From positions 62,001 to 126,000 of the IMG/VR virus record IMGVR_UViG_3300032245_001860: 64,000 bases of DNA; one strand, given 5' to 3'. Position numbers and translations under genes: made by a program. The notes below the pieces were generated by a model. The model searched no databases and was not told where the DNA came from. It saw only the letters and a list, made by a program, of their open reading frames with translations. How positions within the stretch are numbered: position 1 is the first letter of the stretch; the number at the start of each line of letters is the position of its first letter. Below, piece by piece: positions 1 through 64,000 of the stretch.

Positions 1-626
1 AAAACATTTCTCCAAGCAGATGAAATAACTATAGTAGGATTTACTTCTTCAACTATTTGATTTAATAGTTTGATTTTATCTTTTTGAATATATTTTGAAA
101 GTTTGCCTTGATCAAAATCTTCTGGATGTTTCATTATATGTAAATGCGGATCTGTATTTAAAACTCCATCACAATCCAAGAATAACATTTTTGTTTGAGA
201 TGCATAAAGTTTAGAAACAGCTTCTAAAATATGTTTTTTGCCATCCCATAAAATTTCAGGAAGATCATTTACATCAAACCATTTTAAAGCTTCACAATCA
301 CTATCAGCTACTGGCTCTTTGTCATCTTTGTATTTGTAAGCATAAATATCGCAAAATCTTCCGTCTGATTCTGATTTGAACGATTTTTCAATTGTGTGTA
401 GTTTTTTCTTTTTAAGCTTAAGATGAGTTTCTTCTTTGATTTCTCTGACAGCTGCTGATTCTGATGACTCTCCTGATTCTATTTTTCCACCAGGTATTGC
501 ATATTTTGTTGAAGTTTTTTGCTCTAATAAAACTTCAACTTTGTCATCTTCTTTTCTAAATACAATAACACAAGCTACTGATTTGCTGTCACTCATTGTT
601 CCACTTTGAGCTATTTTGTACCACAT
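1..626 (-). CDS. MWYK-tagged NUDIX hydrolase fused to a HAD (HAD_SAK_2-like) domain; runs off the window edge and is absent from the ORF track
   Basis: Manual translation from ATG at 626: MWYKIAQSGTMSDSKSVACVIVF...IPGGKIESGESSESAAVREIKEETHL (Nudix box GX5EX7REUXEE), then MLFLDCDGVLN...IVISSAWR (HAD DxDGV motif I and SSxWR). Confidence 0.85.
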   Translation of the reverse strand, partial: MWYKIAQSGTMSDSKSVACVIVFRKEDDKVEVLLEQKTSTKYAIPGGKIESGESSESAAVREIKEETHLKLKKKKLHTIEKSFKSESDGRFCDIYAYKYKDDKEPVADSDCEALKWFDVNDLPEILWDGKKHILEAVSKLYASQTKMLFLDCDGVLNTDPHLHIMKHPEDFDQGKLSKYIQKDKIKLLNQIVEEVNPTIVISSAWRNV

Positions 627-635
627 GCTAATTTT

Positions 636-661
636 ATTCTGCCTTACTTGCTTTTTTTCTT
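636..661 (-). promoter_or_regulatory. candidate SigH-like late promoter AAGA-N17-AGAAT
   Basis: Same spacing as the AGGA-N17-AGAAW motif upstream of other tagged genes; 9 nt before the ATG at 626. Confidence 0.45.
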
Positions 662-696
662 GTTATTGTGTATTATCTAATTTGAGGTGATATAAA

Positions 697-1305
697 ATGT
701 TTGTACCAGAAAGCAGATCCTGGAAAGAATTGTTTGTTTATGAAAGCAATTTGATAGATCCACAACCAGGCTATATAGGAAACTCTCCTGGTTGTCCGAT
801 GTTTGAAAATCACATGAATGCTATTAATTTTTGCCTAAGTAATGGCTGGGAGTTAAATGAAAATACTCCACTTGACATACATAGATTTTTAACTCGTGGC
901 ATACCTTTTTTTGAAGATCATAATTCATCAGGTAAATATAGAACAGTGGATGTTTGGATTGGCCATGATTTATGTCCTAATCCTATTTTAATTCCTAATC
1001 TTATGAATCAATGGTTTAAGATTACCAATAAAATGATGAATAGTTTTATTAACAAATGTGGCAATGAATCAGAAGCTCGTAAAATAGCTTGGATTTCGCA
1101 TCATATTTTTGAAACCATACATCCTTTTATAGATGGGAATGGAAGAACTGGTAGGCTTTTATTGGCCAAAATTTTACATGATTTAGGTCATGATCCAATT
1201 GTTGTAAGATTTGATGATAGATTTGAATATTATGATGCTATTCAAAGTTTTAGAGATCAATATTGGACTGGCAAGCAATTCATAATTACTGACTTCGAAA
1301 TGTAA
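697..1305 (+). CDS. Fic/Doc family protein (AMPylase-like)
   Basis: Intact Fic motif HPFIDGNGRTGR; GAGGTG RBS upstream. Confidence 0.9.
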   Translation: MFVPESRSWKELFVYESNLIDPQPGYIGNSPGCPMFENHMNAINFCLSNGWELNENTPLDIHRFLTRGIPFFEDHNSSGKYRTVDVWIGHDLCPNPILIPNLMNQWFKITNKMMNSFINKCGNESEARKIAWISHHIFETIHPFIDGNGRTGRLLLAKILHDLGHDPIVVRFDDRFEYYDAIQSFRDQYWTGKQFIITDFEM

Positions 1306-1332
1306 AAAACCGGGGTTTTTCCCCGGTTTTTT
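1304..1332. terminator. bidirectional intrinsic terminator
   Basis: aaaaaaccgggg-ttttt-ccccggtttttt between convergent genes. Confidence 0.85.
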
Positions 1333-2407
1333 ATAAGATTCTTACTGGTCCTGAAGATAAGTTGCTTGATGGTGTGCTTGGTGAAGAAATATTTTCATTT
1401 TCATTTTTTTCACCACCTGTAAAATCTTTTACTTTATCTTTGACAAATTTACCAGCTGTTCCAATTTTTTCTTCAATAGCTTGTACTAAATTTTCAAGCA
1501 TACCCTTGTCTTTATTGTCAAGATTCATTTTTTCAATTTCTTTTAATAGTTCAGAAGATTTTTCCACAAGTGTATTTGCAAGATTAATATCTATTTGCTC
1601 TAATGCATCTGACATTTTAGATATTTTATAAGATAAATCTTTTGATTGGAGATAAGCTTTTCCAGTGTTAGAAATATTTCTATACCAAAGATCTTCAGCG
1701 CCTTTTGTAAGTACATTTCCAGCCCCACCAGTTAGACTTCCAACTAATGCTCCAATTGGTCCACCTATAACACCACCAGCTGCACCCCCTGCTAAAGCAC
1801 CAGTAAAAAACTCTCTTAAGTAACCCGGCATTTCTTCTTCAATATTTCCTCTTATTGCCAGTTTTTGAGTTTTTGCATTGTAAACTTTTCTGAAATTAAT
1901 ATTACAAGCAGTTTTTACTGTTTCTTTGCCTTCATCAAACTTTTTCATTCCTTCTTTTGCCAATTCTTTAATTTGATCTGTAAGTTGAGAAACTGTTGGT
2001 GATGGTATTAATTTATTAATTACAACAAGAATTTTATCTAAATCAGTTTTATTTGATTGATAGACTTTATATGGGCCCTGTGAAGATTCAAAGAAATCTA
2101 AGGCATAATTTGCACCCATATCAACAAGCCAACCTACTCCGAAACCCTTAAGAGCAGACCCAGGATTAACTTTCACTTTGGTGGGAAATTTCTTAACCAA
2201 TTCTTCTGTTAATTTTTTGCCCCCAGCTAATTCCAAAGCTCTGTCTGCAGCTTCATCGCCAACTATTCTTTCTCCAGTTTCAATTTGAGCAGGAGTTTGA
2301 GCAAGCTTTATGTATTCTTTATTTAATAAATAAGCTTCAAGGTGATATTCTTGTGCATCCAAGTCATCAATAAGTTTTGCTAATTTTATAAGTTGTTCGT
2401 TTTTCAT
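1331..2407 (-). CDS. hypothetical protein with N-terminal KLA tag and glycine zipper; putative virion/ejection protein
   Basis: 358 aa; starts MKNEQLIKLAKLIDDLDAQEYHLEAYLLNKEYIKLAQ; GALAGGAAGGVIGGPIGALVG glycine zipper. Confidence 0.6.
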   Translation of the reverse strand: MKNEQLIKLAKLIDDLDAQEYHLEAYLLNKEYIKLAQTPAQIETGERIVGDEAADRALELAGGKKLTEELVKKFPTKVKVNPGSALKGFGVGWLVDMGANYALDFFESSQGPYKVYQSNKTDLDKILVVINKLIPSPTVSQLTDQIKELAKEGMKKFDEGKETVKTACNINFRKVYNAKTQKLAIRGNIEEEMPGYLREFFTGALAGGAAGGVIGGPIGALVGSLTGGAGNVLTKGAEDLWYRNISNTGKAYLQSKDLSYKISKMSDALEQIDINLANTLVEKSSELLKEIEKMNLDNKDKGMLENLVQAIEEKIGTAGKFVKDKVKDFTGGEKNENENISSPSTPSSNLSSGPVRIL

Positions 2408-2410
2408 ATC

Positions 2411-3661
2411 TTAAAACATCTGAATGAATTTATTTATTATAGTAGTTTGATCATTAATTGGAACATTGTCTGCTTGCAATTTGTGTTTCAATTCACTTAA
2501 TGATTTATTATAGTTTTTAGTTCTTGTGTAAAGTGAATATCCATAACCCAAATACATCTTGATATCTGTAGGTTTATTTATTGTTTGTACTGGCGCTTTA
2601 CTTGACATTTGATCTGAAGTTTGTTTAGATAAATTTGTTGGCTTAGACTTTGGCTTCAATAATGATTTTTGTAACTCTTTCTTAAGTGCTCCAACAAATT
2701 GCATAAACTGCATATATTTAAATTGATTTTCAGAACTTGTAGGATTTCTCAACCAGACATATTTTTTAGTAAGGTTAGGATTATTCAATATTTCTCTATT
2801 TGAGATAAATTTATTTTGTTGCATGATTGGCTGCAAATCATTTATGGCTTTTTTTACATCGGGATCTGCAGATGCTAATAACTGATCTATATTTGCTGAT
2901 AATGAATAGTCATTCTCAGCAATTTGTGTCTTGAAATCATCTTTTTCACCAGTATATCTCAGATAAGAATCAATGCCTTGTCTCCCAAGAGAAGACAAAC
3001 TTGCTGTTGCATATAATGCACCACCAATGCCTTTAGTGATAGGAAGAGGAATAGAAACTAAAACAGCTGCAATTGCAAGTAAACAAACTTCTATAAACTT
3101 AGCTCTTTCTTCTGCATCATTCCAAATTTGATTAAACTTACCAGCAGATATCAAGTCTATATATTTTGCAATATCTTTTCTTGACTGATAGAGATTAATT
3201 ACAATTCCCAGCAAAGGTAAGAATTTTACAAATCTTGCAAGTCCTGGAATTTTTGTAGCAATTTTTGCTAAGAATCCCTCAGCTTCTGCAGCTTTGGGAC
3301 TTTTTTTAGCAATATCAGCAAAAGTCTTTAATTTTGAAAGATGTTCACGAGCATCTGCTGCACTTCCAGCTGCATCCAATACATCAAATCCTGCGAATGC
3401 TCCTGCTTCTATAGCACCTTTTGCTCCTGATGATAGATTACTTTTTTGCAGATAATTAAAAGGCATTTTGATAGCATTGCCAATTGCTGTTTCTGCAATA
3501 TCATCATTCTGAATCCATTTTTGATTACTTAGTCCCAAACCATTATTTGCTGCAAATCTTTTGTTGACTAATTTCTCATAGAAATCAGCTTGTTCATAAA
3601 ATCCGTAGGAATCACACAATTCCGCATAGGATATACAATTTTGGGCAGAAAGTCTAATCAT
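2411..3661 (-). CDS. hypothetical protein with tag-like N-terminus and hydrophobic helices; putative virion/ejection protein
   Basis: 416 aa; AELCDSYGFYEQADFYEKLVNKRFAA resembles the tag of 8264-9616; hydrophobic segments FLPLLGIVINL and CLLAIAAVLVSIPL. Confidence 0.6.
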   Translation of the reverse strand: MIRLSAQNCISYAELCDSYGFYEQADFYEKLVNKRFAANNGLGLSNQKWIQNDDIAETAIGNAIKMPFNYLQKSNLSSGAKGAIEAGAFAGFDVLDAAGSAADAREHLSKLKTFADIAKKSPKAAEAEGFLAKIATKIPGLARFVKFLPLLGIVINLYQSRKDIAKYIDLISAGKFNQIWNDAEERAKFIEVCLLAIAAVLVSIPLPITKGIGGALYATASLSSLGRQGIDSYLRYTGEKDDFKTQIAENDYSLSANIDQLLASADPDVKKAINDLQPIMQQNKFISNREILNNPNLTKKYVWLRNPTSSENQFKYMQFMQFVGALKKELQKSLLKPKSKPTNLSKQTSDQMSSKAPVQTINKPTDIKMYLGYGYSLYTRTKNYNKSLSELKHKLQADNVPINDQTTIINKFIQMF

Positions 3662-3673
3662 AATATTTCAAAT

Positions 3674-3699
3674 ATTATAAAAATAATTGCTTGGAACCT
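3674..3699 (-). promoter_or_regulatory. candidate late promoter AGGT-N17-ATAAT
   Basis: Variant of the AGGA-N17-AGAAW motif upstream of the 3661 start. Confidence 0.4.
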
Positions 3700-3704
3700 T
3701 CAAA

Positions 3705-4166
3705 ATGACACAAAGAGATGCATACGAGTTGTTTTTTCCTTTGATAGAAAATTCAGGAAAAACATTTCACAAATCTTCATTAGTTTATGCAGAATTGGCT
3801 AAGGGTGGAGAGTTTATTGAAACTTGGACTAATGATGGACTGGAAACAACTAATTATGCAAACGCTGGAGATTTTATTGTCCAAAATCTACAAACAGAAA
3901 ATCTCGAAAAATATGTTGTGCCACCTGATATGTTTAAGTCAAGGTATAAGTTTTTTTACTGGCACGATAATGGAGCTATCTGTATACCTTTAGGGAAAGT
4001 TAGAGCTATACAATATATTGGTGAAGATACACAGTTCATTGCTAAATGGGGCAGATTGATGATTTTAAAGACTGGTGATTTTATTGTATCTCCAGCGCCA
4101 GATTTTCAAGAAGTATATAGAATAGCAAGAAAAGAATTTTTTGAAACTTATGAGGAAGATTTGTAA
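3705..4166 (+). CDS. hypothetical protein, PGDYG-like, with two internal repeats
   Basis: Repeats NAGDFIV...EKYVVPPDMFKSRY and KTGDFIV...EVYRIARKEFFETY; ATG at 3705 preferred to TTG at 3687. Confidence 0.6.
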   Translation: MTQRDAYELFFPLIENSGKTFHKSSLVYAELAKGGEFIETWTNDGLETTNYANAGDFIVQNLQTENLEKYVVPPDMFKSRYKFFYWHDNGAICIPLGKVRAIQYIGEDTQFIAKWGRLMILKTGDFIVSPAPDFQEVYRIARKEFFETYEEDL

Positions 4167-5254
4167 TGTGGTACAAAACAGCTAAATATGGCTATATTGA
4201 TGTCCAAAAATATTTTGAAGAACAATTAGGATATGAATTAAATTTCAAAATTGAAGATTATTTAGAATATATAATAAAAAAATCTTCCAAAATTGTTCAT
4301 GGTATGATGCGCATTGATTTTGATAAATTGAATAATGAACTTCAAAATTCTCCTCTTAATTTCTTAATCAAAAGATTCGGATCTATGGAAGAATTGACTG
4401 AAGGTAATAGAGAAGGTATTGGTGCTTGGATACCATCTATGAAATATTTACTTCTAATACCTCAATTTCCAGCACAAGTTTTATTTAAAATTGTTGATGT
4501 AGCTATGCACGAACTTGCACATGCTCTGGATAAAAGAGCAGGAAAATACCCAGATGATAAATATTTTCTTATACATTTCAAAGCATTAGCTCCAATTATC
4601 ACACAGTATATGACACAGTTTTATAATGATAAAAAACAATTACTTTCAAGAGAACAAGTTTGGGATATTTTTCTAAATCTTATTGTGAAAGATATGAATA
4701 TTCCAGACGACAACAAACCTTTAAGAGAATTCCAAAGGACATTTACTGAATCTCTATGGTCGCAGAAAAAAGATGAGATATTGGATCATATTTTTGCTAT
4801 CGTAAGTAATAATCTAACTGACGATGATTCAATGGAAGAATTTTTACTCAGAGAATATTATAACTTGCCTGTAGAAGCACCAGCACAATTAAACTCATTG
4901 TATAGAGAATCATTGCCTCAGAGATTATTAGAATCTGCATTTCTTGCATATATCTCACATATATATTCTCCAAACCTAATACAAAAACTCAATCTTGATC
5001 CTAATGAAAGAAACCCTGAAGTAATTTTCAAAAAATTACAAGAAATGATTCCTGGTTTTGTGAATGCTGAAATGAAAGAAGATTTTATCAACTACATAAG
5101 GATAGAAATTTTTGATGATGTTGATAATTCTAATATATTAATTGATGGAAAAAATTTCTTGAAATCAATTAGAAAGAAACACATAAGAAGACAAGCTTAT
5201 AAAATCTTAAATGAAAATTTTGCAGAGTTTAAAAAATTAGTAGAAGCTTTGTAA
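4166..5254 (+). CDS. MWYK-tagged zincin-like metallopeptidase domain protein
   Basis: N-terminus MWYKTAK; HELAHALD (HExxH) plus downstream YYNLPVEAPA with a candidate third-ligand Glu. Confidence 0.65.
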   Translation: MWYKTAKYGYIDVQKYFEEQLGYELNFKIEDYLEYIIKKSSKIVHGMMRIDFDKLNNELQNSPLNFLIKRFGSMEELTEGNREGIGAWIPSMKYLLLIPQFPAQVLFKIVDVAMHELAHALDKRAGKYPDDKYFLIHFKALAPIITQYMTQFYNDKKQLLSREQVWDIFLNLIVKDMNIPDDNKPLREFQRTFTESLWSQKKDEILDHIFAIVSNNLTDDDSMEEFLLREYYNLPVEAPAQLNSLYRESLPQRLLESAFLAYISHIYSPNLIQKLNLDPNERNPEVIFKKLQEMIPGFVNAEMKEDFINYIRIEIFDDVDNSNILIDGKNFLKSIRKKHIRRQAYKILNENFAEFKKLVEAL

Positions 5255-5263
5255 AATATATAT

Positions 5264-5803
5264 ATGAGTTATAAAGTTCTGACATTTGAACCTAAAAAGT
5301 ATGAAAAACAAGCAAATCCTATTTTATGGAAAGCTCAAATGTTTCCGCCTTCTGAGTATCAATCTGTTGGTGTAACTTTACTAAATGATAATATTGAAGT
5401 TAATAATAGGCGCACAGAAGAAGAATGGGAAAGTCTTCTTACAGATAATGGCTTCAAATATGAATTGAATTATGACCATGAATATTGCAAAGAGTTCATT
5501 ATATTTGATACATCCTGTGTAGCTTTTTCATTTCAAATTTTTGCTTGTGATATTGATGTTTCAAATTATATGGTTCAAATAGCATCTGAATATATTCTTC
5601 CTACTTTATATATTTTAAATTTAGAAAAAGAAGGAAACATATTTCCTCAAGCTTTACTAAAAAGAATTGAAGAAGCAAACTCATCTTTGCCAAACAATAG
5701 AGTCAATAAAGATATGCTTAGAATATTGAAATCAATCGAAAAGTTAGCAGAAGAATGTCAACTTTATGAAGTAGATATTCACTACAAGCTACACAACAAT
5801 TAA
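5264..5803 (+). CDS. hypothetical protein
   Basis: 179 aa ORF; TAAAAT 6 nt before the ATG (leaderless). Confidence 0.7.
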   Translation: MSYKVLTFEPKKYEKQANPILWKAQMFPPSEYQSVGVTLLNDNIEVNNRRTEEEWESLLTDNGFKYELNYDHEYCKEFIIFDTSCVAFSFQIFACDIDVSNYMVQIASEYILPTLYILNLEKEGNIFPQALLKRIEEANSSLPNNRVNKDMLRILKSIEKLAEECQLYEVDIHYKLHNN

Positions 5804-5822
5804 TTCTATGTATAATAGAGAT

Positions 5823-6731
5823 ATGAAAATTCTTTATATCTCTCCAAATCAGAGAACTCAGCAATTTCCTTGGCTTATTGATTATCAAAATGACAGCCTT
5901 TTGTGCGGTCTTAAAGAATTGTATGGCGATGATGTAGTAGATTGTAACAAGAAATATAATCTTTACACAGATTATTCTGATGATGATGTCAATACAGAGT
6001 ATGGACGTGGGTTTACTTTTACCCGTTTATTAGATTCTGATAATGCTGATAGAGAAGATATTAGAAAGAAAATTGTAAATAAGTTTTTTGATTTAGTTGT
6101 TTATGGTAGTATTTGGCGTTGTCAAGACTACTTGGAGCTTGTTCAAGAACATTATGATTTCAACAAAATCATCATGGTAGATGGTGAAGATTCTCCAAAG
6201 TTCAATGAAGCTATCAAACTCAAAGGACTATATTTCAAGCGTGAACTGTTATTTGAACATAACCAAGAATTTCAAGAGCATTTCTGGAAGGTAAGTCCAA
6301 TCCAATTTGCCTTTCCTACAATGAAGGTCAACCCTGCTGCGAAGAAAGAGCGAAAGCTTGCTCACAGTGATCCAAGAGACAGAAAAACATATATTTTTGA
6401 AAAAGAATATGAATATTATCAAGACTATCAATTTTCGAAGTTTGCAATCACTATGCAAAAAGCTGGTTGGGATGCACTAAGGCATTATGAGATTATGGGT
6501 AATGGCTGCGTTCCACTATTCATTAATCTTCCTAATGCCCCAAGATACTGTATGTACAGATTTCCAAAAGCACTACTTACAAAGATGTTATTCTTTTATG
6601 AGTTTGATACAAAGTGGCTTGACAAGATGTACGATGAGTATTCGAATGACTTGAATGAACACTTCTTGAAGTTCAATACTACTAAAGCAAATGCTTCATT
6701 CTTCTTAAAAGATATTAGGAACTACAAATAA
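5823..6731 (+). CDS. putative glycosyltransferase (GT-B C-terminal-like)
   Basis: YQFSKFAITMQKAGWDALRHYEIMGNGCVP resembles the C-terminal GT1/exostosin-like motif; TATAAT 6 nt before ATG 5823 suggests the start MKILY. Confidence 0.65.
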   Translation: MKILYISPNQRTQQFPWLIDYQNDSLLCGLKELYGDDVVDCNKKYNLYTDYSDDDVNTEYGRGFTFTRLLDSDNADREDIRKKIVNKFFDLVVYGSIWRCQDYLELVQEHYDFNKIIMVDGEDSPKFNEAIKLKGLYFKRELLFEHNQEFQEHFWKVSPIQFAFPTMKVNPAAKKERKLAHSDPRDRKTYIFEKEYEYYQDYQFSKFAITMQKAGWDALRHYEIMGNGCVPLFINLPNAPRYCMYRFPKALLTKMLFFYEFDTKWLDKMYDEYSNDLNEHFLKFNTTKANASFFLKDIRNYK

Positions 6732-6757
6732 AAAATCCCCCATAAGGGGGATTTTTT
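6730..6757. terminator. bidirectional intrinsic terminator
   Basis: aaaaaatccccc-ataa-gggggatttttt between convergent genes. Confidence 0.85.
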
Positions 6758-7463
6758 ATTTAAACTTGTGTTGCCATTTTTCCATAAAATTCTTTTCAAG
6801 CCCAAAAGTATGTTTGTAATATTGCTTTGACTCTGCAAGAATCTTATGACTTGATTGTCCAAAGTGATCTACATGAGATGCTGCTACCAATGCATGTTTA
6901 GATCCTTTTTCTTCTAACCTCATTGTAATATCATTGTCTTGATAGAAAAATGAAAATTGCTCATCTAATGGAAATAACCATTCTCTTACTGACTTCTTCA
7001 TAGCCCAAAACCAACCGCAGAAATGATAAGCAATCATATATCCCTCAACAACTTTATTGTTAGGTGTAAATCTGTGCTTCATTTCAACTTGCGGAATAAT
7101 ACCAACTTGTTCTCTTGGAGATCTTGGTGAAGCAGTGTCTAAATTGTGCTTTACCATAGCATCTCTAAGCTTTTCCCACCACCCCTCATGAAAATGAACA
7201 TCATTATTTGAAACAGCAGAATAATCACACACACAATGTTTTACTGCTTCATTTAAGTACACATTGTAATTGAAAGATTGTTCTGGCTTCAAGTAAAGAT
7301 CAACAGGGAATTCATAAGAAGTGTCTTTATTTGACTCAACTAAAATGATATTGTAAAGATCTTCTTTAGATGATTTTCTTAAACTATTCACTGCATCCAA
7401 AGTCATACGGTAAATATCATTATTTGCTGTATTTGTAAGCATAATAATATCAACTTGTTTCAT
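6756..7463 (-). CDS. glycosyltransferase family 2
   Basis: VDIIMLT...IILVES...FNYNVYLN...SNNDVHF...PLDEQFSFFYQDND...VDHFGQSS GT-A motifs. Confidence 0.8.
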   Translation of the reverse strand: MKQVDIIMLTNTANNDIYRMTLDAVNSLRKSSKEDLYNIILVESNKDTSYEFPVDLYLKPEQSFNYNVYLNEAVKHCVCDYSAVSNNDVHFHEGWWEKLRDAMVKHNLDTASPRSPREQVGIIPQVEMKHRFTPNNKVVEGYMIAYHFCGWFWAMKKSVREWLFPLDEQFSFFYQDNDITMRLEEKGSKHALVAASHVDHFGQSSHKILAESKQYYKHTFGLEKNFMEKWQHKFK

Positions 7464-8182
7464 TATTCTATCTCCATAAAGGACATGTCATGTCCTGCCC
7501 ATTTTTTATCTAATGCTCTTTTTGTCGAAATAAGGTTTTCCATTTTTCCACCTTCTATGAAAGCAGAAGATTTGTTCCCTAAATGTTCAACCTTAGACCC
7601 GGCAACAAATCCATGTTTGACATTTTTTTGTTTTAAGACCATAATCAAATCAATATCTTGATGATAATGTGAAAATTGTTCATCTAAAGGAAACAACCAA
7701 TTTCTCACTTCTTCCGTAATTGTAAAACACCAACCAGCAAATGAATATCTTTTCAATTCCAATTTTGTAATTGCGTCTGGTGTATACATATGTTTAAAAT
7801 ATTCTTTTTGATTATTGTGAGGCTGCAAAGGTGCTGTAGATTTAGGTGAAGCTACGTCTAAATTGTGCTTTTCAATTGCTTGATGCAGTTTTGTCCACCA
7901 ATTTTTGGAAAATACAATGTCGTTATTAGAAATACATGTGTATTTAGATTTTGCAAATTCAATTCCTATATTTAGATATGCATTATAGTTAAAAGGAAAA
8001 TCAGGCTTTATGAAATGGTCAACATCATACACATAATTACTGTTTGCGTTTGATTCTAATAAGATAATATTTACATTTTCCAAACCATCTGATTTTCTTA
8101 AGCTACTTATTGTATTCAAAGTCATTTGGTAAATAGAATCATCTGCTGTATTTGTAAGCATTATTACATCTAAAATGGACAA
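7463..8182 (-). CDS. glycosyltransferase family 2, tandem paralog of 6756-7463
   Basis: Shares MLTNTA, FNYNAYLN, SNNDIVF and WLFPLDEQFS with its neighbour; likely TTG start at 8182 with GAGG RBS. Confidence 0.8.
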   Translation of the reverse strand: MSILDVIMLTNTADDSIYQMTLNTISSLRKSDGLENVNIILLESNANSNYVYDVDHFIKPDFPFNYNAYLNIGIEFAKSKYTCISNNDIVFSKNWWTKLHQAIEKHNLDVASPKSTAPLQPHNNQKEYFKHMYTPDAITKLELKRYSFAGWCFTITEEVRNWLFPLDEQFSHYHQDIDLIMVLKQKNVKHGFVAGSKVEHLGNKSSAFIEGGKMENLISTKRALDKKWAGHDMSFMEIE

Positions 8183-8216
8183 AATTGATACCTCTAAATA
8201 AGTTATACCAAAATAA

Positions 8217-8245
8217 AAAAAGATCTTCAATAAGAAGATCTTTTT
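8217..8245 (-). terminator. intrinsic terminator
   Basis: aaaaagatcttc-aataa-gaagatcttttt just downstream of 8264-9616. Confidence 0.7.
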
Positions 8246-8263
8246 ATGATGAGTGGAAAAAAC

Positions 8264-9616
8264 TTATTCGTTGATAGCTCTTACGAATGCAAGCTCTAAT
8301 CTTGTAAGTTTATTATCATATATAGCTGCAGTAGATTGTTTCATGTTTGGTCTCAATCTATTGAATGTTTCAGATATTAATCTGAAATCAGTATTGAAGG
8401 AGTTCTTGAATAAATTTTTATCTGGCAAAGTTGCTTTTCTTTCTAAGTCTGAAATTAATAAATCTAATTCTGCTACATTGCCAGTTCTTTCACTCGGAAA
8501 CTCACTTAATGGAGCGTCAGTAGTAGTTGCAGTTGATGGCTGAGAAGTAGGCCCAGAAGTTGTTTCAGCTGCAGGTGGGTTAGTTGCAGTCTGGATAGCC
8601 ATATTTCTTGCATCTTCTATTTTTTTATCCAAAAGTTTTTTAAGCTTTTGTTTCTTTGCTGCAGAATATCTTGTCGCATCAATTGCAGCTTTAAATTCTG
8701 CTATTCTTGAAGGATCATCACCTATAAATTTATATCCAGCAAGATTTTGTTCAGGGCGTAAACTTTTATGAACATCAGAATCTGTAACAGTTGAATCCAT
8801 GCTCTTGAGTTTAGTAAAAACAATTTTTGCTAAGGCTTCATTGATAGGAGTACCAGGCATGACAGATCTTGTTGGAGGAGTACGTGCTGGAGTAGAGCTT
8901 GCAGAACCTCCTGGATATGTACCTGCTGAACCAATTGCAGCAGCAGCAGCAGCAGCAGGAGAAGCTGGAGAAGGAAGCGCAGGTGCTCCACCTCTGGGTC
9001 TTCTTGCTGTAATAGCAACAGGTGTATTAGCTATACCACCAGGTGTAAAATTAGGATTAGCTTTTTTTGTGATTTCAACTTCAGCTTCTCTCAAATAATA
9101 AATATAATTATAATATTTTGTATTGCCTACATATATTTGAGCTTGAGATTGAGACCAGTCCAAGAAGTTTCCTTGGGCATCAACATTAGAAGCCCGTGCA
9201 AGAGCTGTCATTATTGCTGGTGTTGTACCTGTAGGCGGAGTATATGCAGTGCTCCCTCTGCCAAGCATTCTTTTTGCTACAACTAAAAGCTCTTTTTTAG
9301 CTTCTTTTAATTTATTAGCAAACCCAGTAAAACCAACACCTGCAGCATAAGCGAGATATGAGTTTAAAGCCTTGAAACTTTCATCAATATATTCTTCACG
9401 ATCTTTGAATTTTGTGAGAGATATCATTGATCTATCGAGTGTTCTTCGGAATGAATTTCCAAATCCACCACCAGGTTCTTGCCCTTGCAAAGAAACATCT
9501 CTTTGAGGTTCATCTGCAGCAGTTTTCACCATATTTTTTTCAGTGACATCTGCTGCAGAATATGCTCCAATAGAGTCAAGATGCTTAGCTAATTTAATAT
9601 ACTCGTCAGTATTCAT
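8264..9616 (-). CDS. hypothetical Ala/Pro/Thr-rich protein with N-terminal KLA/KTA tag; putative virion protein
   Basis: MNTDEYIKLAKHLDSIGAYSAADVTEKNMVKTAA; low-complexity linkers. Confidence 0.65.
   Translation of the reverse strand: MNTDEYIKLAKHLDSIGAYSAADVTEKNMVKTAADEPQRDVSLQGQEPGGGFGNSFRRTLDRSMISLTKFKDREEYIDESFKALNSYLAYAAGVGFTGFANKLKEAKKELLVVAKRMLGRGSTAYTPPTGTTPAIMTALARASNVDAQGNFLDWSQSQAQIYVGNTKYYNYIYYLREAEVEITKKANPNFTPGGIANTPVAITARRPRGGAPALPSPASPAAAAAAAIGSAGTYPGGSASSTPARTPPTRSVMPGTPINEALAKIVFTKLKSMDSTVTDSDVHKSLRPEQNLAGYKFIGDDPSRIAEFKAAIDATRYSAAKKQKLKKLLDKKIEDARNMAIQTATNPPAAETTSGPTSQPSTATTTDAPLSEFPSERTGNVAELDLLISDLERKATLPDKNLFKNSFNTDFRLISETFNRLRPNMKQSTAAIYDNKLTRLELAFVRAINE
8937..8957. 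repeat. (GCA)7 microsatellite encoding poly-Ala
   Basis: gcagcagcagcagcagcagca inside the 8264-9616 CDS. Confidence 0.8.
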
Positions 9617-9625
9617 AATTAGTAT

Positions 9626-9652
9626 ATTGCAAAAAAGTTACTGCTTACTCCT
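9626..9652 (-). promoter_or_regulatory. candidate late promoter AGGA-N17-TGCAAT
   Basis: AGGA box with conserved spacing upstream of the 9616 start. Confidence 0.45.
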
Positions 9653-10331
9653 GCTCGTACTCAAAACCAAATTGTTTAAGATACTTCCAATAAGGGTCTT
9701 CTGCTGGCGGTTCTGGTTCTGGGCCAGCTAAAAGTGGAATAACTTCATCTTTAATAAATGATTCAAACCAATTAAGATCCAAATTGAATTTTTGCCACTT
9801 CAAATCACCAAGTAATCTTGCTTTAGAATTGTAATCAATACTAAATTCATTTGGATGGAAGACAAGAAGGCCTGGATCTGTCAAATTATTTAATGACAAA
9901 CAATTTGAATTATCTGGATGAGTCACACCGTAGCAATATGAATGCAATTGTCTGTTGTATTTACCAGCATATTTTTCATTGATTTCACTTGTTTTGAAGT
10001 CTACAATAGCAAAACTACCATCAAGATATTCTAAGTAACCGTCAATTTTACCAATTATTTGAACTGAAATGTCATACTTTGGGTTAATAATTGGCTTTGA
10101 TTTAATCCATTTATCAGAAGTTCTCAAGGTGGCAGCTGGAAGACTTGAAGATATCTTTGTAAAATCTTCATTTGCATATTTATTTTTAATAGCGCTGTCA
10201 ATGATATTAAAAATTTTAGGAAGAATCAGTGGTGGACGTTTGATGCCTGATACATACTTTTGATGAAAAGCCCAAGGAGATTCATCAAACAAGAATGCGA
10301 AATCAGAAGGAGCTATTGTTATTTCTTTCAT
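9645..10331 (-). CDS. PD-(D/E)XK nuclease superfamily protein
   Basis: IIGKIDG...AIVDFKT...YNRQLHSY RecB-type nuclease motifs. Confidence 0.8.
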   Translation of the reverse strand: MKEITIAPSDFAFLFDESPWAFHQKYVSGIKRPPLILPKIFNIIDSAIKNKYANEDFTKISSSLPAATLRTSDKWIKSKPIINPKYDISVQIIGKIDGYLEYLDGSFAIVDFKTSEINEKYAGKYNRQLHSYCYGVTHPDNSNCLSLNNLTDPGLLVFHPNEFSIDYNSKARLLGDLKWQKFNLDLNWFESFIKDEVIPLLAGPEPEPPAEDPYWKYLKQFGFEYEQE

Positions 10332-10450
10332 TTTGAATCCTTACAATTGGATAAACAATAATACCACACAATTGAAATACGCCATAGGTTTACAAAATGT
10401 TTTTTGTTTGTATAATAAGTTTGATCAAATGATCTTAGAGGTTAACCAAA

Positions 10451-10792
10451 ATGGATGAGACAGTAGAAGTTACAGATGGAGTTTTGGCAGATGGTGAGTC
10501 TGATCGCCCTGCTGTTACTCATGATGAATATCTTGAGTTAGTTTCAATGCGACAAACAGTGCTTGAGCTCAAGGCTCAGAAGGCTGATGTTCTTGAATTT
10601 GTAAATGTTGCTCAGCAGTACGCTGCACAGCTTCAAGGCGCAAATGAGAGACTTGGATTGATCAACGATGCAATCACTGAGAATTCTGAAGCTCTTCAAG
10701 AGCGAATGAAGGAGATTGTTGAGCCATTCAACGTCAGTGGTGAGTTTTCAATTTCTGACACTGAGCCACATTTCATCGTACCTGCAAGCTAA
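10451..10792 (+). CDS. hypothetical acidic coiled-coil protein
   Basis: 113 aa; upstream TATAAT and GAGG RBS; own terminator. Confidence 0.7.
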   Translation: MDETVEVTDGVLADGESDRPAVTHDEYLELVSMRQTVLELKAQKADVLEFVNVAQQYAAQLQGANERLGLINDAITENSEALQERMKEIVEPFNVSGEFSISDTEPHFIVPAS

Positions 10793-10807
10793 GCTGCCAT
10801 TGAAAAC

Positions 10808-10835
10808 AAAAAGGTGGAGAAATCCACCTTTTTTT
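10808..10835. terminator. bidirectional intrinsic terminator
   Basis: aaaaaggtgga-gaaa-tccaccttttttt. Confidence 0.85.
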
Positions 10836-10837
10836 AT

Positions 10838-11116
10838 TTAACATCTTATTATTGGATAAAACTCTTCATTCGTGATCAAACCGACATTTTTTGATAAATC
10901 AATTGAGATATCCCATAATCTTGTAAACATGACTCTTTCTCTTTTGATTTCCAAATAATCAGAAACACATTCTACAAAAAAATCATTAAGTTTCCACATT
11001 TCTGGAACTTGATCTAAATAAGAAATCATATTTAAAGTTTGTTTCAAATATGAAATATATGGGTGATTTGCAAAGTCTTCATCATCTCTGAAATCAACAA
11101 TAATAATTCTGCTCAT
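10838..11116 (-). CDS. hypothetical protein
   Basis: 92 aa ORF directly after the RusA-like gene. Confidence 0.6.
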   Translation of the reverse strand: MSRIIIVDFRDDEDFANHPYISYLKQTLNMISYLDQVPEMWKLNDFFVECVSDYLEIKRERVMFTRLWDISIDLSKNVGLITNEEFYPIIRC

Positions 11117-11119
11117 AAA

Positions 11120-11671
11120 CTATCCCTTAATTGTTTTAGCTTTTTTCTTAGCTTCCTTTATTGCTTCCTTTTCATTTTTTTCATTTCTATAAGCTTCTTT
11201 TGGATGCTTATATCTTTTTACTTCAACTTCTATTCTTGGATTTTCTTTATCATAATGGATCATATGTTCGTCATTATCAACCCAATGGATCCACATGTCA
11301 TCCTTGATGATTCCATGAGCTTGAATGATGTCTCCATTAGCTTGTTGGTATCCACATTCATCACCAACAATCCAAGAGTCTAAATAAACTTTCAACTTGA
11401 TAGAAACACCGAAATCTAAGGGTTCTAATCCTTCATTTTTCCATACTGATTCACAGTATTCTTTGCAGTGCTTTTCATATTTTTCATAAAGCAATGAAGG
11501 TAAAATTTTAGTAAATCCACCACGTCTTACTACTCTTTGTGATGTTTTTTTAGTTGAAGGTCGGCCAGGTATTGTAAATCTCAAAATCAATTCATGATTT
11601 TCTAAGTTTTCTAAAGCCTTTTGTTTATCTTCTTGACTTGATAAATCAATTCGATATTGTAAATGTTCCAT
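11120..11671 (-). CDS. RusA-like Holliday junction resolvase
   Basis: FTIPGRPSTKK...GDIIQAHGIIKDD...YDKENPRIEVEV; ATG at 11671 with TATAAA 7 nt upstream. Confidence 0.7.
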   Translation of the reverse strand: MEHLQYRIDLSSQEDKQKALENLENHELILRFTIPGRPSTKKTSQRVVRRGGFTKILPSLLYEKYEKHCKEYCESVWKNEGLEPLDFGVSIKLKVYLDSWIVGDECGYQQANGDIIQAHGIIKDDMWIHWVDNDEHMIHYDKENPRIEVEVKRYKHPKEAYRNEKNEKEAIKEAKKKAKTIKG

Positions 11672-11688
11672 TACAATATTTATACATA

Positions 11689-12570
11689 TCAATAAGTGAT
11701 AGCTGATGTTCTTCTAAACATGGTAGCGAAGTTAACTCTTGCAGTAATTGTTTGATTTGCACTAATAGATAAATCAACAGTGGGTAAGAACATAAAATCA
11801 CCCAAGTTGATTGTCTTATCAAAAATTCCAGTTGAGTTTCTGCTGAGTATTTTTACAAACAAACTATTTTTAGCAGCTGTAAAGACACCTGGAGTTTGTG
11901 CATTATAAAGCTTTAACACTTCATATTGGTCTGGAGTCAATACTAAGGTTACATCACCAGTTACTGTATATCCATGAATAGAATATAATGGATTTTGATT
12001 TCCGTAAAAATTGTTAGATCCTGGGACATAATAATTTTTATCATTTAGAACAGAAATATTAAAGTTACCCTGTTTTATAAGATAATTTTCACCAAACATT
12101 CCAAACTGCACATCATAAAATTTAACTAATCTGGCAATAAAATCATAGTTTGGAGCATATGTCTTGAAGTTGGAGGCATCATCAAAACCTTTCCAACTTT
12201 CTAAAGATGTTGTGCAACTTGATGATTCCGCAGAAAAATTTAACTGAGCCCCTTGCATAACATAATTAAATTGATCAATATCAGCAGTCCCATAAATTGG
12301 CTCTTGAATCAAACTAAGAAAGTTTAATACTAAATCAAAAGTATCATATAATAAATTTTTAGGTTCTATCAGTAATATTGGACAGTTTAAATTGTATTGA
12401 TAGTATGTTGGAGCAATATCAACAACATGATTACCAATATCTCCCTGAATATGTCTCTTATCAGATACTGCTTGATTTAATGTTTCATTGTAAGACTGCA
12501 GAATAGTTGGCAATCCTCCAATTGTGATCACATACCAAGTACTAAAATAATCTGCTGGCATTATTGGCAT
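11689..12570 (-). CDS. putative tail-tube-like structural protein
   Basis: Beta-rich composition; paralog of 12570-13607 (DFIARLVKFYDVQF versus DFIARTAKNYDVRF). Confidence 0.4.
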   Translation of the reverse strand: MPIMPADYFSTWYVITIGGLPTILQSYNETLNQAVSDKRHIQGDIGNHVVDIAPTYYQYNLNCPILLIEPKNLLYDTFDLVLNFLSLIQEPIYGTADIDQFNYVMQGAQLNFSAESSSCTTSLESWKGFDDASNFKTYAPNYDFIARLVKFYDVQFGMFGENYLIKQGNFNISVLNDKNYYVPGSNNFYGNQNPLYSIHGYTVTGDVTLVLTPDQYEVLKLYNAQTPGVFTAAKNSLFVKILSRNSTGIFDKTINLGDFMFLPTVDLSISANQTITARVNFATMFRRTSAITY

Positions 12571-13607
12571 TATGATAACTTTCCTCTTGCATAGTCTAAA
12601 AGTGGTTGCAATTCAGGCGTATTTGAATTGTGTAAATAATTAGTCAAGATTGTATTCAAACTTGCTATTGACGATGGACTTAAATTATTTATGTAATATG
12701 CCCATCTTGCAGGGGTTATTCCAGCTCCTAATCTTGCAAAAGCAGTGAATGAAATATTTATTGTATTAGTTGACATATTTGCATCAATTTTTCTTGTGTA
12801 ATTAGATTTTATAGATGCTTGCCCTAATTCTAAATATCTATCACCCACCAATAATGAACAGTTGCCCTCAACAGGAATAGAATCATAAGAATCATGTCTT
12901 GCAAATATTTCAAAGCTTCCTGTCAAGTTGTGTGTTTGTGGAGAGAAAAATGGGTATTGATATCCAGTATTTGCTATGTATACTTCTGAATAACCAACAT
13001 TGATATTTATTGTTCCGTTTTTAATATAATATTCATTGCCGTCAATATAAAATCTGACATCGTAATTTTTAGCAGTTCTTGCAATGAAATCTTCACCACT
13101 ATTATTTGTAACTGGCAAATCTATAGTGAATTTGGTGTCGTAACTACAATTATAACCTAAAGTACATGAAACATTACTTCCAATTGTTATTTGAGCAGAA
13201 GTAAGTAAATTTTTATTAGCTATTGTCAATCCAAGTTGCGCAAGAATATATTGAAGCCATTCTAAATTGTCAACATTGTAAATATCTTCTACTGGATAGA
13301 AAAAGAAATTTAACAGCAAATAATAATCATCAATTAATAAATCAAATACATCTTTATATGTAACTGTTGTAGTTTCAAGATCCTTAATTATTAAAGCATC
13401 ACCATTAACTGTAATTTTATCTTTTCTGCCAAGCTGATCTATAACTAATGTTCCAGCCTCACCTTGAATTAAGTCTTTAGGAGATATAGATAAGTCAGAA
13501 TTGTTGGTTACACTATTTGCAAGTATATAAGATGTACCAGAAACATTAGTAAGTGCTGTTTTTAGAAAATACCAAGACCCGATATATCTTGAGTCTATAA
13601 TGGCCAT
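12570..13607 (-). CDS. putative tail-tube-like structural protein
   Basis: Beta-rich, Thr/Asn-rich; YYIKNGTININV...PFFSPQTHNLTGSFEI pattern; paralog of its neighbour. Confidence 0.4.
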   Translation of the reverse strand: MAIIDSRYIGSWYFLKTALTNVSGTSYILANSVTNNSDLSISPKDLIQGEAGTLVIDQLGRKDKITVNGDALIIKDLETTTVTYKDVFDLLIDDYYLLLNFFFYPVEDIYNVDNLEWLQYILAQLGLTIANKNLLTSAQITIGSNVSCTLGYNCSYDTKFTIDLPVTNNSGEDFIARTAKNYDVRFYIDGNEYYIKNGTININVGYSEVYIANTGYQYPFFSPQTHNLTGSFEIFARHDSYDSIPVEGNCSLLVGDRYLELGQASIKSNYTRKIDANMSTNTINISFTAFARLGAGITPARWAYYINNLSPSSIASLNTILTNYLHNSNTPELQPLLDYARGKLS

Positions 13608-16198
13608 TATTCTACTCCAGAGCCACGTTCTTGAATCTGAGACAACATTTCAGGACTTATATTTACAATCAATCCTCTAAGTTCAGCAAAAGATGGTCTG
13701 ATTTTTCCATTTTCAATTAATTTTTTGAGCTCTTCCAAATCATTAATTTTTCTTCCAATTTTTCCCGAAGATAATGTTTGGTCTACATGTTGTTTAAACT
13801 CATAAAGAGGTGATGAATATAAATTTTTGATTTCATTTCTTATATCTTCAAGTTTTTTTCTTGTAACTTCATCACCCTTAACAGCCAATTGTTGAGATAA
13901 AAATGTTTCTCTTTCTCTAAGCTGATTAAACCTGGTTTGATGATTCCACATAGCTTGCCTATTGAATCCATTATTGTAGAAACCTGGTTCAGCGCCATTA
14001 TCTTTTGAGACAAAATCTGTTTTAGCTTGAACTAAACCCTCTGACAATTTGATATTAACAATAGCACAATCAACTAATTTGATACATCTATTTACATGAT
14101 CATCAAAATATTCTTTGATTGCATCGATATCAGTTATTCTTTTCAACTCTGTGGTTGGTGTGCAGTTTGCTTCGATCATCTTCATAGCCTTGCAGCCAAC
14201 ATTCTCTCTGCATTCTGTGGATTTGTAGATGATGTTTGCAGCGTCAAGTTTTCTCATTAGATTAGAAGGATAGTCTAAATCAGTGTCGTCCAAAGACAAA
14301 GATCTGGTTCCAAGCATGTCAGCAATGATGTCAGTAGTGAACATCTTCCATTCAGTCTTGAGTTTATAAAATTCATATTCTCTACAAGGTCCTATAGGTG
14401 CACAAATATATCTTGCTGGACCACCTTTTGCTTTTGGATATTCATAAATTGGAAGAGTTCCAGAAGGTCTCACCCATGGTCTGCCTTTATCTTGGATTTT
14501 CTTTTCCATGGTTAAGCGAATACCAAAATATTCACCAATAAACATCACTCTACGTTCAATAATAGGTTTTCTAATTATTGTGCTTTGAACTTCTCCATTT
14601 TCATCTGGCTCTGATAATGTTTCTTCTTCTTCAAAACCAACTAAAACATCACAAGGAAGCAAAAAGTCAATTTCAAATCTATCTGTTGAAGTTGGATTAT
14701 CTACAGGACAAGGTATTTTAACTGGAAAAGGTATAGGATCTAAATTGTAAAGTTCTCTTAATACTTTACACATATTCATTTCTTCATTAGAAAGAAATTT
14801 CAAATCAAATTCTTTGTATCTTGTGTCCTCAGGTTTTTCATATGCCTTACCAAGAATTTCTGCCACTGCTGGACACCCTGCGTCTCTTAAATCTTTTCTA
14901 AATGCAGCCAATTTAGTGGATGGGTCAAAAACATCAGCAGTAGATCCAACTACCACTAATTGCTTGTAATAATATCTTATTTTAGTACCATAACTATCAT
15001 TTGCATCTCTTGTAAGTACAGGAGTTTCTTCAATAGTTTCTACTTCTTGTTGCTTATCTAATTCAATCTGCTCTCTGGTTCTTTTCTGTCTTCTTGGACC
15101 TTTTTTTATCTTAATCCCTAAGACATCAAAAATTCTTTCATTATCATAACCATTTTCAATACATTCTTTTAATTTTGATAATGCATAAATTCTTTTATCT
15201 TGATCAGTTTCAAGTTTTCTGCCATTTTCATCAGTGTCAGGATAGAAATAATAGAAGATATCATCCTTGGTAGCTCTTTCAAGTGTAGATGGTTTTTCAG
15301 TTGGCAATCCAGGATCTGAAACTTTTCTTCTTCTTAAATCCTGCGGAACATCAATAATGTCATATTCAGGAAATGATCTTAATATCAAAGCAAGATTCCA
15401 TTGTATTCTTAAATTTTCAGGAATCAAAGCTGCCCATTCTTCTCTGTTTTCAATATCAGGATGGATTTCAAGAATTCTATTCCAAATTCTATTTTTAGAA
15501 TTGAGCATCATCACTTTTGTTTCAAGTGCTGAAATTGCTTGTTTAATTTCTTGTGATTGTACTGGATTCAATACAATTTTATCATTTTGTGCTATTTCTT
15601 GTTCTGAGTTTTGTAATATGAAAATCATTTGTTCCATAGTGAAATCAGGATTAAATAATTTTGCTGCAGTGAAAATTTCATTCCACCAATTTTTAACTTC
15701 TAATTTTCTTTTTAAAACTTCAATAGAAATGAAATTTCTAATAGCCGTAATTTCTTCTGGGTTTTTATATTCTAATAAAGGAGCGACAAGTTCTGGAGAC
15801 CTTGCTTCAACTCTGTGTAATTTGATGAGTTGAGGAATGAATACAGTACCAGCTCTTTGTAGTAACTTATCTATTATGCTATTTACAACAGCATCAGTAG
15901 GAAGAGTTGATCCTTCAGCTCTGATCAGATCACCAGCTAATTTTCTGAGGTTAACAATTGCGCCTCTATAACTTTCAAGAAAAGCAAAATCTTTATCAAC
16001 TTCTATTTGTTTATCAGCAAGCAATTTGTAAACTGTTTGTTCTGATATTTGGCCCTTTGCAAATTGTTCACCAATTTTTTCATCAAGCTGTTTTGAAATA
16101 TATGCTACTTTTTCTTCTAAAGTATTGCCAGGAATTTCATTGGGCTTGGTTTTAGGATTGATATCAACAGCTAATTTGATTTTCTTATAGTTAAACAT
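13607..16198 (-). CDS. large tagged hypothetical protein with a possible PD-(D/E)XK-like domain
   Basis: 863 aa; MFNYKKIKLA tag; FEIDFLLP...FIGEYFG...YKLKTEWK. Confidence 0.55.
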   Translation of the reverse strand: MFNYKKIKLAVDINPKTKPNEIPGNTLEEKVAYISKQLDEKIGEQFAKGQISEQTVYKLLADKQIEVDKDFAFLESYRGAIVNLRKLAGDLIRAEGSTLPTDAVVNSIIDKLLQRAGTVFIPQLIKLHRVEARSPELVAPLLEYKNPEEITAIRNFISIEVLKRKLEVKNWWNEIFTAAKLFNPDFTMEQMIFILQNSEQEIAQNDKIVLNPVQSQEIKQAISALETKVMMLNSKNRIWNRILEIHPDIENREEWAALIPENLRIQWNLALILRSFPEYDIIDVPQDLRRRKVSDPGLPTEKPSTLERATKDDIFYYFYPDTDENGRKLETDQDKRIYALSKLKECIENGYDNERIFDVLGIKIKKGPRRQKRTREQIELDKQQEVETIEETPVLTRDANDSYGTKIRYYYKQLVVVGSTADVFDPSTKLAAFRKDLRDAGCPAVAEILGKAYEKPEDTRYKEFDLKFLSNEEMNMCKVLRELYNLDPIPFPVKIPCPVDNPTSTDRFEIDFLLPCDVLVGFEEEETLSEPDENGEVQSTIIRKPIIERRVMFIGEYFGIRLTMEKKIQDKGRPWVRPSGTLPIYEYPKAKGGPARYICAPIGPCREYEFYKLKTEWKMFTTDIIADMLGTRSLSLDDTDLDYPSNLMRKLDAANIIYKSTECRENVGCKAMKMIEANCTPTTELKRITDIDAIKEYFDDHVNRCIKLVDCAIVNIKLSEGLVQAKTDFVSKDNGAEPGFYNNGFNRQAMWNHQTRFNQLRERETFLSQQLAVKGDEVTRKKLEDIRNEIKNLYSSPLYEFKQHVDQTLSSGKIGRKINDLEELKKLIENGKIRPSFAELRGLIVNISPEMLSQIQERGSGVE

Positions 16199-16234
16199 TT
16201 TTGATTCTCGAAAGACTTTTGAGGTTATTCAATT

Positions 16235-16260
16235 TTTCTTTTATAGAAGTGTTGCATCCT
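16235..16260 (-). promoter_or_regulatory. candidate SigH-like late promoter AGGA-N17-AGAAA
   Basis: Exact motif and spacing upstream of the operon starting at 16198. Confidence 0.55.
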
Positions 16261-16311
16261 TCAAAGAAGAATAAAGAGGTACAGACGTTTGTTTTTTTGG
16301 AGGAAATAACA

Positions 16312-17160
16312 ATGACGTTATCTTTAAAATTATTGCTCACAATGAAGTCTGCAATATTAGCTATGTTTGTTTTGACAACAAGCAAACCTTCGTATTATGT
16401 TTATTTAAATAATCCAGAAACACTTACATCTACTGGAATTTTACATAAAAAAACATTTGATAAAAATTCCCATGTAAGATATTTCTTTCATTATGTAAAT
16501 GGCACTGATAAATCTCAAAAATTTACAATCAAAAACAAAGAGGTTGTCAATAATTTCAAAAAATCTATAAATACTGATGAAAGACCTGAATTTGCTGGCG
16601 CAAAATCTGTCAAGAACTTTCTAAACGCAGATACACAAAATTGCAAAATTAATATTTCTTCTAATGTAAATCCTGATGAAACTATTTCTGGTATTTTAGA
16701 GGGAGATTTTCAAAAGGGCGATTGTATTACTTATAAGTTTGGAAATGATAACTTAAATTTAGATAGTTTTGATATTTACCAAGAAAAGTATAACTTTGAT
16801 ATTCCGATTAATATTGGATATGACTCTGTTGTTCAATTTAGATTAGGTGGCGGAATAGACAATACTGTTAAAGGTCAGTACGGTTCTAATGTAAATATTG
16901 TTGTGAATCCAAAAGAAACTGGTATTTTAAAGATGTCATTTTCTCCTCGTGGCGGGGCTGGGTTGCTTGTTTTTTCCAATAGAGGTAAAATATTTATAAC
17001 AAAACTAATGCCAGCATTTAAGAAATATGATGTTTTCATGATTAGTGTTGAAAAAGGTAAAAAAGAAACATTTACTTTTATCCCCTGTGGTGGATTGAAT
17101 TATCCCATTAATCTTGATTTTTCTTTACAATCATATGAATTAAATCCTGACATTGCTTAG
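16312..17160 (+). CDS. hypothetical exported protein
   Basis: GGAGG RBS before ATG 16312; hydrophobic N-terminus; YLNNPE motif, beta-rich. Confidence 0.6.
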   Translation: MTLSLKLLLTMKSAILAMFVLTTSKPSYYVYLNNPETLTSTGILHKKTFDKNSHVRYFFHYVNGTDKSQKFTIKNKEVVNNFKKSINTDERPEFAGAKSVKNFLNADTQNCKINISSNVNPDETISGILEGDFQKGDCITYKFGNDNLNLDSFDIYQEKYNFDIPINIGYDSVVQFRLGGGIDNTVKGQYGSNVNIVVNPKETGILKMSFSPRGGAGLLVFSNRGKIFITKLMPAFKKYDVFMISVEKGKKETFTFIPCGGLNYPINLDFSLQSYELNPDIA

Positions 17161-17169
17161 GAGAAAAAA

Positions 17170-17451
17170 ATGTTACCTTTGTTGGTTTTTATTGCTTTCA
17201 CAGTAGGATTGGGATTTTTGATGGGACGCTTTGCAGAATCTAAAGGCTATGGATTCTGGAATTGGTTTTTTGCTTCATCTTTACTTGGAATTATTTGGCT
17301 GGTTGTGATTCCTAATCTTGCAAAAGATATGAGCTTATCTTCAGAAGAAGCAGATCGTAAGAAATCAAGTTCAAATTTAGCTGGTATCATCCTAAGTGTC
17401 ATTGGTCAAGCATTTGCACTAATGCAACTTAGCTCAGCTTTAGGTTCATAA
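17170..17451 (+). CDS. small membrane protein
   Basis: Three hydrophobic segments; AESKGYGFWNWF. Confidence 0.7.
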   Translation: MLPLLVFIAFTVGLGFLMGRFAESKGYGFWNWFFASSLLGIIWLVVIPNLAKDMSLSSEEADRKKSSSNLAGIILSVIGQAFALMQLSSALGS

Positions 17452-17454
17452 ATT

Positions 17455-17931
17455 ATGACAGAACGAAAAGTAAGTGGCACTATTGTAGATGCCAAGACAG
17501 CTCAAGAACAAACAGAAGCTGCATTACGTGAAATTGAAGAGAATAGTGGTAGCGCACACAATTTTCAATATGAAACAGTAACTATTGAACGTGATGGCAA
17601 AATGGTGGAGATTGAAGTTCCATTCGACAACATTGACCTTCTTGATGATTTTGATGATGAAGACTTAACTGAAGAAGGTGAAAGAAGTCTTGGAATCATT
17701 TTTGCTGACCATGACACTACTTCTGGAAATGAAGCAGTCAAGAATGAGAGAGATAGATTGCCATTAGGTAAAATTGACCTCAATAGTCTGAGTGATTATG
17801 TTATTACTTGTCCATTTACAGGAAGCACAGAGGTTTATCAAGTTAGTACTGGAGTTTTTGCCAGTTACAAAACAGATCAACCTTTTAGAGTTGAATTTAA
17901 TTTAGCTGATACAAATCCCGATCATTCTTGA
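17455..17931 (+). CDS. hypothetical acidic protein
   Basis: 158 aa ORF in operon. Confidence 0.65.
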   Translation: MTERKVSGTIVDAKTAQEQTEAALREIEENSGSAHNFQYETVTIERDGKMVEIEVPFDNIDLLDDFDDEDLTEEGERSLGIIFADHDTTSGNEAVKNERDRLPLGKIDLNSLSDYVITCPFTGSTEVYQVSTGVFASYKTDQPFRVEFNLADTNPDHS

Positions 17932-18170
17932 TCGGGATCTTCCATATCAGAGATAATTCCAAATGCTGGACTTGATAAATCTTTTATCGAGTCCATATTT
18001 TTTTCAATTTCATCAAATCTTTTTTCTAATGTTGACAATCTATTTTTAATATCTTTTGAATGTCTACTGGTAGATTGCAGCACAGCACCACAAATCTCAG
18101 CCAGGTCATTTAGGTCAATTTCTTTTCTGGCAACTTTTTCCATTAATTCATCTAATCTGTTTTGTGTCAT
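17922..18170 (-). CDS. hypothetical coiled-coil protein
   Basis: 82 aa ORF, TAATG-coupled to the upstream ORF. Confidence 0.55.
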   Translation of the reverse strand: MTQNRLDELMEKVARKEIDLNDLAEICGAVLQSTSRHSKDIKNRLSTLEKRFDEIEKNMDSIKDLSSPAFGIISDMEDPDQE

Positions 18171-18364
18171 TATTTTCTCAATCTTGGTCTTGGAAAATTA
18201 GAATTGTTTCCTGATTCTGGAGCAACACTAATTAATTGTATTAGGTTATCTATTTTTTGTTTGGCTTCAGCAGCTTCATCATATTCTGTTGCAGCTTCAG
18301 CAATTTTAGCTCTAATAGCGTATAATTCGACTAATAACATATCTCTGTCAATATTTATATTCAA
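18170..18364 (-). CDS. hypothetical protein
   Basis: 64 aa ORF; start may be ATG 18340. Confidence 0.5.
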   Translation of the reverse strand: MNINIDRDMLLVELYAIRAKIAEAATEYDEAAEAKQKIDNLIQLISVAPESGNNSNFPRPRLRK

Positions 18365-18366
18365 TT

Positions 18367-18858
18367 ATGTCCCTTTCTTTACCCAATTTATTTAAGATTG
18401 ATTCATGGAAAAATCAGCTTGTTAGTACTATTATTCAAAAGAATATAGTTGCACCTAACAAATTTTATTTTACAGATGATTGCAAGATAGAAATTCCAAG
18501 ATTGATTGAAGTTGTCAATAAAGATACTACAATCAAAAAAACTTGCACATATTCTAAAAACTTCACAGATTCTTATCTTTTATCAATATCCAACAATAAT
18601 TTAGATTATTCAAGTAAGTTTCTCATACCTTATTTTTCATCAAATAAATTTAAGTGTCTATCATGCAACAAACTTCATGATGGAAAAACAGACAAATGTT
18701 GTTCTATGGAAAAGTCTGTGGTTTTATTAGAACAAGCAAAATTGTACAAAGTTGAAATTCCAATATTGTCAGATATAGAAAAAACTCTTCAAGAATCAAA
18801 AGAAGAATTTGTCAGATTGCATTTTGTAGATTTTTTAGATACAATAATGTTGAGATGA
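18367..18858 (+). CDS. hypothetical protein with a Cys cluster
   Basis: CLSCNKLH...KCC; ATGA-coupled to the Rad50 N-half. Confidence 0.6.
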   Translation: MSLSLPNLFKIDSWKNQLVSTIIQKNIVAPNKFYFTDDCKIEIPRLIEVVNKDTTIKKTCTYSKNFTDSYLLSISNNNLDYSSKFLIPYFSSNKFKCLSCNKLHDGKTDKCCSMEKSVVLLEQAKLYKVEIPILSDIEKTLQESKEEFVRLHFVDFLDTIMLR

Positions 18859-20021
18859 GTGAATCAAGACCAAATAGAAAAGTTAAAACTCTATATATTA
18901 AAAATGTAAACAACCATGAAGAATCAGAATATGAATTTCATGAGCACATGAATCTTATTGTTGGTTCTTCAGAAACTGGCAAATCAGCCTCAATCAGAGC
19001 ATTGACATTTGCTCTTTACAACAAATACAATGGTGATCTTGTCAACTGGGACGAAAAGTTTGCACAAGTAAAAGTTGTGTTTTTTGATGGGGCTGTAATT
19101 GTCAGAACCAAAGGCAAAGATATCAACCGCGTAGAGTTCAAATATGCTGGTCAAAAAGAATTTACAGTATATAAATCTTTTGGCTCAGATTATCCGGAAG
19201 AGGTTTGGAAATTTTTAGGAGATCCTCCACGTCTCCCTGATTCAGAACCTATTGCATATGCTGATCAACAAACCAAATTGTTTTTAGTTGATCAAAAACC
19301 AACACAACTTCCTACTACATTTTCTCAACTCACTGGCGTCGAAGACCTTGAAGATTGTTCATCCGCTTGTAATTCTAAAATCAAAGGTTATGAAAAATCA
19401 AATAAAGCTCTTGAAAATGAAATAAAAGATTTAGAAAATGAACTTGAAAATAACTTTTCCTCTCTTGATCAAGAAGTAGCTTTGCTTGAAGAATTTGAAG
19501 TTTTGCTTTCTGAAATTTCTGATATTGAAAAAGACATAACAAATTTACAAACTTATTTGAGAGACTACAATAGAATTGTAAAAGCTGGTAAAGAAGCTCA
19601 AAGCGAAATATCTAAGTGTAAAAAGCTACTTGATGTTTTACCTAATGTTAATTCATTGACAAAAGATTTCAATGATCTTCAGTCAATGCACAATTTGTTT
19701 GAAAATGCTGAAAAGTTATCTGCTAAAATTACTAAATACGAAAATAAAATTAAAATTGACAGAGCGATAACAGAAGGCGAATTTTCCACTTCAATTACTA
19801 ATTGTGACTTATTGCTTAACACACTATTGGATATGAGTGCAATGTTAGAAAAAGGTATAGATATAAATGATAAAATTTCTAAAAAGAATGAGATTATTTC
19901 GAAGCTTAATAAATCTATTAAAGAGAATACTGATGATTTAGAATCTACAATAAGTGAAGCTATTGAAAAGGGTGCTATTTGTTCAGCGTGTATGAAAATT
20001 GGTGGTGAATATGTCAGATAA
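18855..20021 (+). CDS. SbcC/Rad50-like ATPase, N-terminal half (Walker A, coiled coil, zinc hook)
   Basis: NLIVGSSETGKS Walker A, YADQ Q-loop, coiled coil, terminal CSAC. Confidence 0.85.
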   Translation: MSESRPNRKVKTLYIKNVNNHEESEYEFHEHMNLIVGSSETGKSASIRALTFALYNKYNGDLVNWDEKFAQVKVVFFDGAVIVRTKGKDINRVEFKYAGQKEFTVYKSFGSDYPEEVWKFLGDPPRLPDSEPIAYADQQTKLFLVDQKPTQLPTTFSQLTGVEDLEDCSSACNSKIKGYEKSNKALENEIKDLENELENNFSSLDQEVALLEEFEVLLSEISDIEKDITNLQTYLRDYNRIVKAGKEAQSEISKCKKLLDVLPNVNSLTKDFNDLQSMHNLFENAEKLSAKITKYENKIKIDRAITEGEFSTSITNCDLLLNTLLDMSAMLEKGIDINDKISKKNEIISKLNKSIKENTDDLESTISEAIEKGAICSACMKIGGEYVR

Positions 20022-21003
20022 GAAGAAAGTATTATTTGTTGGTGATAATCATATAAGTGGAAAAACACCATCAAATAGAATTGGGAGCTATCTTGAAGAC
20101 ACTGTTAACAAACTCAAAGATTGCTTGAATATAAGCAGAAGCGAGAAGGTTGATGCTATGGTGTTGTTAGGTGATCTTTTCGATGTAAGAGAAGTTACAC
20201 CAGAAGCAAGAAATGTCACCTTAGCAGCATTAAGAAGCCAGGATGATGGAAAACCTTGGCCTTTTCCTGTTTATATTACTGTTGGAAATCATGACATACA
20301 ATCTTCATATCCTTTAGACAAATCAAGTTTAGGTACTTTAATTGCTGCTGGTGTTTTACTTAAAGAAGATTATGTTCCTGAGCTTGGAATTGCTTTCGCT
20401 CACTTTAATCCTGATCTTGATAAAAACATTCAAGAGGGATATTTGGCTTCACATCATGCAATTATTTGGTCTTGTCATGCTTCTATTGGAGATAAACCAG
20501 ACCGATTTGAAGAATACATTATACCTTTTGATAATATTCCAGTTCACCCTAACAATAGTTTAATAATTTCTGGACACATCCACCATCCTATGTCTTGTGA
20601 AAGAAAAGATGGCAAAAGGTTTATAAATCCAGGTGCGATAGGGCGTACATCAGCTACTAAAGACAATTTAAATCGCACATTGAAAGTTTTTCTTTTGGAA
20701 TATGACCTTGATGGCAAAATCTACAGTGAAAAATATTTAGATTTACCATCTGCAAAACCAGCGCATTTAGTTTTTAAATTGGATGAAATTGAAACAAAAA
20801 AGCAGTCCAAAACAGAGGTCAAAGAGTTTATCAAATCTATATCTGCATTGAAAACAAGCAATTGGTTGCATTTGCATGATGAAGATAAGTTGAAGATTTT
20901 AGTTACTGATGCTAAAGAAGATGGATTGAATGATGATACAATCGCAATCATTTCTGACACTTTCCAATCAGTGAAGAATGTATCTAAAGAGGAATCAAAT
21001 TAA
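20011..21003 (+). CDS. SbcD/Mre11-like metallophosphoesterase nuclease
   Basis: GDNH, LGDLFD, GNHD, SCH, SGHIH, NPGAIGR motifs. Confidence 0.9.
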   Translation: MSDKKKVLFVGDNHISGKTPSNRIGSYLEDTVNKLKDCLNISRSEKVDAMVLLGDLFDVREVTPEARNVTLAALRSQDDGKPWPFPVYITVGNHDIQSSYPLDKSSLGTLIAAGVLLKEDYVPELGIAFAHFNPDLDKNIQEGYLASHHAIIWSCHASIGDKPDRFEEYIIPFDNIPVHPNNSLIISGHIHHPMSCERKDGKRFINPGAIGRTSATKDNLNRTLKVFLLEYDLDGKIYSEKYLDLPSAKPAHLVFKLDEIETKKQSKTEVKEFIKSISALKTSNWLHLHDEDKLKILVTDAKEDGLNDDTIAIISDTFQSVKNVSKEESN

Positions 21004-21281
21004 TGGAAGAAAATTTAGTTGACCAATACTCAGAAAGAATTGAAGTTTTGAAGAATGCTATTTCAAAAGCACAAGCTACTCTTGAAGTCAGAGAAACTGA
21101 AAAGAATAGCCTTAAAGTCGAATATGCAAATTTAGAAAAAGATTGCAAAGAAAAATACAATATTTCGCTTAAAAATCTGAGTAAAGAAATTTCTGACAAA
21201 GAAGCTTTAGTCTTGGAAAAGCTTGAAGAGGCTGAATCTAAATACAAATCTCTTACGGATCCAAAAAATGAATCGGAATGA
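21003..21281 (+). CDS. small coiled-coil protein in the Mre11/Rad50 locus
   Basis: 92 aa with heptad pattern. Confidence 0.7.
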   Translation: MEENLVDQYSERIEVLKNAISKAQATLEVRETEKNSLKVEYANLEKDCKEKYNISLKNLSKEISDKEALVLEKLEEAESKYKSLTDPKNESE

Positions 21282-21981
21282 CTTAGAAAGACAATTTAAA
21301 GCTTTAGAAAAAGAAATCAATCAAAGAGTGTATACAAGAGATACCTTAATTAGAACTATATCTGATAAAAAGAGTGTGCTTGAATCTGATATAGCAGAAA
21401 AAGGTCATTTAAGTAAAGCAAGTTTATTTTTCAAATCTAAGGCCCAAGACACCAGAGAATATCATTTACAAATAATTAATTACCATTTAACTCCGCTAAT
21501 AAAGAGAATGTATGGTGATGATTATGAATTTGGGTTTCTTTACAATGAAAAGGCACAAGAAAAGGGTGAAAAGATTGGCTTTAATCTTTACCCCACAATA
21601 ACAAATACAGTCAATGGAAAAAGAGTTACCACATACTCTATGGATTCAAGAGGTGGTGGTATCTTAGAAACCATTAGTGTATTTCTAAGGTGGGTTTTTA
21701 TCCGTTTAGATGGATATATTGGCCCTTTAATTTTAGATGAGTCTTGGTCTGCAGTTTCTGCTGATGATAAAATGATACAGCTCATTGAATTCTTGGTTGA
21801 ATATGTTAAAGAAACTGATTCTCAAATTGTGTTTGTCACCCATAGAGGAGAGATTTTTGGTAAAGCAGCTGATAAAATTTTTCTTGTTCAAAAAGAAGAT
21901 GGTGTTGCTAAATCATCAGAAACAACCTATCAGGAAATTGTTGAGAGACAATTGTCATTTGTAAATAAAAATGAAAACTAA
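21268..21981 (+). CDS. SbcC/Rad50-like ATPase, C-terminal half
   Basis: SRGGG signature, LILDES Walker B, FVTH H-loop; ATG at 21268. Confidence 0.85.
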   Translation: MNRNDLERQFKALEKEINQRVYTRDTLIRTISDKKSVLESDIAEKGHLSKASLFFKSKAQDTREYHLQIINYHLTPLIKRMYGDDYEFGFLYNEKAQEKGEKIGFNLYPTITNTVNGKRVTTYSMDSRGGGILETISVFLRWVFIRLDGYIGPLILDESWSAVSADDKMIQLIEFLVEYVKETDSQIVFVTHRGEIFGKAADKIFLVQKEDGVAKSSETTYQEIVERQLSFVNKNEN

Positions 21982-22801
21982 AGACGAAACATACGAAATG
22001 ATACTTGAAGTGTACAAAAAAGATGTCCCTTTGCAGTCTGAAATTGCCAATCCATTTTCGGCCAATAAAAGGCAACGTAAAAAGACTTTGGTTCCTAAAG
22101 CTCCTAATGGATTGCCTGAAGATGTAAATACTTGGAATAGTCGAAATTTTGTGGATTATTTTGCCGAAGAATATCATAAACACTTTTCTGGTACTTACAA
22201 AAAAACATATTCTTCTGATTGCTCTTTTGTAAATCAAATATTTGAATTTATGGAAGCAAATGATTTAGATAGAAATGAAAACACCAAGAAATTTATTGAT
22301 TGGAGTTTTGTTAATTCTCAAGTTGTTGCAAACAAGAATGGTGTATTTTTGCTTGGAACTATTAAGAATCATTTGAATAGCTATTTCCAGCAAGCTATAT
22401 TAGATAAAAGAGAAAAGTCAATTCAAATTGATATCTTCAATGACATTGTCAAGTTAGATAAAAATGGCAAAACAAGAGAAGTATTTATCACTTATGGCAT
22501 TCCTCTTGCTGCTACTTATTTTGTGAATCATAAAAATATTTCACTTAAAAATGTTATTGCTGGTTTACAACAATTATTCACCACTTTTGCTAATGGTGAC
22601 AGTGAACAAAAATTATTCATAAGCAAAGTTATCCAAAGATCAATTAGTAGAGGCCCGTATATTGAAGGTTTTGAACTTATTGACTGGAGAGATGTTTTTA
22701 AAGAAGTTGTTGAGCCCTTCAAGAGTGAACTATGGTATAGAGAGGAAGATTTTTCCAGTAAACCACAATACAAGCTTGAAAAATTCTTAAATGAAAACTA
22801 A
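21971..22801 (+). CDS. hypothetical protein, possible replication initiator
   Basis: 276 aa; position upstream of the helicase loader and helicase. Confidence 0.5.
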   Translation: MKTKDETYEMILEVYKKDVPLQSEIANPFSANKRQRKKTLVPKAPNGLPEDVNTWNSRNFVDYFAEEYHKHFSGTYKKTYSSDCSFVNQIFEFMEANDLDRNENTKKFIDWSFVNSQVVANKNGVFLLGTIKNHLNSYFQQAILDKREKSIQIDIFNDIVKLDKNGKTREVFITYGIPLAATYFVNHKNISLKNVIAGLQQLFTTFANGDSEQKLFISKVIQRSISRGPYIEGFELIDWRDVFKEVVEPFKSELWYREEDFSSKPQYKLEKFLNEN

Positions 22802-24411
22802 TGTATGGAATCAAATACCAGAATGTAATAGAAGAACTTGAACTGCTCATAAGATCAAAACGTACAGTTTTGAGTATTGTTTGCCATGAGGAAAATAAAG
22901 TTTTATCGGCTTTGGAGGAAATATGCTCCAAGGCCGATACTTCTTGGGATTTGATTAAGTGGGATATAGTTACAGGATTACACTCCACCTTTCCTGAGTT
23001 TTTACCTACCAAAGATTCTGAAAAACAACTTGATCAAGAAGAAGTATTGAGCTGGTTTGAACAACTCATAGTACCTAAAAATAAATTTGTCATTTTAGTT
23101 ATGAAAGATTTTAATAAATTTTTAGGATCAAACAATTATAGAGGACAAGTAGAAAATAAAGTTGTCAGACACATCAAGAATCTTTCTCAAAATTTTACAA
23201 CTCAAAATAAAACTATTATTTTCCTATCTTCCAATTATGATATTCCTTCAGATTTAGATAAATATATTCATTTTTTAGATTGGCCTCTTCCTGAAAAGAC
23301 TGATATTGAAAATAAACTAAAAGATCTTTTGACAAGAGCTTCTAAAAGAAAAGATTTAGCTGAAAAATTTCAGGTTGCGTATACCAATGAAGACTTTGAA
23401 CTGATTGTAAATTCATTTAGAGGATTGACTTTATCTGAATGTGAGCAAATTTGTGCCTATTGTATGATTAAGTATCCTAAGCTCATGCCTGATGTTATTT
23501 CTATGCAAAAGAAAGAAATCATTCGAAAATCAGGCTTATTGGAATGGATTTCTTCTGACATTGACATGGAATCTATTGGTGGCCTTGAAAATCTTAAACA
23601 ATGGCTTGGCAAAAGAAAAGATGCATTTTCTCAAGATGCCATAGATTACGGACTGCCCTCAAACCCTAAAGGCCTTATGCTTGTAGGAATACAAGGAGCT
23701 GGTAAGAGCCTATTTGCAAAAGGTATTTCTTCTTTTTGGAATTTCCCATTGATAAGATTAGACATGGGTAAAGTGTTTTCGGGAATTGTTGGGTCTTCTG
23801 AACAAAATATGCGACAGGTTTTTAAAGTTGTTGAATCTGTAGCCCCATGCATCCTTTGGTGTGATGAAATTGACAAGGGAATGTCTGGTGGTAGAAGTTC
23901 TGGTCATACTGATGGTGGGACAACTTCAAGAGTTTTAGGATCTTGGCTAACCTGGATGCAAGAAAAAACAGCACCTGTATTTGTAGTGGCTACCGCTAAT
24001 GATGTTTCAAACCTTCCACCTGAGTTATTGAGAAAAGGTAGGTTTGATGAAATATTCTTTGTTGATTTGCCTAATGAAAGTGAAAGAGAGAAAATATTTA
24101 TGATTCACTTAACGCAAAGAAATAGAGACTATAAAAAATTTGACATTCATTCTTTAGTCAAAGAATCACAAAACTTTACTGGAGCTGAAATAGAATCCTC
24201 AATAGAAGCCGCAATGTATGAAGCATTTAGTGATAATAAAAGAGATATCACAACTAAGGATATACTACTGAGCTTGAAAAACTCTGTTCCTATCGCTATA
24301 ATCATGAAAGAAGAAATTAACGCTCTAAGGCAATGGGCTTCTGAAAGAGCCCGAAGCGCATCAATATCTCAAACTTATGCACGGCCTTCTTATGATGAGG
24401 ATGATTTGTAA
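22801..24411 (+). CDS. Ycf46-like AAA+ ATPase
   Basis: Degenerate N-terminal AAA domain, [53 protein letters not shown]. Confidence 0.85.
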
Positions 24412-25226
24412 TGGAAGAAAAAAATGATTTTGCTGCTATGCTTGGTTTGAATGTAACAGTAGAAGATTTAAGAAATTCTGCTCGTGAGATGCGGAAAAGA
24501 AGTGGCAATGGCTGTGTAAACTGCAACTATTTAGGATACTCAGTAAATTACCAAGGCAAACATATTTTTTGTGATTGTGTCAAAAACAAAATGCTGGCTT
24601 CTATATATCAAAAAGCCGATGTTCCTGAAATCTATTTTCATAAAACTATTGAAGAATGGAACACTAAAACAGATGGAAATTACAATGATTTAGGTGTTCA
24701 TTCAGAGAGAAGCGAATTTATTTATGCACTATTGAGATTTTATTGCAAAAGTATCCTTAAGATTTGCCAGGGTTCAAAAATTACGATCAAACATTCTAAA
24801 AACCAAAAAGACAATTTGCATTCATTGTTGTTTATGGGTGGAAACAATTCAGGCAAAACATTTATTGCCAGTGTTGTTGTTCAAGAAGCTATAAAAAATA
24901 ATCTTTCAGCAAAATATTATGATTGGTCAAATCTTGTTGACATACTCTCTAATTTCTCAAGAAAAGAAGAGCTCAATGAAACCATTGAAACATTTAAAGA
25001 TTATGATTTCATTGCAATTGATGACATTCAAAATTATGACATCTCACAATCTAATTTCATCTTGCAATTAGATAGACTTTGCAAATCAAGATTACATTCT
25101 GGCAAACCTATTTTCTTAATGGCTTCTGCTGGATACGAAAATACAATCAACTGTTCAGGTTGGAAGTCTTTACTGAGGTCCTGCTTGACGATACAACTCC
25201 CATATGCTATAAAGAACTTAACATGA
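24411..25226 (+). CDS. DnaC/DnaI-like helicase loader
   Basis: CVNC...CDC zinc site, GGNNSGKT, IAIDDI. Confidence 0.75.
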   Translation: MEEKNDFAAMLGLNVTVEDLRNSAREMRKRSGNGCVNCNYLGYSVNYQGKHIFCDCVKNKMLASIYQKADVPEIYFHKTIEEWNTKTDGNYNDLGVHSERSEFIYALLRFYCKSILKICQGSKITIKHSKNQKDNLHSLLFMGGNNSGKTFIASVVVQEAIKNNLSAKYYDWSNLVDILSNFSRKEELNETIETFKDYDFIAIDDIQNYDISQSNFILQLDRLCKSRLHSGKPIFLMASAGYENTINCSGWKSLLRSCLTIQLPYAIKNLT

Positions 25227-26806
25227 AGCTTGATAATTATGACCTTGAAATTCTAACTCTTGCACACATTACAAGAAGTGTAAAGAGCATGGACAAACTT
25301 TTGTCTCGTGGAATTACCAAGGAACACTTTGACCATAAAGATGAAAACGAAGAACAATCCTACACCAAAGGATTGTTTCAACTTGTCTTAGGTTATTGGA
25401 AGTCAAGTGGTGGAAGCTTATTTACATCATTTGTTCTTGAATCTAAGCTAAATGAGAAAAAAGCATCAGATAAAGTTAGAGCCAAACTATTAAATATTTG
25501 GGCTGATATTGAAGATACTGAAATAGATGACAATGACTTTCATGAAATAGTTTCAAGTCTCAAAAACAAAAGATGCCATCAAATTCTCACTGACATGCTT
25601 TCTGATATAAATGAAAATTACAGTGAGGGTGGTACAGATTATGCTGTTAAAGTTATTCAGGAAAATCTTGACAAAATACAGACTGAAAAATCTGAGTTTG
25701 GAGCAGATAGACATAACTTTGACGTATTTGAATCTTCTAACTTTTTCCAAGATGAATACAATAAAAGAATTAATCACCCCGAATTGTTTAAGGGTATCAA
25801 CTGTGGATTGAGCAATATTGATTCTAAAACTTTTGGATGGTTGCCAGGTCAAATTATTGTCTTCCTTGCTCCTTCATCTGGTGGAAAGTCTGTAATGCTC
25901 TTGAATTCTGCTGTTCATGCAAATAAAGCTTGTGGCAAAAAAGTGTTGTACATGTCTTTTGAAATGAACTCCTGGCTTTGTTTGCTTAGGCATGTATCTT
26001 TGCAATTTGAAATTCCTTACAGTCAATTAAAAGACAATAATCTTTCTCCTGATGAACTTAAGTCTGTCATTAGTGGTTTGAGTTCTCAGGATGGCGCATA
26101 TTTTGAATATGATGTCAACATGGAAGATCCTACACCTGAATACATTGACTCAAGAATTAGAGATCTTATTGCTACTAAAGGAAAGCCAGATTTACTTGTT
26201 GTTGACTATATTGGAAACATGACAGTTAGAAATCCGCCAAATGGTGCAAAAGATTATGAAGTTCAAACTAAAGCTGTCCAAGAACTTTTCCGAATGGCTA
26301 AAAGATATGGCATTCCAATTATCACTGCTCAACAGATTAACCGTGAAACTATTAGAGATGCCAGAAAAGCAAAAGAATCAAACAAGTTTATGTCTTATGA
26401 CCAAGCAGCAGTATCTGGTGGTCAGGTGCTGATGCACCTTTGCACTTACGCAATTGCAATGGAACCTAATAAAGAGCATAAATATTGTGTCTTTCATCCT
26501 GTGAAGATGCGTGATGCTTGGTTTCATCCTTTTCCTGTTGCTATGGATTCTGAGTTTAATAAAGTAAGAGAATTAGATGAAGTAGAACAACAGCAGATTA
26601 TGGCTATGCATGCTTTGTCATCAGGAGCTACACCTACGACTACATCTTCTGTCACTGCTGAGAACAAAACTACTAAAACACCTTTGTCAAGCCATAAACC
26701 AAAGCACCAAGAAGAAGATGATGATGAAATAATACTTACAAAAGATGATTTTGAAGATGAAGAGATAGATCTTGCTCCTTGGATGTTGTCTAATGCAAAA
26801 AATTAA
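25223..26806 (+). CDS. dnaB: replicative DNA helicase, DnaB family
   Basis: APSSGGKS, YMSFEM, LVVDYI, ITAQQINR; ATG 25223 overlaps the loader stop. Confidence 0.85.
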   Translation: MKLDNYDLEILTLAHITRSVKSMDKLLSRGITKEHFDHKDENEEQSYTKGLFQLVLGYWKSSGGSLFTSFVLESKLNEKKASDKVRAKLLNIWADIEDTEIDDNDFHEIVSSLKNKRCHQILTDMLSDINENYSEGGTDYAVKVIQENLDKIQTEKSEFGADRHNFDVFESSNFFQDEYNKRINHPELFKGINCGLSNIDSKTFGWLPGQIIVFLAPSSGGKSVMLLNSAVHANKACGKKVLYMSFEMNSWLCLLRHVSLQFEIPYSQLKDNNLSPDELKSVISGLSSQDGAYFEYDVNMEDPTPEYIDSRIRDLIATKGKPDLLVVDYIGNMTVRNPPNGAKDYEVQTKAVQELFRMAKRYGIPIITAQQINRETIRDARKAKESNKFMSYDQAAVSGGQVLMHLCTYAIAMEPNKEHKYCVFHPVKMRDAWFHPFPVAMDSEFNKVRELDEVEQQQIMAMHALSSGATPTTTSSVTAENKTTKTPLSSHKPKHQEEDDDEIILTKDDFEDEEIDLAPWMLSNAKN

Positions 26807-27407
26807 TAGAGCTTTTATTGATCAACTTTTATCCACTGTAAGTATCCTAAACTTCATGGAAAGTGAGTATGATAGCGACTTTATAATTGGTAAAAATGGC
26901 TGGGCTAATACAAATTGCCCTATGCCAAACCATGATGATTCCAGTCCATCTTTTGGTGTGAATATGGACGACAATAAATACAATTGCTTTGGATGTGGTC
27001 AAACAGGAGATATCATAAAGTTAGTTCAGCAAGTAGAAGGACTAAATTTTGTTGAGTCTATCCAAAGATTGTCTGATTATGCTGGAGTAGATATTGAAAT
27101 TGTCAATCTTGACATAAAGTATTTATTGAGAGAACTTTCATCAACTATAAATGATTATTTTTCCAAAGATAACATTTCACAATTCCCTGGAGGATTATCT
27201 GAAGGGGCTTTTTTAATTGCGTTTGCTGAAAGAACTAAAAAATATGAAAAATCATGTTTTTATGATGAAACTGAATGTGTTTGGATTGAAGAAATATACA
27301 AAAGTTTAGAAAAGGATATTGATGTTCAAAATTTTAAGAACATTGACAAGTTATGGAAAAATTTCTCAAAAATGACTAAAGAAAGAAAAGCTATAAATGA
27401 ATATTAA
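26793..27407 (+). CDS. stand-alone CHC2 zinc-finger domain of DNA primase
   Basis: CPMPNHDDSSPSF...YNCFGCGQTGDII...EGLNFVESIQRL; no TOPRIM domain. Confidence 0.85.
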   Translation: MQKINRAFIDQLLSTVSILNFMESEYDSDFIIGKNGWANTNCPMPNHDDSSPSFGVNMDDNKYNCFGCGQTGDIIKLVQQVEGLNFVESIQRLSDYAGVDIEIVNLDIKYLLRELSSTINDYFSKDNISQFPGGLSEGAFLIAFAERTKKYEKSCFYDETECVWIEEIYKSLEKDIDVQNFKNIDKLWKNFSKMTKERKAINEY

Positions 27408-27636
27408 TCCAAGTGAAGTTCTAAATAAAATAAATTCAGAATTACAAAGTTCACCAGATGAAATTTCAATCAATGTTATACTAACAGGAATTGGAGCTAA
27501 AAAATTTCATCTTGTTAAAACCATTATATCTACTACTAATCCTGAATTTGACGAAGAAGAAATTTGCAAGTATATTATAAGATCAGGCATAGAAAGAGAA
27601 ATGGAAAAGATTTCTAAAATTTGGAAAAATGATTAA
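27397..27636 (+). CDS. hypothetical protein
   Basis: 79 aa ORF overlapping both neighbours. Confidence 0.55.
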   Translation: MNINPSEVLNKINSELQSSPDEISINVILTGIGAKKFHLVKTIISTTNPEFDEEEICKYIIRSGIEREMEKISKIWKND

Positions 27637-28417
27637 GAGCATAATTGTAAATCCTGAAATTGCCGCAAGTGTATTGAAAAATAAAGAAGATGATCTTTAT
27701 ATTTTATGGTTGCTTGCTAAAAAGGTTGATACAAATGGTTCTGGAATTGTTTCATTAAAAGAAATATTCAATTTCGCTAAGATTGTTCTAAATATACAAT
27801 CAAATTATATTTACGAAAAAATTGAAAAAGGGGTAGGCAAATATTGGAGAAAGCCTTTTGGAAAATATGGAAATAAGAATGTTTGTTTACTATCTCCCGG
27901 TAAAATTATTCAAAGATTAAAACCAGATATTACAAGAAGCAAACCAGTTGTAGTGCCTTTATCTTATATTCAATCCTCTGACAAAAAAACTATCAGAGGT
28001 TTATTAATTTCTATAGTTGCTGGAAGATACACCGATAACAAGCCTTTATCAATGTATTCTCTGATCCACAATATTGGATTGTCTGAATCAACAATAAGAA
28101 ATGCATTGTATGATTCAAAATGCTTAAAAATAAAGAGTAATTTTCTTATTTTAGCTACTGATATAAACAGAACTTCATTAGCCAAATTGCTTCAAAGTGA
28201 CAAAGAGCCTTGGGCATGTAAGATTGTAAATAACAATGGTGTTTTTCAACTAATTAAACAACAAGCTAACTCTTATGATTTAGACTTTTACAGGTTGTCA
28301 TTAAAGTCAAGACCAACTGAATTGAAGAAGAATGATAAGAGGCTCTTTGCAATATTAGAGCCAGCAAGATATAATAATTCAAATGATTTAATATCATTTA
28401 AGACCTATCAACAATAA
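27629..28417 (+). CDS. hypothetical basic protein, possible DNA-binding
   Basis: IGLSESTIRNAL HTH-like segment. Confidence 0.55.
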   Translation: MIKSIIVNPEIAASVLKNKEDDLYILWLLAKKVDTNGSGIVSLKEIFNFAKIVLNIQSNYIYEKIEKGVGKYWRKPFGKYGNKNVCLLSPGKIIQRLKPDITRSKPVVVPLSYIQSSDKKTIRGLLISIVAGRYTDNKPLSMYSLIHNIGLSESTIRNALYDSKCLKIKSNFLILATDINRTSLAKLLQSDKEPWACKIVNNNGVFQLIKQQANSYDLDFYRLSLKSRPTELKKNDKRLFAILEPARYNNSNDLISFKTYQQ

Positions 28418-28458
28418 GTGTATTACTGTCTTAAGATGGCGCTTATAAAGGGGACTAT

Positions 28459-31400
28459 ATGTGTAATAATAAAGACTTTGTGCATCTTCACGCGCACACT
28501 CATTTCTCAATACAAGATGCTTTACCATCTCCAAAAAACTATGCTTTAAAAGCAAGAGAAATGGGATTTAGAGCTGCAGCAATTACTGACCACGGAAAAA
28601 TGGGTGGGGCAGTAGAATTTGCTGAAAACTGCAAACTTCCAGGCACAAATGATTCTATTAAACCAATTGTAGGCATTGAGGTTTACACATGTCCAGATCG
28701 TTTTGATAAATCTAAAACAGAAGAAGGAAGGCGTCAAAAACTTAATCATTTGACATTATTAGCACAAAATGAGACTGGATATAAGAATCTCTTATCGCTT
28801 TCTGCTTTGGGCAATGACCCTGATGCTTTTTATTATTCTCCTCGTGTTGACTGGGGATGTATTGAAAAGCATAGTGAAGGAGTCATTGCTCTTTCTGGTT
28901 GCTTGGCTTCTGAGCTTAATCAAGCCTTCATCAAAGAGCAACATGATACTGCGAATTCTGTTGTGGATAGGTTTAAGTCTGTCTTTGATGACCGATATTT
29001 CATAGAACTTCAATATCATGGAATTGAAGAGCAAAAACACAATATGAATTTGCTGTTAGACATAGCAAAAAAATACAATGTTCCAGTTGCAGCATCCAAT
29101 GATGTTCATTATCTTGAAAAAGTTGACTGGGAACTTCATGATGTCTTAATTCAGATGAGAGACCAAAGAGATGCAAGGTCTGGGGAAACTAAAAAAGGTG
29201 GCAAGAAAGAAGCTTATTCTTCACATCAATTTTTCTTAAAATCATTTGATGAAATGAATAAGATATTCTCCACTGTTCCTGATGCGTTGAAAAATACAGT
29301 CCATATTGCTGACATGGTGGACGATTTCTTCAAGTTAGATGTGCCTCACCTTTTACCACCAGCAAGATTGCCAGAAAACAATGAAGAGTTTAATTCTTTT
29401 TGGAAATTAAAACTTCCTTACCATAAAAAGAATGAAGCCTATCTTGCATTTCTTGCATTAAAAGGTCTTCGTCAGCTTGGATTTGGTAATAACAAAAAAT
29501 ATTTAGCCAGACTTGATTCAGAAATCAAACAGATCTGGTATATGGGTGTAACTGACTACTTTTTGATTCAAAGAGAAATGGTTGAGTTTATGAAAGGTAA
29601 ACAAATCCATTTCGGTATTCGTGGATCTGGAGTTGGAAGTTTAGTAAATTTCTGCCTTGAAGTCTGTGGTGTAGATCCTGTGCGTTGGAATCTCATGTTT
29701 GAAAGATTCTTAAACCCAGGTCGTGGAACTCAATACAAGGTTGACATTTCAGAATATCCAGTCAAACAATGGATGGAAAAATACAGTCATGTTGATCCAA
29801 TTTCTTTCTCTCATAAACTAAAAAAGATTGCTTCTAATTGGCTTGCAGAAAACCCTAAATACTTAGAGTTTGAACCTGATATTGAAAAAGAATTATGGGT
29901 GCTTGAAAATCAGGGTCTTTCAGCATACATTTATAGTCTTGGCAAAATGAATATCAAGACTAAAAATAATGATTGTCAATTATGGACTGCTGTAATGATG
30001 GGTATTACTAAACAAGTACCTGAGCAATCCTTGAAAGTATCTAAGGTTGCTGCTCTTCCCGATGTTGACACTGACATTGACGACTCTAAAAGATCTGAAG
30101 TTATTGATTGGACAAAAAGTAGATTTGGTGATGATCATGTAGCTCAGATTGGAACTTGGGGTAGATATGGTGCAAAAGCTGCTGTTGTTGGTTGTTTAAA
30201 AGCAAGCTCAAGATTTCAAGAAACATATCCTGAAACATATCATAATGAAGCTCTCAAGATTTCTGCTTTGATTTCTAAAAAGCCAGGATCTACTATTGAA
30301 GATACTATTTTAGAAAGTCAAGAGTTTGCAGTTTACTATGGTTTGTGGAAAGCTGAAATTGATAATGCTATCCATCTTGTTGGAACCATTTCAAACTTTG
30401 GAGTTCATGCAAGTGGTGTATTAGTATCAAGTGAGCCTGTTTATTTACATACACCAATTGAAAACTCAAAAGGTAACTTGTGTTCAGCTTACGACATGAA
30501 AAATGTTGAAAGAATGGGCTTGGTTAAATATGACTTCTTGGGTCTTGCTGCGTTTCAACAGATTTCTATTTGTCTGCAGCATATCAAGAGACTGTATGGG
30601 AAAGATATTAATTTTATTGATATTGACCTTGAAGACTCTAAGATTTTTAAAAATATTTACGCTAAAGGAAAAACAGCCTCAGTATTTCAATTTGCATCAA
30701 GGGGAATGCAACAAGCTTTGAAAGAAGTTGAAGCTTCTACTATTGAAGACTTAATTGCTGTTGCTGCTTTATATCGTCCTGGGCCTATGGAGTTCATTTC
30801 TCAATATGCTGAAGGTAAAAGAAATCCTGAATCAGTGAAGTATGCTCACCCTATCATAGAAAAGCATTTATCAGTTACTTTTGGAATTATGGTTTATCAA
30901 GAACAAGCAATGTTCTTAGCTCGTGATATGGCAAGTTTTACTTGGGCAGAAGTTGATAAGTTGAGAAAAGCTATTTCTAAAAAATCAGGAAAAGATTTTG
31001 ATGAGGCTTGTAACCTTTTCAAAACTAAAAGCTTAGCTAATGGAGTTACTGAAGAAGTAGTTGATGAAGTGCTTGGATTGATGGCTAAGTTTGGAGGTTA
31101 TGCCTTCAATAGATCTCATGCTTGTTCTTATGCATTGCTATCATATTACACAGCTTTTCTACGATATTATTATCCTTCAGAGTGGTTAGCTTCTTGTATC
31201 CAAATTGACAGACTTGATGAAGACAAAATTTCTATATTGAGAAAAGAATGTCATATGGATAAAATTTCTGTCAAAGAACCTGATATTAATGAGTCTGGTT
31301 TAGAAACAACAGTAAATAAAAAAGGTGAAATTATTTTACCTTTGTCCACTGTCAAAGGAGTTGGAGCAAGAGCAGAAGATATTATTAAGTGTCAGCCATT

Positions 31401-31713
31401 TGCAGACTTAAATGATTTAGCTACAAGAGCAAGACCTAACAGAATGATGGTTAGTGCTTTAGCTGAAGCCAATGCATTGAATTGCTTATCTGAAATTGCA
31501 GATTTTGAATTTCTTGAAGATTTCATGGAACATTGGGATAATCTTGTTGCTGAAAGAAACAGGCTTGAAAAACACGCCCTTAGACTAAAAAAATTAGAAG
31601 AAAACAACTCACTATCTATTGATAAAATTGTTAGCACAAACAAAACTTCTGGGGTAAGATCTACAAAATCTGAGAAGATTACAAAATTATTAAGCGACGA
31701 ATTATTTGATTGA
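28459..31713 (+). CDS. dnaE: DNA polymerase III alpha subunit
   Basis: PHP HLHAHTHFS, TDHG, RGSGVGSLV, FERFLNP, PDVDTD, HASGV, KYDFLGL, YRPGPM, YAFNRSHA. Confidence 0.95.
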   Translation: MCNNKDFVHLHAHTHFSIQDALPSPKNYALKAREMGFRAAAITDHGKMGGAVEFAENCKLPGTNDSIKPIVGIEVYTCPDRFDKSKTEEGRRQKLNHLTLLAQNETGYKNLLSLSALGNDPDAFYYSPRVDWGCIEKHSEGVIALSGCLASELNQAFIKEQHDTANSVVDRFKSVFDDRYFIELQYHGIEEQKHNMNLLLDIAKKYNVPVAASNDVHYLEKVDWELHDVLIQMRDQRDARSGETKKGGKKEAYSSHQFFLKSFDEMNKIFSTVPDALKNTVHIADMVDDFFKLDVPHLLPPARLPENNEEFNSFWKLKLPYHKKNEAYLAFLALKGLRQLGFGNNKKYLARLDSEIKQIWYMGVTDYFLIQREMVEFMKGKQIHFGIRGSGVGSLVNFCLEVCGVDPVRWNLMFERFLNPGRGTQYKVDISEYPVKQWMEKYSHVDPISFSHKLKKIASNWLAENPKYLEFEPDIEKELWVLENQGLSAYIYSLGKMNIKTKNNDCQLWTAVMMGITKQVPEQSLKVSKVAALPDVDTDIDDSKRSEVIDWTKSRFGDDHVAQIGTWGRYGAKAAVVGCLKASSRFQETYPETYHNEALKISALISKKPGSTIEDTILESQEFAVYYGLWKAEIDNAIHLVGTISNFGVHASGVLVSSEPVYLHTPIENSKGNLCSAYDMKNVERMGLVKYDFLGLAAFQQISICLQHIKRLYGKDINFIDIDLEDSKIFKNIYAKGKTASVFQFASRGMQQALKEVEASTIEDLIAVAALYRPGPMEFISQYAEGKRNPESVKYAHPIIEKHLSVTFGIMVYQEQAMFLARDMASFTWAEVDKLRKAISKKSGKDFDEACNLFKTKSLANGVTEEVVDEVLGLMAKFGGYAFNRSHACSYALLSYYTAFLRYYYPSEWLASCIQIDRLDEDKISILRKECHMDKISVKEPDINESGLETTVNKKGEIILPLSTVKGVGARAEDIIKCQPFADLNDLATRARPNRMMVSALAEANALNCLSEIADFEFLEDFMEHWDNLVAERNRLEKHALRLKKLEENNSLSIDKIVSTNKTSGVRSTKSEKITKLLSDELFD

Positions 31714-31722
31714 GGATATAAT

Positions 31723-32457
31723 ATGTTTATGTATGAAGATTCAGAAGAAGAAGATGTCGATTTAGAATCTGATGTCGCTGATAATACAATTCTTATAGCT
31801 GACATAGAATGGTCACCATTAATTGATTATGTTCCATGGACTGATCCAAACTTTGCACAAGATATTGCTGCAAGAATTAAAGGTATTACTATTGAAAGTT
31901 TTGCAAAAGAAGTGGATCTTTGGCAGCAAAATATTAGTGTTTTGCCTCATTATGATGAGCTGAAAATAAGACAAGAAGTAAGATCATGGGATATTTCAAT
32001 TCCAGGAAAAGACGAGTTTAATTTTGAGACTCATGCAATGTTCTATTCCCTACAAGTTCAGTATAGGAATAGACTAACAGAGATTGTATCAGTTGTGAAT
32101 GCTCACCACGAAATGCTTTCTCAAGCCTCTAAAGCCTTATCGGCAATGGCTACAAAATTAGCTTCAGGTACTGCAGTTGAAAAACAAGGTATTGGGGCTT
32201 TTACTGTGCATCCTTTTACAATAGCTCAAACAAACTGTAAAAGATTGCTCACTTATTTGGAAGCAGTAATGAAAAATATTGAATTTGCTTCTTACCAAAT
32301 GGACAGATTATTAAAGGAGCATCAAGCTCTTTCAAGGATTAACATGAACTTCCATAATGAAGGAATGTCAGCTATGTTAAACCAGGACAGACCAGGCTTG
32401 AAATCGAACTTTAATAATAGCACTGAAATAAGAACACGTAATAGACGAATTAATTAG
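31723..32457 (+). CDS. hypothetical helical protein, possible recombination mediator
   Basis: 244 aa between dnaE and ssb/recA. Confidence 0.5.
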   Translation: MFMYEDSEEEDVDLESDVADNTILIADIEWSPLIDYVPWTDPNFAQDIAARIKGITIESFAKEVDLWQQNISVLPHYDELKIRQEVRSWDISIPGKDEFNFETHAMFYSLQVQYRNRLTEIVSVVNAHHEMLSQASKALSAMATKLASGTAVEKQGIGAFTVHPFTIAQTNCKRLLTYLEAVMKNIEFASYQMDRLLKEHQALSRINMNFHNEGMSAMLNQDRPGLKSNFNNSTEIRTRNRRIN

Positions 32458-32534
32458 TCTCAAGTGTTGCATCAGTCAAAAAACCTGATAAACTAAAAAT
32501 AGAGGGACGAAGTTCCCCAGAAAGAGAGTAAACA

Positions 32535-33524
32535 ATGGTTAGAAAATACGCTTCTTCCCAGCAGATTCTTGCTGGAGCAACACCAAAGCCACAGGGTAAC
32601 AACTACCCAAAGTGGTCTGACATGATGGTAAATCTGTCTGTCAAGGAACAGAAGAGAGTTACTCGTAAACTCAAGCTTGTTGGTGATCCTTATGAGTTCA
32701 CTGAGTACGTAGACAAGCAGTATGTTCCAAATCCAACAAATGATCCTGCTTTGAAGGGCAAGACTGTCCGTGTTCCATTCCCTGACGCAGATGTTAAGAA
32801 GTCTTTCACTCGTATTGGAAATGATGAAGATCCTGCTAACTGCCCATGGAAGAAGCTTGGGTATATCTCAACCACTCAATATGCTCAGAATTGCTTAGAA
32901 AAGCAAGATGATGGCACTTGGGTTGTCAAGATTCTTAAGAAGGGCAAGTCTATCTTCCGTGACATTGCTAAGGAACAAATCAATCGCTACAATGATCCAG
33001 AGTTGGATGATGATGATCCTAAGCACTTCGGTGTTAGAACCTCTCCTTGTGTTCGAATCACTGCTGAAGCTACTGGATATGAAGGTCCAAAGTCTGTTGA
33101 GTATTCTGTTGGATTTGATCCAAAGTCTACTTATATTTCGGATGAAATGATTGAGATGCTTCGCAAGGTTGGTGAACCTACTGCAGAAGATTTAGCAGAA
33201 GAGAGAGCTAACTACAATCGCTGTCGCAAATCAGATCCTTCAATGCCAGAATGGGAAGACTTCTTCCTTTATGGTTACCCTCTTCACAAGATTTTCAAGC
33301 ATACTCCTATTGCTGGAACTGAAACTGAAACTGTCAAGGCTGCTACAAAGCATGTTGAAGAGGATATGGAACCTGATGTAAAGGGATACCATGTTTCTCC
33401 TCCTAAGTCTCAGCCAGTAGAAGATGTTGTTGAAAAGAAGACTGTTCGCAAGCCTACTCCTCCTCCACCACCAGTTGATGAAGATGAAGATGATTCAATT
33501 GGCTGGATGAACGAAGAAGATTAA
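32535..33524 (+). CDS. putative single-stranded DNA-binding protein
   Basis: Acidic C-terminal tail DEDEDDSIGWMNEED, Pro-rich linker, position upstream of recA. Confidence 0.55.
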   Translation: MVRKYASSQQILAGATPKPQGNNYPKWSDMMVNLSVKEQKRVTRKLKLVGDPYEFTEYVDKQYVPNPTNDPALKGKTVRVPFPDADVKKSFTRIGNDEDPANCPWKKLGYISTTQYAQNCLEKQDDGTWVVKILKKGKSIFRDIAKEQINRYNDPELDDDDPKHFGVRTSPCVRITAEATGYEGPKSVEYSVGFDPKSTYISDEMIEMLRKVGEPTAEDLAEERANYNRCRKSDPSMPEWEDFFLYGYPLHKIFKHTPIAGTETETVKAATKHVEEDMEPDVKGYHVSPPKSQPVEDVVEKKTVRKPTPPPPPVDEDEDDSIGWMNEED

Positions 33525-33530
33525 CATATC

Positions 33531-33561
33531 AGGGACAGCCTTTTTGGGCTGTCCCTTTTTT
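33531..33561 (+). terminator. intrinsic terminator
   Basis: agggacagcc-tttttg-ggctgtccct-ttttt. Confidence 0.8.
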
Positions 33562-33572
33562 AGGAGAAGATA

Positions 33573-34793
33573 ATGGCAAAAGAAGTAAAAAATAGTATTC
33601 AAGATATTGTGGATAAAGACCAAGAGCGTCTGTTAAAGCAAAAACTTAAAGCATTAGGTATTGATGAAAAATGTATCAAACCTGGTGATGTTGATAATGT
33701 GGAATTTATTCCTACAGGTGTATTTGAAGTAGATTCAATTCTTGGTGCTGGAATGGGAATTCCGACAGGTACGCTAATTGAATTTTGTGGAGAATCTCAA
33801 TCAGGTAAGACTTGGTTAGGTTATAAACTAATTGCAGAAGCACAAAAGCAAGGCAAGAAATGTGCTTTCTTTAACATTGAGAACTCATATTATCCCCAGA
33901 GAGCAATTTCATGTGGTGTCAATGTATCTCAACTTTTATTAGTAGAAAATGTTGGTTCTGCTGAAAAGTATGGTGAGTTGCTCAAGTACATGGTTGAAAC
34001 AGGCGATTATGCGATAATTGTAGTTGATTCTATTTCAGCTATGATTCCAAATGATGAATTAGAAAAATCACTTGAGCAAGTTCAAACAATTGGCCTTCAT
34101 GCACGATTTGTCAAGCGTTTGACTAAAGACTTGACTGCAAAAACAGCTGCTACTGGAACAATAGTTGTTCTCATTAACCAGCTTTATATGGGTGCTGGTG
34201 TGATGCCTGGAACTATGACTAAAACAGCTTCAGGTGGTAATGCAATGAACTACTTCACCCATATGCGCCTATGGATTAATAAGATTAATGGTGCTGCTGG
34301 GCAAGTAACCAAAAAAGACGCAGAAGGCAAAGATGTGGTTATTGGTGGCAAAAGCAAAGTTCTTGTTATGAAGACTCGCTATGGCCAACCTAATGTTACT
34401 GGTGAATTCAAAATTATGTTCACTGATGATGAAACCACCAATCCTGTTGATGAATTTCTTTACAAGGCTAAGGCAAAGGGTTTCGAATATATTAAGGAAA
34501 TCCGTAAGAAATTTATTTACACGAATATTGACACTGGTGAAGTTGTTGAGTCAAAGGATGCATATGAATTTTGCAAACTATTAATGGCTCAACCAGCTCC
34601 TGAAAAGCGTACCCGTGGAGATATGTCAACCACTGCTTTTGAATATATCTGTGGACGATTAAAGGTTCTTGGCAAACCTCTTACTGATCTTTTAGAAGCA
34701 ATTAGTAAGGGTCCAGCAACGGACGAACTTGATGATGATGACGATGACGATGGTGGTATTTCTTTTGAAGAAGCTGCTAAAATAATGTTATAG
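33573..34793 (+). CDS. recA: RecA/UvsX recombinase
   Basis: GESQSGKT, IVVDSISAM, INQL, SGGNAMNY. Confidence 0.92.
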   Translation: MAKEVKNSIQDIVDKDQERLLKQKLKALGIDEKCIKPGDVDNVEFIPTGVFEVDSILGAGMGIPTGTLIEFCGESQSGKTWLGYKLIAEAQKQGKKCAFFNIENSYYPQRAISCGVNVSQLLLVENVGSAEKYGELLKYMVETGDYAIIVVDSISAMIPNDELEKSLEQVQTIGLHARFVKRLTKDLTAKTAATGTIVVLINQLYMGAGVMPGTMTKTASGGNAMNYFTHMRLWINKINGAAGQVTKKDAEGKDVVIGGKSKVLVMKTRYGQPNVTGEFKIMFTDDETTNPVDEFLYKAKAKGFEYIKEIRKKFIYTNIDTGEVVESKDAYEFCKLLMAQPAPEKRTRGDMSTTAFEYICGRLKVLGKPLTDLLEAISKGPATDELDDDDDDDGGISFEEAAKIML

Positions 34794-34821
34794 AATAAAG
34801 GTCTCGCAAGAGACCTTTATT
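34794..34821 (+). terminator. intrinsic terminator
   Basis: aataaaggtctc-gcaa-gagacctttatt. Confidence 0.8.
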
Positions 34822-34827
34822 GTTTTA

Positions 34828-34836
34828 TGATAAAAT
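34828..34836 (+). promoter_or_regulatory. extended -10 promoter of a leaderless transcript
   Basis: TGaTAAAAT 6 nt before ATG 34843. Confidence 0.55.
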
Positions 34837-34842
34837 AAGATC

Positions 34843-35598
34843 ATGGAAAATAAAGAAATATCTTTCCAACAATTCATAAGAAATCTCAATGAAAATACTC
34901 ATGCTCAAAAGTATTTTAAGTCAAGAGGTTTATCAAAGAATATTGTCAAAGAAGGATTGGTAGGTTTTTGTCCTACTTACTCAAGATATTCTTTTCCTTT
35001 ATTGAGAGGAAGGTTGATAGTTCCCATAAGAGATGTATATGGGAAAACTATTGCTCTCGCTGGCAGACAAATACCAGATATTAAGGATGACTTAATAACT
35101 TCTTTTTGGGAATCTTTTGGAAGCGAACCATCAAAATGTCAAGATCGTATTTCGAAATGGTCAAAAGGCAAATGGATTAATGAACCTTATGTTAAGGCTA
35201 AAAATTTGTTTTTTCTTGATCAGTCTAAAAAATATGTACGAGAGAAAAATTACATTATCTTAGTTGAAGGATATTTTGATGTTTATTCACTTTATGACAA
35301 TGGGATTAAGAATGTTGCAGCTATATGCGGAACATCTATTTCTGAATATCAAATTGCATTAGCTTCAAGGTTTTGCGATAATATTGTTACTCTTATGGAT
35401 TCAGATTTTGCTGGAAAAACTGCAGCTAACAAAATTGTTTCCAAGGTAGAAGATTTAGGTTTAAAAGCTTTTAAGGTTTATTTACCTGTTGGAATGGATC
35501 CAGATGATTTTGCTAAGAATTATGACACTTCATTTTTAAATGAATCTATTAGCAACATGATAGCAGATTCAAAAAAAGAACTATATATTGGGATTTAA
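34843..35598 (+). CDS. dnaG: DNA primase catalytic (TOPRIM) domain lacking the zinc finger
   Basis: YFKSRGL, RLIVPIRD..G..IALAGR, KWIN, VEGYFDV, MDSDFAG, DPDDF. Confidence 0.88.
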   Translation: MENKEISFQQFIRNLNENTHAQKYFKSRGLSKNIVKEGLVGFCPTYSRYSFPLLRGRLIVPIRDVYGKTIALAGRQIPDIKDDLITSFWESFGSEPSKCQDRISKWSKGKWINEPYVKAKNLFFLDQSKKYVREKNYIILVEGYFDVYSLYDNGIKNVAAICGTSISEYQIALASRFCDNIVTLMDSDFAGKTAANKIVSKVEDLGLKAFKVYLPVGMDPDDFAKNYDTSFLNESISNMIADSKKELYIGI

Positions 35599-35599
35599 T

Positions 35600-37393
35600 A
35601 TGGAAGAAATAAGCACTGTTTGGCAAATGAAACCTTGTGATACTCAAATCATGAGAGAAATAGCTTACGAGTTGGAACTACCTTTGTCTGTTGCTCAAGT
35701 TATGGTAACAAGAGGTATTGATTCTATAAGCAAAGCACAAAAATTCTTCAAGTTAGATATCAACAAACTTCATAATCCTTTTTTACTTCCAGATGCCCAA
35801 AAAGCAGTAGATAGATTAAATAAAGCTATAGACGATCAAGAGAAGATTTTTGTATGGGGTGACTATGATGTTGACGGTATTACATCAACAGCTATAGTTG
35901 TTACAGCGCTCAAGAAAATGGGTGCTAATTTTGAATTTAAAGTTCCTCATAGAATGGAAGATGGATATGACATCAAAGTTCATTCTGTTGATGAAGCAAT
36001 CTCAAGAGAAGCAAAGCTTTTGATGTCTGTAGACTGCGGTATCGTTGCTTTTGAAACTGCTGAGTATGCAAAGAAGTGTGGCTTAGACTTGATAATCACT
36101 GATCACCACCACCCTTCTGATGATGGAAGAATTCCTGACTGTATTGCTGTAGTAAATCCTAATAGGGACGATCCTTACTATCCTGGTGAACATTTCAAAG
36201 AGCATTTGCAGGAAGGCTTTAAGAGATATCCATTTGATCATCTTGCTGGCTGTGGCATTGCAATGAAGCTGATGTTAGGACTTGCCAAAAGTAGGAAGCT
36301 TAATGTCATGGATTTTGTAAATGACTTAGTCGAATTTGCAGCACTTGGAACTGTTGCTGACGTTGCTCCTATGTATGACGAAAACAGAATAATTGTTTCA
36401 TATGGTTGTCAAATTTTATCAAGAAGTGTAAAGCCTGGAGTTGCTGAGTTACTTAGAATTGCAAATGTCAAAGAAGTGACAACTACTTCTATCGGCTTTC
36501 AAATTGGCCCAAGAATTAATGCCATAGGAAGACTTGCAGATTCTGGCACTGCATTAGCTTTACTGTTAGCTGAAAATGACATCATTGCTGCAAATTTAGC
36601 GCAAAAATTAGAAAGTGCAAACAGAAAAAGACAAGAGCAACAAGAAAAAGCTATTGCCGAAGCTATTGAGTTTGTAGAAAAAACCGTTGACCTCGAAAAT
36701 GAACATATTGTTGTGTTAGGTCAAGAAGATTGGCATCCAGGTTTGATAGGTTTGATAGCTGGAAAAATTGCAGAAATGTATCATAAGCCTACATTGATTT
36801 GTTCTTTCAAAAATGATGGATATGCTAAAGGTTCTTGTAGGTCTGTAAGAGATTTCAACATTCTTGATGCTTTAAAATCTGAAGAAGCATGGGCCTTATT
36901 TAAGAAAAGAGCGGATGGTTCTACTGTTTGTGGTGGACATGCCTTTGCTGCTGGATTTGAATTAGCAATAGAAAACATTCCAGCAATGAGAAAAGCTTTG
37001 AACAAATATGCTCAAGATAAAATGGGAGAGCCTGTCAAAGAAAAGGTTATTGATATTGATGCAAAATTGCCTTTTTATGAGTTGAACATGAAAACATATA
37101 TCAACCTCATGAAACTTTCTCCATTTGGTTCAGGAAACAATAATCCAATATTTGTTACAAGAGGACTAAAGGTTGTAGAAGCTAAACCACTCTCAAAAGG
37201 CAAACATCTCAAGTTAAGGCTATCAGACGGAGATAAAACTTGGGTTCCTGCTAATGCTTGGAGAAAGGGCCATCTTGGTGAAAAAATTAAAGCTGGTTCT
37301 ACAGTTGATGTTGCATATACTCTTGATTTGGACTCTTGGTCTGGAAATAATAATTTAGTTATGATTATTGAAGATATTACTAATATCAAGTAG
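35600..37393 (+). CDS. recJ: ssDNA-specific exonuclease RecJ
   Basis: GDYDVDG, VDCG, TDHH, LGTVADV, PRINAIGRL, GSCRS, GGHAFAAG, PFGSGN. Confidence 0.95.
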   Translation: MEEISTVWQMKPCDTQIMREIAYELELPLSVAQVMVTRGIDSISKAQKFFKLDINKLHNPFLLPDAQKAVDRLNKAIDDQEKIFVWGDYDVDGITSTAIVVTALKKMGANFEFKVPHRMEDGYDIKVHSVDEAISREAKLLMSVDCGIVAFETAEYAKKCGLDLIITDHHHPSDDGRIPDCIAVVNPNRDDPYYPGEHFKEHLQEGFKRYPFDHLAGCGIAMKLMLGLAKSRKLNVMDFVNDLVEFAALGTVADVAPMYDENRIIVSYGCQILSRSVKPGVAELLRIANVKEVTTTSIGFQIGPRINAIGRLADSGTALALLLAENDIIAANLAQKLESANRKRQEQQEKAIAEAIEFVEKTVDLENEHIVVLGQEDWHPGLIGLIAGKIAEMYHKPTLICSFKNDGYAKGSCRSVRDFNILDALKSEEAWALFKKRADGSTVCGGHAFAAGFELAIENIPAMRKALNKYAQDKMGEPVKEKVIDIDAKLPFYELNMKTYINLMKLSPFGSGNNNPIFVTRGLKVVEAKPLSKGKHLKLRLSDGDKTWVPANAWRKGHLGEKIKAGSTVDVAYTLDLDSWSGNNNLVMIIEDITNIK

Positions 37394-37447
37394 TTTACAT
37401 ATTTTTAAATTTTACACATAATACTTACATCCTCTGGAGTAAGCATT

Positions 37448-38416
37448 GTGAATAATGATTTAAAGATTGCTAACAGTAAAGTACAAGAAAGTTTAGAAGC
37501 TGCAATATTAAGGTATCAAAAAAGCTTATTATCGAATAATAAGAATTTAATTGATAAGTATTACAAAGAGATTTGTAAACTTTATCCACCATATCTACAC
37601 ATGCAAGAATGGTGGAATCAATATCATTATTTATATGATTCACAAGAAGACTTTGCTTCAGATTACATTAAGATATTTTGCAATGTTTTATCAAATTGGA
37701 AACCCAGATCCACACGTAAAAAATCAAGATATGGTGGGTCTGGAGAATTCAAAAACTATTTTATTGGCGCATTGCAGCATAACTATATTAATTTAGTTAA
37801 GGCTGATAATGCTGGTAAAAGAAATCCATCTCAAAAATGTCCAATATGTGAAAAATGGGTAAATCCTTTGTCCACCCATGTTTTACATCATCATACAAAT
37901 TTATTATGGGACTATCTAAAATTGCAAGGATACATTTTAGAAGTATTAGAAAAATGCCCATTCTGTAAATCTCACAAAATGCCCAGAACTTTTACTTGTG
38001 ATGAAAAATGTGAAAATCAAGTTGAAAATGGTTGCGAAAAATGCATAATAGATAAGAGGACATTAGCTATCAAGAAACATCTTTTATCAAAACATTCATC
38101 AATGCTTTTTCAAAGATTTAATGAATTGTATCCAAATCATCAAACAGTATCGCCAAGAGCTTTGAGTGTATATTTGTCAGAAGAAGATGATTCCGATGAA
38201 AATTGCTATTATGACCAAATAAAGGACGAAAGTAAAATTGACAGCTTTCTTGAAGTTGAAATGTCTGATTTGGAAAATAGAATAATTCAAAATGCACTCA
38301 ATGGATCTTCAAGTGTAAAATTTGACGCAAAGCTTTATAATTGCTCAATGGAAGAGTTCAATGGAGCTCTTGAAAGCATAAAGAATAAGATGTCCCTTTT
38401 TGGGTTGGAAGGATAA
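37448..38416 (+). CDS. sigma-70 region-2-like protein with inserted zinc fingers
   Basis: EDFASDYIKIFCNVLSNWKP...FKNYFIGALQHNYINLVK resembles region 2; CPIC...HVLHHH and CPFC...HLLSKH fingers. Confidence 0.5.
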   Translation: MNNDLKIANSKVQESLEAAILRYQKSLLSNNKNLIDKYYKEICKLYPPYLHMQEWWNQYHYLYDSQEDFASDYIKIFCNVLSNWKPRSTRKKSRYGGSGEFKNYFIGALQHNYINLVKADNAGKRNPSQKCPICEKWVNPLSTHVLHHHTNLLWDYLKLQGYILEVLEKCPFCKSHKMPRTFTCDEKCENQVENGCEKCIIDKRTLAIKKHLLSKHSSMLFQRFNELYPNHQTVSPRALSVYLSEEDDSDENCYYDQIKDESKIDSFLEVEMSDLENRIIQNALNGSSSVKFDAKLYNCSMEEFNGALESIKNKMSLFGLEG

Positions 38417-38418
38417 TT

Positions 38419-38805
38419 ATGATCGAAAATTTAGACGAACCAAGTATTGTTGCTGAAAAAGAACCTAAAGCAAGAGTCAAGAATGACCCAAGAATTCTTA
38501 AAGCCAGAGGAGGAGATCCAAATGACCCTGATGAAAACAGAAGGCCTACAGATCCAGTTGGCCTTTCAAGAAGTATTTTACATGTCCTAAAGGATCATGA
38601 ATATGTAAGAGTTTTGTCAGTTGGACCAACCGCTTTAGCCTCAGTTATGTCAGCTTTCAGGTTGGCTTCAAGAGAAATTGAATCACTTACAAATGGCTCT
38701 GTTTTAGTATGCAGACAGTCAGAATACAGTGCAGAAATTGGTGGTAAGAAGGCAAAGGGAGTTTCAACTCGTATCTTTGCTATTGATATTAAATACGCTT
38801 TGTAA
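38419..38805 (+). CDS. SpoVS-like (Alba-fold) nucleic-acid-binding protein
   Basis: TDPVGLSRSILHVLKDHEYVRVLSVGPTALASVMSAFRLA...LVCRQSEYSAEIGGKK aligns by eye with SpoVS (PNSVAGALAGVLRERGAAEIQAIGAGALNQAVKAVAIA...LICIPAFTDIQIDGEE). Confidence 0.7.
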   Translation: MIENLDEPSIVAEKEPKARVKNDPRILKARGGDPNDPDENRRPTDPVGLSRSILHVLKDHEYVRVLSVGPTALASVMSAFRLASREIESLTNGSVLVCRQSEYSAEIGGKKAKGVSTRIFAIDIKYAL

Positions 38806-38809
38806 AACT

Positions 38810-39256
38810 ATGGAAAAGAATGCTTGGATCAGTAAGAAAAAGGAACTACTTTCTAAAATTTTTGTTTCTAAAACTGCTGAAAAAAAGTTAGATTGGGGGT
38901 TTTTATCTCAGGAAACCCCTAATGAAAAACAGAATAAGTATAGTGTCAAAATTGATAGCTGGACAGACTTAATGTACGCAAGTTCAGATATCAATCCTAC
39001 AGTTGAACCTACTTCATTTAACATACATCCTTGTGGTTTTATAGTGAATGATGAATTAGGTCAAGCAGTATTGAATAAGGCGTTTGATAAAGCTGTATTT
39101 TATATAAATCAGCAAACTGATACAGATGAAGATATAGTCAAGGACGCAATTCATGATTATATTTCTAATAACAAATTAAGCACCAAAGGTTTTTATTATT
39201 TGATTAAGAAACTCAAGAATTTGCAACTCGAAGACTTGCCAGACTTACAAGCATAA
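38810..39256 (+). CDS. hypothetical protein
   Basis: ATG 38810: MEKNAWISKKKELLSKIFVSKTAE. Confidence 0.6.
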   Translation: MEKNAWISKKKELLSKIFVSKTAEKKLDWGFLSQETPNEKQNKYSVKIDSWTDLMYASSDINPTVEPTSFNIHPCGFIVNDELGQAVLNKAFDKAVFYINQQTDTDEDIVKDAIHDYISNNKLSTKGFYYLIKKLKNLQLEDLPDLQA

Positions 39257-39328
39257 CGCATAATAACAAAGGAAAGGATAAAAAATATCTGATAGATTTC
39301 TTTCAGGTATTTTTTATTGTCAAAAAAT

Positions 39329-40285
39329 ATGGAAAAGATACTCGAAGAGAATAAGAATAGGTTTGTTTTGTTCCCGCTACAGCACCACGATATATGGGAT
39401 TATTATAAGAAAGCACAGCAAGTTTTCTGGACAGCTGAGGAAATTGACCTACAACAAGATCTCACTGACTGGGAAAAATTGAATGAGGGTGAGAAGCATT
39501 TTGTCAAGCATGTTTTGGCATTCTTCGCTGCTTCTGATGGAATTGTAAATGAGAACTTAGCAGAAAACTTTGTTGCTGAAGTACAGTACACAGAAGCTAA
39601 ATTCTTCTATGGTTTTCAGATCATGATGGAGAATATTCACTCCGAGACATATTCCCTTCTTATTGACACATATATCAAAGACAAAGAAGAGCAAAATCAT
39701 CTCTTCAACGCTATTGATACAGTTCCAGCAGTCCAAAAGAAAGCAGAATGGGCACTTAAGTGGATTGGTTCTGAATCATTTGTTGAAAGATTAATTGCCT
39801 TTGCTGCTGTTGAGGGAATTTTCTTCTCTGGTTCTTTCTGTAGTATTTTCTGGCTCAAGAAGCGTGGTTTGATGCCAGGTCTCTCCTTCTCGAATGAATT
39901 AATTTCCCGTGATGAGGGTCTTCATACAGACTTTGCTGTTCATCTATACAACAATCATATTGAAAATAAATTATCAAGAGAAAGATTGATTGAGATTATT
40001 GATTCAGCACTTGTAATTGAAAAAGAGTTTATTACCGAAGCTCTTCCTGTATCTTTGATCGGCATGAATTCTAATTTAATGAAGCAATATCTTGAATATG
40101 TTTCTGATAGACTTTTGATGGATCTTGGCGTTGGCAAGGTGTATAATGCCGAGAACCCATTTGACTTTATGCAGAATATTGCTATGGCTAATAAAACCAA
40201 TTTCTTTGAAAAGAGAGTAGCTGATTATGTCAAGAGTGGTGTTGGTGAAGTGAAAGAACAAATCTCATTTGACGAGGATTTTTAA
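39329..40285 (+). CDS. nrdB: ribonucleotide reductase class Ia beta subunit
   Basis: [50 protein letters not shown]. Confidence 0.97.
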
Positions 40286-40287
40286 GT

Positions 40288-42720
40288 ATGGATATTTTAA
40301 AGCGTAATGGATTTAAAGAACCACTTAAGCTTGAAAAGATTGGTTCCAGAATCAAAAAACTTACTTATGGCTTACATGATATGGTTGACCCTGATCTTGT
40401 CAGTACAAAGGTTGTTTCTGGCCTGTATGATGGTGTTTCAAGCACCGAACTTGATCAGTTAAGTGCTGAGACTGCTGCTTCTATGATCACCACTCATCCT
40501 GATTATGGTAAGTTGGCTGCTCGTATTGCTATCACAGCTTTATATAAGGACGTTGCAAAAGATTTTTCTGGAATTGCAACTAAACTATATGAATACATCA
40601 ATCCTAAGACTGGCGAAAAAGCTGGGATGATTTCAGATGAAGTCTATTCTGTAATTCAAAAGCATGCAGATGAATTGGATGCCATGATTGTGCATGATCG
40701 TGATTTCAATTTTGATTATTTTGGATTCATGACTCTTAAGAAATCATATCTTTTGAAGGTCAATGGCCAAGCAGCAGAAACTCCTCAACATCTTTATATG
40801 AGAGTAGCTGTTGGAATCTGGCGTGAAAATTTAGAGATGGTTCAAAAGACTTACGATATGTTGTCTCAGGGTCTTTTTACACACGCTACTCCAACACTTT
40901 TTAACGCTGGTACAAATCGCCCTCAGTTATCCTCTTGTTTCTTGCTTGATATTGATGATGATTCTATTCCAGGTATTTACAAGACTCTTTCTGATTGTGC
41001 GAAAATTTCACAATCAGCTGGTGGGATTGGCATAAACATTCATAAGATTCGTGCTAAAGGTTCTTATATTAAGGGAACCAATGGATATTCCAATGGCATT
41101 ATCCCTATGCTTCGTGTCTTTAATGAAACTGCCAGATATGTAGATCAAGGCGGTGGTAAGCGTAAGGGTTCAATTGCTGTTTACCTTGAGCCTTGGCATG
41201 GTGACGTTTATGACTTCTTAGATCTTCGTAAAAACCAAGGCAAAGAAGAAATGAGAGCAAGAGATTTATTCTTAGCCTTATGGATTCCTGACTTATTCAT
41301 GCAAAGAGTTGAAGAAAATGGAAACTGGTCATTATTTTCACCTGAACAAGTTCCAGGGTTGATTGATGCATACGATTCCCCTGACAACAAAGCGTTTACA
41401 GCTCTATATGAAAGATATGAAGCTGAAGGAAAAGCACTTAAAGTTGTCAAGGCTCGTGAATTATGGGAAAAGATTCTTGATTCACAAATTGAAACTGGCA
41501 CACCTTACATGCTTTACAAGGACTCATGTAATTATAAGTCAAATCAAAAGAATCTTGGAACTATCAAGTCTTCAAATCTCTGTACTGAAATAATTGAATA
41601 TACAGACAAAAATGAGACTGCCGTGTGTAACCTTGCTTCTATCGCTTTACCGAAATATGTATCAATTCCATCAGGTAAAGTCAGAGAGAAGGATAAGAAG
41701 CTACGCAAGTTTGATTTTAAGAGCTTGTATGAAGTCACTTACCAAGCTACTGTAAACTTGAATCAAGTCATTGATATCAATTATTATCCAACTGCAGAAA
41801 CATCAGTATCTAATTTTAAGCATCGCCCAATTGGTTTAGGTGTTCAAGGATTAGCTGATACTTTTGCTATTATGGGTCTCCCTTTTGATAGTGAAGAAGC
41901 TCGAAAACTGAATAAGGATATTTTTGAAACTATCTACTTTGCAGCATTGACAGCATCAAAGGATTTGGCAAAAACCCATGGGTCTTATTCGTCTTTTGAA
42001 GGATCTCCAGCATCTCAAGGCTCATTACAATATGACCTATGGGGACTTACTGAGAATGATCTTTCCGGTATGTGGGATTTTGCAGCACTTAAAGAAGAAA
42101 TTAAGCAATTTGGTTTAAGAAATTCTTTATTAGTTGCTCCAATGCCCACTGCTTCTACTGCACAAATTCTTGGAAACAATGAATGTTTTGAGCCTTTCAC
42201 AGCAAACATTTACAAGAGAAACACTTTGAGTGGTGAGTATGCAATTATCAACAAGCATTTAGTTGAAGATCTTGTCAATCTTGGTATTTGGAGTGACAAT
42301 ATCAGAATGAAGCTTATTATTGATAATGGGTCAGTTCAAGGAATTGATGAAATTCCAGCTGACATCAAAGAAGTTTATAAGACAGTTTGGGAAATCAAGG
42401 GTAAGTCTATTCTTGAAATGGCAAGAGATCGCAATTATTTTATTGATCAATCTCAGTCTTTGAATATGTTTATGGCTGAACCAACTGTATCTAAGCTTTC
42501 TTCTGCTCACTTCTATGGATGGAAGATTGGTTTGAAGACAGGCATGTACTATCTTCGCACTAAACCAAAGGCGCAAGCTTTGAAGGGCTTAGGAATTGAT
42601 GTATCTTCAATTCAACAAGTAGAAAAGAAGCCCGAAATTGAAATAAAACCTATGGAAGAAGAACCAGATATTCCACAATGTAGACTTGATAATCCAGATT
42701 GTGAAGCTTGCGGATCATAA
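40288..42720 (+). CDS. nrdA: ribonucleotide reductase class Ia alpha subunit
   Basis: ATP cone, ATPTLFNAG, SSCF, SNLCTE, VCNLAS, PTAST, KTGMYY, C-terminal CEACGS. Confidence 0.97.
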   Translation: MDILKRNGFKEPLKLEKIGSRIKKLTYGLHDMVDPDLVSTKVVSGLYDGVSSTELDQLSAETAASMITTHPDYGKLAARIAITALYKDVAKDFSGIATKLYEYINPKTGEKAGMISDEVYSVIQKHADELDAMIVHDRDFNFDYFGFMTLKKSYLLKVNGQAAETPQHLYMRVAVGIWRENLEMVQKTYDMLSQGLFTHATPTLFNAGTNRPQLSSCFLLDIDDDSIPGIYKTLSDCAKISQSAGGIGINIHKIRAKGSYIKGTNGYSNGIIPMLRVFNETARYVDQGGGKRKGSIAVYLEPWHGDVYDFLDLRKNQGKEEMRARDLFLALWIPDLFMQRVEENGNWSLFSPEQVPGLIDAYDSPDNKAFTALYERYEAEGKALKVVKARELWEKILDSQIETGTPYMLYKDSCNYKSNQKNLGTIKSSNLCTEIIEYTDKNETAVCNLASIALPKYVSIPSGKVREKDKKLRKFDFKSLYEVTYQATVNLNQVIDINYYPTAETSVSNFKHRPIGLGVQGLADTFAIMGLPFDSEEARKLNKDIFETIYFAALTASKDLAKTHGSYSSFEGSPASQGSLQYDLWGLTENDLSGMWDFAALKEEIKQFGLRNSLLVAPMPTASTAQILGNNECFEPFTANIYKRNTLSGEYAIINKHLVEDLVNLGIWSDNIRMKLIIDNGSVQGIDEIPADIKEVYKTVWEIKGKSILEMARDRNYFIDQSQSLNMFMAEPTVSKLSSAHFYGWKIGLKTGMYYLRTKPKAQALKGLGIDVSSIQQVEKKPEIEIKPMEEEPDIPQCRLDNPDCEACGS

Positions 42721-42748
42721 AAAAAGAGGGGAGAAATCCCCTCTTTTT
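42721..42748. terminator. bidirectional intrinsic terminator
   Basis: aaaaagagggga-gaaa-tcccctcttttt. Confidence 0.85.
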
Positions 42749-43217
42749 ACGTATTTGATAAACCTTTTCTAATCTCTCTTAATTTATTGGCTACAGCATC
42801 TTGAGTTGCATTTTCTAAAGTACCATTCATATCAAGTGGATCAACTTCAAAATGAAAATCTCTACCATTAATATGATTTCTCGCAATAGCTGTAATTTGT
42901 TCAGGTGTAGGAGGAGAATGTATATCAACGCTCCATTCTCCATAATTAGAAACTCTTATAGCTCCAGTCAAAGACATAAATGGAACAACATAATCAGAAT
43001 ATCTACTTCCTTGAGATTCTTCTGGTTCATCCATAACAGATTCAATATTTCTATGATCTAATGATCTTTCATATCCACCCTCAGAATAATCAAGAAATTT
43101 ACCAGAGCTTAAGACATATCCAGCTTTGACTGGATCATTTGTTTCACCATAAAACTCTAAAGCTTCTTTTTCTTTGGGATGAATGCCAAAATATGATTGA
43201 GCTAATTTGTACCACAT
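42747..43217 (-). CDS. MWYK-tagged hypothetical protein
   Basis: MWYKLAQ; AGYVLSSGKFLD...DHR...GAIRV...PTPEQ. Confidence 0.7.
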   Translation of the reverse strand: MWYKLAQSYFGIHPKEKEALEFYGETNDPVKAGYVLSSGKFLDYSEGGYERSLDHRNIESVMDEPEESQGSRYSDYVVPFMSLTGAIRVSNYGEWSVDIHSPPTPEQITAIARNHINGRDFHFEVDPLDMNGTLENATQDAVANKLREIRKGLSNT

Positions 43218-43224
43218 ACTTTAC

Positions 43225-43251
43225 ATTTCTAAAAAGATGCAATATAATCCT
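43225..43251 (-). promoter_or_regulatory. candidate SigH-like late promoter AGGA-N17-AGAAAT
   Basis: Exact motif 7 nt before ATG 43217; overlaps the TATAAT of the divergent gene. Confidence 0.6.
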
Positions 43252-43254
43252 TAC

Positions 43255-43575
43255 ATGGGAAAGCCAATTGTACGTGAAGTAAAAATTCTTGATGCAGTTC
43301 TTAAGGAAGACGAAGGAACTGAAGATGAGCCAAAAGTTGTTCAATATATTTGGCTACAGTTACAAGATACAAAAACAGATAGAGTATATACATCTCAATT
43401 GTCACTTGATGATATCAAAGACATAACTGGTATGGATAGATATTTAGAAGGCAGAGAGCTAATTAATTTTACCATTGCACTGAAAGCAAGAGAGACACCT
43501 TTGTCTTTAGTTTTCAATCCTGATGCAGAAGAAATTACAGCTGATATGATAAAGAATGAAGAGGAAATAAATTAA
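43255..43575 (+). CDS. hypothetical protein
   Basis: TATAAT (43243-43248) 6 nt before ATG 43255 (MGKPIVREV). Confidence 0.65.
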   Translation: MGKPIVREVKILDAVLKEDEGTEDEPKVVQYIWLQLQDTKTDRVYTSQLSLDDIKDITGMDRYLEGRELINFTIALKARETPLSLVFNPDAEEITADMIKNEEEIN

Positions 43576-44075
43576 TGGATATTGTAGCTAAGGTTGAAAT
43601 TAAGGCTTTTCGTGAAGGTGCAGTGATTCCTAAGAAGGCCACTCAAGGTGCTGCAGGATATGACTTGTGTGCTTGTATTCCTGATTATTCAAGTGGAATG
43701 ATGATTCATCCAGGCAATTCTTTGATTGTTCCAACGGGCTTGAATGTAAATATTCCAGAAGGTTACGAAATTCAAATTCGTCCAAGATCAGGTTTAGCTG
43801 CAAAGCATGGCGTTACAGTTCTAAACACACCAGGGACAATTGATTGCGATTATACTGGCGATGGTGAAGATTTTGAGTTGAAAGTTATTCTTTTCAATCA
43901 TAACAGAATGCCTTTTAGTATTAATCATGGAGATAGAATTGCTCAAATGGTTGTTGCTAAGTTAGCAGCACATGAACTTGTTGAAGTTGAAGAGTTCAAC
44001 AAGCAAGTAAAGTCTTCTCGCAAGGGCGGATTGGGAAGTACTGGCAAAGGAGCAATAGCTATCAATGGATCATAA
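43575..44075 (+). CDS. dut: trimeric dUTPase
   Basis: AAGYDL, RPRSGLA, GTIDCDYTG, GDRIAQ, RKGGLGSTG. Confidence 0.95.
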   Translation: MDIVAKVEIKAFREGAVIPKKATQGAAGYDLCACIPDYSSGMMIHPGNSLIVPTGLNVNIPEGYEIQIRPRSGLAAKHGVTVLNTPGTIDCDYTGDGEDFELKVILFNHNRMPFSINHGDRIAQMVVAKLAAHELVEVEEFNKQVKSSRKGGLGSTGKGAIAINGS

Positions 44076-44442
44076 TATTGATCAAGCTACAAAAAACTAT
44101 ACTATTTTTTGTGATTTAGATGGAACACTTTGGGAACAAGGTGATCCTACTGAAATTGCTAAGCCTGGATATCAACCAAAAATTATTCATGGTACTGTAA
44201 ACAAGATTCGTGAATGGGATAGCAAAGGTTATAAGATTATTTTAACCACTGGTAGAAAAGAAAGCTTGCGTGACGTCACAATCAAACAACTTTCTTTTGC
44301 TGGGATTGTTTATGATCAATTGGTTATGGGAATTGGTGGCGGTTCCAGAGTTCTCATTAATGATTTGAGAGCTAACGGTGATAAATCTGGATTCGTTTTT
44401 CAGCCTAAGCGTAATGAAGGCATAGGTGGTATTGAATTATAA
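44065..44442 (+). CDS. HAD-family phosphatase, minimal type
   Basis: IFCDLDGTL, LTTGR, YDQLVMG, LIND. Confidence 0.8.
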   Translation: MDHNIDQATKNYTIFCDLDGTLWEQGDPTEIAKPGYQPKIIHGTVNKIREWDSKGYKIILTTGRKESLRDVTIKQLSFAGIVYDQLVMGIGGGSRVLINDLRANGDKSGFVFQPKRNEGIGGIEL

Positions 44443-44774
44443 TGTATCCAGAATTTAAAAAATTGGTAAATTTAATTGGTCATGAAATTACAATTGCTGG
44501 ATATGCTACTTTACCTAAAGCAGATAAGCCTTGTTATGTAAAAACAAATCAAATAATTATCGGCAAGATAGATGGTATTCCAATTGCTAAAACTGAATTT
44601 GATTCAATTGTAAATTTACCCGATCCAGAAGATGGTGTTTACTATATTGTGAGCAGAATCTCCATGGATTATGTTCCTTTCAATCGTGAAGATGTATTTT
44701 GTGTTGATACAGGCCCTTCAGCAGTACGAGATGAAAATGGTCAAGTAGTAGCTGTAACTCAACTAAGTATATAA
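44442..44774 (+). CDS. conserved phage hypothetical protein
   Basis: NLIGHEI...NLPDPEDGVYYIVS...VRDENGQVV. Confidence 0.7.
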   Translation: MYPEFKKLVNLIGHEITIAGYATLPKADKPCYVKTNQIIIGKIDGIPIAKTEFDSIVNLPDPEDGVYYIVSRISMDYVPFNREDVFCVDTGPSAVRDENGQVVAVTQLSI

Positions 44775-44805
44775 AAATAAACCCCTCATAAAGAGGGGTT
44801 TATTT
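44775..44805. terminator. bidirectional intrinsic terminator
   Basis: aaataaacccctc-ataaa-gaggggtttattt. Confidence 0.85.
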
Positions 44806-45631
44806 AATTCATCTCTGAAAGTTTTTTGAAGTAATTCAATACTTCAGGTTGAGCATCAAGTTTATCTCTTTGTGTATTGAAAGCATAGTGGACAACTATG
44901 AAACCACCATAAATACAATTAGGCATTTCTCTTTCTGCAGGTTTAACTTCACTCAGCCATGGTTCATCTTGTATTCCAACTTTTTCGAATTTAGCAAACT
45001 CAGAGCCTAACCAACACATAAAATTAATACTATGTCTTTCATATCCTGCCAAGACCCACTCTTTGAATTTTAATTTATCTAAGTTGTTTTCTTTTCTATA
45101 TGACTCAAAATGATAAAAAGCACTCATTGCATATCTATAATCTGACCAAGCATGATTAGTTGAATCATAAGTAACTGCTGGAAAATTTCTAACACTCATA
45201 GCACCAATTCTTTGAAGAACAAAATGATTGAGTGGATTGTTTATTGTATTAGCAAATGTAATAAAATACTGAGGATTTTCAATTCTATGTCTTATAAAGC
45301 CTTCAAAAGCATCAGTCTCCATGTAAACAATATCATCATCAATTTTGCAATAGACAGTATTTGGGTCATTGAATAAACAGTAAAACCTATGTACATTTTG
45401 AGTTGAATATCCAATTAGTGGTTCATAATCTAAAACTACTTTTTTAAAAAAATCTGGATACTGTTCAATCAAGCTATCGAAATATTCTAAGTCTTCTTTT
45501 TTATCAGTATTAATCCAAAAATAATGTTCATCAATAATATGTCTCAGCTTTAGAAGATAATTGACTTGTATTTCAAAATATCTTTTTCTTCCTACAGGTC
45601 CACCAGTTACAACACGATAATTATCAACCAT
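44804..45631 (-). CDS. putative GT-A glycosyltransferase (paralog 3)
   Basis: GRKRY, W.NT, YCKIDDDIV, ANTINN, SINF, DEPWL, VVHYAF. Confidence 0.65.
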   Translation of the reverse strand: MVDNYRVVTGGPVGRKRYFEIQVNYLLKLRHIIDEHYFWINTDKKEDLEYFDSLIEQYPDFFKKVVLDYEPLIGYSTQNVHRFYCLFNDPNTVYCKIDDDIVYMETDAFEGFIRHRIENPQYFITFANTINNPLNHFVLQRIGAMSVRNFPAVTYDSTNHAWSDYRYAMSAFYHFESYRKENNLDKLKFKEWVLAGYERHSINFMCWLGSEFAKFEKVGIQDEPWLSEVKPAEREMPNCIYGGFIVVHYAFNTQRDKLDAQPEVLNYFKKLSEMN

Positions 45632-46487
45632 TGTTTTCCCCTTGCATTGAAATATTATTAAAAAGTTTTAAGAAAAATCCATTGTTATACTTATCTACAT
45701 GAAGAACAAAATTGTCAAATGAATAATGAACAACGATAAAATTGCCATACACACAATTTTTCATTGATCTTTCTCTTGGTTTATAATCCGTAAGCCATGG
45801 TTCTTCATCCATTCCAACTTTGTCAAACTTATTAAATTCAGAACCTAACCATGAAACACAATTTAAGTGACATCTTTCATAATTGTGAAAAATCCATTTA
45901 TTGAATTTAAACTTTGAAATATTGCCAGAGTTCACTGATACAAAAAAATCAAAAAAAGATTTCAAGGTATAGTTTGGATCTTGAACCACTTGATTATTGA
46001 ATTTGTAATCAACAAGAGGCAATTGATTTAGTTCTTTATGTTCACCAACTCCTACAGCACCAAGCATTTGATGAATAAATGTACAGTAATTGTTGTTTAT
46101 AGTATTAGCATAAACAAGAAAATATTCAGGGTTTTCAATTCTAAACTTTATAAAATTTTCAAACTCGGATTTTTCAACAAATACAATGTCATCATCAAAT
46201 CTGACATAAACAGTTTTATCATCTTTGCATTCATCATAAAATTTGTGAATGTCTAAATGGTTAAAATTATAATTAGGGTGATCTGGTAAATATTTGATAC
46301 TGTAAAATTCTGGGTATTTTTTAGATAATAATTCTAAATAGTCAATATCAGCTTGGTCATTTGTATTGATCCACCAAACATGATTGTCTATAATATGCCT
46401 CATATTGATTAGATAATTATGAAGAATCTCTACAAATCTCTGTCTACCTGAAGGCGTTACAGAAACTACTTTGTGCCCATCAACCAT
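45624..46487 (-). CDS. putative GT-A glycosyltransferase (paralog 2)
   Basis: GRQRF, YVRFDDDIV, ANTINN, DEEPWL, VVHYSF. Confidence 0.65.
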   Translation of the reverse strand: MVDGHKVVSVTPSGRQRFVEILHNYLINMRHIIDNHVWWINTNDQADIDYLELLSKKYPEFYSIKYLPDHPNYNFNHLDIHKFYDECKDDKTVYVRFDDDIVFVEKSEFENFIKFRIENPEYFLVYANTINNNYCTFIHQMLGAVGVGEHKELNQLPLVDYKFNNQVVQDPNYTLKSFFDFFVSVNSGNISKFKFNKWIFHNYERCHLNCVSWLGSEFNKFDKVGMDEEPWLTDYKPRERSMKNCVYGNFIVVHYSFDNFVLHVDKYNNGFFLKLFNNISMQGENNG

Positions 46488-47319
46488 TTTTTAATTCCCT
46501 ACTTAATGTTTGGAATAATTCTAAAATCTGAGGTTGGGCGTCAAGGTCTTTTCTTTGAGTGTAGTATGCGTAATGAACTGCTATAAAACCACCATAAATA
46601 CAATTGGGCTTTTCTCTTTCTGCTGGCTTTATTTGAGAAAGCCACTTTTCATCATCTTTTCCACAATGAACAAATTGGGCAAACTCAGACCCCATCCAAG
46701 AAAAAAAGTTTATACTATATCTTTCGAAATCAGTAAGAACCCATTTATTAAACTTCATCAAGTGAAGAGTTCCATTCTTCAAATGATTATAAAAACACAT
46801 AAAATGTCTGACAGCATACGAATAATTGTACCAAGCAGCACTGACAGAACTATAATCAACTGCTGGAAAATCTTCATGCATATTTAAAGCACCAATCTTG
46901 TCATGTATATAATAATTTATGGCATTATTGACAGTATTGGCAAAGACTAAGAAATACTGAGGATTATTAATTCTGAATCTAATGAAATTTTCAAATTCTT
47001 TATGTTCAAACCATACAATATCGTCATCTATTTTGCAGTACACAGTATTGGGGTCTATACAATATTCATAAAATCTTGCAACATTTTTACTTGTATACTT
47101 AAATTCTTCAATGTAAGGTAATTGAATGACCTCAAAAAAATCAGGATATTGGTTTACAAGAGATTCAAGGTAAAGCAAATCTTCTTCAACATTAGTGTTC
47201 AACCAAAAAACATGCTTATCAATTATTGGTCTACTTGCCAAAAGATACTCTACTAAAATTTCAACATATCTTTTTCTACCATATGGAGAATTGGTAACAA
47301 CTCTATAATTATCAACCAT
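46480..47319 (-). CDS. putative GT-A glycosyltransferase (paralog 1)
   Basis: GRKRY, YCKIDDDIV, ANTVNN, DDEKWL, AVHYAY. Confidence 0.65.
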   Translation of the reverse strand: MVDNYRVVTNSPYGRKRYVEILVEYLLASRPIIDKHVFWLNTNVEEDLLYLESLVNQYPDFFEVIQLPYIEEFKYTSKNVARFYEYCIDPNTVYCKIDDDIVWFEHKEFENFIRFRINNPQYFLVFANTVNNAINYYIHDKIGALNMHEDFPAVDYSSVSAAWYNYSYAVRHFMCFYNHLKNGTLHLMKFNKWVLTDFERYSINFFSWMGSEFAQFVHCGKDDEKWLSQIKPAEREKPNCIYGGFIAVHYAYYTQRKDLDAQPQILELFQTLSRELKNG

Positions 47320-47364
47320 TGCAAAATATCCTTATACAATCTACAATACATTAGGATTATACAA

Positions 47365-47847
47365 ATGAATAATGTCGATTTTGAAGATGCTCCAGATATT
47401 CTTTCTATAGCTAAACAACTACAAGAAAAATACTATGCTTTTATTGGATCGGTAAATTTAGATTCTATTTACTTTACCAAAATGATAGGTTATAAATCAA
47501 GAAATGCCCCAGTGTATGTGATGAGTGGTTTGACTCAGGCTTGGGCAAGATCTGTTTTAAATAGTCTCCAAACAAGAAAAAACTATTGCTTAGGTGTTTG
47601 GGCTGATGAATGGGATGAACTTGAAAAATCCAAAAAAGAATGGATAGTTTTCAGATGTTTATATTCTATTAGTCCAGCTGATGATGGTAAATTAAGACCA
47701 TTTGATGTTAATGATTATGGTTTTATTGTTGAGTATTTTGTCAGAGTAGGAATAGGACCTTACTGGGAAAGTAAAGAAAATTTACCTTCTTTGCTTGATG
47801 GAAATGATATACTTCCTTTGATAATTCCAATGGATGATAACGAATAA
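47365..47847 (+). CDS. phage metallopeptidase-like protein with a degenerate active site
   Basis: WDELEKSKKEWIVFRCLYSI...GKLRPFDVNDY resembles W..L....K..LI.HEL.HI...HDV.DF but lacks the histidines. Confidence 0.5.
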   Translation: MNNVDFEDAPDILSIAKQLQEKYYAFIGSVNLDSIYFTKMIGYKSRNAPVYVMSGLTQAWARSVLNSLQTRKNYCLGVWADEWDELEKSKKEWIVFRCLYSISPADDGKLRPFDVNDYGFIVEYFVRVGIGPYWESKENLPSLLDGNDILPLIIPMDDNE

Positions 47848-48890
47848 TGAGTTTTTACAATAAATATAGACCAAGCTCTTTCAAAGATATTTATGGTTAT
47901 TCTGCTTCTATTTTACAAAAACAAATAGAACTGGGTAAAACTTCTCATGCATATATTTTGTCAGGTCCTCCTGGTACGGGTAAAACAACTCTTGCCAGAG
48001 TAGCTTCTATAGCACTTTTATCTCAAGGTAATGACACAAATACTAAAAAACTTATATTAGATGACTCACACCCTGATGTTTACGAAATTAATTGTGCTGT
48101 AAATAATGGTGTTGATCATGTAAGAGACAACATTGTTCAACTTGCAAGGTTAGCTCCAATATCAGGAAAATATAAAATTTTCATTCTTGATGAATGTCAT
48201 ATGTTGACTACACAAGCTCAAACATCATTAATTAAGCTTACTGAAGAACCACCACCTTATGTGAAGTTCTTTTTTTGCACAACTGAACCTAATAAAATAT
48301 TACGAGCAATTAAGACAAGGTGTCAGACTTTCAATCTTAAAAAAATATCAGAATTAGATTTGTTATCAATTCTTGAAAATGTTTGTGATAGTGAAGATAT
48401 AGAATATGAAGAATCTGCTTTATCAATAATTGCTAAAGAAGCAAATGGAAGTGCAAGAACAGCATTGTCTATTTTAGAACAAGCTTCAATTCAAGATATT
48501 TCAGAAGATTTTGTGCGTACTATTCTTGATAGATCTCCAAAACAAGTTTCTATTGATCTTTGCTTTAGCATATTGAACAAAGACAGATCAAATGCTTGTA
48601 GAATTATTCAAGCTGCTCATATTGAAGGAAGAGATATAGGAAATTTATTTCTTGAATCTTCTACAATATTCATGGAAGCTTTTAAATATATAGCATTCAA
48701 ATATAAAAAGGTGGATAGAGACCCTGATATAGAAGAAATAGCTAAGACTGTACCTACTATTCAAATAGTTGAATTAACAGAACAGTTGTATAACATATCA
48801 AGTAATATAAGGCAAACTGTATCTGAGGACTTAGTAGCTATGACTGGTGTTCTCAAAACTATTGATTGGTACGCTAAAATAAATGCGTAA
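47847..48890 (+). CDS. dnaX: DNA polymerase III gamma/tau clamp-loader subunit
   Basis: YNKYRPSSF, GPPGTGKTT, ILDECHML, KLTEEPP, TRCQ. Confidence 0.9.
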   Translation: MSFYNKYRPSSFKDIYGYSASILQKQIELGKTSHAYILSGPPGTGKTTLARVASIALLSQGNDTNTKKLILDDSHPDVYEINCAVNNGVDHVRDNIVQLARLAPISGKYKIFILDECHMLTTQAQTSLIKLTEEPPPYVKFFFCTTEPNKILRAIKTRCQTFNLKKISELDLLSILENVCDSEDIEYEESALSIIAKEANGSARTALSILEQASIQDISEDFVRTILDRSPKQVSIDLCFSILNKDRSNACRIIQAAHIEGRDIGNLFLESSTIFMEAFKYIAFKYKKVDRDPDIEEIAKTVPTIQIVELTEQLYNISSNIRQTVSEDLVAMTGVLKTIDWYAKINA

Positions 48891-48928
48891 AATTGTTCAA
48901 ATAAAGCTTCTTGCCTTCGGTAATATAA

Positions 48929-49624
48929 ATGGCGACCGAAGATCCAAAAATTGTAAGAATAGTTCAAAAAGCAAAAAAAGGTGACGAAAAATCTTTTAAA
49001 ATGCTGCTTAAGATGGTAGATGGTGACTTGCGTAAAATCGCAGGTCATTATTTTATTCTTGGCGGTGACCGTGAAGATGTCATGCAAGAGTTGAGACTTG
49101 GAGTTTACAAAGCAGTAAATTCATATGACCCAACAAAAGACACCACTTTTAAAAACTTTTGTGTTAATTTAGTTTGTAAGAGACATTTAGCAACAGCCAT
49201 TTCGTCTGCAAAAAGAATGAAAAATTCAGTGTTGAATGATTCTATTTCTTTAGATGCTCCAATTATTTTAGGAGATGACGGCAATTTACAAACTCTTGCA
49301 GACTTTATTCCAGAAAAACAAAACCCATACGATGAATCACCAGAAGTTAATCTTGTTGAAGATATCATAATCAAAGAAGAATATGAAATCAATACACAAA
49401 AACTATTAACAAGACTTACTCCATTAGAAGCTGAAATTTTTAATGAGTATGGACTTAATTCATCATATAAAGAAATTTCAATTACTCTTAATGTTCCTGC
49501 CAAATGCGTTGACAATGCACTTACAAGAATTAGAAAAAAAGCTAATGAAGTGTATATTCAATACAGAAAAGATGATGAAAAGAAGGAACCATATGGAGAA
49601 ATTGATAAAAACCCTAACAAGTAA
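48929..49624 (+). CDS. sigH: SigH-like RNA polymerase sigma factor
   Basis: YFILGGDREDVMQE..LGVYKA, TAISSAKRMK..LNDSISLDAPI, SYKEI...KCVDNALTRIRKK, characteristic of SigH. Confidence 0.85.
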   Translation: MATEDPKIVRIVQKAKKGDEKSFKMLLKMVDGDLRKIAGHYFILGGDREDVMQELRLGVYKAVNSYDPTKDTTFKNFCVNLVCKRHLATAISSAKRMKNSVLNDSISLDAPIILGDDGNLQTLADFIPEKQNPYDESPEVNLVEDIIIKEEYEINTQKLLTRLTPLEAEIFNEYGLNSSYKEISITLNVPAKCVDNALTRIRKKANEVYIQYRKDDEKKEPYGEIDKNPNK

Positions 49625-49634
49625 TATCTAACCC

Positions 49635-49663
49635 TTGCCAAATATTCTACGATGAAGTAGAAT
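49635..49663 (+). promoter_or_regulatory. sigmaA-type promoter of leaderless purA
   Basis: TTGCCA-17 nt-TAGAAT, 7 nt before ATG 49671. Confidence 0.7.
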
Positions 49664-49670
49664 ATTTATT

Positions 49671-50666
49671 ATGGAAACTTCAAATGTTGACGTTGTAATC
49701 GGCATGCAATATGGCGATGAAGGCAAGGGAAAGATAGCCAATCAAATGGCTTCAACTGGTGAATATGACTATGTTATCCGCTTCAATGGTGGAGGCAATG
49801 CTGGTCATACAATTTACCTCAATGGAGAGAAAATTGTTACACATCTTGTTCCTTGCGGGATTATGCATGGTGTTACTTCTGTCATCGGTAATGGTTGTGT
49901 TATCAATACACAAAAATTATTTGACGAACTTGAGTATCTTAAAGGATTTGGATTCGATACATCGCTTCTAAAGATTGCAAAAAACGCACACATAATTACT
50001 CAAGAACATATTGACGAAGATTCCAAAGATACTAAAATTGGAACAACTCGCACTGGTAATGGCCCTTGTTATAGAGACAAAGTGGCTCGTACTGGAATTC
50101 GTGCCGAGTATATTCCTGAATTAGAACCTTTTTTGATTGATATGCATAGTCTAATTCATGCAGAACCAAAGAAGTTTTTAGCTGAAGGTGCTCAAGGATA
50201 TTGGCTTGATATTGACTTTGGCGACTATCCTTTTGTCACATCTTCAAACACTGGTGTAGGAGCAGTACTAAATAATGGTTTCAATTTTAAGCAAGTACGG
50301 GATGTTGTCGGGGTTATCAAGTGTTATTCTACCTATGTTGGAGCTAAAGGATATCAAAAAGATGACGAGAGATTTGAACAACTCAGAGAAATTGGTCAAG
50401 AGTATGGAGCTACGACAGGAAGACCAAGACAAATCGACTGGCTAAATATTGATGAAGTGATAACAGCTTGCCAAATGAATGGCATAACTAAATTGATTGT
50501 CAATAAGATGGATGTTCTTAGTAAAGTAAATAATGGATGGAATTGGTACCAAGAAGGAAAGTTGCATTCAGTTGAAGATGAAGGTACATTTACACTTTGT
50601 CTGATGAGCAAAATCATGCAAAGCATTCCAAATATCAAATTTGAATTCCAAGGGCAACTACATTGA
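49671..50666 (+). CDS. purA: adenylosuccinate synthetase, short form
   Basis: QYGDEGKGK, GGNAGHT, IGTT, EGAQG, YPFVTSS, GATTGRPR, NKMD. Confidence 0.9.
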   Translation: METSNVDVVIGMQYGDEGKGKIANQMASTGEYDYVIRFNGGGNAGHTIYLNGEKIVTHLVPCGIMHGVTSVIGNGCVINTQKLFDELEYLKGFGFDTSLLKIAKNAHIITQEHIDEDSKDTKIGTTRTGNGPCYRDKVARTGIRAEYIPELEPFLIDMHSLIHAEPKKFLAEGAQGYWLDIDFGDYPFVTSSNTGVGAVLNNGFNFKQVRDVVGVIKCYSTYVGAKGYQKDDERFEQLREIGQEYGATTGRPRQIDWLNIDEVITACQMNGITKLIVNKMDVLSKVNNGWNWYQEGKLHSVEDEGTFTLCLMSKIMQSIPNIKFEFQGQLH

Positions 50667-51784
50667 AATTTAAACTCAAAAAGTCAGATTATTTAAGCAA
50701 ATTTTCTTTAATGAGCAAGCTTGATAAGATGAAAATTTCTTTGAATGAAAATAAAACAACAGGCTCTGATAGCCTGTTGTTTTATACCAATGATGGCATA
50801 TTAAATATTTTCCTAAGCAATGGTTTATCTTCTATAAATTTCAAGATGAATATTTCTGTAGATGAAGAAAAGAATTTTGCAGTGGATGCTAATCTTTTTT
50901 ATAATGCTTTTTCAAATTTTCCAACAGATGAAGTGCAATTTGCATATCTTGAAGATGACCATTCTCTTGTTTTTGGTAATAAGAAAACAAGAGTATCGCT
51001 TAGAACTTCTTTAGTTCCAAATATTGATGATTTGCTTTTCAATTCTTTTGATATTTCATCAGATGTAAAGTTTGACAATCTAAACTATTCAAATTTTTCA
51101 GATGCCTTGAGATTGACTTCTTTTTCATGTGCTCCTGATATAGATGAATACCCATATACTTCAATCTTAATGTTTGTTGAAAAAAATGAGTTCAATTGTT
51201 GTTCTTCTGACAAACATAGAATTTCTATATATGGCAAAAAATATACAAACCAAAGTTCTCATCTTCTTCCAAAATCTTCAGCAGATTTACTTTTAAATTT
51301 TGTAAATAAAAATGATGAATTTAAATTTACTATTTATAAAAGTAAACTATTTTTGAAGTGGGATTATAATATTTTTACAACGGCTCTTGAAAATAATTCT
51401 TATCAGAGTGTATTTGAAAATTACAATAAGTTTTTTTCAGAATCGAATCATGTATTGTCTACTAAAGTTGACAAACAACAAATACTTCAATCTATCAAGT
51501 TCATTGGAAACATCTCATCTTCACATACTATAACCATGCATTTTGAAGCTGATCAACTCATTATCACAGGCTCAAGTGCAGACAAAGGAACTATAGTTGA
51601 TAAGATACAACTTGAGGAAGAAGTGGAGAGCTTAGAAGTTGTATATCTTGCAAACCATCTTCTTAAAGTTATTGAAATTCTTCCGCAAGATCAAATAACC
51701 TTAAATGTCAAAGAATACAATGGATTTTACTTGCTCATGGTTGAAACATTAAGTTATAATCACATTGTTTTTCCAATGGGTTAA
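50663..51784 (+). CDS. dnaN: DNA polymerase III beta sliding clamp
   Basis: 373 aa; SSDKHRI (ATDGHRL-like), C-terminal IVFPM; near dnaX and the holA-like gene. Confidence 0.7.
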   Translation: MKFKLKKSDYLSKFSLMSKLDKMKISLNENKTTGSDSLLFYTNDGILNIFLSNGLSSINFKMNISVDEEKNFAVDANLFYNAFSNFPTDEVQFAYLEDDHSLVFGNKKTRVSLRTSLVPNIDDLLFNSFDISSDVKFDNLNYSNFSDALRLTSFSCAPDIDEYPYTSILMFVEKNEFNCCSSDKHRISIYGKKYTNQSSHLLPKSSADLLLNFVNKNDEFKFTIYKSKLFLKWDYNIFTTALENNSYQSVFENYNKFFSESNHVLSTKVDKQQILQSIKFIGNISSSHTITMHFEADQLIITGSSADKGTIVDKIQLEEEVESLEVVYLANHLLKVIEILPQDQITLNVKEYNGFYLLMVETLSYNHIVFPMG

Positions 51785-51785
51785 T

Positions 51786-52784
51786 ATGTCAAGAATTTAT
51801 ATTGGATCAAAAGTAGCTGCAATAGATTCTGTCAAGAAAGAATTTCCTGACAGAATTCTTGTTTTATGTGATAATCCAGAAAATCAAGCAAAGAATTATT
51901 CTGTGTTCTTTGATCAAAATAAACTTTTTTTACATGATAACCCAAATGTAGAAAAGCTTAAGATTATTCAAACTCAGATTTCAACAAATAAAGGCACACA
52001 TTTTTTATTTTACGATGATGAGAGTTTTGATGGTCGAAACTCCTTAATTCAATCTATTAAGAAATCCAACCTTATATTTGATCATTCATATCCTTTGTAT
52101 GGTGATTATGCTGGCTTGAGAAGAGCTATTAATAGTTACTTAAATACATCTAAAAAATCAATAGATACAAATTGTTATGACTGGTTGTATAAAAATTGCC
52201 CCACTGTCAAAGTAAAATCTAAAACAACCGGATCTAAAAAAGAATCAATTTGCTATGATGTTGATTTATTGAACAAAGAGTTTGAAAAAATACTTTCAAT
52301 CAATAACAATATTAGCATTGAGGATTTACAAAACTCATCATTTGTAACTGACGCTGACATATTCGAATTTATTGAATATGTCTTGAATAACAATATTGAA
52401 GAAGCTTTTCTTTTATCAGAAAAGTTAATTGATTCTATTGGCGAACAAGCTTTATTGCTTATTCTTCTTTCACAACTTATCTTTGTTCTTGAAATAGTTT
52501 CATGTAAAGAAAATAATATTTACAACTTGGATGAAGTGACTAAGATTGTGGAGAAGAAAGATTTACTTGGAAAATACTTCAGTAATGATTGGCAAGAGTG
52601 TATTTTTACAACTAAAACTCAAAACCCTATTCGCATAAAAATTGAAATGTCAAAGAATAGACCAAGTTCTGACAAAATTTCACAGATGATAAGTTATGTG
52701 ATAGATTCTATTACGCACTTGAGAAATAATGGCAAGGTAGAACAAAGTATGTTTTTGCTTTTGAATAAAATGTTATCTGTATAA
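51786..52784 (+). CDS. putative DNA polymerase III delta subunit (HolA-like)
   Basis: FDGRNSL, DLLNKEFEKI, ADIFEFIEYVL; follows dnaN. Confidence 0.6.
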   Translation: MSRIYIGSKVAAIDSVKKEFPDRILVLCDNPENQAKNYSVFFDQNKLFLHDNPNVEKLKIIQTQISTNKGTHFLFYDDESFDGRNSLIQSIKKSNLIFDHSYPLYGDYAGLRRAINSYLNTSKKSIDTNCYDWLYKNCPTVKVKSKTTGSKKESICYDVDLLNKEFEKILSINNNISIEDLQNSSFVTDADIFEFIEYVLNNNIEEAFLLSEKLIDSIGEQALLLILLSQLIFVLEIVSCKENNIYNLDEVTKIVEKKDLLGKYFSNDWQECIFTTKTQNPIRIKIEMSKNRPSSDKISQMISYVIDSITHLRNNGKVEQSMFLLLNKMLSV

Positions 52785-52791
52785 TTTATGA

Positions 52792-53355
52792 ATGCAAGAT
52801 AACTATGAACATATTAATAAGCTTGTAGAGTTGTGTAAAAATGATGACTCTGATGCATTATTTCAACTATACGATTTCTACAAGCCATTATTGCTTTCAT
52901 CAGTAAGTCGTTGCATATATAAAAATCCAAAGCTTTCAAGATATAGAGAAGATATCTTCAGAGAGTCAGTGTTTGTACTGAAAAAGTTGATTGATCAATA
53001 CGATCCAACTCTTACTTATTTTTCTTACTTTTTATCAACCAGAATAGATATTAATCTTTTTAGATATGTAACTGACAAATACCAAACAGATGAATACTTT
53101 ATTGAAGACTATTGCCCAGACGAAGATTCATATGATCCGTTTAATAAAATAAATAGTGCAATTTCAATTCATGCAGCTTTGACAAAATTGAATGAAAAGC
53201 AACGTGAAGCTATTGAATTGTATTTTTTTGAAGGATTAGATCAAGAACAAGCATCAATTAAATTAAATATCACCCAAAGTTCTTTTTCAAAAAGATTGCA
53301 ACGAGGCTTATCTAAGATGAAAGAACTACTGGGTGATGATTTCTTACTTGACTAA
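52792..53355 (+). CDS. sigma-70 family sigma factor (regions 2 and 4, ECF-sized)
   Basis: ALFQLYDFYKPLL, YDPTLTYFSYFL, LNEKQREAIELYFFEGLDQEQASIKLNITQ; TATAAT 6 nt before the ATG. Confidence 0.85.
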   Translation: MQDNYEHINKLVELCKNDDSDALFQLYDFYKPLLLSSVSRCIYKNPKLSRYREDIFRESVFVLKKLIDQYDPTLTYFSYFLSTRIDINLFRYVTDKYQTDEYFIEDYCPDEDSYDPFNKINSAISIHAALTKLNEKQREAIELYFFEGLDQEQASIKLNITQSSFSKRLQRGLSKMKELLGDDFLLD

Positions 53356-56160
53356 TCTTCTGTGATTATATACTGATGCTTTTTTGTCAGATGTAAATGG
53401 ATCTTTAATATCATCAGGCTGTTCTGTTTCCATTTTTATATTGGAACCAGGTTGAGGTTTAGTAGGTTCAAGCCCAGGAAAATGTCCAGGAGCTCTTTTT
53501 CTACTATTAGGATCATTAGGATCTTCGCCTTCTTTCCAAGTCCAAGTGCCTTCTGGAATTTGCTTACCAGTATAAACAGGCATCATTTCATCAAACTTTC
53601 TTCCGCCAGGTATTTTTTCAGTATAGCCAATTAATGATTTAGTGATATCAGCAATATCTTCAGCTGTTGGTTTTTCCGGTTTAGCATCATCATCTTTCTT
53701 TTGTTGTTTTGCTCTTGTAGGATCATCTAAATCAAGAACATCACTTGTCAATAAACCATTAGCCACTGCATCAGCAACCTTGCCAAAATAATCTTTCAAG
53801 TATCCTTCTAAAACTGAGTCAGAAACATCACTAACATCAAATATCATCATTGTTCCAGATTTAATTAAATCTTCTTCAACTCTTTTGAGTTCATTTTCTA
53901 ATTCAATTTTCTTTGAATAATTAAGATCTCCTAATGACTCTAATTCCTTCTTGATTTGATTTTTTCTTTTAATCAAGCCTCTTCTAAAATCTCTTTTACC
54001 AGCGACAGTAAATATTTCATGGAATATAATTTCCAGTCTGTTTCTTTGTCTTTCAAGAATTTTTAATACAGCTTCTTGTGGATCAGGAATATCAATAGTA
54101 GTTCCATCTGGCTTTCTAATTTTACCAAAATTTTCTTTTTTGAATTCTGCTGAGGCATCTTCCATCATCAATCTTCGAACATTTGTACCGCCAGACATAA
54201 GATGGATTTTTTGATTGACAATATCTTGAAGCCATTGTTCTTTTGCTGCTTCGTAAACTGTTTTAGAAACCATTAAATTTGAAAGTCTATTTCTAAATAT
54301 TTCAGATAGATAAGGGATGTCACCGTGAACTCTTGCATACATTTCAGAAGGATTAATTAAGTAAGCTTCTTCTTTTGTAACTTCTGGATTAAGTTCTTCA
54401 GATGGAGCCATTATAAGATCGCCAGATGCAAGATAATGAAGAGCGTGAGCAATTTCATGTCTTCTTGTTGCTTCTGTAAATTTGGTATGTGAAATGCCCA
54501 AGTTTTCAGCTAATTGCTTGTGATGTTCTAATGAGTCATATGAATCAGTTCTTATGATGATTGCTGGCACATTTTCTCCAGATTGAGTTGGAAATCTTGG
54601 AACAAATAAGCCTCGCCATAGACCATCAACAAAATCAATGTCATTAATTTGCAATTTTGTAATTTTGTTTTTGTTTAAGAATGACTTGAGAGTATTGCTA
54701 TCAAATTCGAGTAAAGTTAATTTTTCAGCGTATTTTATAAGATCTTCTTTTGAAATAGTTGTATATTGTCTTTCTTGCTCCATTTTATCAAGATAACTTG
54801 TTGCAAATTGAGTGAACATTTGCTTAGATGATTTTTGTATTTCAAGTTCTCTTCTTTCAAAATCTGAAGCGTTGGCAGGTATGGATACAGATTCTACTGA
54901 TGGATCATAATCATTATTCCAAGTCTTTTCAATAGGATCTATTTTCTTAATCACACCCTCTTTAATTGCTTTAGATATGACATCTAACCCACTACTCAAG
55001 ATAGTATTCTTTGCTTGATTGCTTTTTGACGTTAGGGCGGCTAAATTAGGAAGTTGATTTCTTGCACCTGCTTTGAAATTATCTAATTTTTCAGGATTTT
55101 CTTCAAGATATTTCAACATGGTATCAACAGTAGCAAATCCTTGGTATAACCACAAATCCCTAATTTCATCTCCTTGTTTTTCACAGTATTCCTTAAATTC
55201 AGGATCTTGTCTTAATTGCTCAATATGAAAATCTTTGATATCCCAATCATATGAATATGTGTAAATTAAATATATAAATGATTCTAATAAAAATTGTTGT
55301 TCAGGATTTGTCTTCTTGATATAAAAATAAGTTTCAACTTGGCTGTAAGTATCAGAGTAATTAAATAGTTCCTTGACTGTGTATTCATCAAAAATACCAA
55401 TACAAGCTTCTATCAATGACATAAATTGATCAGGCTTGAGTCCACTTCTTGCATATGACACCATAAATGGTCTCAATCTGTTAGCAAAATCTGTATTTAT
55501 ATCAGTGTTATTAAGAAAATTTATTACGCCTTGATGGCTTTGGAATCTTTCCAAAAGTGGTTTTTCTGAAATTGCTCTATCAAGAATTTCTTTTCTGTCA
55601 ACATCATTAGGATTTACCCCAAATTTCTTAACATCACCATCTCTTATCATATACATCAAGGTGGATTCATTGATTTCTACACCTTTTGAGGAAAGTAAAT
55701 TTAATGTCTTAAAGCCTATTGAAGCTAAACTCTGGAAGCCATACTCCATTACTGTAGCACTTCCAGCCCCATCGCCTATCTCAATTGATCCATTATCTTT
55801 TTCTTTTAATAATTGAGTTATTTTGCCTAAGTAATCTAATATAAGAAAAGTTTCTGAATCTGGCGTACCAATCTTCTTCAAGTGGTTATCCACAAACTTT
55901 ACAATTGATTTTCCAAAAAATTCTAAATCTGAATGATATTTTGATATGTTGCCTTCACACATTTTAAGATAATTGATTTGCGTGACATATTTAATAAGCT
56001 GCGACATAGAGTAAACTGTAGGCATTTTATTAGGATCATTAAAGTTAGCACCTTTTAGTGTTTCTTTGAATGATCCACCCCATTCAAACTTAGGAGATGA
56101 CAATACATCCCATGCATCAGCTGCTTCTACTATTCTTTTTGATCGTTTGTAGTTCCACAT
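53344..56160 (-). CDS. large tagged protein with a zincin-like metallopeptidase domain
   Basis: 938 aa; MWNYKRSKRIVEAA; RRHEIAHALH plus YLINPSEMYAR; ends KKASVYNHRRLVK. Confidence 0.65.
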   Translation of the reverse strand: MWNYKRSKRIVEAADAWDVLSSPKFEWGGSFKETLKGANFNDPNKMPTVYSMSQLIKYVTQINYLKMCEGNISKYHSDLEFFGKSIVKFVDNHLKKIGTPDSETFLILDYLGKITQLLKEKDNGSIEIGDGAGSATVMEYGFQSLASIGFKTLNLLSSKGVEINESTLMYMIRDGDVKKFGVNPNDVDRKEILDRAISEKPLLERFQSHQGVINFLNNTDINTDFANRLRPFMVSYARSGLKPDQFMSLIEACIGIFDEYTVKELFNYSDTYSQVETYFYIKKTNPEQQFLLESFIYLIYTYSYDWDIKDFHIEQLRQDPEFKEYCEKQGDEIRDLWLYQGFATVDTMLKYLEENPEKLDNFKAGARNQLPNLAALTSKSNQAKNTILSSGLDVISKAIKEGVIKKIDPIEKTWNNDYDPSVESVSIPANASDFERRELEIQKSSKQMFTQFATSYLDKMEQERQYTTISKEDLIKYAEKLTLLEFDSNTLKSFLNKNKITKLQINDIDFVDGLWRGLFVPRFPTQSGENVPAIIIRTDSYDSLEHHKQLAENLGISHTKFTEATRRHEIAHALHYLASGDLIMAPSEELNPEVTKEEAYLINPSEMYARVHGDIPYLSEIFRNRLSNLMVSKTVYEAAKEQWLQDIVNQKIHLMSGGTNVRRLMMEDASAEFKKENFGKIRKPDGTTIDIPDPQEAVLKILERQRNRLEIIFHEIFTVAGKRDFRRGLIKRKNQIKKELESLGDLNYSKKIELENELKRVEEDLIKSGTMMIFDVSDVSDSVLEGYLKDYFGKVADAVANGLLTSDVLDLDDPTRAKQQKKDDDAKPEKPTAEDIADITKSLIGYTEKIPGGRKFDEMMPVYTGKQIPEGTWTWKEGEDPNDPNSRKRAPGHFPGLEPTKPQPGSNIKMETEQPDDIKDPFTSDKKASVYNHRRLVK

Positions 56161-56309
56161 AATACTTATTATGTTTTGTAAAAGAACTAAAAAATCCTAT
56201 GGAATAAAATTTCTAATTTTATGTAATATACTTATATGTTCCAAGAAATCCCTTAAGACACGCTATAACTACGTCTGAGGGATATTTTTCTTTTAAGGGG
56301 AGAATCACT

Positions 56310-57023
56310 GTGGTTGAAAAAAATACATCCGATGACATGATTTATAATTGGCGCAATGAATTGCGTTCACATAAAGATGGCGTAGTTGTTGTAGCCAGTT
56401 CCCAAGCAGCTCAATATAAAGCTCAAGGTTACAATAAATCCGAAGTGGTTGAACTTCTTGCAGCAGACAATTTTGATATTGATGTTGCAAACAGAGTGGC
56501 TTCTAAGTTGTTTGATTCACCAACTGTTGCCATTAAGGAAACAGTTCAAGTTGCAGTAGTTCCAACAAAGTATGATGATTGTGTTCCAGTGATTGAAAGA
56601 TCCTTGGAAAAATACAGCGCAAAAGAATTTGTAAAGAGACTTTGTACTGGACCTCATTCTATTGTAAAAACAGATGATAAAGGTATTCAAACTTGGCTCA
56701 GAGCTGCAGAATTAGCAAAGACTAATTCAAATGGCAGAACAAATTTACATGCTGCACTTAAACCTTGGGTAGAAGAAGCATTATTAAATTCTGTTTTAGT
56801 TGCACAATCCGAAAAGCCTCAAGTAAAAACTGCTTCTAAAAATAAGTATGTTGTAAGTAACAGAAAAGGCACTGCAGAAGTTGACCTTGCAAATGCTACT
56901 TCAACCAGCGAAAAATTTACAAAAGGCAACTATGCTGATTTTGGTTTAGCTGACGAATATATGGTAGGTGCAGCAGATTCTGTTTCCCCTTATCAAAGAT
57001 TGAAAAGAGCCTTAAAAGACTAA
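56310..57023 (+). CDS. hypothetical protein, putative head-associated
   Basis: GTG start after AAGGGGAG; contains RVAS and VKTAS motifs. Confidence 0.65.
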   Translation: MVEKNTSDDMIYNWRNELRSHKDGVVVVASSQAAQYKAQGYNKSEVVELLAADNFDIDVANRVASKLFDSPTVAIKETVQVAVVPTKYDDCVPVIERSLEKYSAKEFVKRLCTGPHSIVKTDDKGIQTWLRAAELAKTNSNGRTNLHAALKPWVEEALLNSVLVAQSEKPQVKTASKNKYVVSNRKGTAEVDLANATSTSEKFTKGNYADFGLADEYMVGAADSVSPYQRLKRALKD

Positions 57024-57041
57024 TCATATAAAACTTAAACT

Positions 57042-57068
57042 AAACAAGCCGCTATATGCGGCTTGTTT
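57042..57068 (+). terminator. intrinsic terminator
   Basis: aaacaagccgc-tatat-gcggcttgttt. Confidence 0.8.
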
Positions 57069-57089
57069 TGCTTTTGTATAAAATTTACT

Positions 57090-57776
57090 ATGTCAGATAA
57101 AAATGAAGAAATTGTTGATGTAATTGTACCTGCGTCAGAAAAAGTAGTAACTGGGCCTGCTAAGTTATTCAGAGAATTGAAGGAAACAGATAAACCATAT
57201 CACCCTTTACCTCCTGACAACATGAATGACATTTCTTATCCTCAATTTTTAGAACCAAGGTGCTCAATTTGTTCTTCCCCATTTAGAGATTTAGCAGAAC
57301 ATGTATTTCTTGAAAGTGGTAAGAAACCCCAGTCTGTCATTCAATTCTTTGCTCATTATTTTGATGCTAAACTAAATTGGATGCAGATTAACACTCATAT
57401 GGAGCAACATTGTGATTTCAAAAAAATCTCAACATCTGGTTTAAAAAATTATGAGCAAAGAGAAGAACTTATTGCTCCTTGGATTTTTAGAGAACACCAG
57501 TTAGCTCTCACTGCTCTTTTAGTTGAACTTGATGATGTAAGGGGCATGGATTGTTCCAAAAACAATGACTTAAAGCTTAAAAGAGCATCTATGGTTGAAA
57601 AGTTAATTAGTAAAATCTTATATGTAAAAGAACAAAGAGATAATCAAGGTGTTTTTGCTATAAACATATTTGAAATTCTTGTCAAATTGCACGAACAAAT
57701 GGAAAGTGAAGCAGATAAGAAAATTATCAGAGATGAGATGCAATTTTTAAGACAAAAAATACAAGCTGATAACTAA
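57090..57776 (+). CDS. putative terminase small subunit
   Basis: CSIC...HMEQH Zn/HTH-like N-terminus, helical C-terminus; TAATG-coupled to TerL. Confidence 0.55.
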   Translation: MSDKNEEIVDVIVPASEKVVTGPAKLFRELKETDKPYHPLPPDNMNDISYPQFLEPRCSICSSPFRDLAEHVFLESGKKPQSVIQFFAHYFDAKLNWMQINTHMEQHCDFKKISTSGLKNYEQREELIAPWIFREHQLALTALLVELDDVRGMDCSKNNDLKLKRASMVEKLISKILYVKEQRDNQGVFAINIFEILVKLHEQMESEADKKIIRDEMQFLRQKIQADN

Positions 57777-59893
57777 TGAGAAAACCTAACCTTCAAAAAA
57801 CTCAACAAAATGATGCCAAATCTCAACTTCTTCTACAAGCATCTGAAGTTGAGAAGTTTTTTAAGGAATCAGAATATGCTGGAGAATTTTCTGATGATAT
57901 TGTTCCTGCAACAAGAGCTGAAGTAATTCCTCCACCAGCACCTGAAAAATCAAGATTCAATCCTGATAAAATTGTTGATATCATCACATTTATTGAGCAT
58001 CCTTATTTTTGCAACCTCAAGCCTTATCCTTGGCAGAAACTTATCCTTAAGTGTTTTTATATGGGTCAAGAGGGTAATACAAATCTTGTAATAAATAATG
58101 TCAAGCAAGAAACAGGATGCGATGGTTGTGTGTGGAGTTATATCAAGGAAAATGAAGATCTTTTTTATAAATCCAGAAAGAACCAGAAACAAATAAAAAC
58201 AATCTTTTCAGTAGTTAATTCTCCCTGTCTAACATGTAACCGCTTGAATGATGAAGTAAGAAACGAAAGATATGAAGCTGCTAAAGAAGAAGCCACAAAT
58301 CCAGATGCCGAAAGACAAGTAGAAGAATTATCTCAAAGAGCAATACTTGATAATTTTGAAACAGAAAATGATCTTTTATACTCTGATGAATTTGATCCAA
58401 AGTTAAGAGTTCAAGTAAATGAAAAAAGCTCAAAAAGATACAAATTTCAAGAGTTAGTGTTAGTGCTTGGCAGACGTTCAGGAAAATCATTCTTAGTGTC
58501 TGCTATGGCTCTTTATGAACTATATAGGCTTATTTCTATGGGACATCCTCAATCAAGATATGGGCTGATGGAATTTGATGAAATAGTATTACTTAATGTA
58601 GCTCGTAATGAAGAACAGGCAAAGAAAGCAATCTTCTCTAAAATCAAACAAACGGTTTTAGCTTCTCCTTTTTTTCAACCTTACATTGGAAAAGATACAG
58701 AACTCGAAATGAGATTCTATACTGAAAATGATGTCAAAGAAAATGAAAGAAGAGCATCGAGAAACTTAAATCCTTTTGCTGGCTCTTTAGTTTTAAGATG
58801 TGGTTCAAGTAATGCTTCTGGTCTTGTAGGTCTTACTTGTTGGTGTATCATTATGGACGAAGTTGCAGCTATGGCAGGAGATAATCCTGACTCTGGTGTT
58901 GACTATGCTCTATATGATGATCTGAAGCCATCACTTGCTACATTTGGTAAAGATGGAAAGATGATGATGCTTTCCAACCCTAAAGGTCCGCTTGGATTGC
59001 TTTATGATTTACATGAAAATAGATTAGAAGACCCTGCAACTCTTGTAATGAGATTGCCCACTTGGTTAACTAATCCGAACATTGATAAAGCTTGGCTTGA
59101 TGATCAAAAAAAGAAAAATCCAGTTGAGTTTACTATGCAATATGGTGCTGAGTTTGGAGCTGCATCTTCAGACCCAATGTTTGATCAAGATTCTATCAAA
59201 AGAATGTTTTCTTCAATGAGAATGACACCAAGATTAGAATTTGCACAACCACAAGTTGATTATTACTGTCACTTGGATCCTGCAAGAACTTCAGACTACT
59301 ATGCCTTAGCTGTATCTCACACTGAAGAAATATATGGAACTGTGGGTCCCGATTTCAAACCACTTAAAAGAGTGGTTATTGATCACATTCATTTTTGGAA
59401 TCCGCAAACAAAAAATCAACCTATTTCTGAAAGAGAAGTTGAAAATTATGTAATTGATTTACATAGAAGATTTAAATTTAAACAAGTTAGTATTGATCAA
59501 TGGAATTCTCAGTCTTCTGTAATAACTCTTCAAAGCAGAGGTGTGCCAATTATTGAAAGACAGTTCAATAAAGAATACAAAGAAAAGATTTACACAGAAC
59601 TGACACAGCTTATCAGAGAAGATAGAATAGATATTTATGACCTTTCAAGTGGTGCATATTTAGATGCGCAAAACAATAAACATAATTTGAATGAAATAGA
59701 AGAAGCTAAAATTCAATTTTTATTCTTACAAAAGAAATGGAAAGGTAAAAGATACTACATTGAAGCTTTATCGGGATACAAAGATGATATTTGTGATGCT
59801 ATAGCTGCTGTCAGTTATGAAGCCTTAACAAATAAAATTATCACAAGATCTCCAAGAAATAGAATGGTCAGTTTGGGTGGCAGGTATAGATAG
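57776..59893 (+). CDS. terL: terminase large subunit
   Basis: YPWQ, LGRRSGKS Walker A, IIMDEVA Walker B, LSNP coupling motif, HLDPA and KDDICDAIA nuclease motifs. Confidence 0.88.
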   Translation: MRKPNLQKTQQNDAKSQLLLQASEVEKFFKESEYAGEFSDDIVPATRAEVIPPPAPEKSRFNPDKIVDIITFIEHPYFCNLKPYPWQKLILKCFYMGQEGNTNLVINNVKQETGCDGCVWSYIKENEDLFYKSRKNQKQIKTIFSVVNSPCLTCNRLNDEVRNERYEAAKEEATNPDAERQVEELSQRAILDNFETENDLLYSDEFDPKLRVQVNEKSSKRYKFQELVLVLGRRSGKSFLVSAMALYELYRLISMGHPQSRYGLMEFDEIVLLNVARNEEQAKKAIFSKIKQTVLASPFFQPYIGKDTELEMRFYTENDVKENERRASRNLNPFAGSLVLRCGSSNASGLVGLTCWCIIMDEVAAMAGDNPDSGVDYALYDDLKPSLATFGKDGKMMMLSNPKGPLGLLYDLHENRLEDPATLVMRLPTWLTNPNIDKAWLDDQKKKNPVEFTMQYGAEFGAASSDPMFDQDSIKRMFSSMRMTPRLEFAQPQVDYYCHLDPARTSDYYALAVSHTEEIYGTVGPDFKPLKRVVIDHIHFWNPQTKNQPISEREVENYVIDLHRRFKFKQVSIDQWNSQSSVITLQSRGVPIIERQFNKEYKEKIYTELTQLIREDRIDIYDLSSGAYLDAQNNKHNLNEIEEAKIQFLFLQKKWKGKRYYIEALSGYKDDICDAIAAVSYEALTNKIITRSPRNRMVSLGGRYR

Positions 59894-59916
59894 AGTTAGA
59901 TTTATAATATACAAAT

Positions 59917-60945
59917 ATGTCTTCAAAGAATATTAAAACTGCTCAATTTGGTGGCGTTGGTGGAGGTGGAAATGGTTCACCTTTTGCACCTGGAAAAAGC
60001 CCGATTGGATCTGGTGGAAAAAACCCAGGAGGTTATGAAGTTAACTCTGACTGGGACGAAAACAAAACGCTTGAAAAAATGCTGTCAAAAACCCATGAAG
60101 ATATGGATCTGTCTGATAGAAATTTCGAATCAAGATTAACACCACAACATAAATTTTTTGAAGAAAACAAAGCTTATGTCTTAACTCCAGCTGAAAGATT
60201 GAAAGAAAAGTTCAGAGCTGAATTACACGCTTACAAAAAATCTTTAGAAGAGCATGCTGACAGTTTACATAAAAATTCAGTCAAATATATTCAAGAACAT
60301 TACAAACTGACTGACGATGACTTACAAACAATGGAACAAAGATTACATCAAAGAAGACATTTTGATGATTCCAAGAAAAGACAATTCAAATATGAAGATC
60401 AAGTTCCAGATCAAATAAAGCCAGAAAGAGCACATCCAGTTTTATCAGATACACAAATGAATCGTATTGCTACCATTGTCATGAGAGACAAAATTACTCA
60501 AGAAAATGACGAAGATGTAGAACAAAGAAACATTTTTGATAAAAAGAGATTTACTTACCCTCCTATTGGAAGAACACCAGTGCTTACTCGTGGTGATGAA
60601 TTAGGTCAATATTTTGAAGATGTGTTACATGAATACACCCCAGAGTCAAATGGTGCTATGGAAGTCGGAGATCTTGTAACAGATGAAACCAATCCTGATT
60701 ACGAACCAAATATTCATCCTCGTAATGAAATAGCCAATGAACCGGCTGATGATGAATTAGATGGCATAAATGTATTTCAAACATTAGAAGGCAATTTGCA
60801 TAATAAAAAAGCACCTGATAATCAATTTGACAGAAATAATATGTCATCAGATAAAGAAAAATTTGGTGACGAAGATATGGGTGTTGAAGATGTTTACAAA
60901 GGTTCTGCTTGGTTTGGGTCTCATACTCCAGCTTCATTTGGATAA
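59917..60945 (+). CDS. tagged hypothetical acidic protein
   Basis: MSSKNIKTAQFGGVGGGGNG; AGGT-N18-ATAAT upstream. Confidence 0.65.
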   Translation: MSSKNIKTAQFGGVGGGGNGSPFAPGKSPIGSGGKNPGGYEVNSDWDENKTLEKMLSKTHEDMDLSDRNFESRLTPQHKFFEENKAYVLTPAERLKEKFRAELHAYKKSLEEHADSLHKNSVKYIQEHYKLTDDDLQTMEQRLHQRRHFDDSKKRQFKYEDQVPDQIKPERAHPVLSDTQMNRIATIVMRDKITQENDEDVEQRNIFDKKRFTYPPIGRTPVLTRGDELGQYFEDVLHEYTPESNGAMEVGDLVTDETNPDYEPNIHPRNEIANEPADDELDGINVFQTLEGNLHNKKAPDNQFDRNNMSSDKEKFGDEDMGVEDVYKGSAWFGSHTPASFG

Positions 60946-60961
60946 TCTGTAAAATAATCAT

Positions 60962-62083
60962 ATGAAATATGATTATTTGATTATTGGAGCAGGTTTATTT
61001 GGATCTATATTTGCACATGAAGCTAATAAACTGGGCAAAAAAGTATTAGTTATAGAGAAAAGAAATCATATTGGTGGAAATTGTTACACTGAACAATATG
61101 AAGACTATCATATACACACTTACGGTCCACATATTTTCCATACTTCTCAAAAATATATTTGGGATTATATAAATCAATTCACAGAATTCAATAATTATTC
61201 GCATAGAGTAAAGTCAAATTATCAAGGCAAGCTTTATTCTATGCCTATCAACTTAATGACTTTGCATCAAGTATGGCCTGAAATTATTACGCCAGAAGAT
61301 GCTAAAAAGAAAATAGAATTAGAAATTATTCCTTGTGAAAATCCTAAAAACTTAGAAGAACATATATTGAGCATGGTTGGACCTACTTTGTATCAATATT
61401 TTATTCATGGATATACAAAGAAACAATGGGGCACAGATCCTAAAAATCTTCCAGCATCGATCATAAAAAGATTGCCAATTAGATATAATTTCAATGATAG
61501 ATGGTTTCATGACCATGATATTTATGAAGGCATTCCTGTTAATGGATATACTCCTATTTTTCACAAGCTCTTAGAAGGCATAGAAACTATTACTAATATT
61601 GATTATTTTGCAGATAGAACATACTGGGATTCAAAAGCCAATAAAGTTGTTTTTTCAGGTCAAATTCAACAATATTTTGATTACATGTTTGGCGATTTAG
61701 AATACAGAACATTAGAATTTCATAGTTACAAAATTCCTAATTCTGATTTTCAAGGATGTTCTATAATTAATTATCCCGATCCAGAAACAAGATGGACAAG
61801 AATAACTCAACACAGACACTTTACAAACTCAAAATCTACAAATGATTATGTTACATACGAATATTCTAAAAACTATGACAAAAATAATCCAGAGCATATT
61901 CCTTATTACCCTGTAAACACACCAACAAACAATGAAACTTACAACAAATACAAAGAATATTTAGAAATAAATCATTCTAACATTATTGTTGGTGGAAGAT
62001 TAGGCAATTACAGGTACTACGATATGGATATGACAATAGGTAACGCATTAGCTACAGTAAAAAAAGAATTTGCAGGAAAATAA
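60962..62083 (+). CDS. glf: UDP-galactopyranose mutase
   Basis: GAGLFG, HIGGNCY, YGPHIFHT, YTKKQWG, RLPIR, PYYP, GRLGNYRYYDMD. Confidence 0.95.
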   Translation: MKYDYLIIGAGLFGSIFAHEANKLGKKVLVIEKRNHIGGNCYTEQYEDYHIHTYGPHIFHTSQKYIWDYINQFTEFNNYSHRVKSNYQGKLYSMPINLMTLHQVWPEIITPEDAKKKIELEIIPCENPKNLEEHILSMVGPTLYQYFIHGYTKKQWGTDPKNLPASIIKRLPIRYNFNDRWFHDHDIYEGIPVNGYTPIFHKLLEGIETITNIDYFADRTYWDSKANKVVFSGQIQQYFDYMFGDLEYRTLEFHSYKIPNSDFQGCSIINYPDPETRWTRITQHRHFTNSKSTNDYVTYEYSKNYDKNNPEHIPYYPVNTPTNNETYNKYKEYLEINHSNIIVGGRLGNYRYYDMDMTIGNALATVKKEFAGK

Positions 62084-62107
62084 TATAACGAATGCAAAAA
62101 ACATATT

Positions 62108-62170
62108 ATGTCTGTCTCTTCAATGAACCTAAAAATAAAAGAAGACAAATATTTTAATGGAACAATATAA
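62108..62170 (+). CDS. possible 20-aa leader ORF
   Basis: MSVSSMNLKIKEDKYFNGTI*, TAATG-coupled to 62170 and just downstream of an AGGA box at 62074. Confidence 0.35.
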   Translation: MSVSSMNLKIKEDKYFNGTI

Positions 62171-62622
62171 TGCCACAAAAAATATCTTCAGAAATTAACA
62201 ATCTAATTAAAAAAGCAAAAATTTTAGATTCATTAGGAAAATTTAAAGAGTCAGATAATATTTTTGTAAAGTTATCCCAATATTACGTAGAGCAATCAGT
62301 CACCAAAGTTCCATCTGTTCAATATTTTGAAATGGATGAAATTGCTGATGAGTACGAAGAAAATGAAAAAAACTATCGTACTAAAAAACCCAATCTTCGT
62401 GTCCCTCAATATTTTGATTTAGGTGTTGGTGAAGATGAAGAAAACTTAGAGGGTAAACTCAACGGTCCTGATAGTGTTCCTGGTCCTGCTTATATAGACC
62501 CAGGTAATCTTGCCTCAAGCCCATCAATGGCTGGAGATGTTGATTGCTTTACTTGGGAAGAAACTTACGAAAAGAATGTTGATGAAGGCAATGGATGGAA
62601 AAATAGAATTCCATTGAGATAG
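62170..62622 (+). CDS. tagged hypothetical protein
   Basis: LIKKAKILDSLGKFKESDNIFVKLSQ tag. Confidence 0.65.
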   Translation: MPQKISSEINNLIKKAKILDSLGKFKESDNIFVKLSQYYVEQSVTKVPSVQYFEMDEIADEYEENEKNYRTKKPNLRVPQYFDLGVGEDEENLEGKLNGPDSVPGPAYIDPGNLASSPSMAGDVDCFTWEETYEKNVDEGNGWKNRIPLR

Positions 62623-62630
62623 GAGAAATT

Positions 62631-63122
62631 ATGCCAATTCCAATTAAACCAGTTCATTCATTAGATTTGCATGCTGAAATTTTTGATTCACCCTCAATGG
62701 AAGGCTTAGGACTGTCAGACATCCAAATCCAACTTTTGGGTATGACCGCAGCACCTAAAAAAGAAGCATCTGTAAAATTAAGCGAAAGATACATTTCTAT
62801 GCTTAAGGATATTGATAAAAACATTAACGAAGTTGTTACTGCTGCAAATGCTGCTGTTAATAACAAAGATGGAAAAGTTTGCACAGTTCCAGGTGAAATC
62901 TCAGACAATGATCTTTTAGCACTTAAAACTGCAGGATTGATCAGTGGTTATGGCAGATCTGTTTCCTTGACAGATAAAGCAAAATTAGCTTTGAGAGATT
63001 TTTATCTTAGCACAGATACAACTAATGAATTCAGAAAATCAAGAACAAAAGAAAAATTTGATTTAAATGAAGCAAGAACAGTGAAGGTTTCAAACACAAA
63101 ATTTATACGTGTTGCAACTTGA
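62631..63122 (+). CDS. hypothetical protein
   Basis: AGGAG RBS; ends FIRVAT-TGA in frame with the next domain. Confidence 0.7.
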   Translation: MPIPIKPVHSLDLHAEIFDSPSMEGLGLSDIQIQLLGMTAAPKKEASVKLSERYISMLKDIDKNINEVVTAANAAVNNKDGKVCTVPGEISDNDLLALKTAGLISGYGRSVSLTDKAKLALRDFYLSTDTTNEFRKSRTKEKFDLNEARTVKVSNTKFIRVAT

Positions 63123-63506
63123 CTGAGCAAATCTGACGAACTGGATGTTCGCTTTATAGCAAAAGATGATCATTCAAGGGCAAAAGGCTTAATGCATGCA
63201 AAGCCCTTAAATGAACTTGAAGTAGCATATTTTATATTTCCAACAGAAGATTGTCATTCATTTTGGAATAAAAATGTAGATTTTTCATTAACTTTAGCTT
63301 TTTTAGATAAAGATAATGAGATTGTTGATTTCAAAGACTTAGAAAAGCAAAGTCCTAAACTTGTTAGCCCAGATTCAAACAGAGTTAAATTTGTTGTAGA
63401 AGCTAATAAAGGATTATTCGAAAAACTTGGAATTAAAACTGGGGATAAGCTTATCCTTAAAAATAATAAACTTATAGTTGAAAAAAACCACAAAACAAAA
63501 CCTTAA
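63123..63506 (+). CDS. DUF192-like protein (start uncertain)
   Basis: LDVRFIAKDDHSRAKGLMHAKPL...FIF...SFWNKNVDFSLTLAFLD...FVVEANKG...IKTGD; the domain begins upstream of ATG 63192. Confidence 0.75.
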   Translation: MSKSDELDVRFIAKDDHSRAKGLMHAKPLNELEVAYFIFPTEDCHSFWNKNVDFSLTLAFLDKDNEIVDFKDLEKQSPKLVSPDSNRVKFVVEANKGLFEKLGIKTGDKLILKNNKLIVEKNHKTKP

Positions 63507-63532
63507 AGGAAATTGAGCCTTTTTTTTAGAAG
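63507..63532 (+). promoter_or_regulatory. candidate SigH-like late promoter AGGA-N17-AGAAG
   Basis: Motif upstream of the 63597 gene. Confidence 0.55.
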
Positions 63533-63596
63533 GTTTTAATAAACCCCGACTATGTATTTAGGGTGCTGTTTGAAATCTTGAGGAGAAAAAATAATT

Positions 63597-64000
63597 ATGG
63601 CTGATAGAATTTTCCCAAACAGATATCAAGAGGAACCTCTTGATTCTGACTTGGTCTACCAAGCAATTAACTGGGATAACTTTAACACCAAACTCGCAGA
63701 AGTTCAAAATGGTGTCAACGTACCAGAACTTCCAGCTGAGTTCAAAGAAGTTCTTGCTAAAAAGAAATCTGAAGACATGCCAGAAGAAGTTGAAGAAATG
63801 TTCAAAAACAAGAACAAAAGAGATGATGCAGATGCTGATGATCTTTCTGATGTTCCTGAGCAACTTCGTGAATTTGTAAAGAAGAAGCAAGACAAATCTA
63901 AGGGCAAGAAGTCCGAAGTAAAAGATGAAGAAGTCAAACCAGTTGAAACTGAAGAAGCTGGTTGGAAAAATGGCAAAAATATGAAGAAAGCTAATACTTT
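63597..64000 (+). CDS. partial charged hypothetical protein, possibly an abundant virion or scaffold protein; absent from the ORF track
   Basis: GAGGAG RBS; MADRIFPNRYQEEPLDSDLVYQAINWD...MKKANT, open to the window end. Confidence 0.75.
   Translation, partial: MADRIFPNRYQEEPLDSDLVYQAINWDNFNTKLAEVQNGVNVPELPAEFKEVLAKKKSEDMPEEVEEMFKNKNKRDDADADDLSDVPEQLREFVKKKQDKSKGKKSEVKDEEVKPVETEEAGWKNGKNMKKANT

What the first reader, a model, noticed from the sequence alone, without database searches (positions are those of the whole stretch)
5252..60964. Widespread leaderless transcripts for non-structural genes
Seen: TANNNT boxes 6-7 nt before an ATG with no Shine-Dalgarno at 5264 (TAAAAT), 5823 (TATAAT), 34843 (TGaTAAAAT), 43255 (TATAAT), 47365 (TAGGAT), 49671 (TTGCCA-17-TAGAAT), 52792 (TATAAT) and 60962 (TAAAAT), and approximately at 57090 and 11671(-). 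That spacing puts the transcription start on the A of ATG. It corrects several ORF-track starts. Inference: the host translates leaderless mRNA efficiently, which constrains host identity and makes each gene a self-contained cassette.
Basis: partly seen in the sequence, partly recalled or inferred. Interest (0 to 1): 0.6.

Follow-up and report, generated by a model that had tools for sequence, protein, structure and literature searches.

The report
Leaderless genes in a freshwater jumbo phage
In this uncultured 316-kb freshwater phage, about one gene in seven has a promoter -10 box placed so that transcription should start on the A of its ATG; this no-leader design is known from a few bacteria and one Thermus phage and is conserved in this phage's relatives.

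Summary
The window lies in a 315,852-bp IMG/VR jumbo phage (33% GC).

- **Positional peak:** TANNNT starts exactly 12 nt before the ATG in 36 of 305 genes. The rate at 11,938 other ATGs is 2.4% (p = 6e-15). Near-consensus boxes are 15-fold enriched.
- **Controls:** the peak survives with boxes that cannot be stop codons. It recurs in three related contigs and is absent from phage T4.
- **Promoter features:** A at -9/-8, TG just upstream, TTG at -35 twice as often, and a pyrimidine at -1.
- **Two flavours:** TGnTAnAnT, often with a -35 (early region), and TGTAnAA(t) with no -35.
- **Conservation:** Site 47365 does not.
- **Leadered contrast:** the same boxes also occur 18-45 nt upstream of other genes, often followed by a Shine-Dalgarno.

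No RNA data exist, so start sites are inferred. The pattern is not limited to non-structural genes, since the portal gene has it. The host remains unknown. This is a new member of a known kind, closest to Thermus phage phiYS40 and to TA-led bacterial genes.

The parts
5250..5266 (+). TGTAAAAT-N6-ATG. The -10 box is 5252-5257, and its TAA is also the stop codon of gene 4166-5254. It precedes gene 5264-5803 (179 aa, no Pfam match).
   Evidence: Orthologues at 47% identity keep TGTAAAAT or TGTAGAAT followed by N6-ATG.
5809..5825 (+). TGTATAAT-N6-ATG. The start is corrected to 5823 for gene 5823-6731; the ORF track had 5808.
   Evidence: Orthologues in G002 and G004 (64%) have TGTACAAT-N6-ATG, and their first ATG aligns with 5823.
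11669..11686 (-). TGTATAAA-N7-ATG on the minus strand. The start is corrected to 11671 for gene 11120-11671; the ORF track had TTG at 11692.
   Evidence: The G002 orthologue has TGTACAAA-N6-ATG; the G004 orthologue has no box.
34798..34845 (+). Terminator-like hairpin (about 34798-34826) followed by the extended -10 TGaTAAAAT (34828-34836), then N6-ATG. It precedes the Toprim/DnaG-like primase gene 34843-35598.
   Evidence: Seven orthologous loci at 61-70% identity (six distinct sequences; L004 and L005 are identical) all keep TGa + (T/G)AnnAT with 5-7 nt to the ATG, while the rest of the intergenic region diverges.
43220..43257 (+). TTTACA-17-TATAAT-N6-ATG. The start is corrected to 43255 for gene 43255-43575 (106 aa).
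   Evidence: This is the best sigma-70-type match in 43-62.5 kb (11 of 12). Three orthologues of 105 aa begin at TGgTAAAAT-N6-ATG.
49635..49673 (+). TTGCCA-17-TAGAAT-N7-ATG in front of a short adenylosuccinate-synthetase-like gene, 49671-50666.
   Evidence: The orthologues (81-86%) keep TTGCTA/TTGCTT/TTGATT-17-TAGAAT/TAAGAT-N6-ATG.
52778..52794 (+). TGTATAAT-N6-ATG in front of a sigma-like gene, 52792-53355 (sigma-70 region 4). The box contains the TAA stop of gene 51765-52784.
   Evidence: The orthologues (52-62%) keep TGTATAA(T/A/C)-N6 followed by ATG, or GTG in one lineage.
57042..57092 (+). Intrinsic terminator 57042-57068, then TGTATAAA (57075-57082), then N7-ATG. The start is corrected to 57090 for gene 57090-57776, which lies directly upstream of the large terminase (57776-59893).
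   Evidence: The ORF-track TTG at 57063 lies inside the terminator stem. Three orthologues (75-77%) keep the hairpin followed by TGTATAA(A/C)-N6/7-ATG.
60948..60964 (+). TGTAAAAT-N6-ATG in front of the UDP-galactopyranose mutase gene, 60962-62083.
   Evidence: The NAD-binding Rossmann domain starts at residue 7 and an in-frame stop lies 12 nt upstream, so the start codon is fixed. The G001 orthologue (60%) keeps the arrangement, as does a 31%-GC contig, L043.
47352..47367 (+). TAGGAT-N7-ATG at gene 47365-47847. This is a doubtful member.
   Evidence: It falls outside the sharp N6 peak and has no TG. The G002 and G004 orthologues have no box.
59905..59919 (+). TAATAT-N6-ATG at gene 59917-60945.
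   Evidence: The three orthologues have no box.
10409..10453 (+). Internal contrast: the same TGTATAAT box, here followed by a roughly 27-nt leader carrying GAGG, then the ATG at 10451.
   Evidence: SD duplex energy -6.5 kcal/mol.
48929..49624 (+). Phage sigma-factor-like gene (sigma-70 regions 2 and 4; nearest solved relative is a sigma-H). It is a possible reader of one promoter class.

Best explanation
About 46 genes of this jumbo phage (roughly 14% of genes), including 9 in the window, are expressed as leaderless mRNAs. They account for about half of the promoters recognisable by sequence.

**Proposed mechanism.**
1. A bacterial-type -10 element occupies -12 to -7 relative to the A of the ATG.
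2. RNA polymerase holoenzyme therefore starts transcription at that A. The core enzyme must be the host's, because no phage RNA polymerase was found.
3. The 5'-terminal AUG is then presumably bound directly by ribosomes with initiator tRNA, as in known leaderless systems, with no Shine-Dalgarno.

**Two promoter flavours do this.**
- TGnTAnAnT, often with a -35 TTGnnn and an A/T-rich upstream box. These sit mostly in the early region, and I infer they are read by the host's primary sigma factor.
- TGTAnAA(t) with no -35, spread over replication, nucleotide-metabolism and packaging genes. These could be read by the host sigma in extended -10 mode or by one of the three phage sigma-like proteins.

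**Shown:** the position, composition, statistics and conservation of the elements.
**Inferred:** the transcription start, the sigma factor used, and the mode of translation.
For: 1. **Sharp peak.** TANNNT at offset -12 occurs in 36 of 305 genes, against about 10 at other offsets and 2.4% at 11,938 other ATGs (p = 6e-15). Near-consensus boxes occur in 24 of 305 against 0.53% (p = 1e-20).
2. **Not a stop-codon artefact.** TA[CT]NNT gives 20 against about 5 (up to 14 at other offsets). T at -7 is coupled to TA at -12 (59% vs 28%, p = 2e-5).
3. **Promoter signature around the box**:
   - A at -9 in 72% and at -8 in 64%, against 33%;
   - TG at -15/-14 in 25% and at -14/-13 in 25%, against 6-7%;
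   - TTG at -35 twice as frequent;
   - pyrimidine at -1 in 80%, G at -1 in 0%.
   A full -35/-10 score of 9 or more falls at -12 in 9 genes, against 0-3 (mostly 0) at any other offset.
4. **The motif predicts gene starts.** TGTAnAA sits at -14/-15 in 17 genes against 0.33 expected. Of 28 TGTAnAA-N7/8-ATG sites, 22 open an ORF of 40 aa or more, against 18% of random ATGs (p = 6e-12).
5. **SD depletion.** An SD k-mer is present in 8% of these genes against 34% of the rest.
6. **Leadered contrast.** The same boxes 18-45 nt upstream are often followed by an SD (about a third to half of the listed cases). The palindromic TTGTACAA serves divergent gene pairs both with SD leaders (289084/289133) and without any leader.
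7. **No room for a leader.** The divergent genes at genome 146816(-) and 146839(+) are 22 bp apart. One palindrome, ATTGTACAAT, gives TGTACAAT-N6-ATG in both directions.
8. **Replication.** Three related contigs give 11/85, 11/132 and 7/79 (pooled p = 4e-10). T4, run through the same pipeline, gives 1/136.
9. **Orthologue conservation.** Box presence is linked between orthologues (odds ratio 21, p = 3e-4). The box letters and spacer sequence vary while the spacing is kept.
10. **Terminators.** Hairpins lie directly before the boxes at 34843 and 57090.
11. **Precedents.** A TANNNT 6-7 bp before ORFs has been validated experimentally as a leaderless promoter in Deinococcus (PMC12340547). 'TA-led' genes are described in PMC3160421.
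Against: - No RNA data exist for this phage. All 21 sequencing runs found are DNA metagenomes, so no transcription start has been observed.
- Several boxes overlap the stop codon or the last codons of the upstream gene (5264, 52792). Part of their conservation could therefore come from coding constraint, and these genes could also be translated from read-through polycistronic RNA.
- Some class B boxes end in A or C rather than the T that is almost invariant in sigma-70 -10 elements (57090, 11671).
- The 5' ends are not predicted to be less structured than those of other genes.
- Starts were assigned as the first ATG of each ORF, so the gene set is approximate. More than half of the genes show neither signal.
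Confidence: 0.8

Rival explanations
1. The boxes act on RNA, not DNA. On this view the A/U-rich UAnAAU or UGUAnAA, 6-7 nt before the AUG, is a non-Shine-Dalgarno ribosome-binding or enhancer element (for example for protein S1) on polycistronic transcripts.
For: More than half of the genes lack an SD, so SD-independent initiation on leadered mRNA must occur in this system. Several boxes lie at tight gene junctions with no terminator before them (5264, 5823, 52792, 60962). The spacing constraint is of the same order as that of an SD.
Against: - The -35 hexamers at 17 bp and the TG extension are DNA promoter features.
- The same motifs occur at variable distances followed by a normal SD.
- A palindromic box serves both strands of divergent pairs.
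- Terminators precede two of the boxes.
- The motif is not complementary to the 3' end of 16S rRNA (my reading of the sequence).
Confidence: 0.1
2. The boxes are real promoters, but transcription starts a few nucleotides upstream or downstream of the A. That would give very short leaders, or the true start codons would lie further downstream.
For: The spacing varies from 5 to 7 nt among orthologues of the primase gene and the 57090 gene. RNA polymerase start-site choice is flexible by 1-2 nt (established knowledge).
Against: The genome-wide peak is a single position, N6, with A at +1 and a pyrimidine at -1. That is the preferred start-site context. Protein-family alignments begin within 7-8 residues of the proposed starts for the PurA-like and Glf genes. 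mRNAs with leaders of 1-3 nt behave essentially as leaderless ones, so this is a refinement rather than a true rival.
Confidence: 0.07
3. The pattern is a chance or compositional artefact of an AT-rich genome, of first-ATG start calling, or of in-frame stop codons before ORFs.
For: TANNNT is common at 33% GC, at about 2.4-3% per position. In the window alone the loose criterion is only about twice chance (p = 0.05). Sigma-70-like matches are no commoner than in shuffles. Sixteen of the 36 boxes begin with TAA or TAG.
Against: The whole-genome p-values range from 1e-9 to 1e-23. The peak holds for boxes free of stop codons. It is replicated in relatives, absent from T4 with the same pipeline, and conserved between orthologues.
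Confidence: 0.03

Closest known systems
Leaderless ('TA-led') genes of bacteria: the -10 motif TANNNT 6-7 bp before ORFs in Deinococcus-Thermus, Actinobacteria and some low-GC lineages (PMC3160421, PMC12340547)
   Same: A -10 box lies about 6 nt before the start codon and there is no SD. In low-GC genomes the box reads TAtAAT with a TG peak in front, which matches what is seen here. The motif also allows start codons to be re-annotated.
   Different: Here it occurs in a phage genome. About 14% of genes are involved, against about 20% in Actinobacteria and 30-46% in Deinococcus-Thermus. Half of the TG extensions abut the box directly (TGTAnAA) instead of lying one base away. No transcriptome evidence is available.
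Thermus thermophilus phage phiYS40: most middle and late transcripts are leaderless (Sevostyanova et al. 2007, as summarised in PMC3594737)
   Same: It is a large tailed phage that relies on host RNA polymerase and has many leaderless genes. From my memory of the primary paper, which I could not open, its middle/late promoters lack a -35 and carry an extended -10. Its large terminase is a distant relative of this phage's (24% identity).
   Different: This phage comes from freshwater, has 33% GC and an unknown host. It encodes three sigma-like proteins. Leaderless starts also occur in its early-type promoters. The shift in host IF2 and IF3 levels reported for phiYS40 cannot be assessed, and no IF3 homologue is encoded here.
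Lambda cI mRNA from the PRM promoter, the textbook leaderless phage transcript (PMC10491246)
   Same: Transcription starts on the A of the AUG from a sigma-70 promoter, and translation proceeds without an SD.
   Different: Lambda has one regulatory gene of this kind. Here dozens of genes across functional modules share the design.
Phage T4 late promoters (TATAAATA, read by the phage sigma gp55)
   Same: They are A/T-rich, consist of a -10 element only, have no -35, and are read through a phage-encoded sigma. Class B (TGTATAAA/TGTATAAT) looks similar.
   Different: T4 shows no box at -12 from its ATGs (1 of 136 genes). Its late mRNAs have leaders with an SD (established knowledge). The sigma-like proteins here carry region 4, which gp55 lacks (established knowledge).

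Membership tests
Leaderless (TA-led) genes | A -10-like TANNNT box whose 3' end lies 6-7 nt before the start codon, at a frequency above background | tested here: met
   36 of 305 genes at N6 against 2.4% background. The peak is replicated in three relatives and absent from T4.
Leaderless (TA-led) genes | No Shine-Dalgarno before the start codon | tested here: met
   An SD k-mer is present in 8% of box-bearing genes against 34% of the others. All window sites score -2 kcal/mol or weaker except 47365.
Leaderless (TA-led) genes | Start codon is AUG (GUG is tolerated in some phyla) | tested here: inconclusive
   Across the three overlapping patterns there are 56 ATG hits, one TTG and no GTG. ATG dominates all starts in this genome, so the test is weak (p = 0.12). 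One orthologue of the sigma gene appears to use GTG.
Leaderless (TA-led) genes | The primary transcript's 5' end maps on, or within 1-2 nt of, the start codon | not testable with these tools
   No RNA run holds this sequence.
Sigma-70-type extended -10 promoters | TG at -15/-14, one base upstream of the -10 hexamer; a -35 is dispensable | tested here: inconclusive
   Class A meets this: the TGnTAnAnT hexamer falls at -12 in 9 genes against 0.19 expected. Class B has its TG at -14/-13, abutting the box, and its last position is only 55% T. That departs from the canonical form.
phiYS40-type phage programme of leaderless middle/late genes | Most middle and late transcripts are leaderless, and the host IF2/IF3 balance is shifted | not testable with these tools
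   Temporal classes and host factors are unknown. Leaderless-type starts are found in early-type cassettes, in replication and packaging genes and at the portal gene. No IF3 or S21 gene is present in the phage.

The most novel reading that the evidence does not exclude
The -35-less TGTAyAA(t) boxes may form a phage-specific promoter class read by one of the phage's own sigma-like proteins. One of those genes, at 52792, itself sits behind such a box in every relative examined. On this reading the phage couples a private transcription programme to SD-independent, leaderless translation. That would let its middle genes be expressed even if host or SD-dependent initiation is shut down. It would be a sigma-driven version of what phiYS40 is reported to achieve through changed IF2 and IF3 levels.
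Probability: 0.2. Interest if true: 0.65.

Novelty: new member of a known kind. Interest (0 to 1): 0.45.

Why it matters
**Annotation.** The -10-box-to-ATG rule fixes start codons in this uncultured jumbo-phage lineage. It corrects four starts in the window and marks transcription-unit boundaries.

**Host inference.** A phage in which roughly half of the recognisable promoters are leaderless needs a host, or a phage-modified translation apparatus, that handles 5'-AUG mRNAs well. That is a soft clue to host identity. The SD signal and the TTGACA/TATAAT-type early promoters argue against a Bacteroidota host, even though one DNA match points to a Tenacibaculum phage.

**Phage biology.** This adds a second, unrelated and environmentally abundant example to phiYS40. 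It also provides a compact set of conserved promoter-ATG modules that can be tested directly in reporters.

Tried and rejected
- **Host identification.**
  - No WhiB gene, an actinophage hallmark, is present.
  - The best bacterial hit of the Glf gene is 67% identical, on a 3.1-kb, 31%-GC contig of a 'Gammaproteobacteria' assembly.
  - That assembly's large contigs range from 29% to 54% GC, mostly about 46%, and show no -12 peak. The small contig carries the same TGTAAAAC-N6-ATG. I take it for a misbinned relative of the phage, not host evidence.
- **Translation factors in the phage.** No IF3 and no ribosomal protein S21 were found.
- **Phage RNA polymerase.** Neither a T7-like enzyme nor a beta subunit was found. 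The T7-like family's control rang nowhere, so that absence is weak.
- **5' structure.** Predicted folding of +1 to +36 does not differ between leaderless-type genes and the others, so this test is uninformative.
- **Consensus promoter scans.** Hits are as frequent as in shuffled sequence. Only position relative to the ATG carries signal.
- **Other promoter motifs.** K-mer enrichment upstream of genes returned only -10-type boxes, the SD and the early-region palindrome. No separate late motif emerged.
- **Stop-codon artefact.** Considered and rejected.
- **Searches not run.** The large protein searches were not used, because no claim here rests on absence of relatives. No alternative genetic code was needed.


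Full report
**What the sequence is.** The window is bases 62,001-126,000 of a single 315,852-bp IMG/VR virus record (33% GC, CheckV completeness 88%). It is a jumbo tailed phage. In the window it encodes:
- a large terminase (57776-59893);
- a DnaE-type polymerase (28459-31713);
- a DnaB helicase, a RecJ-like exonuclease and a UvsX-like recombinase;
- the large subunit of ribonucleotide reductase.

No close cultured relative exists. Near-identical DNA is found only in DNA metagenomes, most of them labelled freshwater or aquatic, and no RNA run holds it.

**Checking the observation.** Sigma-70-like matches as such are no commoner than in shuffled sequence.

I therefore called 305 ORFs over the whole genome, taking the first ATG, a minimum of 70 aa and a greedy non-overlapping set. 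I then asked where TANNNT lies relative to the ATG.
- There is one sharp peak, with the box starting at -12 (a 6-nt gap): 36 genes, against about 10 at other offsets on average.
- The rate at 11,938 other ATGs is 2.4% (p = 6e-15).
- For six near-consensus hexamers the enrichment is 15-fold (p = 1e-20).

**Controls.**
- Sixteen of the 36 boxes begin with TAA or TAG and could be in-frame stops. The peak is equally strong for TA[CT]NNT (20 against about 5 on average). T at -7 is coupled to TA at -12.
- The same pipeline on 100 kb of phage T4 (34-36% GC) gives 1 of 136 genes at -12.
- Three related contigs of 76-120 kb, whose terminases are 73-77% identical, each show the peak: 11/85, 11/132 and 7/79 (pooled p = 4e-10).

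**What surrounds the box.** Compared with all other TANNNT sites in the genome, the boxes at -12 have:
- A at -9 (72%) and at -8 (64%);
- TG at -15/-14 (25%) or at -14/-13 (25%), against 6-7%;
- TTG in the -35 zone twice as often;
- a pyrimidine at -1 in 80% and never a G, with A at +1.

This is the signature of a bacterial promoter and start site. A combined -35/spacer/-10 score of 9 or more falls at -12 in nine genes, against 0-3 (mostly 0) at any other offset.

**Two flavours of promoter.**
- **Class A** is TGnTAnAnT, often with TTGnnn 17 bp upstream. It is concentrated at 10-27 kb of the genome, in repeated small-gene cassettes.
- **Class B** is yTGTA(y)AA(t), with no -35 at all.
  - TGTAnAA occurs at -14/-15 in 17 genes against 0.33 expected.
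  - Of the 28 TGTAnAA-N7/8-ATG sites in the genome, 22 open an ORF of 40 aa or more, against 18% of random ATGs (p = 6e-12).

Unbiased k-mer enrichment upstream of genes returns these same boxes (GTATAAT, TGATATA, TGTACAA, TGGTATA), together with the Shine-Dalgarno. The union of the patterns gives 46 candidate leaderless starts.

**Contrast with leadered genes.** The genome does use the Shine-Dalgarno. AGGAG-type words peak at -14 to -8, and about 35% of genes have one. Box-bearing genes are depleted in it, 8% against 34%.

The same promoter families also occur 18-45 nt upstream of other genes, and an SD then often lies in between, in about a third to half of the listed cases. Examples are the early cassettes at genome 19159, 21957 and 24920. 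Class B examples include window 10409-10453 (TGTATAAT, then GAGG, then the ATG at 10451) and the divergent pair at 289084/289133.

About 31 boxes lie in the leaderless position, against an excess of about 27 at leadered distance. Roughly half of the recognisable promoters are therefore leaderless.

The most telling case lies outside the window. Genes at genome 146816(-) and 146839(+) start 22 bp apart, and one palindrome, ATTGTACAAT, gives TGTACAAT-N6-ATG in both directions. Nothing else fits in that gap.

**Conservation.** Orthologues of 47-86% protein identity keep the arrangement while the letters of the box and the spacer change.

| Window site | Orthologue arrangement |
|---|---|
| 5264 | TGTAAAAT or TGTAGAAT |
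| 5823 | TGTACAAT |
| 34843 | TGa + TAAAAT/TACAAT/TAGGAT/TATGAT/GATAAT, 5-7 nt to the ATG, at seven loci (six distinct sequences) |
| 43255 | TGgTAAAAT |
| 49671 | TTGCTA-17-TAGAAT-N6 |
| 52792 | TGTATAA(T/A/C)-N6 |
| 57090 | terminator + TGTATAA(A/C)-N6/7 |
| 60962 | unchanged |
| 11671(-) | TGTACAAA-N6 in one of two orthologues |

Across 116 orthologue pairs with co-linear N-termini, box presence is linked (odds ratio 21, p = 3e-4). Site 47365, and the unlisted 59917, are not conserved.

The orthologues begin at the ATGs corresponding to 5823, 43255 and 57090. The ORF-track TTG at 57063 lies inside a terminator stem. For 11671(-), support comes from one orthologue only.

**Scope.** The pattern is not confined to non-structural genes.
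- The portal gene (genome 130575) has TGgTATAAT-N7-ATG, and its three relatives have TGG/cGG-TATAAT-N7-ATG.
- The gene just before the large terminase has it too.
- In the window the box-bearing genes encode a primase-like protein, a PurA-like enzyme, a Glf enzyme, a sigma-like protein and several proteins of unknown function.

**Mechanism.** No phage RNA polymerase was detected. Three sigma-like genes are present: window 48929-49624, window 52792-53355, and one at about 311 kb.

The likeliest working is as follows:
1. Host core polymerase with the host primary sigma reads class A promoters.
2. Either the host sigma in extended -10 mode or a phage sigma reads class B promoters.
3. Transcription starts at the A of the ATG.
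4. The 5'-AUG is then translated as in known leaderless systems.

Steps 1-4 are inference. No IF3 or S21 gene is encoded. Predicted 5' structure does not differ from that of other genes.

**Comparison with what is known.**
- In-silico 'TA-led' genes were described across bacteria. In low-GC genomes the box reads TAtAAT with a TG peak, as it does here (PMC3160421).
- In Deinococcus, a TANNNT 6-7 bp before about a third of ORFs has been shown experimentally to be the -10 of leaderless genes and has been used to correct start codons (PMC12340547).
- Among phages, phiYS40 of Thermus makes most middle and late mRNAs without a leader (PMC3594737). I could not open the primary paper.

This finding is therefore a new member of a known kind. 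What is new is the setting (an abundant, uncultured freshwater jumbo-phage lineage), the abutting-TG box TGTAnAA, and the palindromic two-way promoters.

**Host.** The host is unresolved. The SD signal and the TTGACA/TATAAT-type early promoters do not fit Bacteroidota. This is so even though the only DNA-level match (72.5% identity over 432 bases, about 2% of the 20-kb query) is to the ribonucleotide reductase gene of a Tenacibaculum phage. The attempt through the Glf gene led to a probable misbinned phage contig.

**Verdict.** The core interpretation is supported at about 0.8 confidence, pending 5'-end mapping. The host inference and the restriction to non-structural genes are not supported as stated.

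Noticed in passing
G000:C1:1134-27222 (outside the window, upstream of it): There are 22 copies of a perfect or near-perfect palindrome, TGGGGTG(A/G)TA-N4-6-TA(T/C)CACCCCA. Each sits 7-9 nt from TTATTTGACA and next to the A/T-rich box and -35 of an early-type promoter. No U-tract follows, so it is not a classic terminator. On the opposite strand, TTGACA-N16 places a TAATAT in the hairpin loop. It could be an operator, a terminator variant or a hairpin promoter; I could not tell which.
   Followed up: partly
G000:C1:146814-146841 (window coordinate about 84814, beyond the window): Two divergent genes (326 and 270 aa) start 22 bp apart. They share one palindromic element, ATTGTACAAT, so that each has TGTACAAT-N6-ATG. 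A second divergent pair, at 289084/289133, uses the same palindrome but with SD-bearing leaders. The leaderless-type starts at 56267(-) and 56302(+) lie about 35 nt apart; which box serves each was not worked out.
   Followed up: partly
window 48929-49624 and 52792-53355; G000:C1 about 311100-311650 (-): Three sigma-factor-like genes are present in one phage. The first has regions 2 and 4 and is nearest to a solved sigma-H. The second shows only region 4 by Pfam. Their promoter specificities are unknown.
   Followed up: partly
window 44804-47319 (-): Three tandem genes of 275, 287 and 279 aa all begin ATGGTTGAT and each has an SD. They look like a tandem paralogue family.
   Followed up: no
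window 626(-), 4166(+), 43217(-); also genome 130051 and 147687: Several genes start with the same ATGTGGTAC (Met-Trp-Tyr). This may be a dispersed paralogue family.
   Followed up: no
window 49671-50666 and 60962-62083: The phage carries metabolic genes: a short (331 aa) adenylosuccinate-synthetase-like protein and a UDP-galactopyranose mutase. Both sit behind leaderless-type promoters.
   Followed up: partly
L043 (contig CAUYTX010000202.1, 3118 bp, in an assembly labelled Gammaproteobacteria bacterium CCP3-SC1AL1): This 31%-GC contig sits in an assembly whose large contigs are mostly about 46% GC. It carries a Glf gene 67% identical to the phage's, with the same TGTAAAAC-N6-ATG. It is probably a phage contig binned with a bacterium.
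   Followed up: partly
G000:C1:5486-8459: Four tRNA genes (Leu-TAA, Lys-TTT, Ser-TGA, Met-CAT) cluster near the left end of the record.
   Followed up: no
G000:C1:57473 and 58228 (just upstream of the window): Two adjacent 240-aa paralogues both start ATGAAGGGTTTA. Each has its own TGTACAA(T/A)-N7-ATG.
   Followed up: no
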